The translations under genes and the position numbers were made by a program. A model generated the notes under the pieces. That model saw only the letters and a program-made list of their open reading frames with translations, did no database searches and was not told the DNA's origin. Below are positions 1 to 32,000 of a stretch of 32,000 nucleotides of DNA, piece after piece. The stretch comes from Flavobacteriaceae bacterium (GTDB taxonomy: Bacteria > Bacteroidota > Bacteroidia > Flavobacteriales > Flavobacteriaceae). Numbering within the stretch: position 1 is the first letter of the stretch; the number at the start of each line of letters is the position of its first letter. The stretch spans positions 150,001-182,000 of the forward strand of contig OZ245049.1 of the NCBI GenBank assembly GCA_965224465.1. Reading direction: 5' to 3'.

Positions 1-563
1 ATTCTAACATCGCTTTGTATTTGATCAACGATATAAACATCACACCGATATTAGCAGCGAGTATTGCCTCCATTTTTGGTTTAATGAATCTCTTTGCGCG
101 TACTTTAGGAGGCTATTACGGGGATAAATTCGGAAAAAAATCTGGTTTAAATGGACGTGTAAAATGGCTGTTCACCACTTTGTTTGTGGAAGGATGTGTA
201 CTGCTGGTATTTGCTCAGTTTCATAGCATTACAGCGTTGGTTCCCATACTCATCGTCTTTAGCTTATTTGTTCAAATGGCGGAAGGTGCTACCTTTTCTA
301 TTGTGCCATTTGTAAATAAAAAATTGACAAGTGTTATTGCTGGAATTGTTGGAGCAGGAGGGAATACAGGTGCCGTTTTAGGCTTGTTTTTGTTTAAAAT
401 AGAGGGCTTTAGTTGGTCGTATGCTTTCATGACTTTAGGAGTGCTCGTACTAGGGGTCTCTTTTCTTTCTTTGTTGATAAAATTCAGTCCTTCGGAAGAT
501 GAGAATGCAGAGAAAGAGCTAGTGAAAATCCGTAAAATTCATAAAGAATTACAATTGAATTGA
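1..563 (+). CDS. MFS nitrate/nitrite porter (NNP family), C-terminal part; the 5' end lies outside the window
   Basis: The frame is open from the window edge to the stop at 561-563. It encodes several hydrophobic helices. AGIVGAGGNTGAVLG resembles the glycine-rich NNP signature. The gene sits directly upstream of a nitrate reductase gene. Confidence 0.75.
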   Translation, partial: SNIALYLINDINITPILAASIASIFGLMNLFARTLGGYYGDKFGKKSGLNGRVKWLFTTLFVEGCVLLVFAQFHSITALVPILIVFSLFVQMAEGATFSIVPFVNKKLTSVIAGIVGAGGNTGAVLGLFLFKIEGFSWSYAFMTLGVLVLGVSFLSLLIKFSPSEDENAEKELVKIRKIHKELQLN

Positions 564-682
564 TTTAGATAGTTGTCTAAATTAATAAAAAATGAATATA
601 TTTAAATACTTTAAATCATTGGAAAACTGTGTTTTTAACCACTGTTATATTCCATAAAGGTTTAAAAACAAGAAAAAAAGCT

Positions 683-3600
683 ATGAATTCATATACAAAA
701 TCAATTTGTTCGTATTGCGGTGTCGGTTGCGGGGTGCTGATCAAGAGCAATGAGCATACCAATGAGATTGATTTAATTGGGGATACTACGCATCCTGTAA
801 ATAAAGGCATGCTTTGTTCTAAGGGGAGGAATCTCCACCATACGGTGATGGATACCAGCGATCGTTTATTGCAGCCTCAAATGAGATGGAATCGGGAATC
901 GCCTTTGGAAGAAGTGAGTTGGGATACGGCTTTAGAACGTGCTGCAGGCGTATTTAAAGGGCTGATAAATAATTACGGCCCCGATGCTGTTGGCTTTTAT
1001 GTGTCGGGTCAATTATTGACGGAAGAATATTATATAGTAAATAAGCTTGTAAAAGGATTTCTTAAAACCAATAATATAGATACGAATTCGCGTTTATGTA
1101 TGAGCTCTGCGGTGGTTGCTTATAAAAAAACATTGGGAGAAGACAGTGTGCCTATTTGTTATGATGATATAGAATTGGCAGATTGTTTTTTTATTGCGGG
1201 TGCTAACCCTGCCTGGTGTCACCCGATATTATTCCGCCGTTTGGAAGCACATAAACAGTCCAATCCTGACGTTAAAATAGTTGTGGTAGATCCAAGAGAA
1301 ACAGCTTCGGCGAGTATTGCAGATTTACATTTGCAAATTAATCCGGGTACAGATGTGTATCTCTACAATGCAATTGCTAAATGTTTGATAGAAACAGATC
1401 AGATAGATGCCTCATTTATAACGGATCATGTAGACGGATTTGAAGCGTTAAAAAAACAAGTATTCCAATATAGTGTAGAAGAAATAGCTGAAATATGTGG
1501 CGTTTCCAAGGATGATATTCAGCTTGCAGCGTCTTGGATTGGTGAAGCTACGGGCTTTATCTCTATGTGGACTATGGGACTCAATCAGAGTTCTATCGGA
1601 GTCAATAAAAATGTAGCCTTGATAAACCTGTCACTTATCACTGGGAAAATAGGGAAACCAGGGAATGGTCCTTTCTCCTTAACCGGACAACCGAATGCGA
1701 TGGGCGGTAGGGAAGTGGGTGGATTGAGTTCGATGTTGGCGGTTCATAAAAGTTATGAAAATCCCATACATGTGGATGAAGTAGCTCGTTTTTGGAATGT
1801 TAGTGGACTTTCTACAAAACAAGGCTTGACGGCAACAGAGATGTTTGACGCTCTTTTTGAAGGAAAATTAAAAGCAATATGGATTATTTGTACCAACCCT
1901 ACAGTGAGTTTACCCGATGCAAGAAAAATTGAGGCCGCTTTAAGAAAGGCTAAATTTGTGATTGTTCAAGACATTTCTAATGCTTCTACAACAGTGCATT
2001 ATGCAGATTTGGTACTCCCCGCAGCTGGATACATGGAGAAGACAGGGACAATGACCAATTCGGAAAGACGGGTGAACTTAGTACAAAAAATTATTGATCC
2101 CCCAGGGAATGCACTTCCTGATGCCGAAATACTTTGGAAATTTGCAGCAAAAATGGGTTGGGAAAAACAGTTTCCTTATCAGAACTATGAAGAAATTTAT
2201 GAGGAGTATAAAAAAATGACCCATGGGACTAACATGGACGTTTCAGGGATTAGCTATGATGTTTTAAGAACGCAAGGAGGCGTACAATGGCCGTATACTT
2301 CGGAGAAAATGAAAAGTACGAAGCGTTTGTTTGAAAACAACACCTTTTATACGGATTCAGGCAACGCAGCTGTTTACGGAGTAGACCCACAATTACAGTC
2401 GGAGCCGCTTTCGGAAAATTATCCCTTTATTTTGTTGACAGGCCGCGTACGTGACCAATGGCATACAATGACGCGTACCAATAAAGTAAGTGCATTGAAT
2501 AAGCATGCGCCTCAACCATTTGTAGAGATACATCCTTCTGATGCCAAAGTGTTAGAGATTGAAGAAGACGATTTAGTAGAGGTTATTGGAAAAAGAGGGA
2601 ATGTCAAATTGAAAGCACGTATTTGTTATACCATTAAAAAAGGAGTGCTCTTTATTCCCATGCATTGGGGAAAATTATTTCAAAACGATTTGGGAAGGGC
2701 AAATAATATGACTTCTGTTATATTGGATAGAGAATCGAAGCAGCCAGATTATAAATATGCCGCCGTACAGTTGTTTAAGCATCGCCCTAAAGCCAAAAGA
2801 ATAATTGTGATTGGTGCAGGAGCAGGAGCTACCCAATTTGTAAAATCATATAGGGCTTTAGGGGATACTTCTAGCAGTATCGATGTGTTTAGTAAAGAAA
2901 TGCATCCCTTTTACAATCGTGTGTTATTACCACATTACCTAACAGGAGAGAAAACATGGGAGGATTTAGAAAAGTTAAGAGAGCAAGATTTTAAACGATT
3001 GGGGATTACCGTTCATATAGGTGTATCTATTGATCTTATTGATAAAAAAAAGAAATTTGTAATAGATTCTACAGGGAAAACACATCTGTATGATACTTTA
3101 ATCGTTGCCACTGGAAGTCGTGCTTTTGTCCCTCCAAATTTCCCAAAGGAAGCAGCTAATTTTATCACCATTCGACAACGAGGGAATATAGAGTTGATTC
3201 AAGAGCGCCTTCAACCCAATAATGATGTTGTAATTATTGGTGGAGGACTCTTAGGGCTTGAAATGGCTGATGCACTCCTTTCTATTGGAATGCAAGTGCA
3301 TGTAATTCAGATTGATGAACGCTTGATGGGGCTTCAGTTAGATAAGCAATCGAGTAAATTATTGAAGCGAAAAATACTAGCCAAAGGCATACATTTATAT
3401 ATGAATGATGAGGTATTGGCTTTTAATGGGGCTCCTGAAATCACCTCTGTAACCTTGAGGAGTGGACAGAAATTAGAGTGTCATTTAGTGATTACAGCGA
3501 TCGGAACTAGACCCAATATCGAACTATTGAAAGCAGCAGATATTGAATGCAATAGAGGTGTATTGGTAAATCAATATTTACAAAGTAGTGATAAGGATAT

Positions 3601-4207
3601 CTATTGTATTGGTGAAATAGCAGAACTAAACGGAACGCTTTGGGGGATTACAGCAGCTGCGGAGGAGCAGGCAAAAGTGTTGTCTAAAGTTATTTATGGA
3701 GACCCGCATGCCTATTACAAAGGCAGTGTTTTTATGAATATATTAAAAGCAAAGGATGTGCATATCTGTTCTATAGGACTTGTAGATCCTCCAGATCCAG
3801 AAGATAAAGACTATCAAATTATAAAAATGGAAGATTTGAGTAGACAGTATTATAAAAAATGTGTGGTCTATAAAAATAAACTAGTAGGTGCTGTTTTAGT
3901 AGGGGATCGTACCGAATTCTTATCCTTTAAAGAATTAATTGAAAACAGTGCTGAACTCAATGATGTCCGTGATACTTTACTGCGTCCTAATGGTCTTAAA
4001 AAGGAACCTTTAAAAGGGAAGTTGATATGCTCTTGCGCCAATGTAGGTCATCTGAATATAGAAGAAATAATAAATAAGACAAAAAATTGTACCCTTGACC
4101 AAGTGATGAAACATACGGGTGCAGGAACAGGATGTGGAAGTTGTAAACCAGAAATTATAGCATTACTAATGATTAAAAAGCAAGAGAATGGAAATAGAGT
4201 ATCTTAG
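683..4207 (+). CDS. nasA: Assimilatory nitrate reductase: a Mo-bisMGD catalytic module fused to an FAD/NAD(P)H pyridine-nucleotide oxidoreductase module and a C-terminal BFD-like [2Fe-2S] domain
   Basis: N-terminal CSYCGVGCGV is a 4Fe-4S motif typical of molybdopterin oxidoreductases. Two Rossmann motifs follow (IIVIGAGAGATQF, VVIIGGGLLGLEMA). The C-terminal CSC...GCGSC pattern is BFD-like. The start was moved to the internal ATG at 683 (MNSYTKSIC) rather than the TTG at 629. Confidence 0.85.
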   Translation: MNSYTKSICSYCGVGCGVLIKSNEHTNEIDLIGDTTHPVNKGMLCSKGRNLHHTVMDTSDRLLQPQMRWNRESPLEEVSWDTALERAAGVFKGLINNYGPDAVGFYVSGQLLTEEYYIVNKLVKGFLKTNNIDTNSRLCMSSAVVAYKKTLGEDSVPICYDDIELADCFFIAGANPAWCHPILFRRLEAHKQSNPDVKIVVVDPRETASASIADLHLQINPGTDVYLYNAIAKCLIETDQIDASFITDHVDGFEALKKQVFQYSVEEIAEICGVSKDDIQLAASWIGEATGFISMWTMGLNQSSIGVNKNVALINLSLITGKIGKPGNGPFSLTGQPNAMGGREVGGLSSMLAVHKSYENPIHVDEVARFWNVSGLSTKQGLTATEMFDALFEGKLKAIWIICTNPTVSLPDARKIEAALRKAKFVIVQDISNASTTVHYADLVLPAAGYMEKTGTMTNSERRVNLVQKIIDPPGNALPDAEILWKFAAKMGWEKQFPYQNYEEIYEEYKKMTHGTNMDVSGISYDVLRTQGGVQWPYTSEKMKSTKRLFENNTFYTDSGNAAVYGVDPQLQSEPLSENYPFILLTGRVRDQWHTMTRTNKVSALNKHAPQPFVEIHPSDAKVLEIEEDDLVEVIGKRGNVKLKARICYTIKKGVLFIPMHWGKLFQNDLGRANNMTSVILDRESKQPDYKYAAVQLFKHRPKAKRIIVIGAGAGATQFVKSYRALGDTSSSIDVFSKEMHPFYNRVLLPHYLTGEKTWEDLEKLREQDFKRLGITVHIGVSIDLIDKKKKFVIDSTGKTHLYDTLIVATGSRAFVPPNFPKEAANFITIRQRGNIELIQERLQPNNDVVIIGGGLLGLEMADALLSIGMQVHVIQIDERLMGLQLDKQSSKLLKRKILAKGIHLYMNDEVLAFNGAPEITSVTLRSGQKLECHLVITAIGTRPNIELLKAADIECNRGVLVNQYLQSSDKDIYCIGEIAELNGTLWGITAAAEEQAKVLSKVIYGDPHAYYKGSVFMNILKAKDVHICSIGLVDPPDPEDKDYQIIKMEDLSRQYYKKCVVYKNKLVGAVLVGDRTEFLSFKELIENSAELNDVRDTLLRPNGLKKEPLKGKLICSCANVGHLNIEEIINKTKNCTLDQVMKHTGAGTGCGSCKPEIIALLMIKKQENGNRVS

Positions 4208-5618
4208 AATTCCTTCCTTTGCAGGAAGGTTTAACGTAGGTAAATTAAAGCGAATAATGGCCATTGCTTTTAACGTTGGCATTGAGGATGTATTTGTAGG
4301 GAATCGTCAAGAACTGATACTCCCTTTAGGAAAGGATCTCGTGAATTTGGTGAAGGAAAAATTAAAAAATGAAGGAATTGATGCTGTACATCGTAAGAAT
4401 CGTTCTGTAGAAAATCACGTGATTACTTCCTTGCCGTCTCTTCATGTTTTTTCGTCAAAAAAATGGATACACACAGGAACATATACCTCTATTTATAAGC
4501 AGATGAAAAAATATTCTCCTCTTAAGATAGGTATTATTGATGCGACACAGCACCTGACGCCTGTGTTAATGAATCAACTAAATTTTATAGCCTCAGATGC
4601 CGTAGATTATTGGTATTTATATACCTGCTTCGACTCCAAAGATAGTCCGTTTTTATGGCCTGTATTGATCGATTCAAAATATATAGCAATGCTAATTAAA
4701 GAGATCGAAGTTTATTATGAAAAGCAAGAAGGTGTTGTTTTGAATGATGAATTGGTAGAAACTATCAATTCTAAGATGCGTTATAATTATAAGGGGTTTT
4801 CAAAAATACCGCTATTGCCAACACAGGAAATGCCTTGTTATGATGTTTTTACAAAATACAGCGAAAAGTACTGGCTAGGACTTACCTGTAAAGAGAATAA
4901 ATTTAGTACAGCCCTTGTAGATTACCTAACAACCTTGTGTAAAGAACAGGATATATCTAATATATATGTCACTACTTGGGGATCCTTACTTGTTCGGAGT
5001 ATTCTTCCTGTGAATAAACCTAGTTGGAATCGGTTTTTAGGAACCTATGATATCATAACAGGGCATGCGTATTATGAATTAAATTGGATCATGCAGGGAG
5101 CCATTCCTAAATTTCAATATTACAAGGATAAATTAGTTAAGTATTTTTATAAAAACAAAATACGTTGTACTGGGGTTACCCTTGGTTTTTTTTATGGAAA
5201 ACAAGATGCTTTTCCAATGATAGCCATAAAAATTGTTCTGGTAAGTAGGCTTTTAAGAATTGATTATTTTGAAATATACATTCCGAAAGACTTACAGGTA
5301 AATAATAGGCGTTATCGCCGCCATAGCAGTCGTTTGAGTTTTATGGAACTCAAGAAAAATGTACTCGATATTATTCGTGCATTTCAAACAAAACACAGCA
5401 TTTCACTGCCAGAAAAAACAAAAGAAAACACTACAAATACCGAGCAATTGTTACATCAGTGTTCGGTCTGTTTTACCTTGTACGAACATCGGGGAGCAGC
5501 TACAGATAGTTTCCAGTTGATCGCATTTTCTAAACTCCCAGAATCGTATTGTTGCGCCGTCTGTGGTGGTAGTAAAGATAATTACAAGAAAATTCCAGCG
5601 TCATTATTGGATGCTTAA
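4188..5618 (+). CDS. Rubredoxin-domain protein associated with nitrate assimilation (large uncharacterised N-terminal region)
   Basis: 476-aa ORF overlapping the nasA stop by 20 nt. The C-terminus has two CxxC pairs (CSVC ... CAVCGG) about 30 aa apart, which is rubredoxin-like. The start codon is uncertain. Confidence 0.6.
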   Translation: MEIEYLRIPSFAGRFNVGKLKRIMAIAFNVGIEDVFVGNRQELILPLGKDLVNLVKEKLKNEGIDAVHRKNRSVENHVITSLPSLHVFSSKKWIHTGTYTSIYKQMKKYSPLKIGIIDATQHLTPVLMNQLNFIASDAVDYWYLYTCFDSKDSPFLWPVLIDSKYIAMLIKEIEVYYEKQEGVVLNDELVETINSKMRYNYKGFSKIPLLPTQEMPCYDVFTKYSEKYWLGLTCKENKFSTALVDYLTTLCKEQDISNIYVTTWGSLLVRSILPVNKPSWNRFLGTYDIITGHAYYELNWIMQGAIPKFQYYKDKLVKYFYKNKIRCTGVTLGFFYGKQDAFPMIAIKIVLVSRLLRIDYFEIYIPKDLQVNNRRYRRHSSRLSFMELKKNVLDIIRAFQTKHSISLPEKTKENTTNTEQLLHQCSVCFTLYEHRGAATDSFQLIAFSKLPESYCCAVCGGSKDNYKKIPASLLDA

Positions 5619-5675
5619 TGTTTGATAAAACAATTCCACTTTTAAACCGTCACTTGGATAGGTGTTTGGTATAAT

Positions 5676-6100
5676 ACCAACTACAATCCAAAATGACAGA
5701 TGTAAATTGTTTGTTCTATGTTCTAGCGTTGTTGAAAAACAGAACGATTGTAAAGATATAGGGGAACTCAAAAAAGTCTACCTGTTTAGAGGAAGAGAAC
5801 CTCCTTCCTATTGGTTGCAACGAATAAAAGCAGGTGCTAATAATCGAACCCACGTAATGGGAAATGCATGTCAAAATACTGCTGACCAATGCTTATCCGT
5901 ATCTAAAAACGGTAGAAACCAATTCCTATGAAAGAGCTTGAGAGCAAATGACCTAAAAACAGGTGATATCTATAAAGACCTTTGTTGATAGCCTCTTAAT
6001 TAATTACACACGCAATCTCTATAGTATTATCTTTTGAGCCTGTATAGTCAACAGGATGTTCATGGCTGGGCGCTACGCACCGCACGAACACTTAGTTATT
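5676..6100 (+). repeat. R1 copy A: ~425-bp conserved non-coding module (includes the 64-bp core at 5682-5745)
   Basis: Aligns by eye with 18310-18732 along its full length. Identity is near-perfect except for a divergent patch at 5746-5815 that contains indels. Confidence 0.9.
5693..5761 (+). CDS. Tiny ORF, island-type copy (22 aa, MTDVNCLFYVLALLKNRTIVKI)
   Basis: The first 20 codons are homologous to the ORF at 28412. Of the 8 differences, 7 are synonymous third-position changes. The C-terminus differs from the 28412 copy. Confidence 0.35.
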   Translation: MTDVNCLFYVLALLKNRTIVKI

Positions 6101-6111
6101 GCCTATAGTTT

Positions 6112-6927
6112 TTATCCATTGAATTCATAATAATTAAATTTATAAATCCAACAATTATTTATAAACTCTAACGTAAAATTACCTCCATAACAATCACCTG
6201 GACTACCTATTAAATTCCCATATAATTTATAATTCCCATTTTCTTTTTTTAATGCATAAATTGAAATTGTTTCTAAAAACCCATTATATAAGTAACTTAC
6301 TATTTGTCCATTTTCTATTAACGAAACGACTGTTCCTAGCATTTCATGACTAGAATCTGTATATTCACTTAATACAAGTTTTACGTTTTCGTTATTGACA
6401 TAATGTTTTTGTGTAAATTTTATTGTTCTTTCTATATTCTCACCAAACAAATCACTACTAGCTATTCCACAAGATATCATTTCATCAATTTTCACTCTGT
6501 TTTTATAATTCAATTTTAGTTTAGTCTCTTTCAAGTTTGGCCTTATAGAATCAATTTTCCTAGAACCGTAGCTACCGTATATGTTATCCCAATTTTGGTC
6601 AATTAATTCAATTTGTTTTGAGCAATTATTTTTTCTTAAATCATAGATTCTATTAAAATAGATATAACCAACCTTACCTAAATTAGTTTTAATTAGCCAC
6701 CATTTATCGTTTTTTTCTTGTGGAAAACGAAATTTAAATTCTTCATTTTTTTCTATTCTTCCAATTGTTTGACTTGACGAACTATTGTTTTGTCTGATAT
6801 TAACATATCCATCAGAATCATTAATTATACCTGTTCCAATATGTCCATATTTAGGAAATTCAATGTTTTGGGCCATCGAATTTAAACTAAAAAAGAATAT
6901 TGTAATAATATATGTTATTTTATACAT
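6112..6927 (-). CDS. Secreted hypothetical protein with a bacterial SH3-like segment
   Basis: The internal ATG at 6927 gives a signal-peptide-like N-terminus (MYKITYIITIFFFSLNSMAQ). GYVNIRQ...WWLIKT..GKVGYI resembles the SH3b fold. Confidence 0.6.
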   Translation of the reverse strand: MYKITYIITIFFFSLNSMAQNIEFPKYGHIGTGIINDSDGYVNIRQNNSSSSQTIGRIEKNEEFKFRFPQEKNDKWWLIKTNLGKVGYIYFNRIYDLRKNNCSKQIELIDQNWDNIYGSYGSRKIDSIRPNLKETKLKLNYKNRVKIDEMISCGIASSDLFGENIERTIKFTQKHYVNNENVKLVLSEYTDSSHEMLGTVVSLIENGQIVSYLYNGFLETISIYALKKENGNYKLYGNLIGSPGDCYGGNFTLEFINNCWIYKFNYYEFNG

Positions 6928-7152
6928 AGGTTTTTCTAATTGTAGGTAACGATTAGCTAAGCACAGTGCGGTTTTAATATCTTCGAACCTCCCTGTGGCA
7001 ATTAGCCAAAGCATTTTATTTTGTTTTTACTTTTTAATCATAAAGCCAAATCAAAAGATTTACCTTCTGTGAGACTTTGTGTTGGCAGTCTTCGTTAAAA
7101 GTACTGAACTTCGACTTAGAAAACAAACCCGTATTGAGTTTAGGTGCTGTTA

Positions 7153-8337
7153 TCACGCGTTTTCTTTCGCTATGTTTACCGAATAGGATTTTTCAGCATT
7201 AAGTCCGAAAAAGTCAAAAACCTCCTTTTTAATCAACTTGTTTTTCGGATTTCTCAAATCATCTTCACGTTGATATATTTTGTCATTCCAATATGGTAGG
7301 TTTGAGTTTTCTGCAATTACCTTTTCTAAAGTCGACTTATTAAAATTAAGACCAGCTCCAATTGATTCGTTTCTGTGTGGATTGAATTTTAAACTATCCC
7401 AATCATTTTTTGATTCTGGATTTGGAATTTCAATGTACTTATAAAACTTATCTCTATGGGTTTCTTTGTAAATTAGACCATATTGCAAGTAAACTGTTTT
7501 AATATCTATATGAGAGATACTGCGAGCATAAGAAATTGGAAATTCAATTTCCCAATCTTCAAGAGGTAAGTTTCCAATTACTTCATAATCTCCATAAAAA
7601 AGTGCATTGTCCATTATGTACTGTGATGGTAAATACTTCAAAGTCTTAATTTTCTCTAATTCTACTTTTTTTGAGTTTGCAATAATGTGATAAACTTTTA
7701 TAACCAAAGGTTGTGTCATTAATTGAGCTAAACCATAATTTTTCTTTTCTTTAAAACTTGGTTCTTTTCTTGTTTTTCGGATATCGGCTATTAAGCGACC
7801 AAAACCATAGTTTCTTCTGTCAACTTTGAAAGTAAAGAAATCTCCTTCTTTTAGTTTTATTCTTTTTCTTTTTTTATTGGCGAACTCTTCCAAATCTTCC
7901 AAATCTTTCAAATCTTGCTGTGTTGTTTTACTTATAAAACTCTCAATCCAAATAGGCAAATCGTTTATACTATTGAATTTGGTGTTTTCAAAAAAAGTAG
8001 AGTAGAAGGTCTGTTCTGTCGTATAATTCCCAACAGTAACTCCGCTAACATCAAAATTAAAATATGCTCCAATCCCGTTTCTAGAATCTAATGAAGAGTA
8101 ATTCACTTTTTTTGGTTTTCCTCTGCTCGTTTTTGGTAAAAGCATTGTACGGTTATCAGTTTCTTCGTCCAGTTGGATTTCTCTGTATAGGTTATCATTT
8201 ATACTTATCTTTTTCCTAATTGTATTACCATCGAAGTAAATCGATACCTCTTCTGTTATTTGAAATTTGTCCCAACTTTCAGGAACTATTTCAAGTCCTA
8301 AGTACTTTCTTTGTTCATTGGTTAATTCAAATTTCAT
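7153..8337 (-). CDS. Hypothetical protein, possibly an Imm26-like immunity protein
   Basis: 394-aa ORF. The segment KEGDFFTFKVDRRNYGFGRLIADI resembles the Imm26 core motif as I recall it. No toxin gene lies adjacent. Confidence 0.55.
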   Translation of the reverse strand: MKFELTNEQRKYLGLEIVPESWDKFQITEEVSIYFDGNTIRKKISINDNLYREIQLDEETDNRTMLLPKTSRGKPKKVNYSSLDSRNGIGAYFNFDVSGVTVGNYTTEQTFYSTFFENTKFNSINDLPIWIESFISKTTQQDLKDLEDLEEFANKKRKRIKLKEGDFFTFKVDRRNYGFGRLIADIRKTRKEPSFKEKKNYGLAQLMTQPLVIKVYHIIANSKKVELEKIKTLKYLPSQYIMDNALFYGDYEVIGNLPLEDWEIEFPISYARSISHIDIKTVYLQYGLIYKETHRDKFYKYIEIPNPESKNDWDSLKFNPHRNESIGAGLNFNKSTLEKVIAENSNLPYWNDKIYQREDDLRNPKNKLIKKEVFDFFGLNAEKSYSVNIAKENA

Positions 8338-8540
8338 AGTTCTTCAAATGTATGGTAACGTCTAGTATAAGAAACGTAGGGCAATAAATAAGCACTATCG
8401 TTTCGGTTTATTACTTAGCTAAATATAAATATTTTGCTTTTATTTTTCTCCTAAATGCCAAATTTTATATTTAGCGGACTTTGTTAATACACACAGACCT
8501 TCGAGTTTAGCACAAACGCCCTATGTTTTTTATACATTGT

Positions 8541-10663
8541 GTGTGCCCAGCATGGGCATCTTTTAACTACGGAAAGGTAGTTAATTAATCTAGAGGGTGC
8601 AAGTCCCTTATGTGCAGGAGTAACGTTCTGAAACATTAGTAAGTCGCAAGGGTGAAAACCGTGAGGTTTTATCTGAAGATTATTTGCGATTGAGGAATGA
8701 GTAAATACCCTACAAAGCTCGGTACTGACGAACAGAAACCGTATACAGAGGTATAATTACTTGGGTAAGTAAACACATCATTGCAACGCCCAAAAGAATA
8801 CTAAAAGGGTAGTTATGTAGATACGGCAGTGATTGAGTGAACTGTAGCGAAGTGGAACTCAAGAACACCTCTAAAAAATAAAAAGGAGGTGAATAAAGAA
8901 GATGTCATTACCTGGGGAGGTCTCCAAAGCCAGGAGTTGGTTCTATGGAGAAGTCAGCAGACGTCATAGTACCTATGGGAAACGAGTTGAGGAAAGACCT
9001 CAGATGGTCTCACAAATAGGGAAGGACAGAACATTAAATTACGTTGAAATTCAATTAGGATGCCTAGCTAGCCTAGTTTTAAACCAACAGGAGTACCCGA
9101 ATTATTTAACCTATGATTGACAAAGTACTAGAAGCTACCAACCTTTTTAAAGCAGCACGTCAAGTGAAGCGAAATAAAGGAGCTAGCGGAGTTGATGGTA
9201 TGAACCATCCGAGAAGAAATATTCCTAAGAAAGACTATTTATCTTCGGATGCTCTATGTGACCGATTTAAATAAATAAAACCGTCACATAAAAGTAACGG
9301 AACTTTCAACTTATATAGTTGAAAACCGTTCAGACATACTAACAACGATCCGTAAGAATAGCTATGTTCCAAACTCAATCTTAGGAGTAAGCATTCCAAA
9401 AGGCAAGGGTAAAACCAGACTTTTAGGAATCCCAACAGTAGTAGATAGATGGCTACAGCAAGCGGTAAGCCAACAATTAATGGTTCAGTTCGAATTTGAT
9501 TTTGAGCCACTTAGTTTTGGGTTATTCACAGCTTTTTATTTTAGGGAGTTCATGAGCTCCCGTTGGTCGGTTTAGACCACAAAAGAACATTCAAAAAGCA
9601 GTACTACAAGCTCAACAGTATATCAATAATGGTTACCAAGATATTGTAGATATTGACCTTAAAGGGTTCTTTGATGAAGTGGACCATTGTATCCTACTAC
9701 AACTTATTTACCACAGGGTAAAATGTCCAACAACCATGCGTTTAATCCGAAAATGGCTTAGAGTTCCTATTTTAATAAATGGGAAACTTCAAAAGCGTAG
9801 AAAAGGAATCCCGCAAGGAAGCCCAATTAGTCCCTTACTATCTAACATAATGTTAGACGTCTTGGATAAAGAAATGAAAAGAATGGGTTTACGGTACGTC
9901 CGCTACGCAGATGATTTTAGCATTTACGCAAAGACCAAACGTGAGGCGAAACAAATAGGGAATACGTTGTTTGTCTTCTTAAAAGACAAATTAAAACTAC
10001 CTATAAATAAAGCCAAAAGTGGCATTCGTAGACCCGTAAACTTTGAGTTACTAGGACATGGCTTTGTGCCAGTCTACAAAAAGGGAGTAAAAGGACAATA
10101 TATACTAGTAGTAGCAAAGAAAAGTTGGGCAAAGTTTAAGCGTAACCTAAAGAGTATTACCAAGAAAACCAAACCAATGTCATTGTCGGAACGTTTAGAA
10201 CGGCTTAATCAAGTCTGCCGAGGCTGGATGAATAATTACCGTTTAACCAACATCTATGCAAAAGTTAAAAAGCTAGATGAGTGGATAAGAAATCGGTTGC
10301 GATATTGTATTTGGCACGATTGGAAAAAACTCGAACGAAAACGTAAAAACCTAATCAGATTAGGAATAGAGAATGGACAAGCATACGCTTGGAGTAGAAC
10401 CAGAATGGGAGGATGGGCAGTAGCCCAAAGTCCAATTTTAAAGACTACCATTACCAAATCTAGACTTGTACGAAAAGGGTATAAACCTTTGATAGATTAC
10501 ATTAATAATACGCAGACTTCAATTTTTTGAACCGCCGTATAGGTTCATGAGAATTAGAAGTATTTTTATACTTATAATTAGAGATGACCGAGCGAAGCTT
10601 TCGTACGTACGGTGGTGTGAGAGGCGCAGTGGCAACTATTCAGTTGTCACCCGTCTACTCGAT
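8541..10663 (+). mobile_element. Full-length bacterial group II intron (~2.1 kb) with a decayed reverse transcriptase/maturase ORF and no En domain
   Basis: The 5' end is GUGUGCCCAGCAUGGG (compare Ll.LtrB, GUGCGCCCAGAUAGGG). A domain V-like sequence, ACCGAGCGAAGCUUUCGUACGUACGGU, lies at ~10596-10622. Domain VI has a bulged A at 10657, 7 nt from a terminal ..GAU. The RT ORF sits in domain IV. Confidence 0.9.
9113..10530 (+). pseudogene. Group II intron RT/maturase, disrupted by at least two frameshifting insertions
   Basis: Three collinear pieces lie in three frames. Piece 1 is MIDKVLE..GASGVDGMN (9113-9205, frame 2). Piece 2 is VTELSTYIV..IPKGKGKTRLLGIPTVVDRWLQQA..FEP (9294-~9510, frame 3). 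Piece 3 is RFRPQKN..IPQGSPISPLLSN..RYADDFSIYA..RGWMNNYR (9556-10530, frame 1). Confidence 0.85.
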
Positions 10664-10801
10664 TAGGTGTCTGGCTTTTCTTTCCGCAAACTTGCTAGCG
10701 TTGGCAGAAGACATACTCTTTGACAAGTTTTGGATTTAGCGGTTGGTTTTTTAGCGACTTGGCAATGTGTATGGCTTTGTGCGTTGGCTAATTCATTTCA
10801 C

Positions 10802-13657
10802 TTAGTTTCCTGTTATTCCGTTTATAAATGTTTCCACAAATTCAACAATTTGTTTTAATATTTTATCTCCTAATTTTTTTCGTTTCAAAACAGACGGTTT
10901 TTCGCCTTCTATTAAATCCAACACTTCATCTCGCAAAGGTTCTCGTTCTGCGTAGAGATAGTTTTCTATTAGTTTCTGTGTTTTTTCTTCTGATAGATTT
11001 TCGTCTGTAGTTAGCTTTTTAAATGCTTTCTGCTGTTCCTCATTCCAAAATACTTCAAAGGCTTCTGGAATGTTGTCTGTATCTTCTATCGTTGGTAAAT
11101 TTTCTTCTATAAACTGCTGAATTAACTCTCGTTTACTTCTTAGGTTTACTTCTGTATTCAATAAGTTAGAAATTTCCTGTTCGGTTTTGGTTGCGTCTTT
11201 TTGCGTGTCCGATTTTAGTTTCATTAATAACTGAATAATGTAATTCACATTTATTTCGTCTCGGTGAATTAACTCCAATTCAAAATCTACATCTTCTAAA
11301 ATAGAAACTTTCTCAACAGCATTATCGCTTTTCACTTTTTGCCACAAATCCAAATACTTGCTTTTGTAATCTTCAAAAAGTTGTTCGGTCATTGCCAAAT
11401 CTTCCCATTTAAAATCTGAAAAAGAGTTTAGTATGTTCCGAATACGCATTAATTGACGAAACGCCTTAATAAATGCCAACTCATCATCTTCTGAAACTAA
11501 AGCGTTAACGCTGTTTACTGTTGGAGTAATCTTGATTAATTCGATAAAAGCTTCATTAAATTTGTTTACATAATCAACATAAGGTTCCATTATAATTACT
11601 TCAATGGCTTCTTTATTACTAAACAATGTTATGGCTTCATCTGTAGCCTTTTTTAAGTTTCTAAAAACCACAATATTTCCTTGCGATTTTTGTTCGTTTA
11701 GTATTCTATTGGTTCGTGAATAGGCTTGTATTAATCCGTGATATTTTAAGTTTTTATCTACATACAATGTATTTAGCGGTGGACTGTCAAAACCTGTTAA
11801 AAACATATTTACCACTAATAAAATATCAACTTTACGTTCTTTTACTTTCTTAGAAATATCATTGTAATAATTATAAAACGACTGACTGTCTTTGGTAGAA
11901 AACTTAGTGCCAAACATTTTGTTGTAATGTCCAATATATTCGTCTAATTTTTCTCTACTATGCACGTTCATTCCATACAAAGCAGGAGATTCTTCTACAA
12001 CCGAAACTTCTTCTGGAATAAATCCGTTGGCATCTGCATCCTCTTCATTGGCTACATAACTAAAAATGGTTGCAATTTTTAAGTTGTGTTTGCCTTCTTC
12101 TTTTTTCTTCTGAAATAAATCGTAGTATTTTATTAAGTTTTTAACACCACTTACACAAAACATTCCTGTAAACTCTTTTTGATGCGTTTTACGATTGTGA
12201 TTGGCAATAATATAATCGGTAATTTTATCCAAACGCTTTTCACTATCCATTAACTCTTTAGTGTCAATGTCTTCTACTTCAATGTCAATTTCGGTAGCAG
12301 ATTCTTTTCGTTTGTAACGACCTACATATTCTACCGAAAATTTGAGTACATTTTCATCTTTTATGGCATCTGTAATGACGTATTTATGCAAACACTCGCC
12401 AAATAGTTCTTTGGTAGTACGTTTTCCTAATTCATTTTTAACGGCATTGTCTTTAAATATAGGCGTTCCTGTAAAACCAAACATCTGGTTGTTATGGAAA
12501 AAGGCTTTTATTCTGTTGTGGGTTTCTCCAAATTGAGAACGGTGACACTCATCAAAAATAAATACAATTCGCTCATCTTGTAAAGCCTTCATTTTAGACA
12601 AATACTTGGCTTTGCTAATGGCTGTATTTAATTTTTGAATGGTGGTTACTATCAGTTTTGTATCGTCACCAAATTGTTTGACTAACGATTTTGTATTGTC
12701 TGTTCCATCAATACATCCTTTGCTAAAACTGTTAAACTCTTTGGTGGTTTGATAATCTAAATCTTTTCTATCTACCACAAAGACCACTTTTTTTACTTGT
12801 GGCATATTCATAATTATTTGGCTTGCCTTAAAAGAAGTTAAGGTTTTACCCGAACCTGTGGTATGCCAAATGTATGCGTTGTTGTTAGAGTTTTCTACTT
12901 GATTTACTAAGGTTTCTACTGCATAAAATTGATAGGGTCTAAGCACCATTAATATTTTGTGCGTTTCGTTTAGCACAATGTACTTGCTTATCATTTTTGA
13001 AATATGACAAGGCTCTAAAAAATCGCTTGTAAAACCGTTTATAATATTGGTTTGACGTTTATTGGCTGCATCTGTCCAAAAGAACGTTTGTTTAAAAGAT
13101 TGATTTCTGTTATTGGCATAATACTTTGTATTTACACCATTACTAATTATGAATATTTGAACATATTGAAACAAAGCCGATTTTGCACCAAACGAATGCC
13201 GTTGATACCGATTTATTTGGTTAAAGGCTTCTTTCATTTCCAAGCCTCTACGCTTTAGTTCTATTTGTACCAATGGCAAACCATTGATTAGTAAAGTAAC
13301 ATCATAACGGTTTTTGTAACTACCTTCCATAGTAACTTGGTGCGTTACTTGAAACTGGTTTTGACACCAAAAGTCTGTGTTTAGAAACTCAAAATAGAGG
13401 TTATCGCCATTATCTCGCTCAATATGCTGTTTGGCGCGTAGGGTTTTGGCTTTTTCAAAAACAGAACCTTTGCTGAGCATATTTAAAACACGTTCAAATT
13501 CTTTGTCTGAAAACGTAATGTTATTGTGCTTTTCTAATTGTGTTTTTAGATTGACTACTAAAGCGTTTTCATCTTTAATAAGCACTTTTTCGTACTTCAA
13601 TTGTTGCAATTGAGCCACTAATTGATTTTCTAATACTTGTTCTGGTTGTTTGCTCAT
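10802..13657 (-). CDS. hsdR: Type I restriction enzyme R subunit
   Basis: 951 aa. Helicase motifs are present: WHTTGSGKT (motif I) and FDECHRSQ (motif II). It is the last gene of the hsdM..hsdS..hsdR operon. Confidence 0.95.
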   Translation of the reverse strand: MSKQPEQVLENQLVAQLQQLKYEKVLIKDENALVVNLKTQLEKHNNITFSDKEFERVLNMLSKGSVFEKAKTLRAKQHIERDNGDNLYFEFLNTDFWCQNQFQVTHQVTMEGSYKNRYDVTLLINGLPLVQIELKRRGLEMKEAFNQINRYQRHSFGAKSALFQYVQIFIISNGVNTKYYANNRNQSFKQTFFWTDAANKRQTNIINGFTSDFLEPCHISKMISKYIVLNETHKILMVLRPYQFYAVETLVNQVENSNNNAYIWHTTGSGKTLTSFKASQIIMNMPQVKKVVFVVDRKDLDYQTTKEFNSFSKGCIDGTDNTKSLVKQFGDDTKLIVTTIQKLNTAISKAKYLSKMKALQDERIVFIFDECHRSQFGETHNRIKAFFHNNQMFGFTGTPIFKDNAVKNELGKRTTKELFGECLHKYVITDAIKDENVLKFSVEYVGRYKRKESATEIDIEVEDIDTKELMDSEKRLDKITDYIIANHNRKTHQKEFTGMFCVSGVKNLIKYYDLFQKKKEEGKHNLKIATIFSYVANEEDADANGFIPEEVSVVEESPALYGMNVHSREKLDEYIGHYNKMFGTKFSTKDSQSFYNYYNDISKKVKERKVDILLVVNMFLTGFDSPPLNTLYVDKNLKYHGLIQAYSRTNRILNEQKSQGNIVVFRNLKKATDEAITLFSNKEAIEVIIMEPYVDYVNKFNEAFIELIKITPTVNSVNALVSEDDELAFIKAFRQLMRIRNILNSFSDFKWEDLAMTEQLFEDYKSKYLDLWQKVKSDNAVEKVSILEDVDFELELIHRDEINVNYIIQLLMKLKSDTQKDATKTEQEISNLLNTEVNLRSKRELIQQFIEENLPTIEDTDNIPEAFEVFWNEEQQKAFKKLTTDENLSEEKTQKLIENYLYAEREPLRDEVLDLIEGEKPSVLKRKKLGDKILKQIVEFVETFINGITGN

Positions 13658-13660
13658 AGT

Positions 13661-13693
13661 TAATTACGAATTTGAAATTATGAATTACGAATT
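13661..13693. repeat. ATTACGAAT-type palindromic module a (TAATTACGAATTTGAAATTATGAATTACGAATT)
   Basis: It is an inverted repeat (32/33) of 15381-15413, and part of it is complementary to 14031-14060. It spans the stop codon of the four-helix-bundle gene. Confidence 0.9.
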
Positions 13694-14031
13694 GTTCGTT
13701 GGATACTTCCAATAATTTTCAATAATTCGTCTATATCTTTTAAAAGGCTTTCGCTTTGTTCTTTGCTTATATAATCTGTGTCTGTTAATAATCGTATCCA
13801 ATAATGGGTTTCTCTGGCTTCTTTGTATGCAATGGTCAATTTGGCAAAAAAATCTTTTTTACTTTGTCCGCCAATGGCTTCTTCAATATTTGCACCTATA
13901 GAAGTTCCCGAACGTAATAATTGTTTACTCAATACAAATTCCTTTTTTTCTGTGCACAAGTATTGATACACTTTTACAATTCTCACTGCAAAAGCATAAC
14001 TTTTTTCTTGTACTACATTCTCTTTTTTCAT
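13678..14031 (-). CDS. Four-helix-bundle protein (23S rRNA intervening-sequence protein / Avd-like family)
   Basis: 117 aa and all-helical. The motifs SGTSIGANIEEA and AYKEARETHYWIRLL are typical of this family as I recall it. Confidence 0.8.
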   Translation of the reverse strand: MKKENVVQEKSYAFAVRIVKVYQYLCTEKKEFVLSKQLLRSGTSIGANIEEAIGGQSKKDFFAKLTIAYKEARETHYWIRLLTDTDYISKEQSESLLKDIDELLKIIGSIQRTIRNS

Positions 14032-14060
14032 TCGTAATTCGTAATTAAAAATTCATAATT
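14031..14060. repeat. ATTACGAAT-type palindromic module b (TTCGTAATTCGTAATTAAAAATTCATAATT)
   Basis: It abuts the start codon of the four-helix-bundle gene. Its TTCGTAATTCGTAATT stretch pairs 15/16 with AATTATGAATTACGAA in module a. Confidence 0.85.
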
Positions 14061-14062
14061 GA

Positions 14063-15394
14063 TTACACAAACATTTTTTGCAACAAGCCTTTTTTGTAGG
14101 TTTTACTTTGTTCTATTTGCTGATTAACGGCATTTATTTTAGTATCTATTTTGCTTAGAAAATTGGCTATTTTGGTTTGTTCTTGGATTGAAGGGAGTGA
14201 TACTTTTATTTTTAACAAATCCTTAGTGTAAATTGCGGCAACACTTGTTGTTCCTGTTGCTAATTGTCTGAGTTTTTGCAAACCAACTATTGAATTAAAC
14301 CAATAATTCATATAAAAATTATTTTCAAATTTTATTCTCATTAAATTGGAGTTATAATAAGCCTTATCTAATTCATTTCTCCAAATAGAAACTTTTCCGA
14401 CTAATTCCAATGTGTTACGAGTATTAAAGAAAAGATCTCCATATTTCACTAAATCTTTTTCATCAATTACTTCAGAATTATTAATGTATTGTATCTTTTT
14501 TAAAGAAATATCTCCTCTACTTAAATTTCCCATTTTAATTAGAGGATTATTAGTTATAGTATCTGAGTTTGTATAATTACCTCCTAATTTAAAATTGATT
14601 AATAGCTCCCCCAACTTCTTCACTTCCCAATCAGGAAAGTCTTTTCCATTCTCATTTTTAAACCGAATGTAATTAGGAATTACGACTGATGAATTACGAG
14701 TTGTAGCCTCTATTAATTCGTCATTACCCAATTCGTAATTCGTAATTGATTCATTCGTAATTGATTTTTCGCCAACGGCAAAAATCTTTTGCATCATTCC
14801 TTTTTTGTAACTTTCTAATGCGTTTTTCTTGTCTTGTAGTTGGCTTATTTTTTTGTCTACAATGCTAAAGAAATGGGCTATTTTTTGTTGTTCGGGTAGG
14901 GTTGGGAATGGTAAAGGGAGTTTAAGTAAGCTTTCATTTGTAATATTCATTCTATCAAACCTTGCACCATAATTTGCTATAGATTTTAAATACTTATGCC
15001 AAAATGTAGTTTCAAAATATTGTTCGAAAAATGTGAGGTTTCCATTATTAAATCTTAAAACAGTGTAGAGAGGAGACATAACACCTTGTTCAAGATTGTT
15101 TCTTTTTAAAGGTCCAACAGGAGCATTGTTAGATATTCTTGGGTTGTAAATAAAATCGTCAATTTCAGCAATATAATAATTGTTTAAATTAACACTATTT
15201 GCTATTTTTTTATCAAAATAATCTTCTTGGTTTATAATACCTTTTTTTGCCGAATTGGTAAGAACTAAAGAAACTGAAAAATCAGTATTCTTTTTAGTTA
15301 TTCTTTGACCAATTTGTTCCAGTCTTTTCACTTCCCAAACCTCTTTAAATTCAGGAAATCGAACTTGTGGTATTTTGTTTAATTCGTAATTCAT
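14063..15394 (-). CDS. hsdS: Type I restriction enzyme S (specificity) subunit with an atypical ~37-aa insert after the central conserved region
   Basis: 443 aa with two target-recognition halves. Each half is followed by a conserved helix (LPEQQKIAHFF..KKGMMQKIF and LPSIQEQTKIANFL..KKGLLQKMF). Confidence 0.9.
   Translation of the reverse strand: MNYELNKIPQVRFPEFKEVWEVKRLEQIGQRITKKNTDFSVSLVLTNSAKKGIINQEDYFDKKIANSVNLNNYYIAEIDDFIYNPRISNNAPVGPLKRNNLEQGVMSPLYTVLRFNNGNLTFFEQYFETTFWHKYLKSIANYGARFDRMNITNESLLKLPLPFPTLPEQQKIAHFFSIVDKKISQLQDKKNALESYKKGMMQKIFAVGEKSITNESITNYELGNDELIEATTRNSSVVIPNYIRFKNENGKDFPDWEVKKLGELLINFKLGGNYTNSDTITNNPLIKMGNLSRGDISLKKIQYINNSEVIDEKDLVKYGDLFFNTRNTLELVGKVSIWRNELDKAYYNSNLMRIKFENNFYMNYWFNSIVGLQKLRQLATGTTSVAAIYTKDLLKIKVSLPSIQEQTKIANFLSKIDTKINAVNQQIEQSKTYKKGLLQKMFV
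14677..14763. repeat. ORF-less ATTACGAAT-type palindromic element inserted in frame within hsdS
   Basis: GAATTACGACTGATGAATTACGAG faces AATTCGTCATTACCCAATTCGTAATTCGTAATT..CATTCGTAATT across a 14-nt spacer. It is translated as KSITNESITNYELGNDELIEATTRNSSVVIPNY. Confidence 0.85.
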
Positions 15395-15413
15395 AATTTA
15401 AAATTCGTAATTA
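15381..15413. repeat. ATTACGAAT-type palindromic module e (inverted copy of module a)
   Basis: Its reverse complement, TAATTACGAATTTTAAATTATGAATTACGAATT, matches 13661-13693 at 32/33. It contains the hsdS start codon and its first codons (MNYEL). Confidence 0.9.
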
Positions 15414-15512
15414 GTTGCGTGAGGGATAGTAGTGGCATCCTTTTTTGTTTTTTCGCAAAAAAGATATAACGGATAGCCCGACCCTTGGGGCACGCCCAAA
15501 ATATTTGTTTGC

Positions 15513-16364
15513 TTATCCATCATTATTTTTTTTAGGGTTTACTTCTTTGTTGGTATTTTCTAAAAAGGTTTTAGCATTTATAGGGCTTACTACTTTTTTA
15601 CCAGTTCTTGCTTCTAGTTCTAACTTGGCAACCTTGGCAACATTGCCACCTTGTTTTGCTACTGTTTTGCTTTCTGTAAAGTTTTTTGGGTTTACTGCTT
15701 CCGATATATCTTTGGTAGATGCTTCTGCTAGCATATTTAATATGAGCTCGGTATTGGTCATATTATCTCTTAGATTTTCTTTTTTTAAGCCTTTTAAAAT
15801 TTTGTACTCTTTGGTGGTTTTACCTGCCCAACTTTGGGTTATTATATTGGTTAAAGTAGCAAATTGTACTCCTTCTTTTAAGCCTGTTTTTTTCCATTCA
15901 TCTGTCAGTTCCTTACGTATTTCAATACTTTTTAAACGTTGGTTTATCCAATTTTCAGAATACCCTAATTCTAAGTATTGTTTTAAAGCTCTATCAATAC
16001 TAAGTTCAGGGTCTTGTATTTCGTCTAGCCGTTCAGATGCTATTTGTGCCAACCAAAGCTTAAATGGCTCTGCTTTTGGTGATGGTATAGATTGTATGAG
16101 TCTAAATAGTTGTTTGGTATTAGCGACATCTGTTTTTCGCATTTTACCATCTTTAGCCAACATTTTCAAACCGTGACAATTCGTCACGGTTTCATTTCCT
16201 TCTGCTTTAAGTCTTTGCTTTAATTTTCTCCAATAGGCAGTTGGGTCTTTACTATCGGTTAATACCGTAATTACATCAACAATAGAAATAAACCAATCTT
16301 CTTTTTCTGTGTCCCAAATAGTCCTTACGCTACTGTCTTCAAATATTTTAATTTCGTTTTTCAT
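15513..16364 (-). CDS. Bro-N domain / DinD-like (DNA-damage-inducible protein D family) protein
   Basis: 283 aa. The N-terminus (IFEDSSVRTIWDTEKEDWFISIVDVITVL) is Bro-N-like. The C-terminal half resembles DinD (KILKGLKKENLRDNMTNTELILNMLAE). It lies between hsdM and hsdS. Confidence 0.7.
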   Translation of the reverse strand: MKNEIKIFEDSSVRTIWDTEKEDWFISIVDVITVLTDSKDPTAYWRKLKQRLKAEGNETVTNCHGLKMLAKDGKMRKTDVANTKQLFRLIQSIPSPKAEPFKLWLAQIASERLDEIQDPELSIDRALKQYLELGYSENWINQRLKSIEIRKELTDEWKKTGLKEGVQFATLTNIITQSWAGKTTKEYKILKGLKKENLRDNMTNTELILNMLAEASTKDISEAVNPKNFTESKTVAKQGGNVAKVAKLELEARTGKKVVSPINAKTFLENTNKEVNPKKNNDG

Positions 16365-16373
16365 CTTAAATAT

Positions 16374-17945
16374 TTAAAAAGGTGTGTCAATATTCAGTTC
16401 TTTACATAATGCAATCAATTCTTTATCGGTTTCTTGCATACTGGTTTCTAATGTTTTTAAGGTGTTAGAAACTTGGGCAATATCAACTGGTTCTTCCTCT
16501 TCAAAAGTGTTTACATATCTTGGGATGTTTAAGTTGTAATCGTTTTCGGCTATTTCTGTTAAAGCGGCAACATAACTGTATTTATCCTTTGCGGTTCTTT
16601 CTGTATACGTAGTAATAAGGCTTTCAATATTTTTTGTAGAAAGGGTATTCTGTGTTTTTACTTTTTCAAAATGTTTACTGCTATCAATAAACAATATATC
16701 TTCTGGGTTTTCTCTACATTTTTTAAATACTAAAATACAGGTTGGTATGCTGGTGCCATAAAACAGATTGGCAGGTAAACCAATAACGGCATCTAAATAA
16801 TTACGGTCTTCGATTAAGTATTTACGAATGTGTTGTTCTGCTCCACTTCTAAATAATGCTCCGTGAGGTAGTACAATTGCCATTGTTCCGTTTTCTGCCA
16901 AATGGTGAATCATATGTTGTACAAAGGCGTAATCGGCTTTAGACTTTGGTGCTAGTTTTCCGTATTGGCTAAAACGGTCATCACTTGTAAAAAGAGAATT
17001 TGCAGACCAATGTGCCGAAAATGGAGGATTGGCAACTATGGCTTCAAAACGTTCCTCTAAATGTTGTGGGTGTTCTAAAGTGTCTTCTTGTTTTATGTCG
17101 AATTTACGGTAATGAATATCGTGTAAAATCATATTCATTCTCGCCAAGTTGTAGGTAGTACGGTTTAGTTCTTGTCCGTAAAAATTGGTGACGCTTTCTA
17201 CTTCTTTGGCAACACGCAGTAGGAGAGAACCCGAACCACAAGTGGGGTCGTAAACCGATTTTAGTTTGGTTTTTCCTTGGGTTACCAATTTAGCCAACAC
17301 AATACTTACTTCTTGTGGTGTGTAAAATTCACCTGCTTTTTTTCCTGCTCCACTTGCAAACTGCCCGATTAAGTATTCGTAAGCATCTCCTAAAACATCA
17401 ATTTCGGTATTTTCAATTTTGAAGTCTATCTTGTCTAAATGAGAAAGTACTTTTGCAATAATTTCGTTTCTTGTTTCTGGAGATTTCCCTAATTTGGTAG
17501 AGTTCAAATCCATATCTTCAAACAGATTGTCAAAATCTTCTTCACTTTCCGTTCCCATTGTACTGAGTTGGATATTGGTCAGAATCTTTTGTAAATCTTC
17601 TAAAATGAAGTTAGAAATACCTTCTACATCAGAATTTCCTCTTTTAGCAAGTTGGCTAAACAATTCGCTAGGTTTTAAGAAGTAACCTAGTTTCTCAACT
17701 GCTTCTTCTTTTATGGCTTTAATGTATTCTTGTCCGTTTTCGGAATCTTCTTTTATGTTGGTAAAAAGGATTCCGTCTGGTTTTAGAATTGTATTGGCAT
17801 ACAAGTTCATTTTTTCAGATAGATATTTGTAGAAAATAAAACCCAAAATGTAATCTCGAAACTCGTCCGCATTCATTTTTCCTCTAAGCGTATTGGCTAT
17901 ATTCCACAGTTGTTGTTCGAGTTGTTTTTTTTGGTCTTCACTCAT
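16374..17945 (-). CDS. hsdM: Type I restriction enzyme M subunit (N6-adenine DNA methyltransferase)
   Basis: 523 aa with the AdoMet motif YDPTCGSGSLLL and the catalytic motif IVANPPFS. Confidence 0.95.
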   Translation of the reverse strand: MSEDQKKQLEQQLWNIANTLRGKMNADEFRDYILGFIFYKYLSEKMNLYANTILKPDGILFTNIKEDSENGQEYIKAIKEEAVEKLGYFLKPSELFSQLAKRGNSDVEGISNFILEDLQKILTNIQLSTMGTESEEDFDNLFEDMDLNSTKLGKSPETRNEIIAKVLSHLDKIDFKIENTEIDVLGDAYEYLIGQFASGAGKKAGEFYTPQEVSIVLAKLVTQGKTKLKSVYDPTCGSGSLLLRVAKEVESVTNFYGQELNRTTYNLARMNMILHDIHYRKFDIKQEDTLEHPQHLEERFEAIVANPPFSAHWSANSLFTSDDRFSQYGKLAPKSKADYAFVQHMIHHLAENGTMAIVLPHGALFRSGAEQHIRKYLIEDRNYLDAVIGLPANLFYGTSIPTCILVFKKCRENPEDILFIDSSKHFEKVKTQNTLSTKNIESLITTYTERTAKDKYSYVAALTEIAENDYNLNIPRYVNTFEEEEPVDIAQVSNTLKTLETSMQETDKELIALCKELNIDTPF

Positions 17946-18105
17946 TTATTTTAGTCTATTTTTTTAAGTTCACAAAGTACATATTTTTTGGCTAACGGAA
18001 TGTAGAGCGTTGGCAAGAAATTACTCTTTTGATTTTTTGTGTTTTGGCTTTGAGCGTTGGCAAAAACCAAATGTGCAATTTGTGTGGTTGGCTTTTTTTT
18101 AGCTT

Positions 18106-18306
18106 GCACCTAACACTCATATATCATCAATAAACTTCCAAAACTTGACGTTATTTCCGTTATATCTATAATAGTTTCGGGGTATGTGTTGTTTTTTTGT
18201 TAAATATACTCAAAATTTTTTAAATTTTCAAGGGGTCCAACCATTTTTTATTGTTATTTCGATGGTCTTGATGTACATCTCTGAGGTTTTTGGAAAAGCA
18301 TAGCTT
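18106..18306 (+). repeat. R2 copy 1 (~200-bp conserved non-coding module, proximal variant A)
   Basis: Aligns by eye with 19849-20045, 21505-21711 and 28200-28389. It lies 160 nt upstream of the hsdM start on the minus strand. Confidence 0.9.
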
Positions 18307-18309
18307 AAC

Positions 18310-18732
18310 ACCAATTACAATCCAAAATGACAGATATAAATTGTTTGTTCTATGTTCTAGCGTTGTTGAAAAACAGAACGACTGTAAGATATAGAAACTC
18401 ATAACAGTCTATCTGTTTAGTGGAAGTGGTCCACCTGCTTATTGGTTACAACGAATAAAAGCAGGTGCTAATAATCGAACCCACGTAATGGGAAATGCAT
18501 GTCAAAATACTGCTGACCAATGCTTATCCGTATCGAAAAACGGTAGAAACCAATTCCTATGAAAGAGCTTGAGAGCAAATGACCTAAAAACAGGTGATAT
18601 CTATAAAGATCTTTGTTGATAGCCTCTTAATTAATTGCACGCAATCTCTATAGTATTATCTTTTGAGCCGGTATAGTCAACAGGATGTTCATGTTGGGCG
18701 CTAGGTAGGTACCGCACGAACACTTAGTTATT
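18310..18732 (+). repeat. R1 copy B (includes the 64-bp core at 18316-18379)
   Basis: Full-length match to 5676-6100. It is directly preceded by R2 copy 1. Confidence 0.9.
18327..18404 (+). CDS. Tiny ORF, island-type copy (25 aa, MTDINCLFYVLALLKNRTTVRYRNS)
   Basis: Same N-terminal 18-20 codons as the ORFs at 5693 and 28412; the tail differs. Confidence 0.3.
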   Translation: MTDINCLFYVLALLKNRTTVRYRNS

Positions 18733-18856
18733 AGTGCTGTTTTTATCGTTTTCAAAGTTTAAGAAAACACAATTCTTAAAAACTATATTCGGATTTAATC
18801 CATTTTCAATATTGAAAAAATTACTAACTATTTAAATAATTGAAAGAACAAAAGTT

Positions 18857-19762
18857 TTAAAAAGAATTAGAATTTTCTTTAGAAACATTTTGATGAAAGT
18901 CCTTCAATAATTGACAAACTAGTGTTTGGTTTTTTTCTTTAAACCTTCTTATCCAAAATGAATAAACAAAAAATATTCTATGACTTAATTTACTTCCTTG
19001 GTCATTTTTAGATGAGTAATTTTCATCTGACAAAATATCTTTAACCTTTTCGCTAGCAAAGTCACTAATCGTATTGTCTATTTCTTCATATACATCCCAA
19101 TAGTTATCTGAATCTATATCTTGCGAATACATTTTATTAGTTAAATCGTTTTTATATCTTATATGTTCATTATTTTCTACTTCAGTATAAGCAATTATTA
19201 AGGCTTTTACTATTGATGATACACCTGAGTCTTCATATAAAGTGTTGTTTTTAAATAATAAATACAATACTTGTTTTTCTCTGGGAGTAATTAGTTTTTT
19301 TAAGTTCTCTGGACTCCTGTCTACACTGTTCCAGATATAATTAACAACAGAAAATTTATCTAGGATAGCATCTAATTTTCCAAGATTTTTTTTATTGATA
19401 AATTGTCCACTGCTCCATAAACTTGTCATTATATTTATATTCTCAAGATCAAGAGATTTAAAAGAAACTTTTATAAAGTTTTCAGTATTTATAATTGGAG
19501 TAGATTCATCAATAAAACTAATTAGAGTCTCTGCATTAATTTGACTTTCTAAAGTTGAAATTTCCGTTTTGTTATTTTTAATTTTATCGTTTGAATTGTC
19601 TAAATCTCCAGATAAAACATTAATAATAGAATCTTTAGCTGTTAATTGTCTTTGTAAATTATTAATTTGAAGTTGTTGTTCTTCAGTTTTATTATTACAA
19701 GAATATAAAAGAAATAAAGAAACTATTAAAAATGGTATTGGGGTGCGTTTTTTGAAATTCAT
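18857..19762 (-). CDS. Hypothetical lipoprotein
   Basis: 301 aa. The N-terminus has a signal peptide plus lipobox-like sequence (FLIVSLFLLYSC). I recognise no domain. Confidence 0.65.
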   Translation of the reverse strand: MNFKKRTPIPFLIVSLFLLYSCNNKTEEQQLQINNLQRQLTAKDSIINVLSGDLDNSNDKIKNNKTEISTLESQINAETLISFIDESTPIINTENFIKVSFKSLDLENINIMTSLWSSGQFINKKNLGKLDAILDKFSVVNYIWNSVDRSPENLKKLITPREKQVLYLLFKNNTLYEDSGVSSIVKALIIAYTEVENNEHIRYKNDLTNKMYSQDIDSDNYWDVYEEIDNTISDFASEKVKDILSDENYSSKNDQGSKLSHRIFFVYSFWIRRFKEKNQTLVCQLLKDFHQNVSKENSNSF

Positions 19763-19848
19763 ATTTTGGTAACGGATTATATTTTTTTATGCAAGAATAA
19801 ATCTCCTATGTTTTAAATTTATAATTTTTCGTTAATCACATTGTTTAC

Positions 19849-20045
19849 AACACCCGTATATCGACTATAGAACTCTTAGAGTAGTTGTTATTTCTAACAT
19901 AGCTAGAGTAGAATGAGTGATTATTTGTTTTTTTTGTTAAAAGTATTCAAATTTTTTAAATTTTAAAGCGGTCCAACGATTTTTTTATTGTTTATTTCGA
20001 TGGTCTTCGTGTAAATCTCTGTGGGTTTTGGAGAAGCATGGCTTA
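19849..20045 (+). repeat. R2 copy 2 (proximal variant B)
   Basis: Starts AACACCCGTATATC, 86 nt upstream of the lipoprotein start codon. Its distal ~110 bp are identical to R2 copy 3. Confidence 0.9.
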
Positions 20046-20059
20046 GATAAGAAAAAAAT

Positions 20060-20290
20060 CAATTTTAAAGACTACCAAACACAAATCTAGACTTGTACGC
20101 AAAGGATACAAACAGTTGATAGAAACCAATAATAATACGCAAACTTCAATTTTTTGAACCGCCGTATAGGTTCATGAGAATTAGAAGTGTTTTTATACTT
20201 ATAATTAGAAATGACCGAGCGAAGCTCTCGAATGTACGGTGGTGTGAGAGGCGCAGTGGCAACTATTCAGTTGTCACCCGTCTACTTGAT
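20060..20290 (+). mobile_element. 5'-truncated group II intron fragment (end of the RT ORF, then domains V-VI)
   Basis: Matches 10433-10663 of the full-length intron, including GACCGAGCGAAGCTCTCGAATGTACGGT and the domain VI hairpin GTGGCAACTATTCAGTTGTCAC. It ends ..CTACTTGAT. Confidence 0.9.
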
Positions 20291-20838
20291 TAGGCATCTG
20301 GCTTTTTATTTATTTCTTTTTTCAAACTTGTCATTGTCTGTTTTGGAGATTTTTCAATATATCTATTTGCTTTTTCTTTGATTTCAGCGTCTAAAGATTT
20401 TAAATATCTGATAGCATTCTCAATAGAAAAATCGATTCCTTGCTTTTCTTTGAAGTTACTGGGTAAGTCTGTCCATAATACAGCTGAGATATTATTCTCA
20501 TTAGCCCATTGTTCAATGCTTTCTATTAATACATCTGAAAGGTGTGAATTCTTTTCTTTATCTTTCAAATTAATAAATCCAATTCTCTTATTTATTGTTC
20601 CTTCTCGTTGTCTTAAATTCTCTATAGATTTTTCAATATCTGAGCCATCTGAAATCGCCCAATATGTTTCAATTAATGTTCCATGTTTTTCATCAATTAC
20701 TAATGTTAGTCGACCATCCTTTGATATGCGAGAGAATTCGATAGGAAGTTTAACTCCACCTTTATTCCAATCTGAAGCTATTTTTAATTCCCTTTTGTCC
20801 CAAATTAGACTACCCCAAGCTAAAATTGTAATTTTCAT
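20290..20838 (-). CDS. ChaC / gamma-glutamylcyclotransferase-like fold protein (putative)
   Basis: 182 aa. The N-terminal ILAWGSLIWD resembles the (Y/W)GSL(M/I)W motif of ChaC/GGCT. GRLTLVIDEKHGTLIETYWA and LRQREG resemble the ChaC core and its catalytic Glu region. This is from memory only. Confidence 0.5.
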   Translation of the reverse strand: MKITILAWGSLIWDKRELKIASDWNKGGVKLPIEFSRISKDGRLTLVIDEKHGTLIETYWAISDGSDIEKSIENLRQREGTINKRIGFINLKDKEKNSHLSDVLIESIEQWANENNISAVLWTDLPSNFKEKQGIDFSIENAIRYLKSLDAEIKEKANRYIEKSPKQTMTSLKKEINKKPDA

Positions 20839-20841
20839 ATT

Positions 20842-21486
20842 TCAATAGTTTATGTGAAGTCCAGCTATATTATTGAATTTACGAATAAAGGCTTCTTGTA
20901 AATCCTTAAGTAAAACTAATTCTTTGTTGTAGCATTCCAAATATTCTTTTATTCGGCTCTCAAGTATATTCCTATCTATTACATTATATGCATTTTTATA
21001 TTCATAAAATTCCGAATTATTATCTACTCTTATTATCCAATTTAATTTCGTAGAAGCTTCGTGTAATAATCCGCATCTTACATTTTCATAAAAACCTACT
21101 GCTAATCCATTTGTACTTGTGAATACTGTATTAAAAGGTTTTCTATTTTCGAAAAAAGAGATAAATTTATCTTTGCTTCTATTATATTCATATTGTTGCA
21201 ATTGATTATCTCTACAATATCTATAAATTCCTCCTGTATAAGTTGATTCCAAAAACTCAATCAATGAACAAAGAATTGCTGTGATTGAAAAACCCTCTCC
21301 ATTCAATTTATCATTATCCTTAATGTCTTTAATTGCTTTAAAATATCTCGTTTGTAACCTCTCATCAAAGAATTCATATGCCTCATTCCAAAGACTAGTA
21401 TCATTAGGTTTGGCTCGTAATTTATTTCTTAGGTTTTTCCAATCCAATACTGTTTTATATCCTGCTATTTGTATTGAATCATTCAT
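20842..21486 (-). CDS. Hypothetical protein with no recognisable domain; first gene of a two-gene operon
   Basis: 214-aa ORF. Its stop lies 3 nt from the start codon of the downstream ChaC-like gene. R2 copy 3 begins 18 nt upstream of its ATG. Confidence 0.6.
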   Translation of the reverse strand: MNDSIQIAGYKTVLDWKNLRNKLRAKPNDTSLWNEAYEFFDERLQTRYFKAIKDIKDNDKLNGEGFSITAILCSLIEFLESTYTGGIYRYCRDNQLQQYEYNRSKDKFISFFENRKPFNTVFTSTNGLAVGFYENVRCGLLHEASTKLNWIIRVDNNSEFYEYKNAYNVIDRNILESRIKEYLECYNKELVLLKDLQEAFIRKFNNIAGLHINY

Positions 21487-21504
21487 CTTTTTCTGCTTGT
21501 GCCT

Positions 21505-21711
21505 AACACCCGTATATCATCAATAAACTTCCAAAACTTGACGTTATTTCCGTTATATCTATAATAGTTTCGGGGTATGTGTTGTTTTTTTGTTAAAAGT
21601 ATTCAAATTTTTTAAATTTTAAAGCGGTCCAACGATTTTTTTATTGTTTATTTCGATGGTCTTCGTGTAAATCTCTGTGGGTTTTGGAGAAGCATGGCTT
21701 AGATAAGAAAA
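21505..21711 (+). repeat. R2 copy 3 (proximal variant A)
   Basis: Its proximal part is near-identical to R2 copy 1 and its distal part is identical to R2 copy 2. Confidence 0.9.
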
Positions 21712-21725
21712 AAATCAATTTTAAA

Positions 21726-21945
21726 GACTACCAAACACAAATGTAGACTTGTACGAAAAGGATACAAACGGTTGATAGAAACCAATAATAATACGCAAAC
21801 TTCAATTTTTTGAACCGCCGTATAGGTTCATGAGAATTAGAAGTGTTTTTATACTTATAATTAGAAATGACCGAGCGTAGCTCTCGAATGTACGGTGGTG
21901 TGAGAGGCGTACTCTGGCTAAGATAGTTGGAGCCGTCTATTCGAT
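21726..21945 (+). mobile_element. 5'-truncated group II intron fragment with a divergent distal domain VI
   Basis: It has the same 5' junction as the 20060 copy (GATAAGAAAAAAATCAATTTTAAAGAC). Domain V is conserved. The distal stem of domain VI is replaced (TACTCTGGCTAAGATAGTTGGAG) while the base of the stem and the bulged A are kept. Confidence 0.85.
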
Positions 21946-21973
21946 TATGTCCTTTTTTTATTTTTCACGTTGA

Positions 21974-22816
21974 TTAAATACATAATTTTATCAGTTTACA
22001 ATCCATTAATTTTGCTGGATTGTTAGGGTCTTTTATCTGCTTATTTTCAATACTAAAACCACTTTCTTTTATTCCTTCAAGTTTAGTTCTACTTTCTTTA
22101 GGAAAACTATTGTATTTATCTGTTGGAATTATACCAACCAATTCAAATTCTTTGTCGGTTGGTTTGTGTAAGTAATTGAATACTTTTCTAGGGTTTTCAA
22201 TTTGCCACATTTCCCTAATTCTCAAGTTTGTTATTCCTAAAGGGTCAACTTGATTAACTCTTCCTAATTCTTTAGTATTTGCGAAAACAACATCTGGAAT
22301 AGTTTCTATGCCGTCTGAAATAGTCGTTTTTATTCTTTGGTATGTTTCGTGTTTGGCTGCGTACGAACTACCATAAACCATCCATAATGATTTCAGACTC
22401 GTATCTGTAGTGTGTCCAACACAGTAAATTAAATCTTTAACTGTCCAATCTTCACATTCCTTGCATTCTTTCGTAATCATAGGACTTGTATGTCTCAAAT
22501 CAGTTTTTGGATAACTGCTATTTAAAGCCAAACTTGAATTTGCACTTTGAGTTTTCTTAACTTCAATAGCATCTCCTCCTTTTATCATAATATCAGGTGG
22601 ATTATTTTGGGAACCTAACCAAGAAAATTCTTGATTATAAGTCTGCATTTTTTTTGTTTCGTTTGTTAATCCCAATGTTCCAGCAAACGCATCCTTGATA
22701 TAATTTTCAAGTGAGTCTCCCATTCCATTTGCTCGATTCCTGCCCGAATACATTACACGTATTTCAAAATTCTTTTGATTTACGATATTATAAATTGCTT
22801 CTAAAATATTTGTCAT
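21974..22816 (-). CDS. Type II restriction endonuclease, NgoPII-like (predicted GGCC)
   Basis: 280 aa. Its start overlaps the stop of the upstream HaeIII-like methyltransferase gene by 4 nt (ATGA). [22 protein letters not shown] matches my recollection of the NgoPII family. Confidence 0.65.
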
Positions 22817-24198
22817 AGGGCAACTGCTTCTTTAGTTTTTTGAGTTTGTTTTGCTTTTTTCGTTGTGATTTCGTTTGCCTTTATTTGTTGCATTATACTA
22901 TTTGCAAGAAATTTAGCCAAATTAACAGGAACTGCATTTCCAATCATTTTGTAACCTGCTGCAATTTTTTTGTAATGAAAAATAAAGTCATTAGGAAATG
23001 TTTGAATTCTTGCACATTCTCGAACACTTAAGCGTCTATATAAATGTTCTTTTCCGGGAACGAAAACACGAACATTTTTTTCAATAAATTTCATTTTTGG
23101 TGCTTGTGGATGAATAGGAGCGTGTCGTCCACCTGCTTGGATAGTATAAGATTGTTCATCCCAATCTCTAACACGGTTTCTTGACATAAACATTGAAGAA
23201 AAACTTCCAATCATATATTCGTGATTAGGAAGAATACAATTTTCGCCATTTGTATTATTATACTCTAAAGCAGGTAAAACACCTTCTTTTAAATCCGAAA
23301 TAGCTGTTTCAAGAGTAACTTTTGGAAATGTTTCAGTTGGAAATTGGTACTTAAAATTTAAGTCTTTTCTAATTCCAATAAAAAATATTCTTTTTCGGTC
23401 TTGAGGTACATTGTAATCAGATGCGTTAAGCATTTGAAAAGAAAGTTCGTAACCAACTCCTGCATTTCTGAAAAGTTCTTTTATTCCTTCAAGAGCTTCT
23501 GTATGTTTTGAAATTAGCATTCCACTCACATTTTCGGCTAAAAAGAATTTTGGTTGTTTAGCTTCTAAAATTCGTATAAAATCATAAAACAATTGACCTC
23601 TTTTGTCTTTAATTCCTCTTGCAGAACCAGCTTCACTCCAACTTTGACAAGGAGGACCTCCAATTATTCCGTCACATTCAGGAACTTCATCTGCAGGGAT
23701 ATTTACAAGACTTCTTTTGTCAAGAATTGTATTAGGGTGATTTTTTTCATAAGTTTCCCAAATTTCTTTGTCATATTCATTTGCCCAAACAACATTGAAT
23801 CCTGCTTTTTGGAAACCTAAATCAAGTCCGCCTGCCCCTGCGAAAAAAGATGCAATTTTCATATTTAATTGTGTTTGAAGTGATTTATTAAGTATTCTAC
23901 GATATTCTGCTTTTTCTTCTGCAACTTGTAAAAGTTGTTTTGTACAGTTCGTTTCATAAATTTGTTTTCCGATTTGATCAGTAACATATTCATTCTGTAA
24001 TTCTTTAAGATTGAGTTTGAAAATTTCCGCAAGTTTAGGTAAGCGTTTTTTATCAAAATCTCGTTTCCCATTCTCGATTTTACTCAAATTTGCAGAATCT
24101 AAACTTAGTTTAGCTGCAAGTTGAGTCAAAGTCAATTTGTTTTTTGTTCGTAAAAGTCGGATGTATTCTCCAAATGTGGTATTCATAAGACTTGTCAT
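22813..24198 (-). CDS. DNA (cytosine-5) methyltransferase, HaeIII/NgoPII-like, with an N-terminal XRE-type HTH domain
   Basis: C5-MTase motifs are present: [12 protein letters not shown] (I), GGPPCQSWS (IV), LAENV (VI), [10 protein letters not shown] (VIII) and GNAVPV (X). Long stretches resemble M.HaeIII as recalled. The first ~70 aa ([25 protein letters not shown]) form an HTH. Confidence 0.9.
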
Positions 24199-24388
24199 TT
24201 TTTGACAAATTTACAAAATTTATTGGATTATTTTAATTTAGTAGTGATTTTTTTTAATTGGGCATGACGTTGTTGTGTATTATTAGTTGCGTGTTTCAAG
24301 TACTAAAGTTAGTAAATAAATCACAGATAGAAATTCCACAAGGACTTTCGTAAATTGGCTAAAACCAACAATTAATTATACACGGTGT

Positions 24389-24812
24389 GTGTGCCCAGCA
24401 TGGGCGTCTTTTAACTATGGAAAGGTAGTTAATTATTCTAGAGGGTGCAGTCCCTTATGTACAGGAGTAACGTTCTGAACTGCGTAGCTCTCAGGAACAC
24501 CTCTAAAAAAATAAAAGGGAGTGAATAACTGCGAAGCTATCATGAACACCTCTAAAAAAATAAAAGGGAGTGAATAAAATCCAATTTTAAAGACTACCAT
24601 TACCAAATCTAGACTTGTACGAAAAGGGTATAAACCTTTGATAGATTACATTAATAATACACAAACTTCAATTTTTTGAACCGCCGTATAGGTTCATGAG
24701 AATTAGAAGTGTTTTTATACTTATAATTAGAAATGACCGAGCGTAGCTCTCGTACGTACGGTGGTGTGAGAGGCGCAGTGGCAACTATTCAGTTGTCACC
24801 CGTCTACTCGAT
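24389..24812 (+). mobile_element. ORF-less mini group II intron (internal deletion derivative, ~424 nt)
   Basis: Its first ~90 nt match the 5' end of the full-length intron. Two tandem 49-nt units follow that match 8842-8890. The last ~232 nt match the 3' end of the full-length intron (domains V and VI intact). Confidence 0.85.
24480..24577 (+). repeat. Tandem duplication (2 x 49 nt) inside the mini intron
   Basis: CTGCGTAGCTCTCAGGAACACCTCTAAAAAAATAAAAGGGAGTGAATAA is followed by CTGCGAAGCTATCATGAACACCTCTAAAAAAATAAAAGGGAGTGAATAA. Confidence 0.9.
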
Positions 24813-24824
24813 TATATGCAGGGC

Positions 24825-25147
24825 TTACGCACTTTTTAATTCCTCTAAGAGCCAATTCAGTTTTTGTCTAGCCACACTTATCAAATCAACATAAGTGCGA
24901 TAGAGGACATCTCCACGTTCGTTATGTGAACTGATTATTCCTTTAACTTTACCTCCCAAAAGTATAATTTCTATTTTCTGACTATGAAAATATACATTTA
25001 ATTCATCACGGTATTTCAATGCTTGTGCTTCTGTATCTCTATTTAAAGTAAAACTTGGTCTTTTAAACTCTATTAAAATTAAAGACCTTGTAATATTTCT
25101 ACCAAAGAGAATGTCCGGTCTATCATCAGGTTTATCTCCTTTATAAG
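24825..25147 (-). pseudogene. C-terminal fragment of the IS-disrupted GHKL-ATPase/DUF4263 gene (PD-(D/E)xK nuclease core)
   Basis: Reading on from 26729 after removing the IS and one TSD copy gives ..EKVIKKTYKGDKPDDRPDILFGRNITRSLILIEFKRPSFTL..ELKSA*. The D..ExK pattern resembles DUF4263. Confidence 0.8.
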
Positions 25148-25156
25148 TTTTCTTAA

Positions 25157-26728
25157 CTCAAGTTTCGCACTTAGATAGATTTACGCAACCTCTTGATAGT
25201 TAAGCTTGTGGATATTCACTAGGAATCCAAAATCTTCAATATTCGCTATTATTTTACGTGTAACCATTTCAACATCAATAGATTCAATCATCTTTTCCAA
25301 AATGTCAATCACCAAGCTGATAACTGCTAATATCCTGATGTTTAGCTTATTCTCTATATAATCTTGTTTTAAATCTTTAAACAAGCCTCCTATAGTTTCG
25401 TAGGCTTCCATTCTATATCGAATACTGGTGAGTAAATATTGAACCATTATAATGCTTATTTGTGCGATTTGAATATCGAAATTAGTAGACTGACATTTTC
25501 CAAGACCAAACAACTGCTTAGCTTCTTTAAAAAACACTTCTATGGACCATCTGATACTGTATATTTCAATAGCCTTTACAAATTTCAGTGTTGTATCCGT
25601 TGATATTAACGTGTGCCATTTGCCATTCTTTCCACGTTTTGAAATAAATACAGCAACCTTAAGACCATCAATTTCAGTTATGTAATGATGGTAGTAATAA
25701 TTGAATTTACGGCATCGTTTTGGTTTTATTTTCTGTTTTTTGAGTTGTGACAACGTTTTTATCTTTGATCGAACTTCAATCTTACTGTTGTATTTATACA
25801 TCCCAATAATATGAGTTGAACTACTAATGTTCCGTAGCTTTCTAAGTAATTTAACACTTGTAAACCAGGTGTCTATTAAGATGTAATCTATGGGGATTTT
25901 ACGTTTTACAAGCCTTGAGAACATTTGAACTAGCAGGTCTGTTTTCTTTTTATTGAGTTCCTGATACCTCTTTGCTGCAATTGTTTTACTACATCTTGGA
26001 GTTTTCTTTTGAAGCCTACGTTGCTTCGCCGTTAGACCGTATTTTAATTTTGATGTTTTACTTTCACGATGCAAACTAAAGTCAACAGGGATAAATACAC
26101 TTCCATTCCAATAACCAGCTACAAGTAGCTTAAAGCCTAGGTAATACGTTTTTGACACATGGTTGTATATTTTTGAAACACCTTCAATTGTCTTTCCTGT
26201 TTTAGAAAGATCAGTATCGTCAAAGATCAAGCACTTTGTAGCGTCTTGAGATGGAGTAAAGAACTCTTCTTTTAATAGATATTGCTTCACAAACTGAGCT
26301 AGAAAAACCCTCCAATTTATCTTTTGATTTGCTAGGATTCGATAGTATGAATCTTTACCCGACTGACCTAATCCCTTGTCTTTACTACTTGTAAGTCCAT
26401 GAATAGAATCAAATCCGATAATAGGTAAAATTAAAAGTGTAGAGATTAAATTACCGAATGAAATCCCCGATTTCTTACACCAACTAAACTTGTTTTTAAT
26501 TTTATTGAATCCTAAAATATTTAGATGTGCTTGTAGGTATTCTGAACTAAGCCAAATCTTATTAAATTTTCCTTTTATCTCCTGTGTTTTTGTGATATCT
26601 TCGTGTTCTAGCATGTTTTGTACTTTCTTGTTCGTACTTAAAAGTACAATAAAACCAGGGGATTACCTTGGTTTTCATGCTATTTATTTTTACTTAAACA
26701 CCTGTAAATGATGGGTGCGAAACTTGAG
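25157..26728 (-). mobile_element. IS4-family insertion sequence (1572 bp)
   Basis: Perfect 14-bp terminal inverted repeats: CTCAAGTTTCGCAC at 25157-25170 and its complement at 26715-26728. A 9-bp target-site duplication, TTTTCTTAA, lies at 25148-25156 and 26729-26737. Confidence 0.95.
25181..26614 (-). CDS. IS4-family DDE transposase
   Basis: 477 aa. YSIRWSIEVFFKEAK matches the Y-2-R-3-E-6-K signature of the IS4 family. Confidence 0.9.
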   Translation of the reverse strand: MLEHEDITKTQEIKGKFNKIWLSSEYLQAHLNILGFNKIKNKFSWCKKSGISFGNLISTLLILPIIGFDSIHGLTSSKDKGLGQSGKDSYYRILANQKINWRVFLAQFVKQYLLKEEFFTPSQDATKCLIFDDTDLSKTGKTIEGVSKIYNHVSKTYYLGFKLLVAGYWNGSVFIPVDFSLHRESKTSKLKYGLTAKQRRLQKKTPRCSKTIAAKRYQELNKKKTDLLVQMFSRLVKRKIPIDYILIDTWFTSVKLLRKLRNISSSTHIIGMYKYNSKIEVRSKIKTLSQLKKQKIKPKRCRKFNYYYHHYITEIDGLKVAVFISKRGKNGKWHTLISTDTTLKFVKAIEIYSIRWSIEVFFKEAKQLFGLGKCQSTNFDIQIAQISIIMVQYLLTSIRYRMEAYETIGGLFKDLKQDYIENKLNIRILAVISLVIDILEKMIESIDVEMVTRKIIANIEDFGFLVNIHKLNYQEVA

Positions 26729-28160
26729 TTTTCTTAATTACTTTTTCAATTGAGCTTTTCAAACCTTGGTCTGAAAATATTACAGAATAGTCATCTCCAA
26801 AAAGCCAAGTATTTTTTTCAAATGCTTTGTGAACTGTTGATTCTAGAGTTTTTGGATTTTCGATTAAAATATTAAGTTCATCTAAAAACCTTAATCGATT
26901 AATTGCTTGATTTGTAATTATACTCATTTCTAAAAAACCGAATTGAGAAAGTGCTTCTGCAAATTTTTCAACATCTCCAGTTCTAGTTTCTTCAATATTT
27001 TGAACGATTTCCCAATAATAATCTTTTTCCATTGCAGAAACCATAACAGAAATAACTGTATTTATTCTGTCTTCAGTTTCTCCATAAAACTTTTCTAAAA
27101 CTTTATACAAAGCTTTCTTTGCAAAAGGTTGTTTATGCTCTGGAAGCTTTTCAAGTTCCTTGTTAATCTTTCTTTGATAACGAGCTTTTGCCATTTTCAT
27201 ATCTGTAGCAAAAACTTCATCAACTGATTTTCTTAACTGTTCAGTTGTATTTACTGTAAGTGAATTATAAAGTTTACTATTGTCAATTACAGCACCAAAA
27301 TCTGCTGTTAAATCATCTTCTAAATCATCACAAACTATTTCTCCGTATACTCGATTTTGTAATTTTTTAGGAATAATTTCATCTTTTGAAAGAAAATTCT
27401 GAGGTCTACCAATTATTTTATTGTTTACTCTAATAGCAATACCAGATTGTTTAATAGGTTTTTCCGTTATCGTATAATTCAGCGTTGCCATTTTGCCATT
27501 CGGTAATTCTATTCTTTCCGAATATGATTTACCTTGAAGATCTAAAACACCAATGCTTTCTCCATTTATCGTAATATCAAAGTCCATTTCTCGACCATAA
27601 TCACGAATTAGTATTTCTTTTAATCTCTCTGGGTTTGGAAAATTGAAGTTTTGATTTATTCCTTCAAGTGTAATTTTTGTTCCGTGTTTGGTTTTGTCAC
27701 AGTCAGAAGTATTTATTGGAAGTGGGACTTTTTCTAAATCGTAACCAGCTTTTGCTAAATCATCTTTATTAATTGTTAAAGAAGTCATTTTTCCATTAAC
27801 AAATGTTTCAATAGTCATTTGGCTAGCAACCATCAAACCTGAAAATTTCCCAATCCCTTTACGTCCTTTGACTTTTCTTTTTTTCGTAAAAGTGGTATTT
27901 CCTTTTCGGGAAGTTCTACTATTTGCGATATTCAAATATTCATTTCGCACTTCCATCTCTTTCATTCCAGAACCATCATCTTCTATGATGATTTTAGGGT
28001 CAGGCGTTAATTCATCGGGGAGAATGATTGTGACGTTTTCGGAGTCAGCATCATATGCATTGTCTATTAATTCTTTTGTAGCTTCTTCGACTGAACGATA
28101 TGTTTCGCCTAATAACTTTGCTAACTTAGGGTCAACTTTAAAATGTGCTGGTTTTGTCAT
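26729..28160 (-). pseudogene. N-terminal part of the IS-disrupted GHKL-ATPase/DUF4263 (Shedu-like) gene
   Basis: The Bergerat fold motifs ELIDNAYDAD and IIIEDDGSGM are present. The ORF runs into the IS and ends after 10 IS-encoded codons. Joined to 24825-25147, it gives 1755 nt (584 aa) in frame. Confidence 0.85.
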
Positions 28161-28199
28161 ATTTTTTTGAAATACTAATGTTTTTTTTGCCTTGCATAT

Positions 28200-28389
28200 A
28201 ACACCCGTATATCGACTATAGAACTCTTAGAGTAGCTGTTATTTCTAACATAGCTAGAGTAGAATGAGTGATTATTTGTTTTTTTGTTAAAAGTATTCAA
28301 ATTTCTTAAATTTTCAAGTTGCCCAACGATTTTTTTATTATTATTTCGATGGTCTTGGTGTACATCTCTGTGGTTTTGGAGAAGCATAG
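28200..28389 (+). repeat. R2 copy 4 (proximal variant B)
   Basis: Starts AACACCCGTATATCGACTATAG, 39 nt upstream of the GHKL gene's ATG. The third copy of the 64-bp core follows at 28401-28464. Confidence 0.9.
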
Positions 28390-28411
28390 TTTTATATTAA
28401 TACAATCCAAA

Positions 28412-28510
28412 ATGACAGATGTAAATAGTTTATTTTATGTGCTGGCGTTGTTAAAAAACAGAACCATAGTATGGATATTCATCCATTTTTTACCTAGCTA
28501 TAAGAAGTAG
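28412..28510 (+). CDS. Tiny hydrophobic ORF, presumed native copy (32 aa, MTDVNSLFYVLALLKNRTIVWIFIHFLPSYKK)
   Basis: Over the first 20 codons there are 8 nucleotide differences from the copy at 5693. Seven are synonymous third-position changes and one gives C to S. This pattern indicates selection on the protein. Confidence 0.5.
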   Translation: MTDVNSLFYVLALLKNRTIVWIFIHFLPSYKK

Positions 28511-28644
28511 TTTCAACCCTCCTAATTTACACCTTATTTTGAGGAAGAATCATCAGTTTTATATTTATTATTTTTAATTAGTCTAAATAAAGTAGTTATT
28601 TAGAGTTAGTTTTCATAGTTTTGCAACTTCAAAAAATAGTCCCC

Positions 28645-31467
28645 ATGTTAAAATTTAAGTTAATTCTTCTAGTTATCCTTCTAAGTATTTCAGCTTCGTT
28701 ATTGGCACAAAACAATAGTTTAAAGCAGCATAAAAACTTAAAGATGGGTGTCTTAAAAAACGGCATCACCTATTATATTTATCCTAGTAAGGTTGTTCAA
28801 AATACGGCTAGTTTTTTTCTAATACAGAATGTCGGCTCCATTTTAGAAGCACCAAATCAACAAGGTTTAGCACATTTTTTAGAGCACATGGCTTTTAATG
28901 GCACAGAGCATTTTAAAGGAAAGTCCTTATTGGATTTTTATGAAAAGCAGGGAATTGAATTTGGAAGAGATATTAATGCGTATACAAGTTTTGACGAAAC
29001 GGTATACAATCTGAGTAGCATTCCTATCAAAGAAGAAAAGATGATTGATGCATCACTATTGGTACTGGCAGATTGGGCAAATGGTCTTACGCTTGCTCCA
29101 AAAGAGATAGATGCAGAACGCGGTGTTGTAAAAGAAGAATGGAGAACAACAAATTCGGCAGGGTATAGGGTGTATGAAACGATGCTCCCAGCATTGTACA
29201 ACCAATCAAAGTATGCAAGAAGACCTCCCATTGGTAATATGGATATTGTAGCTGGTTTTTCCTACGATGCATTACGAGATTTTTACCACCATTGGTACAG
29301 GACAGATTTACAAGCTATTGTTGTTATAGGTGATGTGGATGTAACGCATATAGAAGATAAAATAATAGCTCAGTTCTCAAAAATACCCCCAGTTAAAAAC
29401 AGAAAAACTAGATATAACATTCCAATTCCAGATTCAAAAGAGTTGGTGTATAAATTGGCATTGGATAAGGAAATTTCCACTGCTAACATTAGTTATGTAG
29501 TTCGGTTTTCTAAAAAATCAGTAACTAAAACCCGTAAAGATATTGCGCTGGACATCTACAGAGAGTTAGCATTATCAATGGTTAACAGTCGTTTGGAAGA
29601 ACTAAGACAACAGGAAGCTGTTCCAATTTTAAAGGCCTATAGTTATTTTGGATCATTGGCGCGTTTATCAAATCAATTTGGGATTCAAATATACCCAAAA
29701 TTAGGAAAGCAAGAAGCAGCCTTTGAATTTGTGATGACGGAGTTTGAACGTGCTAAAAAATATGGTTTCTTGGAAAGTGAAATTAAAAGAGCAATCACTA
29801 ATTTAAAGTTAGGATATAAATTAAGAATCGAAAAAGAACCAGAATTATCCCACGACCATATACTCAATAAGATCAAGCATCAATATTTAGACAAAGAAAA
29901 TATGCTTGATTTAGCTACAGAATATATAGAGATAACAAAGGTACTGAAAAACTTAGATCCCATAAAGGTGCAACAGGCTCTTCAACATTTATTTACTTCG
30001 GATAATAGACTGGTGTTGGTTACAGGAATTGTAGGAGAATCCAATGTGTCAGAAAACAAAATTATTGCCTTATTGGAAAAGATCCAAATAAAAGAGTTAG
30101 CACCTTATAAAGAAGATGTTGTATCTGCTAATTTATTAGATGGATTGCAACTTATAAAAGGGAGTATAAAAGAAGAAATTTACCACAGTTCTATAGATGC
30201 TTATACTTTTGTTCTCTCAAATGGATGTAAGGTGCATTATAAATTTGCAAATAAAAATAAAGGAGACTTTTATATTACAGGGCAAAGTGATGGAGGAAGT
30301 TCCTTGTACAAACCAGAAGATTTACCTTCGGTTAATTTTATTAATACACTTGTAAGTGGTTCTGGATTGTATGTACATACCAATAGTCAATTACAAAAAA
30401 TATTAACAGGAAAGGTCGCAAGGATTGGAATGGGCGTTTCTGAAACAAATGAAACGTTTACGGGCTATGCTTTGTCTAAAGATGCGGATGTTTTGTTTCA
30501 ACAATTTTATTTGAAATTTACACATCCTAGATTTGAGAGAAAGGTCTTCAATCGAAAAATCGAAAATCTTAGAAAACGATTGTTAACAAAAGATAAAAAT
30601 ATGCGTTCTGTTAAACGGGACAGTCTACAAGTGGCTATTTACGGGAACGATAATCCGAGAATGTTTCTCAGAGATGCAGCGTATATAGATGCCATTTCTA
30701 TGGATAAAGTAGTTTTATTTTACAAGGAGCGTTTTCAAGAGATTGCTGATTTTGAATTCTTTATTGTCGGTGATATTTCTAAGGATGTTTTAAAACCTTT
30801 ATTGACTCAGTTTATAGCAGCGATTCCTACAAAAGGAGGGGCTAAAGAAAATTTTGTAGATCAAAAAACAAATTGGAAATCTAAGCAGATTGAAAAAAAT
30901 ATTTTTATCGACATGAAAAACCCAAAAGCGGATGTTCGCATGAAATGGAAAAACGCAAATTTCCCATACACAAATAGGCATACCATTCTTGCGAGTATTT
31001 TAGCGGATGTATTGCGATTGCGTTTTACAGCAACTTTGAGAGAAGAAGAAGGAGGTACCTATGGCGCATCTGTTTCTTGTAGGGTATATGACAGGCCTAA
31101 CGAATTTTTAGAATTGTCCGTAAGTTTTGATTGTGAGCCTAGTAAATCAGAAAAACTTATTCAAATTGTATATCGGGAGATTGATAAGATTAAAAAGGGA
31201 ATTATTTCCAATCACGACCTAGAGAAAACAATTAAAAGCGATCTAAAGTCTCGGATTGATAGTAAAAACTTCAACCATTTTTCCTATTCTCAATTGCATA
31301 CGTATATCACTAGAAATTATAATATGGATGCACCTGTTAATTTTGAACACATACTAGAAAGTATTACAAAAAAAGAGTTGCAACAATTTGTAATTGATTT
31401 TTTTAATAATGAGTTGTATTCGTACAAAATTGTTTTTCAACCTTTGGAAGTAACTGTAAACAAATAA
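28645..31467 (+). CDS. M16-family (insulinase/pitrilysin-like) zinc peptidase, secreted
   Basis: The HFLEHMAFNG motif is the inverted zinc-binding HxxEH. The ATG at 28645 gives a signal peptide (MLKFKLILLVILLSISASLLAQ). The size indicates two M16 halves. Confidence 0.9.
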   Translation: MLKFKLILLVILLSISASLLAQNNSLKQHKNLKMGVLKNGITYYIYPSKVVQNTASFFLIQNVGSILEAPNQQGLAHFLEHMAFNGTEHFKGKSLLDFYEKQGIEFGRDINAYTSFDETVYNLSSIPIKEEKMIDASLLVLADWANGLTLAPKEIDAERGVVKEEWRTTNSAGYRVYETMLPALYNQSKYARRPPIGNMDIVAGFSYDALRDFYHHWYRTDLQAIVVIGDVDVTHIEDKIIAQFSKIPPVKNRKTRYNIPIPDSKELVYKLALDKEISTANISYVVRFSKKSVTKTRKDIALDIYRELALSMVNSRLEELRQQEAVPILKAYSYFGSLARLSNQFGIQIYPKLGKQEAAFEFVMTEFERAKKYGFLESEIKRAITNLKLGYKLRIEKEPELSHDHILNKIKHQYLDKENMLDLATEYIEITKVLKNLDPIKVQQALQHLFTSDNRLVLVTGIVGESNVSENKIIALLEKIQIKELAPYKEDVVSANLLDGLQLIKGSIKEEIYHSSIDAYTFVLSNGCKVHYKFANKNKGDFYITGQSDGGSSLYKPEDLPSVNFINTLVSGSGLYVHTNSQLQKILTGKVARIGMGVSETNETFTGYALSKDADVLFQQFYLKFTHPRFERKVFNRKIENLRKRLLTKDKNMRSVKRDSLQVAIYGNDNPRMFLRDAAYIDAISMDKVVLFYKERFQEIADFEFFIVGDISKDVLKPLLTQFIAAIPTKGGAKENFVDQKTNWKSKQIEKNIFIDMKNPKADVRMKWKNANFPYTNRHTILASILADVLRLRFTATLREEEGGTYGASVSCRVYDRPNEFLELSVSFDCEPSKSEKLIQIVYREIDKIKKGIISNHDLEKTIKSDLKSRIDSKNFNHFSYSQLHTYITRNYNMDAPVNFEHILESITKKELQQFVIDFFNNELYSYKIVFQPLEVTVNK

Positions 31468-31572
31468 GTATTCACCAAAAGAACCAACGCAAAGTTTTTC
31501 TATTCGAAAGACAGTATTTATACGTCTGATTTTAAAAGAAAGAATGATTCTAAATAACATAGAACTTATATA

Positions 31573-32000
31573 ATGAAGCAATTTATTTTTGGTTTGTCAT
31601 GGATGCTACTAAGCCTTTGTACAGGATTTGTCCAGTCACAAAATCGTGTTATTGAAGGGAATGTAACAACTATGGAAGGCAGGGGCTTATTTTTAGCTAC
31701 TGTTTATACTGTTGATAAGCGCTATTATGCGACAACAGATCAGGAAGGTTTTTTCAGCTTAGAAATCCCTGAAAACACCCATGTATTGTATGTTGTCTCC
31801 TTAGGATATGTTTTAAAAAAAGTACAATTATTAGAACATCTTACACCTAATTTAATTAATATTTATCTACAAGAAGAAACCTTACGTCTTCAAGAAGTGA
31901 TTGTTACAGCTAGAAAAAAAGAGAGTAGAGAAGGGACGAGTGTTTACAGAATATCTGGACAGGCTATAAAGCAAATTCAAGCCATTAGTTTAGGGGATGT
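31573..32000 (+). CDS. TonB-dependent receptor (CarboxypepD_reg domain plus start of the plug), N-terminal part; continues beyond the window
   Basis: The frame is open from the ATG at 31573 to the window end, so it is absent from the ORF track. It has a signal peptide. NRVIEGNVTT..G..L..ATV...TDQEGFFSL is the carboxypeptidase-regulatory-like fold, followed by the plug start. Confidence 0.8.
   Translation, partial: MKQFIFGLSWMLLSLCTGFVQSQNRVIEGNVTTMEGRGLFLATVYTVDKRYYATTDQEGFFSLEIPENTHVLYVVSLGYVLKKVQLLEHLTPNLINIYLQEETLRLQEVIVTARKKESREGTSVYRISGQAIKQIQAISLGD

Follow-up and report, generated by a model that had tools for sequence, protein, structure and literature searches.

The window, a 32,000-nt stretch of a Flavobacteriaceae genome (contig OZ245049.1, positions 150,001–182,000), carries an insert at 5624–28567, as defined against the nearest relative compared, with which homology ends at 5623 and restarts at 28568. 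The nitrate/nitrite genes and the M16 peptidase gene are positioned outside this ~23-kb insert, and restriction-modification (R-M) genes, defence genes, an IS4-family element and a decayed intron reverse transcriptase (RT) are positioned inside it, the same division of housekeeping and accessory genes that the original prediction had described. The cargo consists of six units (U1–U6), every one on the minus strand. As also predicted, no tyrosine or serine recombinase was found among the open reading frames of at least 80 amino acids in the window. The features of the insert are as follows.

5672–5753 (26-mer 5682–5707), no strand: core copy 1, joint of chromosomal flank and R1, array tail end
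5754–6100, no strand: R1 copy 1, non-coding, downstream of cassette U1
6112–8358, minus: cassette U1, Imm26-domain gene (7153–8337) and SH3-domain gene (6112–7014); begins TTACCA after G8359
8359–8540, minus: U2 attC-like site, main part (L''...L'-R'), ends GTTACCA; its plus strand is the intron 5' exon, ending ...CATTGT
8541–10663, plus: class-C-like group II intron of full length, its RT/maturase frameshifted; runs antisense to the cassettes, at TTGT/T in the U2 attC R''
10664–10670, minus: R'' stub of the U2 attC (ACCTA|), complementary to the U2 start TTAGGT
10671–18113, minus: cassette U2, type I R-M operon (hsdM, Bro-N/PDC-S13 gene, hsdS, 23S-IVP-family gene, hsdR)
18114–18307, minus: R2 copy a, promoter-like motif 18240->18211; ends ...GATATATGAGTG, the last G shared with R' GTTAGGT
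18306–18387 (26-mer 18316–18341, one SNP), no strand: core copy 2, R2a/R1 joint
18388–18732, no strand: R1 copy 2
18733–19850, minus: cassette U3, 301-aa gene of unassigned function (18857–19762); begins TTGTAA after G19851
19851–20045, minus: R2 copy b, promoter-like motif 19976->19948
20054–20290, plus: intron 3' remnant x, directly flanked 5' by R2b and 3' by the U4 R'' stub (GCCTA|)
20291–21506, minus: cassette U4, two genes of unassigned function (214 and 182 aa); begins TTAGGC
21507–21701, minus: R2 copy c, promoter-like motif 21632->21604
21710–21945, plus: intron 3' remnant y, abutting R2c and the U5 R'' stub (GACATA|)
21946–24267, minus: cassette U5, NgoPII-type R-M (HTH-fused C5 methylase and endonuclease)
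24268–24388, minus: U6 attC-like site, main part (L''...L'-R'), ends GTCATGC; the restored site folds into a long imperfect hairpin
24389–24812, plus: ORF-less mini-intron, internal-deletion derivative of the full intron, at GTGT/T in the U6 attC R'' (ATATA|AC)
24813–28201, minus: cassette U6, HATPase_c_3 and SduA_C (Shedu-like) gene, IS-interrupted; begins TTATAT, own R'' ATATAAC
25157–26727, minus: IS4-family insertion sequence in the U6 gene; terminal inverted repeats perfect over 16 bp, target duplication ~10 bp
28202–28394, minus: R2 copy d, array head; ends ...GGGTG, the last G shared with R' GTTATAT
28391–28472 (26-mer 28401–28426), no strand: core copy 3, joint of R2d and chromosomal flank

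The three repeated modules (core, R1 and R2) are non-coding. The 82-nt core occurs three times in direct orientation, with identities over 82 nt of 95% between copies 1 and 2, 83% between copies 1 and 3, and 80% between copies 2 and 3; it includes a 26-mer (TACAATCCAAAATGACAGATGTAAAT) that is the same in copies 1 and 3 and carries a single G>A in copy 2, as had been claimed. The left arm of copy 1 is unrepeated elsewhere, and that of copies 2 and 3 is R2; on the right, R1 follows copies 1 and 2 (433 nt aligned, 92% identity), and the arm of copy 3 is unique, yet ~77% similar to the other copies for a further ~52 nt. These alignments give the order B-O-R1, R2-O-R1 and R2-O-B', confirming the predicted pattern B-O-P' / P-O-P' / P-O-B'. 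The original prediction had read this pattern as two accessory elements in tandem, which, taken literally, means two independent integrase-less IME/satellite-type islands, inserted via attP x attB at the core and carrying ordinary cargo rather than cassettes. The junctions, the 26-bp identical stretch, the decay of identity on the B' side and the lack of a recombinase within the insert all agree with two islands, as does a cargo-free allele in the nearest relative compared. That allele is not the exact empty site anticipated: it is free of cargo, but a 764-aa gene stands in place of the insert, the core, R1 and R2 are absent, and 5619–5707 is not joined exactly to 28427, which leaves the core a candidate att site. 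We consider two islands improbable in view of the internal organization of the insert, in which the proposed second element (18342–28426) is not a single unit, as four cassettes and two additional R2 junctions lie within it.

R2 is present in four copies, of which b and c, overlooked in the original prediction, are joined to an intron stub instead of the core. All four are conserved to ...GATATACGGGTG, end at the crossover base, and are followed by TTAGGT, TTGTAA, TTAGGC or TTATAT, so that each R2 ends at G|TT and leads into a different cassette with a matching R'' of its own, where one is retained. A promoter-like motif of the Bacteroidetes type (TTG-N18-AAAATTTG) was identified in three copies, and the cassette start codons lie 14–40 nt past R'. 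With this motif and with an L'-R' half-site ending in the crossover G, R2 probably serves as the array's own junction module, a Pc-plus-attI-like unit whose promoter would be directed toward the next cassette; its folding yields no complete attC hairpin, which counts against an integron reading. It is very improbable that these modules (core, R1 and R2) are simply dispersed REP/MITE-like intergenic repeats of the genome that ended up by chance in a defence island: although they are non-coding and R1 has no significant fold, the modules occur at cassette borders only, in a single orientation, and every R2 stops at the crossover base. Exact matches to the core and R2 were absent from 185,579 species genomes, JGI metagenomes and viral contigs, and BLASTN searches of plasmids and phages returned no match.

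Each of the six units begins directly past the G of a GTTRRRY-like box. In U2 (ACCTA|AC), U4 (GCCTA|) and U6 (ATATA|AC), the six initial bases are complementary to the unit's own downstream R'' (xxxTAAC), an integron cassette signature, and U5 matches at 5/7 positions; against an integron reading, U1 and U3, both of which end in R1-core, have no matching R''. Attachment-site (attC)-like hairpins are retained in two cassettes (U2 and U6), each split by a class-C intron, and the 56 cassette-proximal nucleotides of R1 copy 1 (6101->6046, minus strand) could form a short AAC...GTT hairpin, a motif for which the scan has a high background (5–16 hits per strand in shuffled sequence). The core has neither a hairpin nor a GTT crossover box, and hence its recombination chemistry is not explained by an integron model. 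Frames containing GCCAACGC flank the U2 operon, as they do the NgoPII cassette of another contig, L021.

Four copies of a 3' group II intron fragment of ~240 nt, likewise overlooked in the original prediction, are present (10427–10663, 20054–20290, 21710–21945 and 24576–24812). For the introns, Rfam detected group II domains, the RT matches the class IIC RTs 6AR1 and 7UIM (E=1e-47 to 1e-49, vs ~1e-14 for a IIB and 1e-13 for a IIA protein), and the exon junctions, read on the opposite strand to that of the cassettes, are TTGT/T and GTGT/T. Group IIC-attC introns target TTGT/T in the R'' of attC on the bottom strand (PMC7923331, PMC3001079). The introns described here resemble them in their class-C-like RT, target, strand, antisense orientation to cassette transcription, presence in CALINs, truncated copies, and a stub with an outward promoter-like motif, and differ in their Bacteroidota host and in the fusion of two stubs to R2, with the rest of the attC replaced. 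Such introns would have homed to the R'' of two attC-like sites, and subsequent deletions may have produced the 240-nt stubs. Neither the hairpins nor attC-targeting introns are expected of two simple islands.

Other marine Flavobacteriaceae contigs carry homologues of five cassettes, and for four of these the homologue is part of a comparable cassette array. Contig L015 carries a cassette 90% identical to U4, matching over 20290–21507, with an intact attC (GCCTAAC...GTTGTGT), and L016–L018 match U6 over 24812–28201 minus the IS, with intact 584-aa homologues; in this base-level comparison of two cassettes, homology ends at most 1 base from the predicted crossover or intron sites. Homologues of the U3–U6 cassettes are found one at a time and in different surroundings, which again argues against a unitary second element. 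In L021, a XerD/IntI-like tyrosine recombinase stands at the head, and the cassettes after it share one orientation and have imperfect hairpins of ~130 nt; the first is a U5 homologue (85% nucleotide identity), and six of the seven keep the rule linking R'' to the first six bases. The additional arrays L031, L032 and L034 carry homologues of U3 (L031 and L032) and of the U1 SH3 gene. Such an enzyme heads a homologous array, so that at the present locus it would need to work in trans. The L021 recombinase scores 195 bits against the NCBIfam integron-integrase model, below its cut-off of 265, and this, together with the lack of a recombinase in the window, weighs against an integron reading.

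The history of the repeats can also be read as a single insertion or assembly in which the R1-core-R2 joint was duplicated by unequal crossing-over or gene conversion, after which turnover and intron-mediated deletions diverged the halves, with no second integration. The R1 bodies are 97% identical, vs 75% in the adjoining 60 nt; the R2 copies are mosaic, with proximal halves of two types (a=c, b=d) and distal halves grouped otherwise (b=c, 98%); and the R2-intron-stub joint is itself present twice, 1656 bp apart. Together these observations indicate frequent homologous exchange among the repeats. We nonetheless judge this history unlikely, since R2 copies a and d, the arms flanking the two segments, share 65% identity in the proximal half and 86% in the distal half, a divergence far above that of a recent duplication, and a first event placing the core at both ends would still be required.

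Arrays of integrative elements in tandem at one att site, such as satellite/IME arrays and IMEX at dif, are well known. The present locus resembles them in its attL / hybrid / attR order of three cores and in elements without their own integrase, and differs in that the "elements" are cassette-array segments and the place of insertion is not a tRNA gene or dif. Tandem elements that lack an integrase and share one site are characteristic of IMEX, and the 26-mer ends on the right in a XerD-arm-like stretch (ATGTAAAT); integration of IMEX-type segments by host XerC/D at a dif-like 26-mer is nevertheless scarcely credible, as the left half is unlike a XerC arm, the 26-mer lacks palindromic symmetry, the relative carries nothing of the kind at this locus, and GC skew and gene orientation are equal on both chromosomal flanks, placing the locus away from the terminus.

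Close known systems are CALINs, integrons that lack a neighbouring integrase, and the sedentary chromosomal integrons with defence cassettes (PMC9024848; bioRxiv 10.1101/2024.07.02.601686). The locus shares with them co-oriented promoterless cassettes, a G|TT crossover in a GTTRRRY-like box, no integrase in cis, first six bases complementary to their own R'', attC-like imperfect hairpins of ~130–200 nt, and R-M, Shedu-like and immunity cargo. It differs in its Flavobacteriaceae host, IntegronFinder 2.0 having reported one complete integron in Bacteroidetes (PMC9024848); in a related array whose recombinase is XerD-like, co-directional and upstream; in four junctions that are R2 modules with promoter and half-site only; in one cassette that is a 7.4-kb operon; and in the 26-bp direct repeat, unlike attC, that brackets the array. 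[quoted passage not shown]

We therefore propose that 5624–28567 is probably an integron-type cassette array, rAID-like and lacking its own recombinase gene. Its six promoterless minus-strand cassettes would each have been joined by strand exchange at G|TT, the reaction type of integron-type tyrosine recombinases. As the three cores and their R1 and R2 arms show, segments U1–U2 and U3–U6 lie head to tail, each with R2 at its head and R1 at its tail, in ~88 bp of core-like chromosomal sequence with a crossover inside 26–32 bp of identity; this arrangement could reflect either two Campbell-type insertions in succession or a single insertion that was later altered by duplication and turnover of cassettes. 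Movement in trans or by homologous recombination, as originally suggested, remains tenable given the junctions, the lack of a recombinase gene and the cargo-free relative, but not as the movement of two simple islands. On this proposal, the supposed two elements are two segments of one integrase-less, rAID-like integron array, and its cargo is six swappable cassettes of mostly anti-phage and immunity genes.

The two integrase-less elements in tandem that the original prediction had placed here are more aptly described as segments of one integron-like cassette array; the junction logic behind that interpretation holds, as does the reported lack of a recombinase, given that no tyrosine or serine recombinase was found inside. 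The limits of the insert were set by comparison with the nearest relative, the Flavobacteriaceae MAG NORP167, whose flanking proteins are 83% (left) and 72% (right) identical and whose DNA aligns with positions 1-5623 and 28568-32000 of the window, so that the insert corresponds to 5624-28567. As had been anticipated, the nitrate/nitrite assimilation genes and the M16 peptidase gene lie outside it, and the R-M, defence-type, IS4-family and decayed group II intron RT genes lie inside. Between its flanks, NORP167 carries a 764-aa molybdopterin-enzyme (oxidoreductase) gene that is absent from the window (contig L001, 11437-14232); this gene separates the nitrate-gene cluster from the M16 peptidase gene, the place taken by the array in the window. 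No core, R1 or R2 sequence was found at the NORP167 locus, the only close relative. An empty site joining 5619-5707 directly to 28427 had been expected, and NORP167 does represent a cargo-free allele, but the exact predicted site with a core is absent from it. The GC content of the insert is ~0.25-0.39, mostly ~0.30-0.33, versus 0.34-0.42 in the nitrate-gene flank.

Within the insert, the minus strand carries all of the cargo, in co-oriented and mostly promoterless cassettes (U1-U6) that are interspersed with copies of the core repeat and with intron pieces, as listed below.

Features of the array, in window coordinates
5672-5753, core copy 1 (82-nt unit; all three copies in direct orientation)
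6112-8358, minus strand, cassette U1
8541-10663, plus strand, full intron, antisense to the cassettes
10671-18113, minus strand, cassette U2
18306-18387, core copy 2 (82-nt unit)
18733-19850, minus strand, cassette U3
20054-20290, intron 3′ stub fused directly to R2, still adjoining the R″ stub of U4
20291-21506, minus strand, cassette U4
21710-21945, intron 3′ stub fused directly to R2, still adjoining the R″ stub of U5
21946-24267, minus strand, cassette U5
24389-24812, plus strand, ORF-less mini-intron, antisense to the cassettes
24813-28201, minus strand, cassette U6
28391-28472, core copy 3 (82-nt unit)

For several of the cargo proteins, near-identical relatives are encoded in DNA from other marine samples. 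An organism in the dataset SRR24204450 shows 95% identity across cassette U3. On a 217-kb contig (L021), the NgoPII R-M genes, with 85% nucleotide identity, are positioned directly downstream of a 390-aa tyrosine recombinase gene, and each following gene or gene pair is succeeded by an imperfect ~130-nt hairpin of the form ...xxxTAAC-A-(N)GTATA... ...TATAC-NNNNNN-GTTxxxx. Six of the seven L021 cassettes have a downstream xxxxAAC box of their own that is exactly complementary to the six bases following G|TT at the cassette start (for example TTACCC/GGGTAAC, TTGTAA/TTACAAC, TTGTAC/GTACAAC, TTACCT/AGGTAAC and TTAGCA/TGCTAAC). Such a match between the first six bases and R″ is the signature that integron-type recombination leaves. 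The L021 recombinase is XerD/IntI-like, scoring 213 bits against a cut-off of 220 for the XerA/integron-integrase model and 195 bits against a cut-off of 265 for TIGR02249 (NCBIfam). A generic AAC...GTT hairpin scan recovers six of the seven L021 attC-like sites and is too noisy for discovery in the window.

The same rule is found in the window, where the first six bases of the cassette are perfectly complementary to its own R″ in U2, U4 and U6; the bases after R2 are TTATAT (U6), TTAGGC (U4), TTGTAA (U3) and TTAGGT (U2), and the own downstream boxes are ATATA|AC (U6), GCCTA| (U4) and ACCTA|AC (U2), the bars denoting intron insertion points. U5 starts with TCATGC and ends with GACATA|, matching at five of seven positions, and no matching R″ is present at the ends of U1 and U3. 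The predicted crossovers (21506/21507 and 28201/28202) and intron insertion points (20290/20291 and 24812/24813) coincide, to within one base at most, with the positions at which homology to L015 and L016 breaks off. L015, a JGI contig, contains the two-gene block of U4 with 90% nucleotide identity (homology running from window position 21507 to 20290 and ending there), followed by an intact attC (GCCTAAC...GTTGTGT) and with another attC (....GTTAGGC) upstream. L016-L018 carry an intact 584-aa HATPase/SduA_C gene with homology to 28201-26728 and 25156-24812, a two-part match indicating that the window copy was split by an IS. Homologues of the U3 gene and of the U1 SH3 gene occur in three further arrays (L031, L032 and L034). 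The NgoPII endonuclease (21974-24198, minus strand) is at least 90% identical at the protein level to relatives in Polaribacter and Kordia, and its 90%-identity cluster, which includes these genera, comprises 142 members; this suggests that the cassette has spread recently across genera.

The attC-like sites of the window are obscured by introns. A ~240-nt intron 3′-end segment, overlooked in the original prediction, is present four times: in a full intron, in an ORF-less mini-intron and in two stubs fused directly to R2. The full intron and the mini-intron split ..CCTA|AC.. and ..ATATA|AC.., their 5′ exons ending in ...CATTGT and ...GGTGT and their 3′ exons starting with T; this antisense position in R″ at TTGT/T is that of IIC-attC introns, which are defined by insertion in the bottom-strand R″ of attC at TTGT/T, opposite to cassette transcription, and have also been reported from integrase-less arrays (PMC7923331, PMC3001079). 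The ribozyme is of group II (Rfam group-II-D1D4-3, 97 bits) and is accompanied by a class C protein, the frameshifted RT/maturase, whose best matches among solved structures are the IIC RTs 6AR1 and 7UIM (E=1e-47 to 1e-49), with IIB at ~1e-14 and IIA at 1e-13. When the introns are removed, U2 and U6 regain attC-like sites. In the U2 site the arms pair at -11.6 kcal/mol, the U6 site folds into a long imperfect hairpin, and both resemble the seven L021 sites; with their R″/R′ boxes and hairpins, they would supply the two attC sites that are the minimum for a CALIN, that is, an integron cassette array without an adjacent integrase. For U4 and U5, only the R″ stub is left of the attC-like site, and at both stubs R2 replaces the 5′ part of the intron and the remaining attC. 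No complete integron (IntI, attI and Pc) was found in the recombinase-free window. A diversity-generating retroelement, which the combination of an RT and repeats might suggest, was rejected: the RT is of the group II maturase type and the repeats are intron 3′ ends.

Some further features of the intron pieces were noted. Within the mini-intron, a 49-nt stretch of domain I is duplicated in tandem (24478-24575, plus strand), and a large internal deletion is joined at an AAAG/AAAA microhomology. A promoter-like motif of the Bacteroidetes type, TTG-N19-TANNTTTG, occurs on the minus strand of both stubs (20111-20082 and 21767-21738); it is directed from the intron antisense strand towards the next cassette and recalls the Pout promoters that group IIC-attC introns carry.

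The R2 module was predicted in two copies and was found in four (a-d). On the minus strand, it is always located directly upstream of a gene block, and an intron piece or R1-core always directly downstream of one; conservation among the four R2 copies extends to ...GATATACGGGTG (minus strand). Four different cassettes are joined to R2 at its G|TT. Its cassette-proximal end has the L′-R′ layout of attC sites, and it resembles, in a weak alignment, the short site between the stop codon of the L021 recombinase and the first cassette. R2 was rejected as a complete attC, since its consensus fold across 248 columns is weak (-9 kcal/mol). In three copies, a promoter-like motif of the Bacteroidetes type, TTG-N18-AAAATTTG, points to the next cassette, and the fourth copy has a near match. 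Because of this motif and of ORF start codons located 14-40 nt past R′ (U4 and U6), we infer that R2 may combine a promoter with a half-site for primary recombination and thereby function much as Pc and attI do together. Two proximal types and several distal types are combined in mosaic fashion among the R2 copies, which indicates homologous exchange among them. An exact-pattern scan for R2 in metagenome and viral collections gave zero matches. In a different Flavobacteriaceae lineage, contig L034 has long inter-cassette sites of 220-350 nt (5757-6113, 7709-7930 and 8726-9081) that share a ~120-nt repeat with a promoter-like motif, an analogue of R2.

At the outer level of organization, the prediction of three direct core copies and its coordinates were borne out by repeat comparison. 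The 26-mer TACAATCCAAAATGACAGATGTAAAT is the same in copies 1 and 3 and differs at one base in copy 2. To the right of copies 1 and 2 lies R1 (433 nt aligned, 92%), R2 precedes copies 2 and 3, and unique sequence is present before copy 1 and after copy 3; the attL/hybrid/attR arrangement, an identical core with distinct arms, is present at the three cores as proposed. Eight of the ten bases directly before the 26-mer are common to copies 1 and 2, and copy 3 is ~77% similar to the other copies over ~52 nt past it. The array starts with core-R2 and finishes with R1-core, with a complete R1-core-R2 joint between U3 and U2. This layout is the product expected from recombination inside 26-32 identical bases; a circle with R1-core-R2 would have recombined with a core-like sequence of ~88 bp in the chromosome, in either two such events or one event and a subsequent duplication. 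The arms have diverged very unevenly (97% identity in the R1 body, 75% in the 60 nt after the core and 65% in the proximal halves of R2a and R2d), which argues against a simple recent duplication; duplication followed by conversion would still be compatible with this pattern.

A role for the core as an attachment site is plausible, and the core and R1 are the least explained parts of the locus. The core does not form an attC-like hairpin (z-scores of -0.6 to -1.3), exact-pattern scans of genome, viral and metagenome collections gave zero matches to it, and R2-core-R1 had zero BLASTN matches among plasmids and phages. On the minus strand, the first 56 nt of R1 can fold into a short AAC...GTT hairpin directly past the last gene of U1 and U3, and the R″ rule does not hold at these hairpins. 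Other readings were considered and rejected. R1 is stop-ridden in every frame, its 89-aa ORF being broken in copy 2 and without a homologue, and gives no tblastn signal as a relic of the 764-aa gene of the relative or of an integrase; as a structured RNA, R1-core has z-scores of -1.0 and 0.0, one to two covarying pairs and no Rfam match. Variants of the core show a cross-wise complementarity to variants of R2, but it is out of register and was put down to chance. A recombination motif shared by the core (AATCCAAAATGACAGAT) and the intron (AATCCAATTTTAAAGAC) was discarded: the pattern had been taken from these very sequences, and the mini-intron deletion is accounted for by the AAAG microhomology. 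A dif/IMEX site was rejected because neither GC skew, which is positive on both flanks, nor gene orientation switches across the site.

Several observations concern the cargo itself. The type I R-M cassette contains a Flavo-1 RNA motif (RF01705, 61.7 bits) at 15409-15487 (plus strand), adjoining one arm of a 33-nt, 97% inverted repeat (13661-13693/15381-15413) that brackets hsdS and a 23S-rRNA-IVP-family gene; these two genes could be an invertible or exchangeable specificity module. Between hsdM and hsdS, a Bro-N-domain gene (15513-16364, minus strand) matches PADLOC PDC-S13 at near full length (E=1e-135). Stretches of 70-90 nt rich in GCCAACGC, which occurs four times in the window versus 0.17 expected, flank the type I R-M operon within U2 (10697-10789 and 18007-18094, minus strand); in the first L021 cassette, homologous stretches lie on either side of the NgoPII R-M genes (4501-4571 and 6843-6931), and none is present at the NgoPII cassette of the window. 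The HATPase_c_3 gene (24813-28201, minus strand) is the front part of a 584-aa HATPase plus SduA_C (Shedu-nuclease-like) protein and is split by an IS4-family element (25157-26727) that has perfect terminal repeats of 16 bp and is accompanied by a target duplication of ~10 bp; the intact homologues in L016-L018 are single cassettes between housekeeping genes.

The locus works like a CALIN and like the rAID-1 (recombinase-associated acquired interbacterial defence) clusters of Bacteroidales, which combine a XerD-like recombinase with a co-directional low-GC gene array and integron-reminiscent intergenic repeats (bioRxiv 10.1101/471110; PMC12247911). Corresponding features in the insert are at least two co-directional low-GC downstream genes, repetitive intergenic motifs and immunity genes, including an Imm26 domain (E=1e-20). 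Defence systems in chromosomal integron cassettes have already been documented (bioRxiv 10.1101/2024.07.02.601686). The locus differs from these known systems in its Flavobacteriaceae host, the R2 promoter/half-site modules, a 7.4-kb operon-sized cassette, the intron stubs fused to R2 and the non-attC core repeats that bracket the array, and the related L021 array differs in its non-canonical recombinase. A broader model, which we regard as rather unlikely, holds that R2-core-R1 is a portable integrase-less platform, in which R2 would serve as promoter and primary cassette-addition site and the core as a separate chromosomal attachment site, such that arrays would circularize and move as units by means of a XerD/IntI-like recombinase acting in trans. 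If true, this would add array-level mobility to cassette-level mobility in a phylum in which integrons are barely described.

Integron-type gene capture is well characterized almost only in Proteobacteria. For Bacteroidota, the literature consulted comprises one complete integron, that of Salinibacter according to IntegronFinder 2.0 (PMC9024848), and the rAID clusters known from gut Bacteroidales, which are mechanistically undefined; a later review counts the phylum among those bearing integrons (PMC8618304). At the base-pair level, the locus and the related contigs show that arrays of marine Flavobacteriaceae follow the integron crossover rule, swap R-M, Shedu-like and immunity cassettes between genera and are parasitized by attC-targeting class-C introns. 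The R2 junction module may serve as a promoter and insertion site that is free of a recombinase, and the locus offers a concrete, testable mechanism for rAID-like systems.

Follow-up and report, generated by a model that had tools for sequence, protein, structure and literature searches.

The four-helix-bundle (4HB) gene located between hsdS and hsdR in a 32,000-nt stretch of Flavobacteriaceae DNA (the window) is probably an intervening-sequence-type selfish cassette carried in the host transcript, and not a subunit of the restriction enzyme. The genes are in the order hsdS, 4HB ORF and hsdR, all three on the minus strand. The features of the locus are as follows.

10802-13657, minus strand: hsdR, the host gene downstream of the cassette (HSDR_N, SWI2_SNF2, EcoR124_C)
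13662-14060, minus strand: the whole cassette (arm, ORF and arm), 399 nt
13662-13693, minus strand: 3' arm (array D), reading AATTACG AATTTGA AATTATG AATTACG AATT on the plus strand
13678-14031, minus strand: 4HB ORF (PF05635/TIGR02436), 354 nt, 117 aa, intact, with the C-terminus ..IRNS and a stop
14029-14060, minus strand: 5' arm (array C), reading AATTATG AATTTTT AATTACG AATTACG AATG on the mRNA
14063-15394, minus strand: hsdS, the host gene upstream of the cassette (PF01420)
14671-14762, minus strand: ORF-less hairpin in hsdS, made of a sense array (14762-14715) and an antisense array (14702-14671)
15381-15412, minus strand: solo sense array A, reading AATTACG AATTTTA AATTATG AATTACG AATT

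The 5' arm begins 2 nt past the hsdS stop codon and holds the AUG of the 4HB ORF. The 3' arm, which is in the antisense form on the mRNA, codes for the C-terminal ..IRNS and stop, and ends 4 nt ahead of the hsdR AUG. On the mRNA strand, AAUUACGAAUUACGAA (14046-14031, its final A being the A of the 4HB AUG) and UUCGUAAUUCAUAAUU (13691-13676, including the stop codon at 13680-13678) pair at 15 of 16 positions. A repeat search returned inverted arms of 36 nt (13657-13692 and 14030-14065) that are 83% complementary, and the ORF is thus bounded by imperfect inverted repeats of 31–36 nt each, overlapping its start and stop codons. These results reproduce the original prediction, which had placed the ORF tightly between inverted modules at the hsdS-hsdR junction (the coordinates agree), with one module at the AUG, its inverted partner over the stop, the same extent of pairing, and ..IRNS encoded by the motif. 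It had also described the modules as 9–16 nt long; they are indeed inverted, but the size was wrong, as the units are heptamer arrays, which occur in the operon at five sites, three of them absent from the prediction. By TRF, each arm comprises 4.4–4.6 tandem copies with a period of 7, the heptamers being AATTACG/AATTATG/AATTTnn. With at most one mismatch, the window contains 18 copies of AATTACGAATT where 2.7 would be expected; 0 of 100 shuffles reached this number, and 15 of the 18 matches are inside 13662-15412. The enrichment of the repeat around the 4HB gene is not due to chance.

The original prediction had proposed that orthologous hsd operons be searched for sites without the gene and that other 4HB genes be surveyed for flanking inverted repeats; both comparisons came out in its favour. 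Neither the gene nor the repeats were present in any of 80 orthologous hsdR loci (60–96% identity), and the 658 kb that these loci comprise contained 3 short arrays in all. In the loci where hsdS abuts hsdR, including L086 and L150 (95% HsdR identity), the spacer is 1–11 nt and lacks repeats. This comparison indicates that the cassette is an insertion into a short hsdS-hsdR spacer. Filled and empty sites were also observed at an Oxidored_FMN/AMP-ligase junction in Flavobacterium, where two loci (L179 and L175) are empty and three (L010, L012 and L177) are filled. At the same junction L173 has a solo array, although the AMP-ligases of L173 and the filled L010 share 95% identity.

The inverted flanks scored above all shuffles in 68 of the 78 related loci, which cover more than 12 phyla, with a median score of 37.5 for inverted against 20 for direct matching; in the remaining loci (about 10 of 78) the flanks are direct instead of inverted, or absent. 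The best period was a lag of 7 for 141 of 156 flanks of close relatives and 23 of 24 flanks of distant relatives, compared to 7 of 160 controls. Arms adjoin or overlap the start and stop codons in the related loci as well. For the window, the predicted MFE and centroid folds of the 426-nt RNA both contained the long-range stem between its ends (z = -4.6). The predicted folds of the relatives had a median of 28 arm-to-arm pairs, and at least 15 pairs were formed in 61 of 81 loci, compared to 15 of 81 when the 3' flank was shuffled. Distant relatives in cyanobacteria, Chloroflexota and Treponema keep the layout with different heptamers, the units being ACCAGTG, AATTCAA, CCCCAAT/CGTAAAT, TTAGTGA, ATTTTAG and CTCTCCG; among those on plasmid or phage records, 11 of 12 have inverted flanks (read by eye). 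The inverted-heptamer layout is therefore general, being found in nearly all of the ~90 relatives and in more than a dozen bacterial phyla.

The upstream gene was co-directional with the 4HB gene in 76 of 77 cases, with gaps mostly of 20–60 nt. The 4HB gene depends on host transcription, and the operons in which it sits are very diverse. Among the Pfam families next to the gene are trpD/trpC-type genes, HlyD/AcrB, an Oxidored_FMN enzyme and an AMP-ligase. The cassette is not tied to restriction-modification, its neighbours being mostly housekeeping operons. The 4HB protein is very unlikely to have a true accessory or regulatory part in the type I R-M system, or in defence systems generally. 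About 7 of 80 close relatives do reside in type I R-M operons, the order hsdS-4HB-hsdR recurs in L037 and Monoglobus, and distant 4HB members are found in DISARM, cas and methyltransferase loci, eighteen such genes having been reported in cas loci (PMC3936711). However, the absence of the gene from all 80 orthologous operons and the housekeeping neighbours argue against such a role, as do the lack of a PADLOC match for the 4HB gene and a variable slot inside the R-M operons (before hsdM, after Fic, or between hsdS and hsdR). As for carriage by phages, a phage collection gave 2 weak matches and IMG/VR none, the sensitivity of the latter search being low because the patterns were exact to the 4HB protein of the window.

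The protein belongs to a well-defined family. It matched PF05635 with 108.1 bits (cut-off 33.8; E 3e-31) and TIGR02436, the four helix bundle / 23S rRNA IVS protein family, with 116 bits (cut-off 24; E 9e-34), and PDB entry 2rld matched residues 3–116 (E 2.6e-36). To our knowledge, no function has been assigned to the S23p/four-helix-bundle family since the first descriptions of rRNA intervening sequences in the early 1990s; the family has thousands of near-identical members across phyla. The conserved GxxRxxxSxxxNxxE-type motif reported earlier (PMC3936711) is present in the 4HB protein. R40, S41, T43, S44, A47 and the E71/E74/Y77/W78 block are wholly or almost invariant, and ten residues, E71, E74 and Y77 among them, do not vary at all. 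The dN/dS values relative to the relatives were 0.06–0.19 (~0.1), with saturated synonymous sites. By these measures the 4HB protein is functional and under strong purifying selection. Profile searches recognised no nuclease, transposase or recombinase domain in it.

Avd, the accessory protein of diversity-generating retroelements, shares remote homology and the four-helix-bundle fold with the 4HB protein, but the matches to bAvd (E 1.4e-4) and NF033474 (E 5.7e-5) were both below the curated cut-offs, the score for the NF033474 equivalog being 23.4 bits against 80. The cassette also differs in having no adjacent DGR-type reverse transcriptase or template/variable repeat pair, and the only reverse transcriptase nearby is that of a group II intron. 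The ORF of this enzyme (9679-10530), the nearest of its kind to the cassette, adjoins the RNA domains of the intron.

The closest known parallel is with the rRNA intervening sequences (IVSs) that carry an S23p ORF in Coxiella burnetii, Leptospira, Xanthomonas and Brucella. These ORFs are of the same protein family as that of the cassette, and in both cases the ORF is sense to the host transcript and lies in the loop of a terminal stem, of ~28 bp in the IVSs. The original prediction had drawn this parallel, which proved to be closer than claimed: in the 23S rRNA IVS of Coxiella, tandem GACAGAT heptamers stand directly before the S23p AUG, within the 28-bp stem, as the heptamers of the cassette stand directly 5' of its AUG (PMC4990558). 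RNase III cleaves the Coxiella stem at the first heptamer, and the rRNA IVS elements have been termed selfish and horizontally transferred (PMC4990558). There are also differences. The host of an IVS is the 23S (or 16S) rRNA gene, where the tip of a helix is replaced, whereas the cassette resides in an mRNA operon, between hsdS and hsdR; no rRNA was matched by Rfam in the window or in 28 related loci, where tRNAs alone were found, beside four loci. Rfam also had no family for the cassette stems, the sole match in the region being Flavo-1, beside array A. The heptamer is AATTACG in the cassette and GACAGAT in Coxiella. The ORF is intact and strongly conserved in the cassette, whereas that of Coxiella is thought to be untranslated and decaying (PMC4990558), and therefore the two elements may behave differently. 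The likely kinship with the rRNA IVSs rests on the ORF family, the stem and the heptamers, and not on a mechanism of mobility.

On the model of the Coxiella and Leptospira 23S rRNA IVSs, which have the same ORF family, a stem and heptamers, we infer the following course of events. The promoter-less 4HB gene and its arms would be transcribed within the hsd operon mRNA, and the arms would pair into a stem of ~28–36 bp having the ORF as its loop. The stem would contain the start and stop codons of the 4HB ORF and bring the hsdS stop beside the hsdR start. It would probably be cut by RNase III, which would free the RNA of the ORF and cut the host transcript in two. Hairpins that consist of the same arrays but lack an ORF, one of which lies in frame in this hsdS, would be non-coding derivatives of the cassette. 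The original prediction had read the gene as a selfish or processing cassette rather than an ordinary operon member, and the insertion (0/80) as well as the flanked relatives support it.

The arrays without a 4HB ORF also left their mark on the host proteins. Read in frame, the hsdS hairpin adds 34 aa to HsdS, VGEKSITNESITNYELGNDELIEATTRNSSVVIPNY; they stand between the conserved central helix and the second target-recognition domain and are missing from orthologous HsdS. Array A provides the hsdS start codon (MNYEL..), where the ortholog begins with MEKQQNKIP; array A lies 1.7 kb from array D and matches it in inverted orientation at 31/32 positions. The AcrB-like gene in L009 has an in-frame, translated palindromic insert as well. 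Short palindromic elements that are in frame and translated in protein-coding genes are also known from Rickettsia; these are of an unrelated sequence family, and the cassette differs from them by its heptamer-array arms and its ORF-bearing form. In Nostoc, two ORF-less elements have another core in common. That the ORF-less Nostoc elements are internal-deletion derivatives of the 4HB gene seems unlikely, their spacers having no obvious similarity to the gene ends (by eye).

Arrays at the start of hsdS and within it raise the possibility that these are slippage-prone simple sequence repeats causing phase variation of hsdS and also of the 4HB gene. Units of 7 nt are frame-shifting, truncated HsdS could alter specificity (as in half-HsdS proteins), and Coxiella strains differ in heptamer number. 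We give hardly any credence to this explanation, as the arrays have 4.4–4.7 copies with 71–79% self-match and 2–3 perfect consecutive units (TRF), which is short for efficient slippage, and as it does not explain the paired inverted arrays around the ORF across all kinds of operons.

The distribution of the arrays bears on a second question, namely the level at which the element acts. Array density per 10 kb was 68.6 within 120 nt of the 4HB gene, ~1.5 at 120–1000 nt and 0.18 at 4–5 kb, compared to 0.05 in control loci. The ORF-bearing and ORF-less forms have the same arms, and arrays are concentrated in the gene's own operon, in this window as well as in the DISARM operon of Planktothrix. All of this would also suit a DNA-level mobile element of the REPIN/RAYT kind, in which the heptamer arrays are ends or protein-binding arrays and the 4HB protein is a trans-acting factor. 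Such an element would perhaps move via single-strand hairpins, its ORF-less hairpins being non-autonomous and the RNA stem a by-product. REPIN/RAYT systems (REPtrons) resemble the cassette in having a gene between inverted copies of a repeat that is also present in ORF-less hairpin doublets, and in residing in transcribed intergenic spacers, apparently without target-site duplication in the case of the cassette. Their arms are single GC-rich palindromes where those of the cassette are tandem heptamer arrays, and the 117-aa helical bundle lacks the HUH/Y1 transposase motifs. No target-site duplication was visible at the hsdS-hsdR or Oxidored_FMN/AMP-ligase junctions, where the sequences have diverged and the junctions are ragged by a few codons; a true absence would be as in hairpin-dependent elements. 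The strong purifying selection and the invariant E71, E74 and Y77 are also consistent with a trans-acting protein. Transitions in the arms gave G.U on the sense strand in 39 cases and A.C in 35 (with 133 transversions), and thus showed no sign of selection for RNA pairing over DNA-level symmetry. The strict 7-nt periodicity is left unexplained by a plain dsRNA stem, and so is the retention of AATTACG despite the saturated synonymous sites.

On the other hand, although the cassette has terminal inverted repeats as transposons and MITEs do, no transposase is present in it, its sole ORF matching no transposase family. The absence of recognisable nuclease, transposase and recombinase domains speaks against a DNA-level element, as does the fact that identical recent copies of the cassette were not seen. 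A DNA-only model also gives no reason for the almost invariable co-orientation with the upstream gene, unless read-through is needed for expression. Overall we regard the DNA-level reading as possible but rather unlikely; it is compatible with that of an intervening-sequence cassette.

The position of the arrays over the start codons of the 4HB gene and hsdS suggested yet another role, in which a 4HB oligomer would bind them one subunit per heptamer, as TRAP does, and regulate translation of its own gene or its neighbours. Arrays of ~4–5 units would fit a pentamer; the 2rld entry has five chains, and a Xanthomonas protein of the family has been cited as a homopentamer (PMC4990558). In other bacteria, heptamer arrays just 5' of start codons have been suggested to be sites for regulators (PMC4679880), and the retained AATTACG consensus would agree with binding by the protein. 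However, relatives of similar protein identity have different heptamers (AATTGGG, AGAGTAA and AATTAAT), and a Dolichospermum protein, 49% identical, is accompanied by the AATTACG unit in flipped orientation. Sequence-specific recognition of a single strand by the protein is therefore unlikely, and we consider this role quite improbable.

Among the longer simple repeats of bacteria, heptanucleotide repeats are reported to be the class in greatest excess, and we know of no accepted explanation for this. Unexplained arrays of TAACTGA (Beggiatoaceae, cyanobacteria and Bacteroidetes), GGGAATC (Xanthomonas) and GGGGAYT (Nostoc) have been described that are, like those of the cassette, intergenic, often at start codons and sometimes in inverted pairs (PMC4679880, PMC4692102). 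The arrays of the cassette differ in being paired around a 4HB gene and clustered near it, and a term search of the text of both papers found no mention of a four-helix-bundle or 23S/S23 gene. In the literature searched, no paper contained AATTACGAATTACG or NYELRITNYEL, and PF05635 was linked to heptamers in Coxiella only. Our data point to a large class of selfish cassettes akin to those interrupting rRNA, which is not described in the literature searched.

A still wider interpretation, which we offer tentatively and hold to be unlikely, is that PF05635 genes with inverted arrays are the coding representatives of mobile intervening cassettes in host rRNA and mRNA transcripts, a very large class that has gone unrecognised, with the ORF-less hairpins and solo arrays as its non-autonomous derivatives. 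If so, the Avd-like protein would serve to maintain or move its own element, mostly in the vicinity of the gene that encodes it, and a substantial share of the unexplained heptanucleotide-repeat excess of bacteria would stem from this class. The 4HB genes in CRISPR and other defence operons have so far been read as accessory functions; their presence in CRISPR, DISARM and R-M loci would then be explained too. Apart from this wider interpretation, our data tie three puzzles, the 4HB family, the heptamer excess and the 4HB genes of defence operons, to one layout, a sense ORF between inverted 7-nt arrays within a transcript. This layout accounts for odd peptides such as NYELRITNYEL and for repeat-derived start and stop codons in neighbouring genes, and it calls for caution in annotating such genes as subunits of the operon that surrounds them.

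The hsd operon of the window is read from the minus strand, and its genes and repeat elements outside the cassette arms are as follows.

17945-16374, minus: hsdM
16364-15513, minus: Bro-N-domain gene, between hsdM and hsdS
15394-14063, minus: hsdS
14031-13678, minus: four-helix-bundle (4HB) ORF, 117 aa, between hsdS and hsdR
13657-10802, minus: hsdR
15381-15412, minus: solo sense array (array A), source of the hsdS start codon (MNYEL...)
14762-14671, minus: sense-plus-antisense hairpin, an in-frame 34-aa HsdS insert directly after the central conserved helix

Profile searches placed the 4HB ORF clearly in PF05635 (E 3e-31) and in TIGR02436 (E 9e-34), and the solved structure 2rld was a close match (E 2.6e-36). 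The Avd models gave weak, sub-cut-off matches. Four-helix-bundle genes are widely annotated, and rRNA intervening sequences with an ORF of this type are already known. The original prediction had placed inverted 16-mers around this gene, and we observed the following on checking the sequence. AAUUACGAAUUACGAA finishes on the A of the 4HB AUG, the stop codon lies inside UUCGUAAUUCAUAAUU, 15/16 of their positions pair, and the repeat encodes the C-terminus IRNS*, all as described. The repeat itself is present, but larger and more structured than the 16-mers, having arms of 31-36 nt composed of heptamer arrays. The arms (13657-13692 and 14030-14065; 83% complementary) are each a tandem array of ∼4.5 heptamers. 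The 5′ arm reads AATTATG AATTTTT AATTACG AATTACG AATG on the mRNA, and reverse-complementing AATTACG AATTTGA AATTATG AATTACG AATT gives the 3′ arm. The hsdS stop is separated from the first arm by 2 nt, and the second arm from the hsdR AUG by 4 nt; the insert is therefore 399 nt with practically nothing else in it. A long-range stem was predicted for the 426-nt RNA in MFE and centroid folds alike (z -4.6).

Hits to the repeat motif number 18 across the window (2.7 expected), 15 of them inside 13662-15412, and TRF placed period-7 arrays in the 32 kb only at the hsd operon sites. Array A matches the 3′ arm (array D, 13662-13693) at 31/32 positions, inverted and 1.7 kb apart, which exceeds the match between the cassette's own two arms (27/31). 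Together, arrays A and D bracket hsdS plus the cassette. The HsdS allele of the window has only ∼36-39% identity to the alleles of operons that match at 90-95% in HsdM and HsdR.

Several other elements were observed in this region. The Bro-N-domain protein (283 aa; 15513-16364, minus) has a match (E 1e-135) to PDC-S13, a candidate defence family in PADLOC, and some orthologous operons (L081, L082, L085, L144) carry a relative of it at 80-89% identity while others do not. A full-length Flavo-1 RNA motif (RF01705; 61.7 bits, gathering score 42) lies at 15409-15487 on the plus strand, antisense to the operon in the Bro-N/hsdS spacer and directly adjoining array A; scans of 11 other Flavobacterium-type loci gave no such motif. 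A group II intron (8655-10530, plus; RNA domains D1-D4 at 8655-8998) is convergent with hsdR, ∼270 nt past its stop, and its reverse-transcriptase/maturase ORF (9679-10530, GTG start, 283 aa) is possibly truncated. A 49-nt tandem repeat at 24478-24577 (2.0 copies, 94% match) is unrelated to the heptamers.

The comparison of filled and empty sites firmly showed that the 4HB unit is an insertion into the hsdS-hsdR junction, in the form of a discrete cassette. With HsdR as the query, a metagenome scan gave 80 orthologous loci (60-96% identity), and none of the 80 carries a 4HB gene upstream of hsdR, which supports insertion. Only three short AATT-period-7 arrays were present across 658 kb of these loci. 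In L086 and L150 (95% HsdR identity), the hsdS stop is 1-11 nt ahead of the hsdR AUG with no repeats, and the orthologous HsdS of L081 begins MEKQQNKIP and is devoid of the 34-aa insert. For a second, independent comparison we used a syntenic junction in Flavobacterium, where an Oxidored_FMN gene neighbours an AMP-ligase gene. This junction is empty in L179 (9-nt spacer) and L175 (25-nt spacer), and filled by the cassette in L010, L012, L177 and others. L173 and L174 have a four-unit sense array alone, with an AMP-ligase 95% identical to that of the filled L010. No target-site duplication was visible at either junction, where the compared sequences have diverged. The closest orthologous operons (L081, 3195-3826; also L082, L083 and L085) have ∼1 kb of other material at the hsdS-hsdR junction, including, by eye, an apparent broken Abi-type gene. 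Accessory genes in general seem to land at this junction.

Next, we consider the family. There are more than 8000 close homologs of the 4HB protein, and a one-genome-per-species scan gave at least 427 confirmed relatives among the 599 pattern matches listed; from these matches 80 loci (61-91% identity) were kept. They come from Bacteroidota, Chlorobiota, Ignavibacteria, Verrucomicrobiota, Lentisphaerae, Patescibacteria, Dehalococcoidia, Gammaproteobacteria, Desulfobacterales, Gemmatimonadota, Latescibacterota, Calditrichota and others. Inverted repeats around other 4HB genes, a feature expected from the original prediction, were found in 68/78 loci, whose inverted flanks scored above all 50 shuffles (median flank score 37.5 for inverted and 20 for direct). 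Lag 7 was the best self-match period in 141/156 flanks compared to 7/160 control segments. The MFE folds of the relatives had a median of 28 predicted arm-to-arm pairs, and at least 15 such pairs were predicted in 61/81 real loci compared to 15/81 with a shuffled 3′ flank. The arms usually extend as far as the start codon, and at the other end of the ORF they begin 8-15 nt ahead of the end of the stop codon. The three variable bases of the heptamer depend on the lineage (ACG, AAG/AGG, ACT, AAT, GGG; one locus has AGAGTAA), and the arm-to-arm score was higher within a locus (mean 37.8) than across loci (31.7), own exceeding cross in 60/78. It is firmly shown that the cassette is a member of a very widespread family, in which the order array, sense ORF, inverted array is conserved.

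Distant relatives were shown, from their flanking sequences, to keep this layout with unrelated heptamers. Among 12 homologs with 38-69% identity (11 on plasmid records, one on a phage record), inverted heptamer arrays were seen by eye in 11, and lag 7 was the best period in 23/24 flanks. The units are ACCAGTG (Euhalothece), AATTCAA (Nostoc), CCCCAAT/CGTAAAT (Planktothrix), AAAAGTA (Anabaena), GATGAAG/ATGAATT (Chlorohelix), CTCTCCG (Treponema), TTAGTGA (Bernardetia), CTTCnnn (Pseudanabaena), ATTTTAG (Gloeocapsa), AATTAGG-type (Monoglobus, with a 4HB pseudogene between hsdS and hsdR) and AATTACG (Dolichospermum, with the orientation of the two arms swapped relative to the window). In the Dolichospermum plasmid locus (L171, 1000-1600), the 49%-identical 4HB gene has AATTACG x4 downstream, the same unit as in the window; upstream of it stand CGTAATT x4 and then a GGAATTT-type run of ∼7 units. 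The predicted likeness to an rRNA intervening sequence is borne out by the published description of the Coxiella 23S rRNA element, which has the same heptamer/stem/ORF plan: three GACAGAT heptamers and one degenerate copy directly before the S23p AUG, within a 28-bp terminal stem cut by RNase III at the first heptamer, their number differing among strains (PMC4990558).

The gene upstream of 4HB is co-directional in 76/77 loci and the downstream gene in 61/72, with gaps mostly of 20-60 nt, about one array length. The neighbours include Glycos_transf_3 upstream with IGPS downstream (trpD/trpC-type), HlyD with AcrB, Oxidored_FMN with AMP-binding, and RhuM or Fic with N6_Mtase. Type I R-M operons host ∼7/80 close-relative loci, with the 4HB position in the operon varying. 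DISARM, cas and methyltransferase loci are frequent sites of distant members, in agreement with an earlier report of 18 4HB-type genes within cas loci, one example lying between cmr3 and cmr2 (PMC3936711). None of the PADLOC models matches the 4HB protein. Such a neighbour pattern would be expected of a promoter-less insert using read-through host transcription, and not of a dedicated subunit of any single system. Dependence of the cassette on transcription from its host is counted among the firm results. A role as an R-M component is ruled out by the absence from the 80 orthologous operons and the very diverse neighbours, and the same two observations uphold the proposal of a cassette rather than an ordinary operon member.

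Against 29 gap-free relatives, 4HB dN/dS was 0.06-0.19 wherever computable, with synonymous sites saturated or nearly so. Ten residues (A15, Q37, S41, T43, A47, K64, E71, E74, Y77 and W78) are invariant in proteins down to ∼31% identity, and ∼7/80 copies have premature stops. Judged from its conservation, the 4HB protein is functional. Copies with premature stops or frameshifts (L009, L031, L037, L043, L059, L066, L079 and L167) retained the flanking arrays. The AATTACG consensus is kept in the non-coding arms despite synonymous saturation, and therefore the arrays are constrained or continually homogenised.

Arrays defined strictly (at least three AATT at 7-nt spacing) numbered 190 in 706 kb of 4HB loci plus the window (∼1 expected by chance), with 139 no more than 120 nt away from one end of a 4HB ORF. 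Their density per 10 kb was 68.6 at 0-120 nt from the 4HB gene, ∼1.5 at 120-1000 nt, 0.18 at 4-5 kb and 0.05 in the HsdR control loci. The remaining arrays include eight sense-plus-antisense hairpins with loops of 18-59 nt. A further hairpin, in frame within an AcrB-like transporter gene of L009 (∼7857-7950; NYELGIRNYESSENRNSSFVIP), closely resembles the insert in the window's hsdS. On a Planktothrix plasmid (L180), nearly all period-7 arrays of the first 50 kb fall, at 13017-25160, within the 4HB-bearing DISARM operon; a 28.6-copy AATCGTA array (23470-23669) overlaps a small annotated ORF there. On a Nostoc plasmid (L181), of which 50 kb were covered, the AATTCAA unit flanks the 4HB gene and also two ORF-less elements. 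Two ORF-less elements of this plasmid (5840-6090 and 17300-17550) have inverted arrays of TAATTCG-type and CAATTCG-type units at their borders and a common conserved core (..aattaattcat[t]tagggtacagagccacctaattttaattatgaaaa..). This core suggests that other cargo can occupy the space between the arrays.

The main rival explanation is a DNA-level REPIN/RAYT-style model where the protein acts on the arrays and the ORF-less hairpins are non-autonomous copies; it accounts for the clustering of arrays near the gene, for the forms without an ORF and for the absent target duplication. The 4HB protein, however, has no known catalytic domain. A simple RNA stem does not account for the strict 7-nt period or for the conserved sequence, and the arm mismatch spectrum showed no sense-strand G.U preference (39 versus 35). 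The two models may be complementary. Heptanucleotide arrays are already known and unexplained (PMC4679880, PMC4692102). In open-access papers and bioRxiv we found neither a link between non-rRNA PF05635 genes and flanking inverted heptamer arrays nor an account of these genes as operon-borne cassettes, and an earlier description elsewhere is possible.

All functional steps of the cassette model are ones that we infer from sequence. Going by the Coxiella and Leptospira elements, which are directly analogous and have been characterised by experiment, the arms most likely pair in the hsd operon transcript, which would also bring the hsdS stop alongside the hsdR start, and the stem is most likely an RNase III substrate. 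Its cleavage would release the 4HB ORF RNA and part the hsdMS message from that of hsdR, and might change their ratio.

Follow-up and report, generated by a model that had tools for sequence, protein, structure and literature searches.

A type I restriction-modification operon of a Flavobacteriaceae bacterium carries, within the open reading frame (ORF) of its specificity gene hsdS, a cluster of short repeats that face each other. This raises the question of where such a palindrome came from and whether it serves the enzyme, acts on the transcript, or is simply carried along. That palindromic elements can be inserted in frame in genes is known for Rickettsia palindromic elements (RPEs) and other MITEs, according to one account (PMC10969869). 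We analysed the locus in its window, i.e. the whole 32-kb stretch of DNA under study, together with homologous loci from genomes and metagenomes.

Results

A genuine hsdS gene in an intact operon

The ORF carrying the repeats is a genuine hsdS. Its product matches Pfam Methylase_S (PF01420; E = 2.2e-19) in two stretches, which represent the two target-recognition domains, and its structural model matches the solved S subunits PacII S, 1YF2, EcoKI, and EcoR124I in Foldseek. There are about 5,300 homologues. The protein has the two long conserved helices of its class and is encoded in one operon with intact hsdM and hsdR (Table 1). It is the only hsdS in the ORF list of the window, and a Pfam scan of the 12 larger ORFs of the window, several of which match nothing in Pfam, revealed neither a recombinase nor a RAYT. 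Repeat DNA also supplies the beginning of the gene in the form of a solo arm, and a homologue (P0027, locus L242) starts in the same way, with ATGAATTACGAATTA.

Table 1. Positions of the operon genes, the insert, and the repeat arms in the window
Feature	Position	Strand	Description
hsdR	10802..13657	-	951 aa; Pfam HSDR_N, SWI2_SNF2, T1R_D3-like, EcoR124_C; no domain missing
Cassette right arm	13661..13693	-	Includes the last 4HB codons and stop; reaches to 4 nt short of the hsdR start
Four-helix-bundle (4HB) gene	13678..14031	-	117 aa; PF05635, 23S rRNA intervening-sequence protein; Pfam E = 3.2e-31
Cassette left arm	14030..14062	-	Begins 2 nt past the hsdS stop codon; gives the 4HB start codon
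hsdS	14063..15394	-	Type I restriction-modification specificity subunit; 443 aa, intact ORF
Extra in-frame segment	14669..14779	-	37 codons (A206-Y242) where relatives have 'SQE'; from alignments
Element right arm	14669..14699	-	TCGTAAT, TCATCAG, TCGTAAT, TCCTAAT, TAC; degenerate, no in-frame stop
Element loop (central part)	14700..14726	-	TAATGACGAATTAATAGAGGCTACAAC; lowest conservation of the element parts
Element left arm	14727..14766	-	AATC, then AATTACG, AATGAATC, AATTACG, AATTACG, AATTGGG
13-nt lead	14767..14779	-	GCCGTTGGCGAAA; outside the repeat element; among fetched loci only in the hsdS-insert lineage (L121, L161)
Solo arm	15380..15412	-	AATTACGAATTTTAAATTATGAATTACGAATTA; gives hsdS its start codon and first codons (M-N-Y-E-L)
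hsdM	16374..17945	-	523 aa; Pfam HsdM_N and N6_Mtase, E = 1.8e-112

A palindromic segment inserted in frame

The extra segment follows F205, where the central helix ends, and precedes I243-R244-F245, with which the second recognition domain begins. It measures 111 nt, a net gain of 102 nt over relatives with 'SQE', and encodes the peptide AVGEKSITNESITNYELGNDELIEATTRNSSVVIPNY (residues 206-242), flanked by ...KKGMMQKIF and IRFKNENGKDFPDWEVKKLGE. The original prediction, made from the DNA letters, had correctly placed it after ..KKGMMQKIF with a translation of some 37 residues; its limits (14677-14763) marked the right place but were slightly too narrow. From 14766 to 14669, the sense (minus) strand forms a hairpin of about 100 bases in which AATTACG units face CGTAATT units across the loop. 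The 32-kb window has nine exact copies of ATTCGTAAT, where 0.58 would be expected and none of 100 shuffles attains nine; they form four clusters, all within 13663-15411. When one mismatch is allowed, seven modules fall within 14672-14761, of which three point one way and four the opposite way. There are 11 inverted pairs in 14600-14850 (I1-I11; one example spans 15 nt with 93% complementarity), nine of them (I1-I9) in the insert region and the other two (I10 and I11) outside it.

Of the six frames across the insert, that of hsdS alone is open; 4.6% of shuffles are open. Two features let the hsdS frame pass through: (AATTACG)n lacks stop codons whichever frame is read, and the right-arm module with TAA in the neighbouring ORF-bearing copy (see below) has TCA here.

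Most homologues have a short linker at this junction

If HsdS homologues commonly had an equivalent linker, the segment would not be an insert. They do not: the stretch from F205 to R244, two residues that are invariant in the homologue alignment, has 4 residues in 32 and 10 in 35 of 69 homologues, with single cases of 18 and 34, against 38 in the window. The in-frame palindromic insert that had been proposed is therefore real, its repeats exceeding those of shuffled sequences and being absent from most homologues. We also considered, and rejected, an origin from two half-hsdS genes that became joined over an intergenic hairpin, the linker being short and continuous in 67 of the 69 homologues. 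The insert has the inverted arms of a MITE, and no target-site duplication is evident by eye in its flanks; there is no DNA-level empty site for comparison, and the closest uninterrupted relatives, at about 55-61% protein identity, are too distant to fix the exact ends or a target-site duplication.

Could the repeats have grown in place, by slippage of heptamer-like codons (GAA TTA CGN) into a simple-sequence array independent of any cassette? At the junction of P0027, which is uninterrupted, CAG GAA TTA CGG holds a perfect AATTACG. Solo AATTACG arrays abound (105 in the 120 genome loci among the matches listed), with in-frame runs in the genes for UvrC (L003), PheT (L024), and a DUF5916 protein (L030), and heptamer repeats are documented as over-represented in bacteria (PMC4692102). 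However, one arm of the insert is inverted, which slippage of a tandem array cannot produce. Further points against growth in place are that the insert has only 2.4 perfect tandem AATTACG units, that it has its non-periodic features and module order in common with the cassette described next, and that its terminus, AATCAATTACGAAT, recurs in unrelated copies. We consider this origin very unlikely.

The insert has the arm design of a neighbouring cassette

A cassette with similar arms lies 0.6 kb downstream, between hsdS and hsdR. Its 4HB protein is 79-100% identical to its best 120 homologues (79-96% once the window's own protein, also listed, is set aside). Where a source is named, it is Flavobacterium, Chlorobi, or Chitinophagaceae, and about half of the 120 end in (I/L)RNS. 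AATTACG arms border all five 4HB cassettes inspected, and a Desulfobulbia MAG (L064) has a more distant 4HB copy with arms of the same kind. The PF05635 four-helix-bundle protein is all that the ORF-bearing form encodes; it has no transposase, unlike the parent elements of MITEs. For the P0150 cassette, which is on record from many contigs, we saw no more than one insertion site, all 24 contigs read having it in one place.

The insert matches the cassette at 31 of 36 positions in the left arm and 28 of 35 in the right (0 of 500 shuffles reach either score), and the match extends to non-periodic bases, AATC at the left end and ACAA before the right arm. These scores bear out the suggestion that the insert is an ORF-less hairpin built on the arm design of the 4HB cassette. 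HsdS reads the right arm in the frame that the 4HB gene uses at its own 3' end, with TAA changed to TCA: the stop module is TCATAAT in the cassette, where it includes the 4HB stop codon, TCATCAG in the insert, and TCATCAT in a second hsdS copy (L121). 'DEL' (GAC GAA TTA) and 'T(T/I)RNS' in the insert are likewise read in the 4HB-gene frame. We did not retain the idea that the loop preserves a relic of a 4HB ORF, for which these strings are a hint only: both resemble the heptamer themselves, and right arms in general have ACAA in front of them in 4% of cases (12/308).

Hairpins of this family are widespread and apparently seldom genic

Genome and metagenome scans each returned at least 120 loci. 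The matches listed include near-identical AATTACG hairpins from Cyanobacteria, Bacteroidota, Acidobacteria, Chloroflexi, CPR bacteria, and one archaeal MAG. ORF-less hairpins (27 in the genome scan and 131 in the metagenome scan) are far commoner than ORF-bearing ones among these matches. The terminus AATCAATTAYGAAT is present in 18 copies in the fetched loci, mostly as an element terminus on unrelated contigs. Intergenic hairpins adjoin a stop codon in 71% of cases, versus 13% of controls. Among the matches listed, none of the 27 hairpins of the genome sample and none of about 130 others of the metagenome sample lies inside an ORF, and the hsdS case is therefore exceptional. Viral contigs contain only six stretches of the hairpin, a count that gives no sign of phages as a vector. 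No paper with the exact repeat strings, as DNA or as peptide, was found in the literature, and the hairpin family is apparently undescribed; the publications found on PF05635, TIGR02436, or S23 deal only with diversity-generating retroelements, cas genes, CPR rRNA, and Coxiella.

A second lineage has the insert at the identical site

A search with a 43-residue insert peptide gave one candidate, P0121. The metagenomic hsdS copies at L121 and L161, whose product is 84% identical in amino acids to the window HsdS, have the insert at the identical site, and it is therefore old and inherited. The TAA-to-TCA change is common to both lineages, and a 17-nt lead (14763-14779, which includes GCCGTTGGCGAAA) is identical at 17 of 17 positions between the window and L121. 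The frame is open through the insert in L121/L161, and their hsdS is otherwise decayed, with a truncated first recognition domain and frameshifts; only the intact ORF of the window thus shows that an active enzyme tolerates the insert. L161 also has a RAYT-like ORF, which lacks heptamer flanks. Between the window and L121 the arms of the insert are 84-94% identical and the loop 65%, with residue differences G/K, I/D, E/T, and T/K in the loop. Arms better kept than the loop could reflect constraint on the hairpin itself.

The transcript is predicted to form a moderate hairpin

Such constraint would be expected if the hairpin acted at the RNA level, as a processing, pausing, or attenuation site in the hsdS mRNA (an RNase III target, for example) that splits or down-regulates hsdS or uncouples translation of its two halves. 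The insert RNA folds at -26.6 kcal/mol over 121 nt, with z = -2.17 and 4 of 200 shuffles equally good; the description of this mRNA hairpin as strong was overstated. In L121 the same hairpin reaches z = -3.8, and in the sister cassette the arms pair to enclose the 4HB ORF in a loop, an intervening sequence-like fold with z = -4.6. RNase III cuts intervening sequences that carry the PF05635 protein family (PMC4990558), and the adjacency of intergenic hairpins to stop codons suggests a role at transcript 3' ends. Against this, the stem is AT-rich, imperfect, and only moderately above shuffles; Rfam has no family matching the insert or the cassette arms; and cleavage within the ORF would ruin the sole hsdS copy. 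Moreover, the degenerate arm is the right one, as expected where coding overrides pairing. An RNA device is unlikely on balance.

The insert is modelled past the central helix

The length of the central conserved region sets the spacer between half-sites, as in EcoR124I versus EcoR124II. An insert next to this region whose frame is kept open in two lineages might re-tune HsdS, its extra 34 residues shifting the geometry of the recognition domains and with it the bipartite spacer or its flexibility. The AlphaFold model (mean pLDDT 89 overall, pTM 0.82) argues otherwise. Its central helix spans residues 166-205, ending at F205 with the same length as the C-terminal helix (403-441), and the insert is therefore placed after the helix, not within it. 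There is no repeat within the central helix, as spacer control of the EcoR124I/II type would have it, and the altered coiled-coil spacing put forward earlier finds no support in a modelled helix of normal length. Only residues 210-239, all coil, have a pLDDT below 50, a value that partly reflects the scarcity of aligned homologues and is not proof of disorder. The site is also the pseudo-symmetric equivalent of the natural HsdS N and C termini, where the chain is open anyway, unrelated inserts are tolerated at or near it in P0101, P0091, P0003, and P0051, and the residues of the loop lack conservation from one lineage to the other. We regard re-tuning of the enzyme as quite unlikely. On the reading that we favour, the coiled coil that sets half-site spacing is unchanged, and the insert probably adds about 34 hydrophilic, disordered surface-linker residues to a full-length HsdS. 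That an in-frame insert would be tolerated as a linker, as originally suggested, is plausible from the low-pLDDT coil and from the second lineage, also open through it.

Repeats at the hsdS start, in the insert, and in the cassette arms might serve as recombination substrates, with deletion or inversion of half of hsdS yielding a half-size S subunit or an OFF state. The hsdS start (ATG AAT TAC GAA TTA) and the insert (ACG AAT TAC GAA TTG) agree at 13 of 14 bases in equal frame, and a deletion between them would leave the second recognition domain and conserved region in frame with a start codon. However, these repeats are AT-rich and about 11-30 nt long, the window has a single hsdS, the 12 larger ORFs scanned with Pfam include no recombinase, no variant arrangement was observed, and hsdS at L161 decays rather than switches. 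Such switching seems highly improbable.

Discussion

Our findings make it probable that the hsdS insert is a non-autonomous, ORF-less copy of a palindromic element, a passenger of selfish DNA that is tolerated rather than an adaptation of the enzyme. The element would be kin to the hairpin arms that bracket the S23p/PF05635 cassette between hsdS and hsdR, and would have landed exactly at the junction of the central conserved helix and the second target-recognition domain. It may have entered where heptamer-like codons, such as those that form AATTACG in P0027, seeded recombination or template switching. Either the whole cassette landed first, its ORF being lost later, or a hairpin that already lacked the ORF went in directly. 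The excess of ORF-less hairpins among the matches listed bears on this choice, as does, on the other side, the right-arm frame that HsdS has in common with the 4HB gene. The insert would be neutral; for the restriction enzyme itself it probably matters little. The HsdS linker past the central helix, as a permissive insertion site, is useful for engineering.

More tentatively, and with considerable doubt, the hairpins and S23p cassettes may form one cross-phylum selfish family, related to rRNA intervening sequences, with an autonomous ORF-bearing form and non-autonomous hairpins. Such a family would spread without a transposase, perhaps through the Avd-like four-helix-bundle protein or at the RNA level, to sites beside stop codons and now and then within genes. 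PF05635 proteins are not known to have a role outside diversity-generating retroelements. If one family comprised ORF-bearing and ORF-less forms, ended in a defined terminus, and strongly preferred gene ends, their role and the movement of intervening sequences would both become testable. If the single family is real, the hsdS insert would be the first documented genic landing of the AATTACG-hairpin/S23p family.

Among known systems, the insert resembles RPEs in being a palindrome in frame in a conserved gene, missing from homologues, that adds a peptide where the structure is permissive while the rest of the gene stays intact (PMC10969869, which cites Ogata et al. 2000). Unlike RPEs, it is of unrelated sequence, has arms made of 7-nt units, comes from a Bacteroidota host (as judged by a Flavo-1 RNA and the nearest homologues), and belongs to a family for which no transposase-bearing parent is known. 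For RPEs genic insertion is the rule, whereas AATTACG hairpins appear to be rarely genic (0 of about 130 others, among the matches listed).

The cassette, in turn, is reminiscent of the Coxiella 23S rRNA intervening sequence, in which paired terminal arms close an S23p ORF in the loop (PMC4990558). As in such S23p-bearing sequences of Coxiella and Leptospira, its terminal inverted repeats form a stem round the PF05635 ORF. 23S rRNA intervening sequences without an ORF also exist, and these parallel the ORF-less hairpin in hsdS. The inverted-repeat stem is present here, but in an mRNA operon and a coding gene rather than in a 23S rRNA helix, and its arms are heptamer repeats.

Like REP/REPIN and STRR-type heptanucleotide repeats, the hairpins are short, abundant, mostly intergenic, and near gene ends. 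Unlike REP/REPIN, they are facing arrays with a defined terminus (AATCAATTACG), and no RAYT with matching flanks was found in the 12 larger ORFs of the window that were scanned. REPs are lineage-specific, whereas the AATTACG sequence is near-identical across many phyla. Finally, as in EcoR124I/EcoR124II length variants and phase-variable hsdS, repeat DNA lies in or beside the central conserved region. In contrast to both, the insert lies past the helix in a window with no second hsdS; and where phase-variable or shufflon hsdS systems would be expected to show a long simple-sequence run within the ORF, or else multiple hsdS copies plus a recombinase, this locus has 2.4 perfect units, a single hsdS, and no recombinase among the 12 ORFs scanned.

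An in-frame hairpin in the hsdS gene of a type I restriction-modification operon

The hsdM, hsdS, and hsdR genes of a minus-strand type I restriction-modification operon in the window are all intact (3/3), with complete Pfam domain sets. Together, the type I system and an NgoPII-type enzyme make the region a defence island. The ORF of a nearby group II intron may be truncated or frameshifted, because it is just 283 aa long and its match to the RVT_1 profile begins at position 91. A Flavo-1 motif, antisense to the operon, occupies the space separating the Bro-N gene from hsdS and touches the solo AATTACG arm in which hsdS starts; its presence points to a flavobacterial host.

Features of the hsdS region (window numbering)
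Feature	Position	Strand	Basis or remark
hsdM	16374-17945	-	Pfam
Bro-N domain gene	15513-16364	-	between hsdM and hsdS
Flavo-1 RNA motif (RF01705)	15409-15487	+	Rfam, 61.7 bits vs gathering score 42
Solo arm	15380-15412	-	
hsdS	14063-15394	-	Pfam
Insert in hsdS	14669-14779	-	
Four-helix-bundle (4HB) gene, 117 aa, PF05635 (23S rRNA intervening-sequence protein)	13678-14031	-	Pfam
hsdR	10802-13657	-	Pfam
Group II intron	8655-10530	+	Rfam domains D1-D4 at 8655-8998
Group II intron ORF	9679-10530		reverse-transcriptase and maturase domains
NgoPII-type type II restriction endonuclease	21974-24198	-	Pfam E = 1.3e-119; 461-aa ORF adjoins

Alignments of 16, later 69, HsdS homologues show the pattern ...KKGxMQKxF-SQE-(I/L)RFK..., or a 10-residue variant, at the junction affected. 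Between the invariant F205 and R244, 67 of the 69 homologues have either 4 (32 proteins) or 10 residues (35 proteins) and the other two have 18 and 34, whereas the window HsdS has 38. An equivalent linker, which would have spoken against the original observation, is therefore not common among homologues, and the extra segment is A206-Y242, with 111 nt in place of 9. The hsdS frame is open through this segment, as originally noted, and is the only one of six to be so; 4.6% of same-base shuffles are open.

Read in the sense direction, the left side of the insert is AATC-AATTACG-AATGAATC-AATTACG-AATTACG-AATTGGG, followed by TCGTAAT-TCATCAG-TCGTAAT-TCCTAAT-TAC after the loop. (AATTACG)n has no stop in any of its three frames and translates as cyclic ITNYELR, whereas in (CGTAATT)n each frame meets TAA once per 21 nt. 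A complete hairpin can thus persist within a gene only if its right arm is degenerate, which is the case in hsdS. Exact ATTCGTAAT occurs nine times in the window (0.58 expected; 0/100 shuffles reach nine), always in one of four clusters, which are the two mutually inverted 4HB flanks, the hsdS insert, and the solo arm.

The solo arm contains the hsdS start codon (ATG AAT TAC GAA TTA, or MNYEL), its AATTATG-AATTACG fragment encoding the start and first five codons. The homologue P0027 (locus L242, 620-650) shares this start, and repeat DNA has therefore been recruited as the hsdS 5' end.

Predicted effects of the insert on HsdS and its mRNA

An AlphaFold model of HsdS, built with a 70-sequence alignment, has a mean pLDDT of 89 and a pTM of 0.82 and matches solved S subunits. 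Only residues 210-239, modeled as coil, have pLDDT < 50, which partly reflects the lack of homologous rows for the insert in the alignment. The central helix (166-205) and its partner (403-441) are of equal length and the insert follows the former, so that the proposed change in coiled-coil spacing is unsupported. Nor was a strong mRNA hairpin seen. The 121 nt around the insert fold at -26.6 kcal/mol and, because z is -2.17 versus shuffles, this hairpin is moderate.

Unrelated inserts occur at or near the same linker in four homologues in our alignments A1 and A2 (P0101, P0091, P0003, and P0051). The extra segment of P0101 is LSELGLSGLEDDRINNAEENPTINKSYKSKFRQ; P0051 has a 28-residue segment after RFK and seems circularly permuted relative to other homologues. 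HsdS is pseudo-symmetric, and the insert site corresponds to its natural chain termini; S subunits also tolerate circular permutation. Both facts fit with a permissive insertion site.

Probable kinship of the insert with the neighbouring 4HB cassette

The arms of the insert resemble those bracketing the 4HB gene, with 31/36 identical bases on the left and 28/35 on the right, neither reached by any of 500 shuffles, and the match extends to non-periodic bases. The terminus AATCAATTAYGAAT has 18 copies in the loci we fetched, mostly at element termini in unrelated contigs. The proposal that the insert is an ORF-less copy of a cassette-type palindrome was thus borne out.

The right arm reads ACA ACT CGT AAT TCA TCA in the HsdS frame, and the 4HB gene ends, in the same frame, with ACA ATT CGT AAT TCA TAA, the TAA being TCA in HsdS. 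About half of the best 120 4HB relatives have an (I/L)RNS C terminus. The shared frame, the TAA to TCA change, and these endings hint that the insert may descend from an ORF-bearing copy. However, the shared right-arm strings resemble the heptamer anyway, and 4% of all right arms have ACAA in front of them, so that they do not decide between ORF loss and direct insertion of a hairpin.

A single protein, P0121, was recovered when the insert peptide was used as query; it is encoded on a 662-bp ENA contig (L121) and a 2435-bp JGI contig (L161). P0121 shares both the insert and its site, with 84% amino-acid identity to the window protein. DNA identity between the lineages is 88% in the flanking conserved region, 100% in the 17-nt lead, 84% in the left arm, 65% in the loop, and 94% in the right arm. 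Because both copies share the site and have TCA instead of TAA, the insertion is old and inherited. The hsdS on L161 is decayed, with a truncated first recognition domain, a poly-C frameshift, and 16 additional bases after IRFK. In place of the window's 4HB cassette, the hsdS-hsdR gap on L161 contains an IS200/RAYT-like ORF (929-1333, minus strand; motif PNHLHTIV). Small selfish genes seem to use this gap as a landing place.

Among uninterrupted relatives, P0027 has the closest first recognition domain, and its junction (TTC TCG CAG GAA TTA CGG TTT) contains a perfect AATTACG, absent in two other relatives examined. Recombination or template switching between such a heptamer-like target and a nearby arm may have started the insertion. 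An inverted arm cannot come from slippage by itself.

Hairpins with these arms occur across phyla

Scanning one genome per species for GAAT-N4-5-AATTAYGAATTACGAAT gave at least 120 loci. The matches listed include Cyanobacteria, Bacteroidota, Ignavibacteria, Acidobacteria, Chloroflexi, Planctomycetes, Spirochaetes, Verrucomicrobia, Desulfobacterota, Elusimicrobia, CPR groups, and a Methanophagales MAG. In the 120 loci listed, solo arrays predominate (105), beside 27 short hairpins and 14 wider pairs, with a 4HB ORF adjoining the array in only three or four loci. Solo AATTACG runs lie in frame (ITNYELR...) in UvrC (L003, about 4081-4108), whose domain is split in two, PheT (L024, 2326-2353), and a DUF5916 protein (L030, 3673-3697), in unrelated MAGs.

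A metagenome scan for hairpins with a cassette-type right arm gave at least 120 loci and at least 131 hairpins. Among the 131 listed, none but that in the L161 hsdS was inside an ORF open for 120 nt on both sides. Hairpins abutted (≤10 nt) the stop codon ending a ≥80-aa ORF in 63/89 cases versus 13% for random intergenic controls. By eye, hairpins lie directly beside apparent tRNA gene ends at L010, L094, L123, and L151. One subfamily, on QMCD/QMCE metagenome contigs (L126, L128, L131, L140, L147, L152, L155, L162, L163, L166, and L173), has a further, GC-rich stem, GGCTACGCG...CGCGTAGCC, nested between its AATTACG arms.

All five 4HB cassettes inspected (window, L246, L073, L023, and the Desulfobulbia locus L064) share a left AATTACG arm and a right CGTAATT arm. 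Closely related cassettes at L246 (2978-3375), L073, and L023 sit in ∼20-30-nt gaps between housekeeping genes, the pairs being oxidoreductase and AMP-binding enzyme, dapF-like and GNAT acetyltransferase, and cinA-like and lptD-like genes (dapF, GNAT, cinA, and lptD-like neighbours named by eye). Linkage to a restriction system is therefore not a general feature of these 4HB cassettes.

Relation to known elements

Taken together, the insert itself was confirmed, and its interpretation stood for cassette kinship but not for coiled-coil spacing or hairpin strength. The most likely reading, given with moderate confidence, is that the insert belongs to a heptamer-armed hairpin family related to the adjacent, intervening-sequence-like 4HB cassette, and that hsdS tolerates this ORF-less copy in frame. 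The cross-phylum hairpin family is of greater interest than the single hsdS insert, whose importance is modest.

The exact repeat strings of the insert had no match in the literature searched. Heptamer repeats are known to be over-represented in bacteria, although little studied (PMC4692102), and palindromic elements inserted in frame in genes are known, Rickettsia elements being the extreme case (PMC10969869). In the predicted fold of the window cassette RNA, the two arms pair with each other and the loop contains the ORF (-86.9 kcal/mol, z = -4.6). This design is shared with the Coxiella 23S rRNA intervening sequence, which also encodes a protein of this family and is an RNase III substrate (PMC4990558).

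Follow-up and report, generated by a model that had tools for sequence, protein, structure and literature searches.

The known enzymes GGCT, ChaC, GGACT and BtrG, which have the gamma-glutamylcyclotransferase (GGCT) fold, are metabolic, and one of them, BtrG from butirosin biosynthesis, removes a gamma-glutamyl protecting group. Metabolite-depleting enzymes are in turn known as anti-phage effectors, which include the NAD+-degrading TIR and SIR2 proteins, dCTP deaminase, dGTPase and the ATP-degrading Detocs effector. Here, we describe two adjacent genes, A and B, in a stretch of 32,000 nt from a Flavobacteriaceae bacterium (contig OZ245049.1), which we refer to as the window, and compare them with these systems. 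Since A is elsewhere repeatedly fused to enzymes of the fold predicted for B, we conclude from sequence comparisons and structural models that the A-B pair probably constitutes a module for conflict or immunity that has not been described before. The complete explanation we favour, which we hold tentatively and at somewhat less than an even chance, is that the mobile A-B cassette represents the split form of a widespread module of an A domain and a GGCT-fold enzyme that acts in genetic conflict.

The gene pair and its surroundings

A and B are real genes: a word-indexed search returned 250 homologues of A and 926 of B, the family of A comprises at least 1745 clusters at 50% identity (E ≤ 1e-3) and that of B at least 926 clusters at 90% identity, and the AF2 models of the two proteins reached mean pLDDT values of 95.1 and 96.1, respectively. 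The features of the locus are compiled in Table 1. An earlier note, made from the DNA sequence alone, had described the genes as tightly coupled with a gap of 3 nt, and exactly this distance was measured; the short spacer suggests translational coupling. The WGSLIW motif and the REG segment it had pointed out in the second protein were likewise located, at residues 8-13 and 78-80, the latter as the end of the sequence LRQREG (residues 75-80).

Table 1 Features of the A-B locus and its surroundings in the window.
Feature	Position	Strand	Remarks
Gene A	21486..20842	minus	ORF, 214 aa, ATG start
Gene B	20838..20290	minus	ORF, 182 aa, ATG start; divergent ChaC-like protein, predicted gamma-glutamylcyclotransferase fold
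A-B spacer (AAT, 3 nt)	20839..20841	minus	between the TGA of A (20844-20842) and the ATG of B
WGSLIW codons (B residues 8-13)	20800..20817	minus	predicted counterpart of the GGCT/ChaC YGSL substrate-binding loop
R78-E79-G80 codons of B	20599..20607	minus	E79, predicted catalytic glutamate
R137-C-G-L-L-H142 codons of A	21061..21078	minus	most conserved motif of A (VRCGLLHEA)
Leader of A (21 nt)	21487..21507	minus	immediately 5' of A; on its upstream side the homology with L198 (96% identity) ends
R module (~210 nt)	21488..21700		directly 5' of A
Further R copies	19832-20045, 18095-18307, 28192-28394		each in front of another unit of minus-strand genes in the island
Group II intron, full copy	~8500-10677		in the window
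Intron 3' copy (last ~250 nt)	20054..20304	plus	overlaps the last five codons and stop of B
Intron 3' copy (last ~250 nt)	21710..21960	plus	antisense to A/B, upstream of the R module
Lipoprotein-like ORF	19762..18857	minus	no Pfam match; named after its N-terminal signal sequence
Type I R-M system	10802-17945		in the window
NgoPII endonuclease and C5 methylase	21974-24198		type II R-M

The pair is placed between the type I and the type II restriction-modification (R-M) systems of an island that also encodes an Imm26-family protein and an SH3 protein. The flanks were recovered as previously described, with a repeat module upstream, an intron fragment at the stop codon of B, and the lipoprotein-like gene and the type II R-M system on either side; the Shedu-like genes also ascribed to this island were not, as none of the 17 larger window ORFs scanned matched the Pfam family SduA_C. 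The R module, which recurs in front of other gene units, may be a putative shared leader or promoter. A scan of positions 19700-22000 against Rfam revealed no RNA family in the flanks of the pair. The Bacteroidota -7 motif TAnnTTTG was not enriched in the window (38 observed vs 52 expected), so that a copy located 250 nt upstream of A proves nothing.

A second copy of the cassette was found on an unrelated metagenome contig (L198), of which positions 220-1434 correspond to window positions 21507-20290 at 96% identity, with nothing else in common. Since the homology stops at 21507, the leader marks one edge of a mobile A-B unit.

Protein B and its relation to ChaC

The model of B found its sole full-length Foldseek matches in the two chains of human ChaC2 (6ky1_A and 6ky1_B; TM 0.53-0.55, probability 0.84-0.87), with E-values of just 0.07-0.13, which lends moderate support to a GGCT fold, a beta-barrel flanked by helices. 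Beta-grasp, Ubl and PB1 entries at the top of the Foldseek list were discarded as partial matches of about 80 columns with TM values of 0.18-0.23. When a profile of B was compared with ChaC by hhalign, probabilities of 24%, 48% and 59% were obtained (E down to 9e-5), the latter two with a small ChaC profile, and in all of these runs WGSL was placed on YGSL (YGSLMW) and R78-E79 of B on R126-E127 of E. coli ChaC, of which E127 occupies the column of human ChaC2 E83, the catalytic glutamate. These positions are highly conserved among 203 B sequences (W8 100%, G9 100%, S10 98%, L11 99%, R78 96% and E79 100%), next to invariant motifs specific to the B family, namely LPIEFSR, W111 and W122-T123. 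One JGI record labels a homologue of B "ChaC".

Searches of B against Pfam, including PF04752 (ChaC), PF06094 and PF13772, and against NCBIfam gave no match even at E ≤ 1, those against PADLOC and PHROGs gave nothing significant, and neither the single sequences of A and B nor profiles of 56 and 59 sequences matched any PDB sequence. An assignment of B to the AIG2/GGACT type was considered and rejected, since its hhalign probability against those domains was below 1%, which places B closer to ChaC. From these comparisons, the view that B is a divergent ChaC-like enzyme, retaining the WGSL substrate loop and a predicted catalytic Glu79, is strongly supported. The earlier note had called the second protein ChaC/GGCT-like, which stands with respect to fold, motif register and analogy, although no curated profile detects B and the hhalign probabilities stay below 60%.

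Protein A and its association with GGCT-fold enzymes

The model of A is mostly helical with a small sheet. W16, R43, R47, G63, G65, E77, F111 and R137 are invariant in the family, and C73, C138, H142, E143, T146 and K203 are conserved to at least 93%. No match to A was found in Pfam, NCBIfam, PADLOC, PHROGs or the PDB, the latter being searched additionally with a profile of 105 A sequences. By Foldseek, the model had no fold match in the PDB (best E 1.4) and hit just two uncharacterised phage proteins in BFVD (TM ~0.4), which are functionally uninformative. That the first protein fits no family, as stated beforehand, therefore holds for sequence and fold alike. The conserved R137-x4-H142 of A has the spacing seen in HEPN domains; the HEPN Pfam families gave no match, and the HEPN-MNT entry 7bxo appeared in Foldseek at E 9.3 (TM 0.19-0.28). 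Alternatively, the RCGLLH motif could contribute to a metal site formed by Cys, His and Glu residues.

Among the best representatives of the A family, 25 have a length of 280 aa or more, and 24 of these are fusions of A to AIG2/GGACT domains, in both domain orders; the AIG2_2/GGACT domain scored above the Pfam cut-off in all nine A fusions tested. In addition, separate AIG2-then-A genes with a 4-nt overlap or similar occur at L088, L097, L114, L124 and L138, and at L120 A is followed by a divergent B-like gene. The catalytic glutamate is 100% conserved in the AIG2-type partner domains, and their YGSN loop is conserved as well. Where encoded separately, the AIG2-type partner is located upstream of A, whereas B is located downstream, and B does not align significantly with these partners. 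Based on the fusions in both orders together with the separate AIG2-then-A operons, we consider the sequence-derived link that specifically ties A to a GGCT-fold enzyme to be solid.

Besides the window, A and B are adjacent at about 10 sites (including L001, L004, L005, L056, L066, L074, L080, L092 and L198), the two genes being spaced by -4 to +21 nt in every one of these other pairs, and at least 16 A/B cluster pairs have contigs of identical length. The pairing is confined to one clade, mainly of Bacteroidota, and elsewhere A and B are each usually solitary: A is present at 5 of the 80 fetched genomic B loci, and a GGCT-like neighbour at 6 of 72 A loci. B was found on 23 viral contigs, never together with A, and a pattern scan of viral contigs for A returned none. 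The two proteins being mostly apart, they are a poor fit to an obligate sensor-effector pair, and an obligate co-occurrence as in type II toxin-antitoxin systems was not observed. The two-gene unit proposed by the earlier note is thus kept within one clade, where close homologues of the pair always lie side by side, but is not universal. As a separate observation, the usual enzyme partner of A elsewhere is of the AIG2/GGACT type, often fused, and B is promiscuous, lying beside many different defence genes.

Genomic context, alternative explanations and known systems

B is encoded at about 360 loci among 185,579 species genomes. Its tight neighbours include Eco57I/MmeI-type methylases, BrxL, an AAA_21/23 ATPase, SNF2 and UvrD helicases, Schlafen AlbA_2, HipA and PIN proteins and a kinase-AAA protein. 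Genes within 2.5 kb of B matched 177 PADLOC families compared to 61 for genes located 6.5-10 kb away, which is a crude measure of enrichment because families rather than genes are counted. DUF4238 was considered as a recurrent partner of B and dismissed, as jackhmmer detected none at the 80 genomic B loci. Fusions of GGCT-type domains to A were found beside a Gabija-like domain set consisting of an AAA_15/AAA_21 ATPase, an OLD-like TOPRIM protein and a UvrD helicase (P0378), in the accessory ("moron") slot of a Mu-like prophage (P0373) and next to an HNH-helicase, an SNase and cpYpsA (P0480). L088 is Tn7-like cargo that also carries a HEPN protein, and in plasmid contexts the neighbours comprise a PLD protein, a helicase, a methylase and Lit. 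The loci of A and B in unrelated genomes therefore range from defence islands and plasmids to the cargo of transposons and the accessory slots of prophages. The check on defence-island enrichment that had been suggested thus comes out positively in substance, as both families lie among defence genes in many phyla, although the enrichment statistic, calculated for B, is crude. It had also been stated that no described system has such a composition; in agreement with this, PADLOC-DB v2.0.0 contained 0 families matching A and 0 matching B at E ≤ 1, and a literature search on ChaC, GGCT or AIG2 in connection with phage defence returned no relevant paper, the "AIG2" match being an accession number only.

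In the explanation we favour, B would cleave a gamma-glutamyl amide bond and cyclise the glutamyl moiety to 5-oxoproline, and A, with its invariant Arg43, Arg47, Arg137 and Glu77 and its conserved Cys/His cluster, would bind the substrate or a trigger and control the enzyme. In a genetic conflict, a small molecule with a gamma-glutamyl linkage would thereby be destroyed or unmasked, and the role of the module would most likely be that of an anti-phage or abortive infection system. Glutathione is one candidate substrate, which is unlikely to be universal given the range of host phyla; since many of the phyla hosting B are, to our knowledge, not known to make glutathione, the substrate of B probably differs from that of ChaC. 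A further-reaching version, in which the split or fused module would constitute a new kind of immune or abortive infection system, with gamma-glutamyl cyclotransfer as the effector activity that, upon infection, would destroy or unmask a gamma-glutamyl-linked metabolite, A as a new sensor or regulatory fold and B-type proteins as effectors reused in restriction, BREX-like, helicase and ATPase systems, appears doubtful to us, even if it deserves consideration.

An accessory metabolic or detoxifying function that hitch-hikes on mobile DNA, e.g. the salvage or degradation of gamma-glutamyl peptides, amines or an environmental compound with A as the second step or a binding subunit, would be in line with the metabolic roles of the known GGCT, ChaC, GGACT and BtrG enzymes. 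Some loci are indeed devoid of defence neighbours (L004, where isocitrate dehydrogenase and an M20 peptidase flank the pair, and L173), and in Acidobacteriota B adjoins, or is fused to, an enoyl-CoA hydratase. We nevertheless regard this explanation as unlikely, because the genes are spread very patchily over bacterial and archaeal phyla, lie repeatedly in tight adjacency to restriction or BREX-like methylases, BrxL, the Gabija-like set, helicases and toxin-antitoxin genes, are carried as Tn7-like cargo and in the accessory slot of a prophage, and have no conserved transporter or pathway genes nearby. The mobility of the pair as a discrete cassette, the small and translationally coupled genes, the R137-x4-H142 motif of A and the location of loci amid transposases, integrases, PIN toxin-antitoxin genes and plasmids could also speak for a toxin-antitoxin or addiction module that stabilises the island and does not sense phage, with either A as a HEPN-like RNase or B as an enzyme depleting an essential gamma-glutamyl metabolite being the toxin that its partner neutralises. 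This is less probable still: A and B are far more often solitary than paired, which is not expected if a toxin needs its antidote, stable single-chain fusions are common in both orders, and neither profile searches nor Foldseek gave A a credible match to a HEPN or toxin-antitoxin family.

B, together with A where present, might instead serve adjacent nucleic-acid-targeting systems as an accessory enzyme that does not act on its own, by stripping invading DNA or protein of an amino-acid-type modification to allow restriction or BREX to act, or by reversing a counter-defence modification of the phage. At three loci B overlaps the stop codon of a PglX/MmeI-like methylase gene by 1-4 nt and at a fourth it follows after 30 nt, B also lies downstream of BrxL, SNF2 and UvrD helicases, and at L034 it is fused to an N-terminal region that we read by eye as restriction-endonuclease-like; the extra domains of two B fusions gave no match in the PDB. 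The partners are, however, too varied for a single specific role, A-B in the window and in L198 form a self-contained cassette with its own leader, and we know of no gamma-glutamyl-type DNA modification, which makes this explanation very unlikely in our judgement. We consider it least probable, with a very slight chance, that A-B is an enzymatic immunity set resembling the acquired orphan-immunity arrays of Bacteroidota, in which B would reverse or destroy the product of an interbacterial toxin. The Imm26-family and SH3 proteins of the same island and its cassette-like structure with repeated intergenic modules would fit such a set, but the window contains no toxin gene or array-typical recombinase, and the homologues of A and B, which are spread over many phyla and include archaeal ones, neighbour genes of phage defence rather than of secretion systems.

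If the module does act in genetic conflict as we propose, the cleavage of a gamma-glutamyl bond would be a new chemistry among defence-island effectors and would point to a so far unrecognised gamma-glutamyl metabolite of importance during infection. In any case, the analysis defines two large families that are not recognised by Pfam, NCBIfam, PHROGs or PADLOC, and the domain-fusion ("Rosetta-stone") link between the two families makes them directly testable. Even a metabolic or toxin-antitoxin-like function would leave a new fold, coupled specifically to cyclotransferases, as unexplained biology.

Among known proteins, B most closely resembles the glutathione-specific gamma-glutamylcyclotransferases of the ChaC family (E. 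coli ChaC; human ChaC2, PDB 6KY1/6K95; PF04752), with which it shares the length (182 aa vs 184 aa in ChaC2), the N-terminal aromatic-G-S-L-I/M-W loop followed by a GR-x-x-L strand, the alignment of its invariant Arg-Glu to the column of the catalytic glutamate and the only full-length fold match. It differs from ChaC in its lack of a Pfam match, an identity to ChaC2 of ~9-12% in the Foldseek alignments, its own invariant motifs and its location in defence islands instead of housekeeping loci. The AIG2/GGACT proteins (PF06094, PF13772) take the same place as B beside A or in fusion with it, but belong to another branch of the superfamily, as reflected by the hhalign result and the opposite gene order. 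BtrG shows that an enzyme with the GGCT fold can serve to unmask a compound protected by a gamma-glutamyl group instead of recycling glutathione, although it belongs to a biosynthetic cluster and works with a carrier protein, and no such genes lie beside A-B. Compared with the metabolite-depleting anti-phage effectors, to which no homology of A or B was detected, the inferred chemistry, a gamma-glutamyl amide cyclotransfer, would be different, whereas the proposed logic is alike, in that an enzyme cleaving a small molecule would, in defence islands, be teamed with partner or sensor genes of various kinds.

The gene pair and its island

The island in which the two genes reside (~5.7-28.5 kb) is low in G+C, with 29-33% versus 36-40% in the flanking nitrate-reductase genes, which border it on one side, while an M16 peptidase gene borders it on the other.

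Features of the island and of the A-B pair (window positions, unless residues are indicated)
Feature	Position	Strand	Remarks
Bacterial SH3 protein	6112-7014	-	
Imm26-family protein	7153-8337	-	polymorphic-toxin immunity
Group II intron	~8500-10677	+	
Intron reverse-transcriptase ORF	9679-10530		283 aa, looks truncated
Type I R-M system	10802-17945		
23S rRNA intervening-sequence protein (bAvd-like)	13678-14031	-	interrupts type I R-M operon
Flavo-1 RNA	15409-15487	opposite to type I R-M operon	
Bro-N domain protein	15513-16364	-	interrupts type I R-M operon
R module (~210 nt), four copies	18095-18307, 19832-20045, 21488-21700, 28192-28394		
Copies of the last ~250 nt of the intron	20054-20304, 21710-21960	antisense to cassette genes	each joined to an R copy
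B ORF	20838..20290	-	182 aa
WGSLIW motif	B residues 8-13		
LRQREG motif	B residues 75-80		
A ORF	21486..20842	-	214 aa
Mini-intron without ORF	24355-24826	antisense to cassette genes	both intron ends present
Lipoprotein-like gene			in island
NgoPII-type endonuclease with C5 methylase			in island
DDE transposase			in island
HATPase_c_3 protein			in island

The Flavo-1 RNA marks the window as part of a Flavobacteriia-like genome. As the earlier note had read from the sequence, the two genes are tightly coupled, with 3 bases between the TGA stop of A and the ATG of B, and the second protein carries both the WGSLIW motif and the REG segment. A and B are real genes. Relatives numbered 926 for B and 250 for A in a word-indexed protein search, an exhaustive profile search extended the A family to 1745 clusters at 50% identity (E ≤ 1e-3; 310 of these with E ≤ 1e-30), and the AlphaFold2 models based on the family alignments are very confident (mean pLDDT 96.1 and 95.1 for B and A, respectively).

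The R module is located directly 5' of four minus-strand units (HsdM, the lipoprotein-like gene, A-B and the HATPase_c_3 gene), and its four copies give the island the look of a cassette array; it may serve these units as a common promoter or leader, or be a site of recombination. The related contig L092 retains the proximal ~80 nt of the module upstream of its own A gene. Since an R copy lies 5' of A and an intron-end copy overlaps the last five codons and the stop of B, the initial description of these flanks was correct. The full intron and the intron-end copy overlapping the B stop are each followed by TTAGGnnTCTGGCTTTT. No toxin gene is visible in the island beside the Imm26-family and SH3 genes, and the Shedu-like genes that had been proposed here could not be recovered, as no Shedu domain turned up in a Pfam scan of the 17 larger window ORFs.

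A metagenome contig (L198, 96% identical) has only 21507..20290 in common with the window, i.e. exactly the pair and a 21-nt leader, while its flanks are unrelated; A-B thus moves as one cassette. A further match of 66 nt (83% identity; L198 1503-1568 vs window 6998-7061), located where the SH3-domain gene of the window starts, hints at intergenic elements common to related islands.

Protein families and their link to the GGCT fold

B had been described as similar to ChaC and gamma-glutamylcyclotransferases (GGCT). Searches of the Pfam, NCBIfam, PHROGs and PADLOC libraries and of PDB sequences returned no matches for B, so that the lack of recognition by curated profiles speaks against this assignment, whereas fold, motif register and conservation speak for it. 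In the structure search, only human ChaC2 chains (6ky1) matched the whole B model (TM 0.53-0.55, probability 0.84-0.87), with weak E-values of 0.07-0.13; Ubl and PB1 structures, which nominally ranked higher, were rejected, because they span just ~80 columns with a TM of ~0.2. Profile comparisons, for which we used E. coli ChaC from the annotated K-12 genome and a small ChaC profile adding human ChaC2 (its sequence reconstructed from the PDB alignment), gave probabilities of 24%, 48% and, with an alignment of 203 B sequences, 59% (E 9e-5). The register was constant throughout, placing WGSL on YGSL, GRLTLV on GRMLAL and Arg78-Glu79 on Arg126-Glu127, and Glu127 of E. coli ChaC occupies the same column as the catalytic Glu83 of ChaC2. 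Among the 203 sequences, W8, G9 and E79 are invariant, and S10, L11 and R78 are conserved to 96-99%. Taken together, model, profiles and conservation place B in the GGCT superfamily, nearest to ChaC, an enzyme class that we regard as strongly supported, and on these grounds B is quite likely an active enzyme of this fold.

Indeed, as had been stated, A could not be assigned to any family: it had no sequence or profile match in Pfam, NCBIfam, PHROGs or PDB, its best PDB match by fold had an E-value of 1.4, and BFVD yielded two uncharacterised phage proteins with a TM of ~0.4. The AlphaFold2 model is helical with a three-stranded sheet. Over 105-143 diverse members, W16, R43, R47, G63, G65, E77, F111 and R137 are invariant, and conservation is 93% or higher at C73, C138, H142, E143, T146 and K203. 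Judged by their spacing, C73/E77 and C138/H142, each pair at i and i+4, could form a candidate metal site, and the three invariant arginines could act as putative carboxylate binders; in the VRCGLLHEA motif, Arg and His are spaced as R-x4-H, as in HEPN domains.

The partners of A are informative. Among 148 new best representatives of its family, 25 are at least 280 aa long, and 24 of these are fusions with a GGCT-fold domain of the AIG2/GGACT type, in the order A-GGCT in twenty and GGCT-A in four. In each of nine fusions that were checked, Pfam recognised both GGACT and AIG2_2, the latter always above its gathering score, and no other fusion partners were seen in the representatives examined. 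An AIG2-type protein is also encoded separately, immediately upstream of A, in L088, L097, L114, L124 and L138, with an overlap of 4 nt in L088 (Rhodobacter), and L120 carries a divergent B-like gene downstream of A. These AIG2-type partner domains keep the catalytic Glu and the YGSN loop. Fusion and adjacency thus strongly support that A is functionally tied to GGCT-fold enzymes; since B holds the same position next to A, this also independently supports the assignment of B.

Pairing and genomic context across genomes

The co-localisation expected for the pair holds for close relatives but not for the families at large. A relatives with at least ~53% identity, mostly from Bacteroidota and including a Scalindua MAG, always have B downstream of them (gaps of -4 to +21 nt; for instance L001, L004, L005/L172, L056, L066, L074, L080, L092 and L198), and at least 16 A/B cluster pairs occur on contigs of matching length. 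A one-genome-per-species profile scan revealed 360 B loci in very diverse bacterial phyla and also in Bathyarchaeia and Thermoplasmata, but A is present at only 5 of the best 80, and only 6 of 72 non-redundant metagenomic A loci have a GGCT-like neighbour. Pairing is thus less general than the earlier note implied. In three fusions whose partner domains were called by eye, B is joined to an N-terminal region of 585 aa that contains a restriction-endonuclease-like motif (L034 8240-10543), a 285-aa helical C-terminal domain (L046 4191-5588) and a HEAGH metalloprotease-like domain (L071 9836-11131), and it is also fused to an enoyl-CoA hydratase (crotonase; L051 9995-11323), for which Pfam support comes from a homologous neighbour in L043. 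B homologues also occur on IMG/VR contigs labelled giant-virus MAGs (GVMAG; L183, L184, L187-L189).

B abuts many genes of defence-island kinds, with an overlap or a gap of up to ~110 nt. These include Eco57I/MmeI-type (PglX-like) methylases (four loci), BrxL, an AAA_21/AAA_23 ATPase, SNF2 and UvrD helicases, a Schlafen AlbA_2 protein, a PrimPol-exonuclease, a kinase-AAA protein, a trypsin-like protease, HipA and PIN. By a crude measure, which counts families and not genes, genes up to 2.5 kb from B matched 177 PADLOC families (E ≤ 1e-8) versus 61 for an equal number 6.5-10 kb away; the far set still contains CBASS cyclases, Dsr1, DrmD, viperin and ThsA, from which we conclude that the islands are large. 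The neighbours of A include KAP NTPase, HEPN_AbiU2, PLD, BrxL, a ThsB-like TIR protein, PIN and GNAT proteins. As for the fusions of A with GGCT domains, P0378 follows genes with domains that, from their Pfam matches, we read as corresponding to GajA and GajB of the Gabija system, in an island with AbiEi and QueC-like genes, P0480 is accompanied by an HNH-helicase, an SNase and cpYpsA, and P0373 fills an accessory slot in a Mu-like prophage beside a Dam-like methylase. L088 is cargo of a Tn7-like element, with a HEPN protein alongside. Plasmid copies of A and B, annotated by PGAP merely as "hypothetical protein", have in their vicinity either a helicase, a methylase and a PLD protein or a QueC-like cluster together with a Lit exclusion protein. 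Residence in defence islands, as had been predicted, is therefore strongly supported, although a few loci (L004, L173, L090) look neutral.

A set of genes for a ~190-aa uncharacterised protein, a protein similar to QueC, an XRE/HTH regulator and, after these, another small protein accompanies the A homologue of the Agrobacterium plasmid pAoF64/95 (L200) and also a GGCT-A fusion from a metagenome island (L203/L204; with a Peptidase_M78 domain in the L203 regulator); it may represent a recurring neighbour system. L001 carries an extra S-adenosylmethionine synthetase gene (11371-12573) just downstream of its A-B pair; the island of L001 also includes the reverse transcriptase of a group II intron and a gene with an SduA_C (Shedu) domain.

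Possible function and relation to known systems

A mobile conflict module is the best-supported reading of A-B. In this reading, in which substrate, direction of control and any anti-phage effect are inferred, the ChaC-like B would cleave a gamma-glutamyl amide via cyclisation to 5-oxoproline, and A would be its dedicated partner, binding the substrate or a trigger. We consider glutathione improbable as a universal substrate, since many of the host phyla are not known to produce it. As an alternative, a toxin-antitoxin or addiction module is kept in view of the tight coupling, but both genes often occur alone, which argues against a classical pair of this kind. The solitary genes also weaken a strict sensor-effector model and would fit enzymes that are self-sufficient and enter into modular combinations. 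We further keep a metabolic function that hitch-hikes on mobile DNA, an accessory enzyme serving the restriction or BREX-like systems next to it, and enzymatic immunity against interbacterial toxins.

In line with the original expectation that no described defence system has this composition, neither protein matches any PADLOC model, and our full-text search found no literature tying ChaC, GGCT or AIG2 enzymes to phage defence. An archaeal island combines a GGCT gene with an ADP-ribosylglycohydrolase and a glutamine amidotransferase (PMC5126054), but its architecture differs from that of A-B. A-B would represent a defence-island enzyme module with unprecedented predicted chemistry and a new partner fold in A, and immunity by gamma-glutamyl cleavage, if demonstrated, would raise the significance of the finding.

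Follow-up and report, generated by a model that had tools for sequence, protein, structure and literature searches.

A short core sequence occurs three times in a 32,000-nt stretch of the genome of a marine member of the Flavobacteriaceae (G000:C1:150001-182000 of a 5.24-Mb single contig; this whole stretch is called the window below), and each time it contains an ATG that opens a small reading frame whose copies seem to differ almost only at synonymous sites. The question raised by this locus is whether the core is the 5′ end of a small host gene, kept by purifying selection and carried in diverged versions by integrative elements, as an initial annotation made from the sequence alone had proposed, or whether a codon-like pattern of this kind can have another origin. 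Inspection of the sequence confirmed the three copies, here designated A, B and C, with their ATGs at 5693, 18327 and 28412, and a self-comparison of the window resolved four repeat modules, namely R, which is about 215 nt long and occurs four times, the core itself, L, which occurs twice, and a 3′ group II intron end, which occurs four times. The features concerned are the following, in window coordinates.

5624..5675, + strand: remnant of an inverted arm (H′) directly before copy A, about 80% like the H′ consensus as judged by eye
5672..5753, + strand: copy A, a truncated head fragment (model columns about 1-81) joined to module L
5693-5761, + strand: ORF of copy A, 22 codons, ATG at 5693
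5760..6100, + strand: first copy of module L, which is a dispersed repeat in its own right and is often found after a truncated head
18093..18307, + strand: module R, a dispersed repeat, directly before copy B
18306..18387, + strand: copy B, a head fragment between R and L that forms the composite junction R-head-L
18327-18404, + strand: ORF of copy B, 25 codons, ATG at 18327
18389..18732, + strand: second copy of module L, 93% identical to 5760-6100
19846-20045 and 21488-21701: further copies of module R, from the self-comparison
28181..28394, + strand: module R, abutting copy C
28391..28510, + strand: copy C, a complete unit of the 111-nt type with head, middle and tail hairpin (nhmmer match 28400-28507)
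28412-28510, + strand: ORF of copy C, 32 codons plus stop, ATG at 28412

Over the first 60 nt of the ORF, copies A and C differ at nucleotides 16, 21, 24, 30, 33, 42, 54 and 57. Our recount gave the same result as the one first reported: seven of the eight differences are third-position and synonymous and the remaining one is TGT/AGT (C/S), the binomial probability of at least seven of eight falling in one phase being about 0.003. Between copies A and B there are two differences, and each of them changes an amino acid (V/I and I/T). The copies part after about codon 19-20, in agreement with the described divergence past codon 20 and with the three different ORF lengths; A and B are broken at the identical point and fused to module L, and C continues into the hairpin tail of the repeat to which the core belongs. 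Copy C also adjoins an M16 peptidase gene.

When the core was searched against the whole genome, it matched hundreds of sites elsewhere. An iterated nhmmer profile gave 1091 matches, reduced to about 685 non-overlapping copies after the removal of reverse-strand shadows, and the repeat makes up about 2% of the genome. The shadows arise because the element is partly self-complementary (dyad symmetry), and two apparent “subfamilies” in the pooled alignment turned out to consist of them; they were removed before any phase test. The core corresponds to the first ~80 nt of a 111-nt repeat, which is composed of a head of about 45 nt, a middle and a tail hairpin. A longer form of 162 nt consists of the 111-nt unit plus a 51-nt arm, H′, which is an inverted and diverged copy of the first 45 nt; we aligned 471 such arms, and the reverse complement of their consensus can be aligned with the head. 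Genomic copies usually have H′ directly in front of the head, as at copy A. Tandem arrays of units also occur, repeating every 111 or 161-162 nt, and the 162-nt unit folds strongly (MFE -45 kcal/mol, z=-4.9).

With genes called crudely as ATG-to-stop ORFs of at least 100 aa, 625 of the 685 copies do not overlap any ORF, in a genome with a coding fraction of 0.81. The copies are enriched between convergent genes (30%, against 13% of gaps) and lie mostly antisense to neighbouring genes; in 500-kb bins over the whole genome, repeat orientation and gene orientation are anti-correlated (r=-0.70), which resembles the strand bias of single-strand transposition of the IS200/IS605 or REP type and may hint at a mechanism tied to the lagging strand. 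The family was found in all four other congeneric species searched, whose genomes are incomplete assemblies with roughly 80% nucleotide identity to this one. Outside the genus, a profile of the peptide matched a few of 300 other Flavobacteriaceae genera, one of them with many copies. Among 17 syntenic loci, defined by a congener copy with matched flanks, eight are empty in the present genome; the repeat moves, or is lost, over the time in which species diverge. Where it persists at syntenic loci the family remains near its consensus. Syntenic copies (e.g. C1:803915-804033) are about 80% identical between species and their flanking genes 75-89% identical, thus an intergenic repeat is conserved about as well as coding DNA. 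No core copy in the window matched a curated RNA family in Rfam 15 at the gathering threshold, a search of Rfam with the full unit at an E-value threshold returned sub-threshold chance matches only, and in the literature that we searched we found no description of such a Flavobacteriaceae family.

The abundance of the repeat allowed the third-position bias seen between two copies to be examined in 473 near-full copies aligned to the profile, which are related to one another and include some tandem duplicates. The consensus frame has 28 codons, MTDINSLFYVLALLKNRTIAKAILPFFA, and would encode an amphipathic, basic peptide of 28 aa. Averaged over codons 1-20, the minor allele has a fraction of 0.072 at the first codon position, 0.081 at the second and 0.189 at the third, so that the claimed bias holds family-wide (the third position compared with a mean of 0.076 for the first two, permutation p=1e-4). 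It persists when G/C sites (p=0.008) or A/T sites (p=0.05) are taken alone, and it stops past codon 20. The eleven most variable third-position columns are 27, 30, 42, 45, 51, 54, 60, 66, 72, 78 and 84, and all six columns of the alignment above 0.25 are third positions; the only rivals elsewhere are codon 12 (columns 58 and 59) and column 82. The kind of change also follows the genetic code. Indeed, TTR, TAY and AAY sites show almost only transitions and ACN, GTN and GCN sites show all four bases, and codon degeneracy fits nine of the ten variable third positions. Transitions and transversions stand at 190:374 at 4-fold sites and at 716:264 at other third positions. Synonymous and non-synonymous changes stand at 1160:989, where 22% synonymous would be expected, and the fraction of single changes from the consensus that are synonymous is 0.53 in the forward ATG frame, 0.43 in the matching reverse frame and 0.15-0.24 in the other four.

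These changes do not come from a few subfamilies, since the 473 copies comprise 443 haplotypes and the variable columns are in linkage equilibrium, which indicates many independent changes. Five syntenic pairs compared between species have 33, 15 and 11 differing sites at phases 3, 2 and 1, respectively, and 29 copies from congeners show a similar third-position tendency. In 26 of these 29 copies there is no internal stop within the 28 codons, and exactly 28 codons are retained by 55% of the ATG copies in the present genome. The start context of the ORF is A-rich, which suits Bacteroidota. We conclude that the codon-like third-position bias in this frame is real.

Columns 54, 60, 66, 72, 78 and 84 (window 28441-28471 in copy C) vary at an exact spacing of 6 nt, and the third positions between them (57, 63, 69, 75 and 81) are conserved; this difference between even and odd codons is not significant (Fisher about 0.07). 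A 6-nt register like that of CRISPR/Cascade was considered but seems unlikely, as sites with just two states, purine or pyrimidine, speak against bases that are freely flipped. Upstream of the ATG, columns 7, 13, 16, 19 and 22 are variable and lie three apart in another phase. Three of them (7, 13 and 16) are variable in the inverted arm too, which cannot code in that frame, so some non-coding periodicity may exist in the element. Two other reading frames were discarded: an upstream +1-frame ORF ending at a TGA that overlaps the ATG has about 8 codons between stops and lacks a start (read by hand on the consensus), and the same-phase frame of the reverse strand, likewise read by hand, contains a conserved TAA that closes it and agrees less well with codon degeneracy.

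If the bias were the product of selection on a translated peptide, the start codon and the frame would be expected to be kept with it. At the start-codon position we found ATG in 214 of 473 copies (45%), ATA in 161 and other codons in 98, and 123 of the 161 ATA copies do not contain any in-frame ATG. The ATA copies are nonetheless nearly as constrained as the ATG copies: divergence at positions 1+2 is 0.071 in the former and 0.063 in the latter, compared with 0.17 at position 3, a slight advantage for the ATG copies (p=0.036). A seemingly much stronger contrast, in which ATG copies were clearly more constrained than all non-ATG copies (Fisher p=1e-6), was set aside as coming mainly from the older “other”-start class, which is more diverged everywhere, the sequence upstream of the ORF included. 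The change of G to A reaches 42% at the start codon and 6-13% at other first- and second-position G's; being far commoner at the start, it marks the ATG as a site free to vary. Net indels within the first 20 codons, which under peptide selection should mostly preserve the frame, point the same way: lengths of -1, -2 and +1 occur 62, 26 and 24 times and lengths of -3 and +3 occur 11 and 3 times, so that 112 copies show one of the three frameshifting lengths and 14 show a change of three nucleotides. Thus the phase pattern depends on neither a start codon nor an intact frame.

In related genomes the outcome is divided. The frame is kept inside the genus, as noted above for the congener copies, and it is lost in a sister family outside it (genome G036, genus g33), where the start position is mostly CTG, no TAG is present and 14 of 22 copies have a 1-nt deletion after codon 20; the consensus of that family and that of the present genome differ at 7, 3 and 6 sites by phase. 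The inference of purifying selection on the peptide has therefore to be split: the codon-phase bias on which it was built is real, and the low share of ATG together with the equal constraint on ATA copies makes such selection doubtful.

Could the mini-ORF nevertheless be translated in a part of the family? Under this reading at least roughly 120-210 copies, those with both an ATG and an open frame, would produce a 28-aa peptide under purifying selection, the repeat would be the mobile carrier of a multi-copy small-protein gene, and the non-ATG copies would have been silenced recently or be kept alike by exchange with active copies. The third-position excess, the match of the changes to codon degeneracy, the exact length of many ATG copies, the stop-free congener copies, the A-rich start context and the two tandem periods of 111 and 162, both multiples of 3, all agree with it. 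That the forward frame is the best of six, and that positions 1+2 are a little more conserved in ATG than in ATA copies, both favour some real coding constraint. However, the peptide is absent from proteins of 35-2000 aa in a large database and has no match in NCBIfam or in the protein Atlas, and the scarcity of ATGs, the constraint on ATA copies that have no alternative start, the frameshifting indels, the broken and stopless frame of the sister family and the mostly antisense position of the elements relative to local transcription make selection on a translated peptide in each copy unlikely. We regard translation of such a multiplied small gene as the best of the alternatives, though still a rather unlikely one.

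A longer parent gene that opens with the peptide was looked for and rejected, because ORFs initiated in the head never exceed 117 aa. In another genome (G169) an open frame of 201 aa proved to run antisense to a 349-aa ORF read as aspartate-semialdehyde dehydrogenase. At G000:C1:1198372-1199600 (-), in a 534-nt tandem repeat, the ATG of the repeat opens 117-aa ORFs beginning MTDINSLFYVLSLLKNR, and a crude ORF of 507 aa at G000:C1:2434993-2436535 (-) starts exactly at the ATG of a repeat copy and in frame; the latter is either an artefact of the gene caller or an N-terminal extension donated by the repeat. We found no transposase or recombinase that moves the repeat; the one insertion sequence examined, an IS1595-family element beside an array, has ends unrelated to the repeat and had just inserted into an arm. 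It measures about 1 kb, has the inverted repeats TAGGGTTACC/GGTAACCCTA, lies at about 1430-2440 of locus L111 (G000:C1:1632010-1635909), in the inverted arm of a four-unit repeat array, and is present in seven nearly identical copies with identical or almost identical transposase proteins. A second IS1595-like transposase (26% identical) is also present in seven copies.

A second alternative is that an RNA or single-stranded DNA structure sets the pattern, the “synonymous” sites being positions that are unpaired or tolerant of wobble pairs, which the initial annotation had allowed for as a possibly better explanation of the conservation. The strong fold of the full unit agrees with it, as do the location of variable columns 54, 60 and 84 in predicted bulges or loops, the A/G column 45, which faces a U, and the upstream columns that vary in the non-coding inverted arm as well. 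However, a helix gives no basis for an exact 3-nt register over 60 nt, copy C alone folds no better than its shuffles, and Rfam offers no match. Variable columns 66, 72 and 78 are random with respect to their predicted partners, no covariation was found between predicted stem partners and variable columns, and many unpaired columns are highly conserved. Stems are predicted, but compensatory changes are absent and unpaired columns stay invariant, and we consider it improbable that structure explains the conservation better.

At the locus itself the modules are laid out as core-L...R-core-L...R-core. Both R and L (the latter a 340-nt module) are dispersed repeats with at least 40 copies each in the genome, and the order R-head-L recurs at other cassette arrays, e.g. 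at 1.026-1.031 Mb and at 0.60 Mb; the head is the stretch of sequence common to all junctions. Between 5.7 and 28.4 kb the window holds the genes of a type I R-M system, an NgoPII-type R-M pair, a GHKL ATPase and an Imm26 protein, together with an IS4-type (DDE) transposase and a group II intron RT. A Flavo-1 RNA (RF01705, 61.7 bits) was found at 15409-15487 (+), between a Bro-N gene and hsdS of the type I R-M operon and on the strand opposite to both. The group II intron at 8507-10679 (+) has an RT ORF of only 283 aa, and its fragments at 20051-20306, 21707-21950 and 24355-24815 comprise two 3′-end pieces that run straight into module R and a mini-intron with an internal deletion.

A Pfam scan of 20 ORFs of at least 80 aa from 3 to 28160, of which 18 lie inside the island 5662-28160 and from which three overlapping ORFs were left out, found no tyrosine or serine recombinase, and no repeat or ORF of this kind is present upstream of the M16 orthologues in nine other Flavobacteriaceae genomes (the closest fetched, loci L101-L109). 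The many copies, the missing integrase and the lack of an M16-linked copy indicate that the core does not form the 5′ end of any host gene used as a target, and with this the proposed conserved small ORF upstream of M16 orthologues and the integrative elements carrying a diverged target 5′ end are both given up. The module order does resemble the attL, hybrid site and attR of tandem insertions into a unique small gene before M16, by site-specific elements with their own gene 5′ ends, but with a core dispersed far beyond element ends and a single target, with R and L themselves dispersed, with no site-specific recombinase between 5.7 and 28.4 kb and with no upstream copy at the M16 orthologues, this reading is close to excluded.

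What we think most probable is that copy C belongs to an undescribed repeat of the MITE/ERIC kind, the head of which also sits in the junctions of defence cassettes, and that the frame is a feature of the family whose imprint is not maintained by translation of each copy. The core would then make up the first two-thirds of a small, palindromic and interspersed element, most of whose positions may be held by a requirement at the nucleic-acid level, be it the hairpin, recognition for copying or homology for recombination. The triplet register could be the legacy of translation in a subset or an ancestor of the copies, or the trace of some recognition process. We know of no mechanism that would impose a nucleic-acid-level constraint with an exact triplet register. 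A stronger claim, that the family is either a small-protein gene multiplied more than 100-fold by a mobile repeat or the target of an undescribed nucleic-acid reader working in a 3- or 6-nt register, seems to us doubtful on the present evidence. As for the cassettes, they may have been joined through recombination within or next to the head, which would explain the likeness of the core to a duplicated att core.

Several known systems share parts of this organization. Integron attC sites and CALIN-type arrays likewise have a junction repeated between unrelated cassettes, as R-head-L is here, but attC sites measure 60-130 nt whereas the R-head-L junction is about 640 nt long, and no IntI was found in the window. 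The BOX elements of Streptococcus pneumoniae and the BIMEs of E. coli are modular, with tandem units and partial forms, in which respect the head, middle, tail and inverted arm of the present repeat may be set against their modules; they have no sequence relation to it, however, it contains no short GC-rich palindrome of the REP type, and we found no RAYT gene associated with the family. Rickettsia palindromic elements (RPEs), reportedly described by Ogata et al. in 2000, are said to be mobile and to have a conserved reading frame through the element. The likeness lies in a palindromic mobile repeat with a conserved frame, but RPEs typically lie in frame inside host genes and are translated, whereas here only 12 of the 685 copies overlap crude ORFs. 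The ERIC/IRU units and their enterobacterial relatives (RU-1 127 bp, RU-2 168 bp, RU-3 103 bp) are MITE-like as well: they are imperfect palindromes, 100-170 nt in length, that occur between genes in many copies and in shorter and longer forms, and they contain ORFs. They belong to another phylum, however, and bear no sequence relation to the present family. Enterobacterial ERIC/RU repeats have been shown to carry open reading frames (Delihas 2007, PMC2759123). Those frames were noted mainly in copies inside genes, whereas nearly all copies here are extragenic and show a measured third-position bias. Given the ERIC/RU and RPE precedents, the kind of element is known, while this family and its extragenic phase bias are new.

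The analysis removes a false lead, as there is neither a conserved small host gene nor the att site of an integrative element at this locus. If translation does explain the pattern, this would be an uncommon instance of a small protein spread in many copies by a mobile element; otherwise it is a warning that a third-position bias in short repeated ORFs is no proof of coding. An abundant repeat supplies common sequence at the joints of defence-gene cassette arrays, and its head could act as portable homology for moving cassettes.
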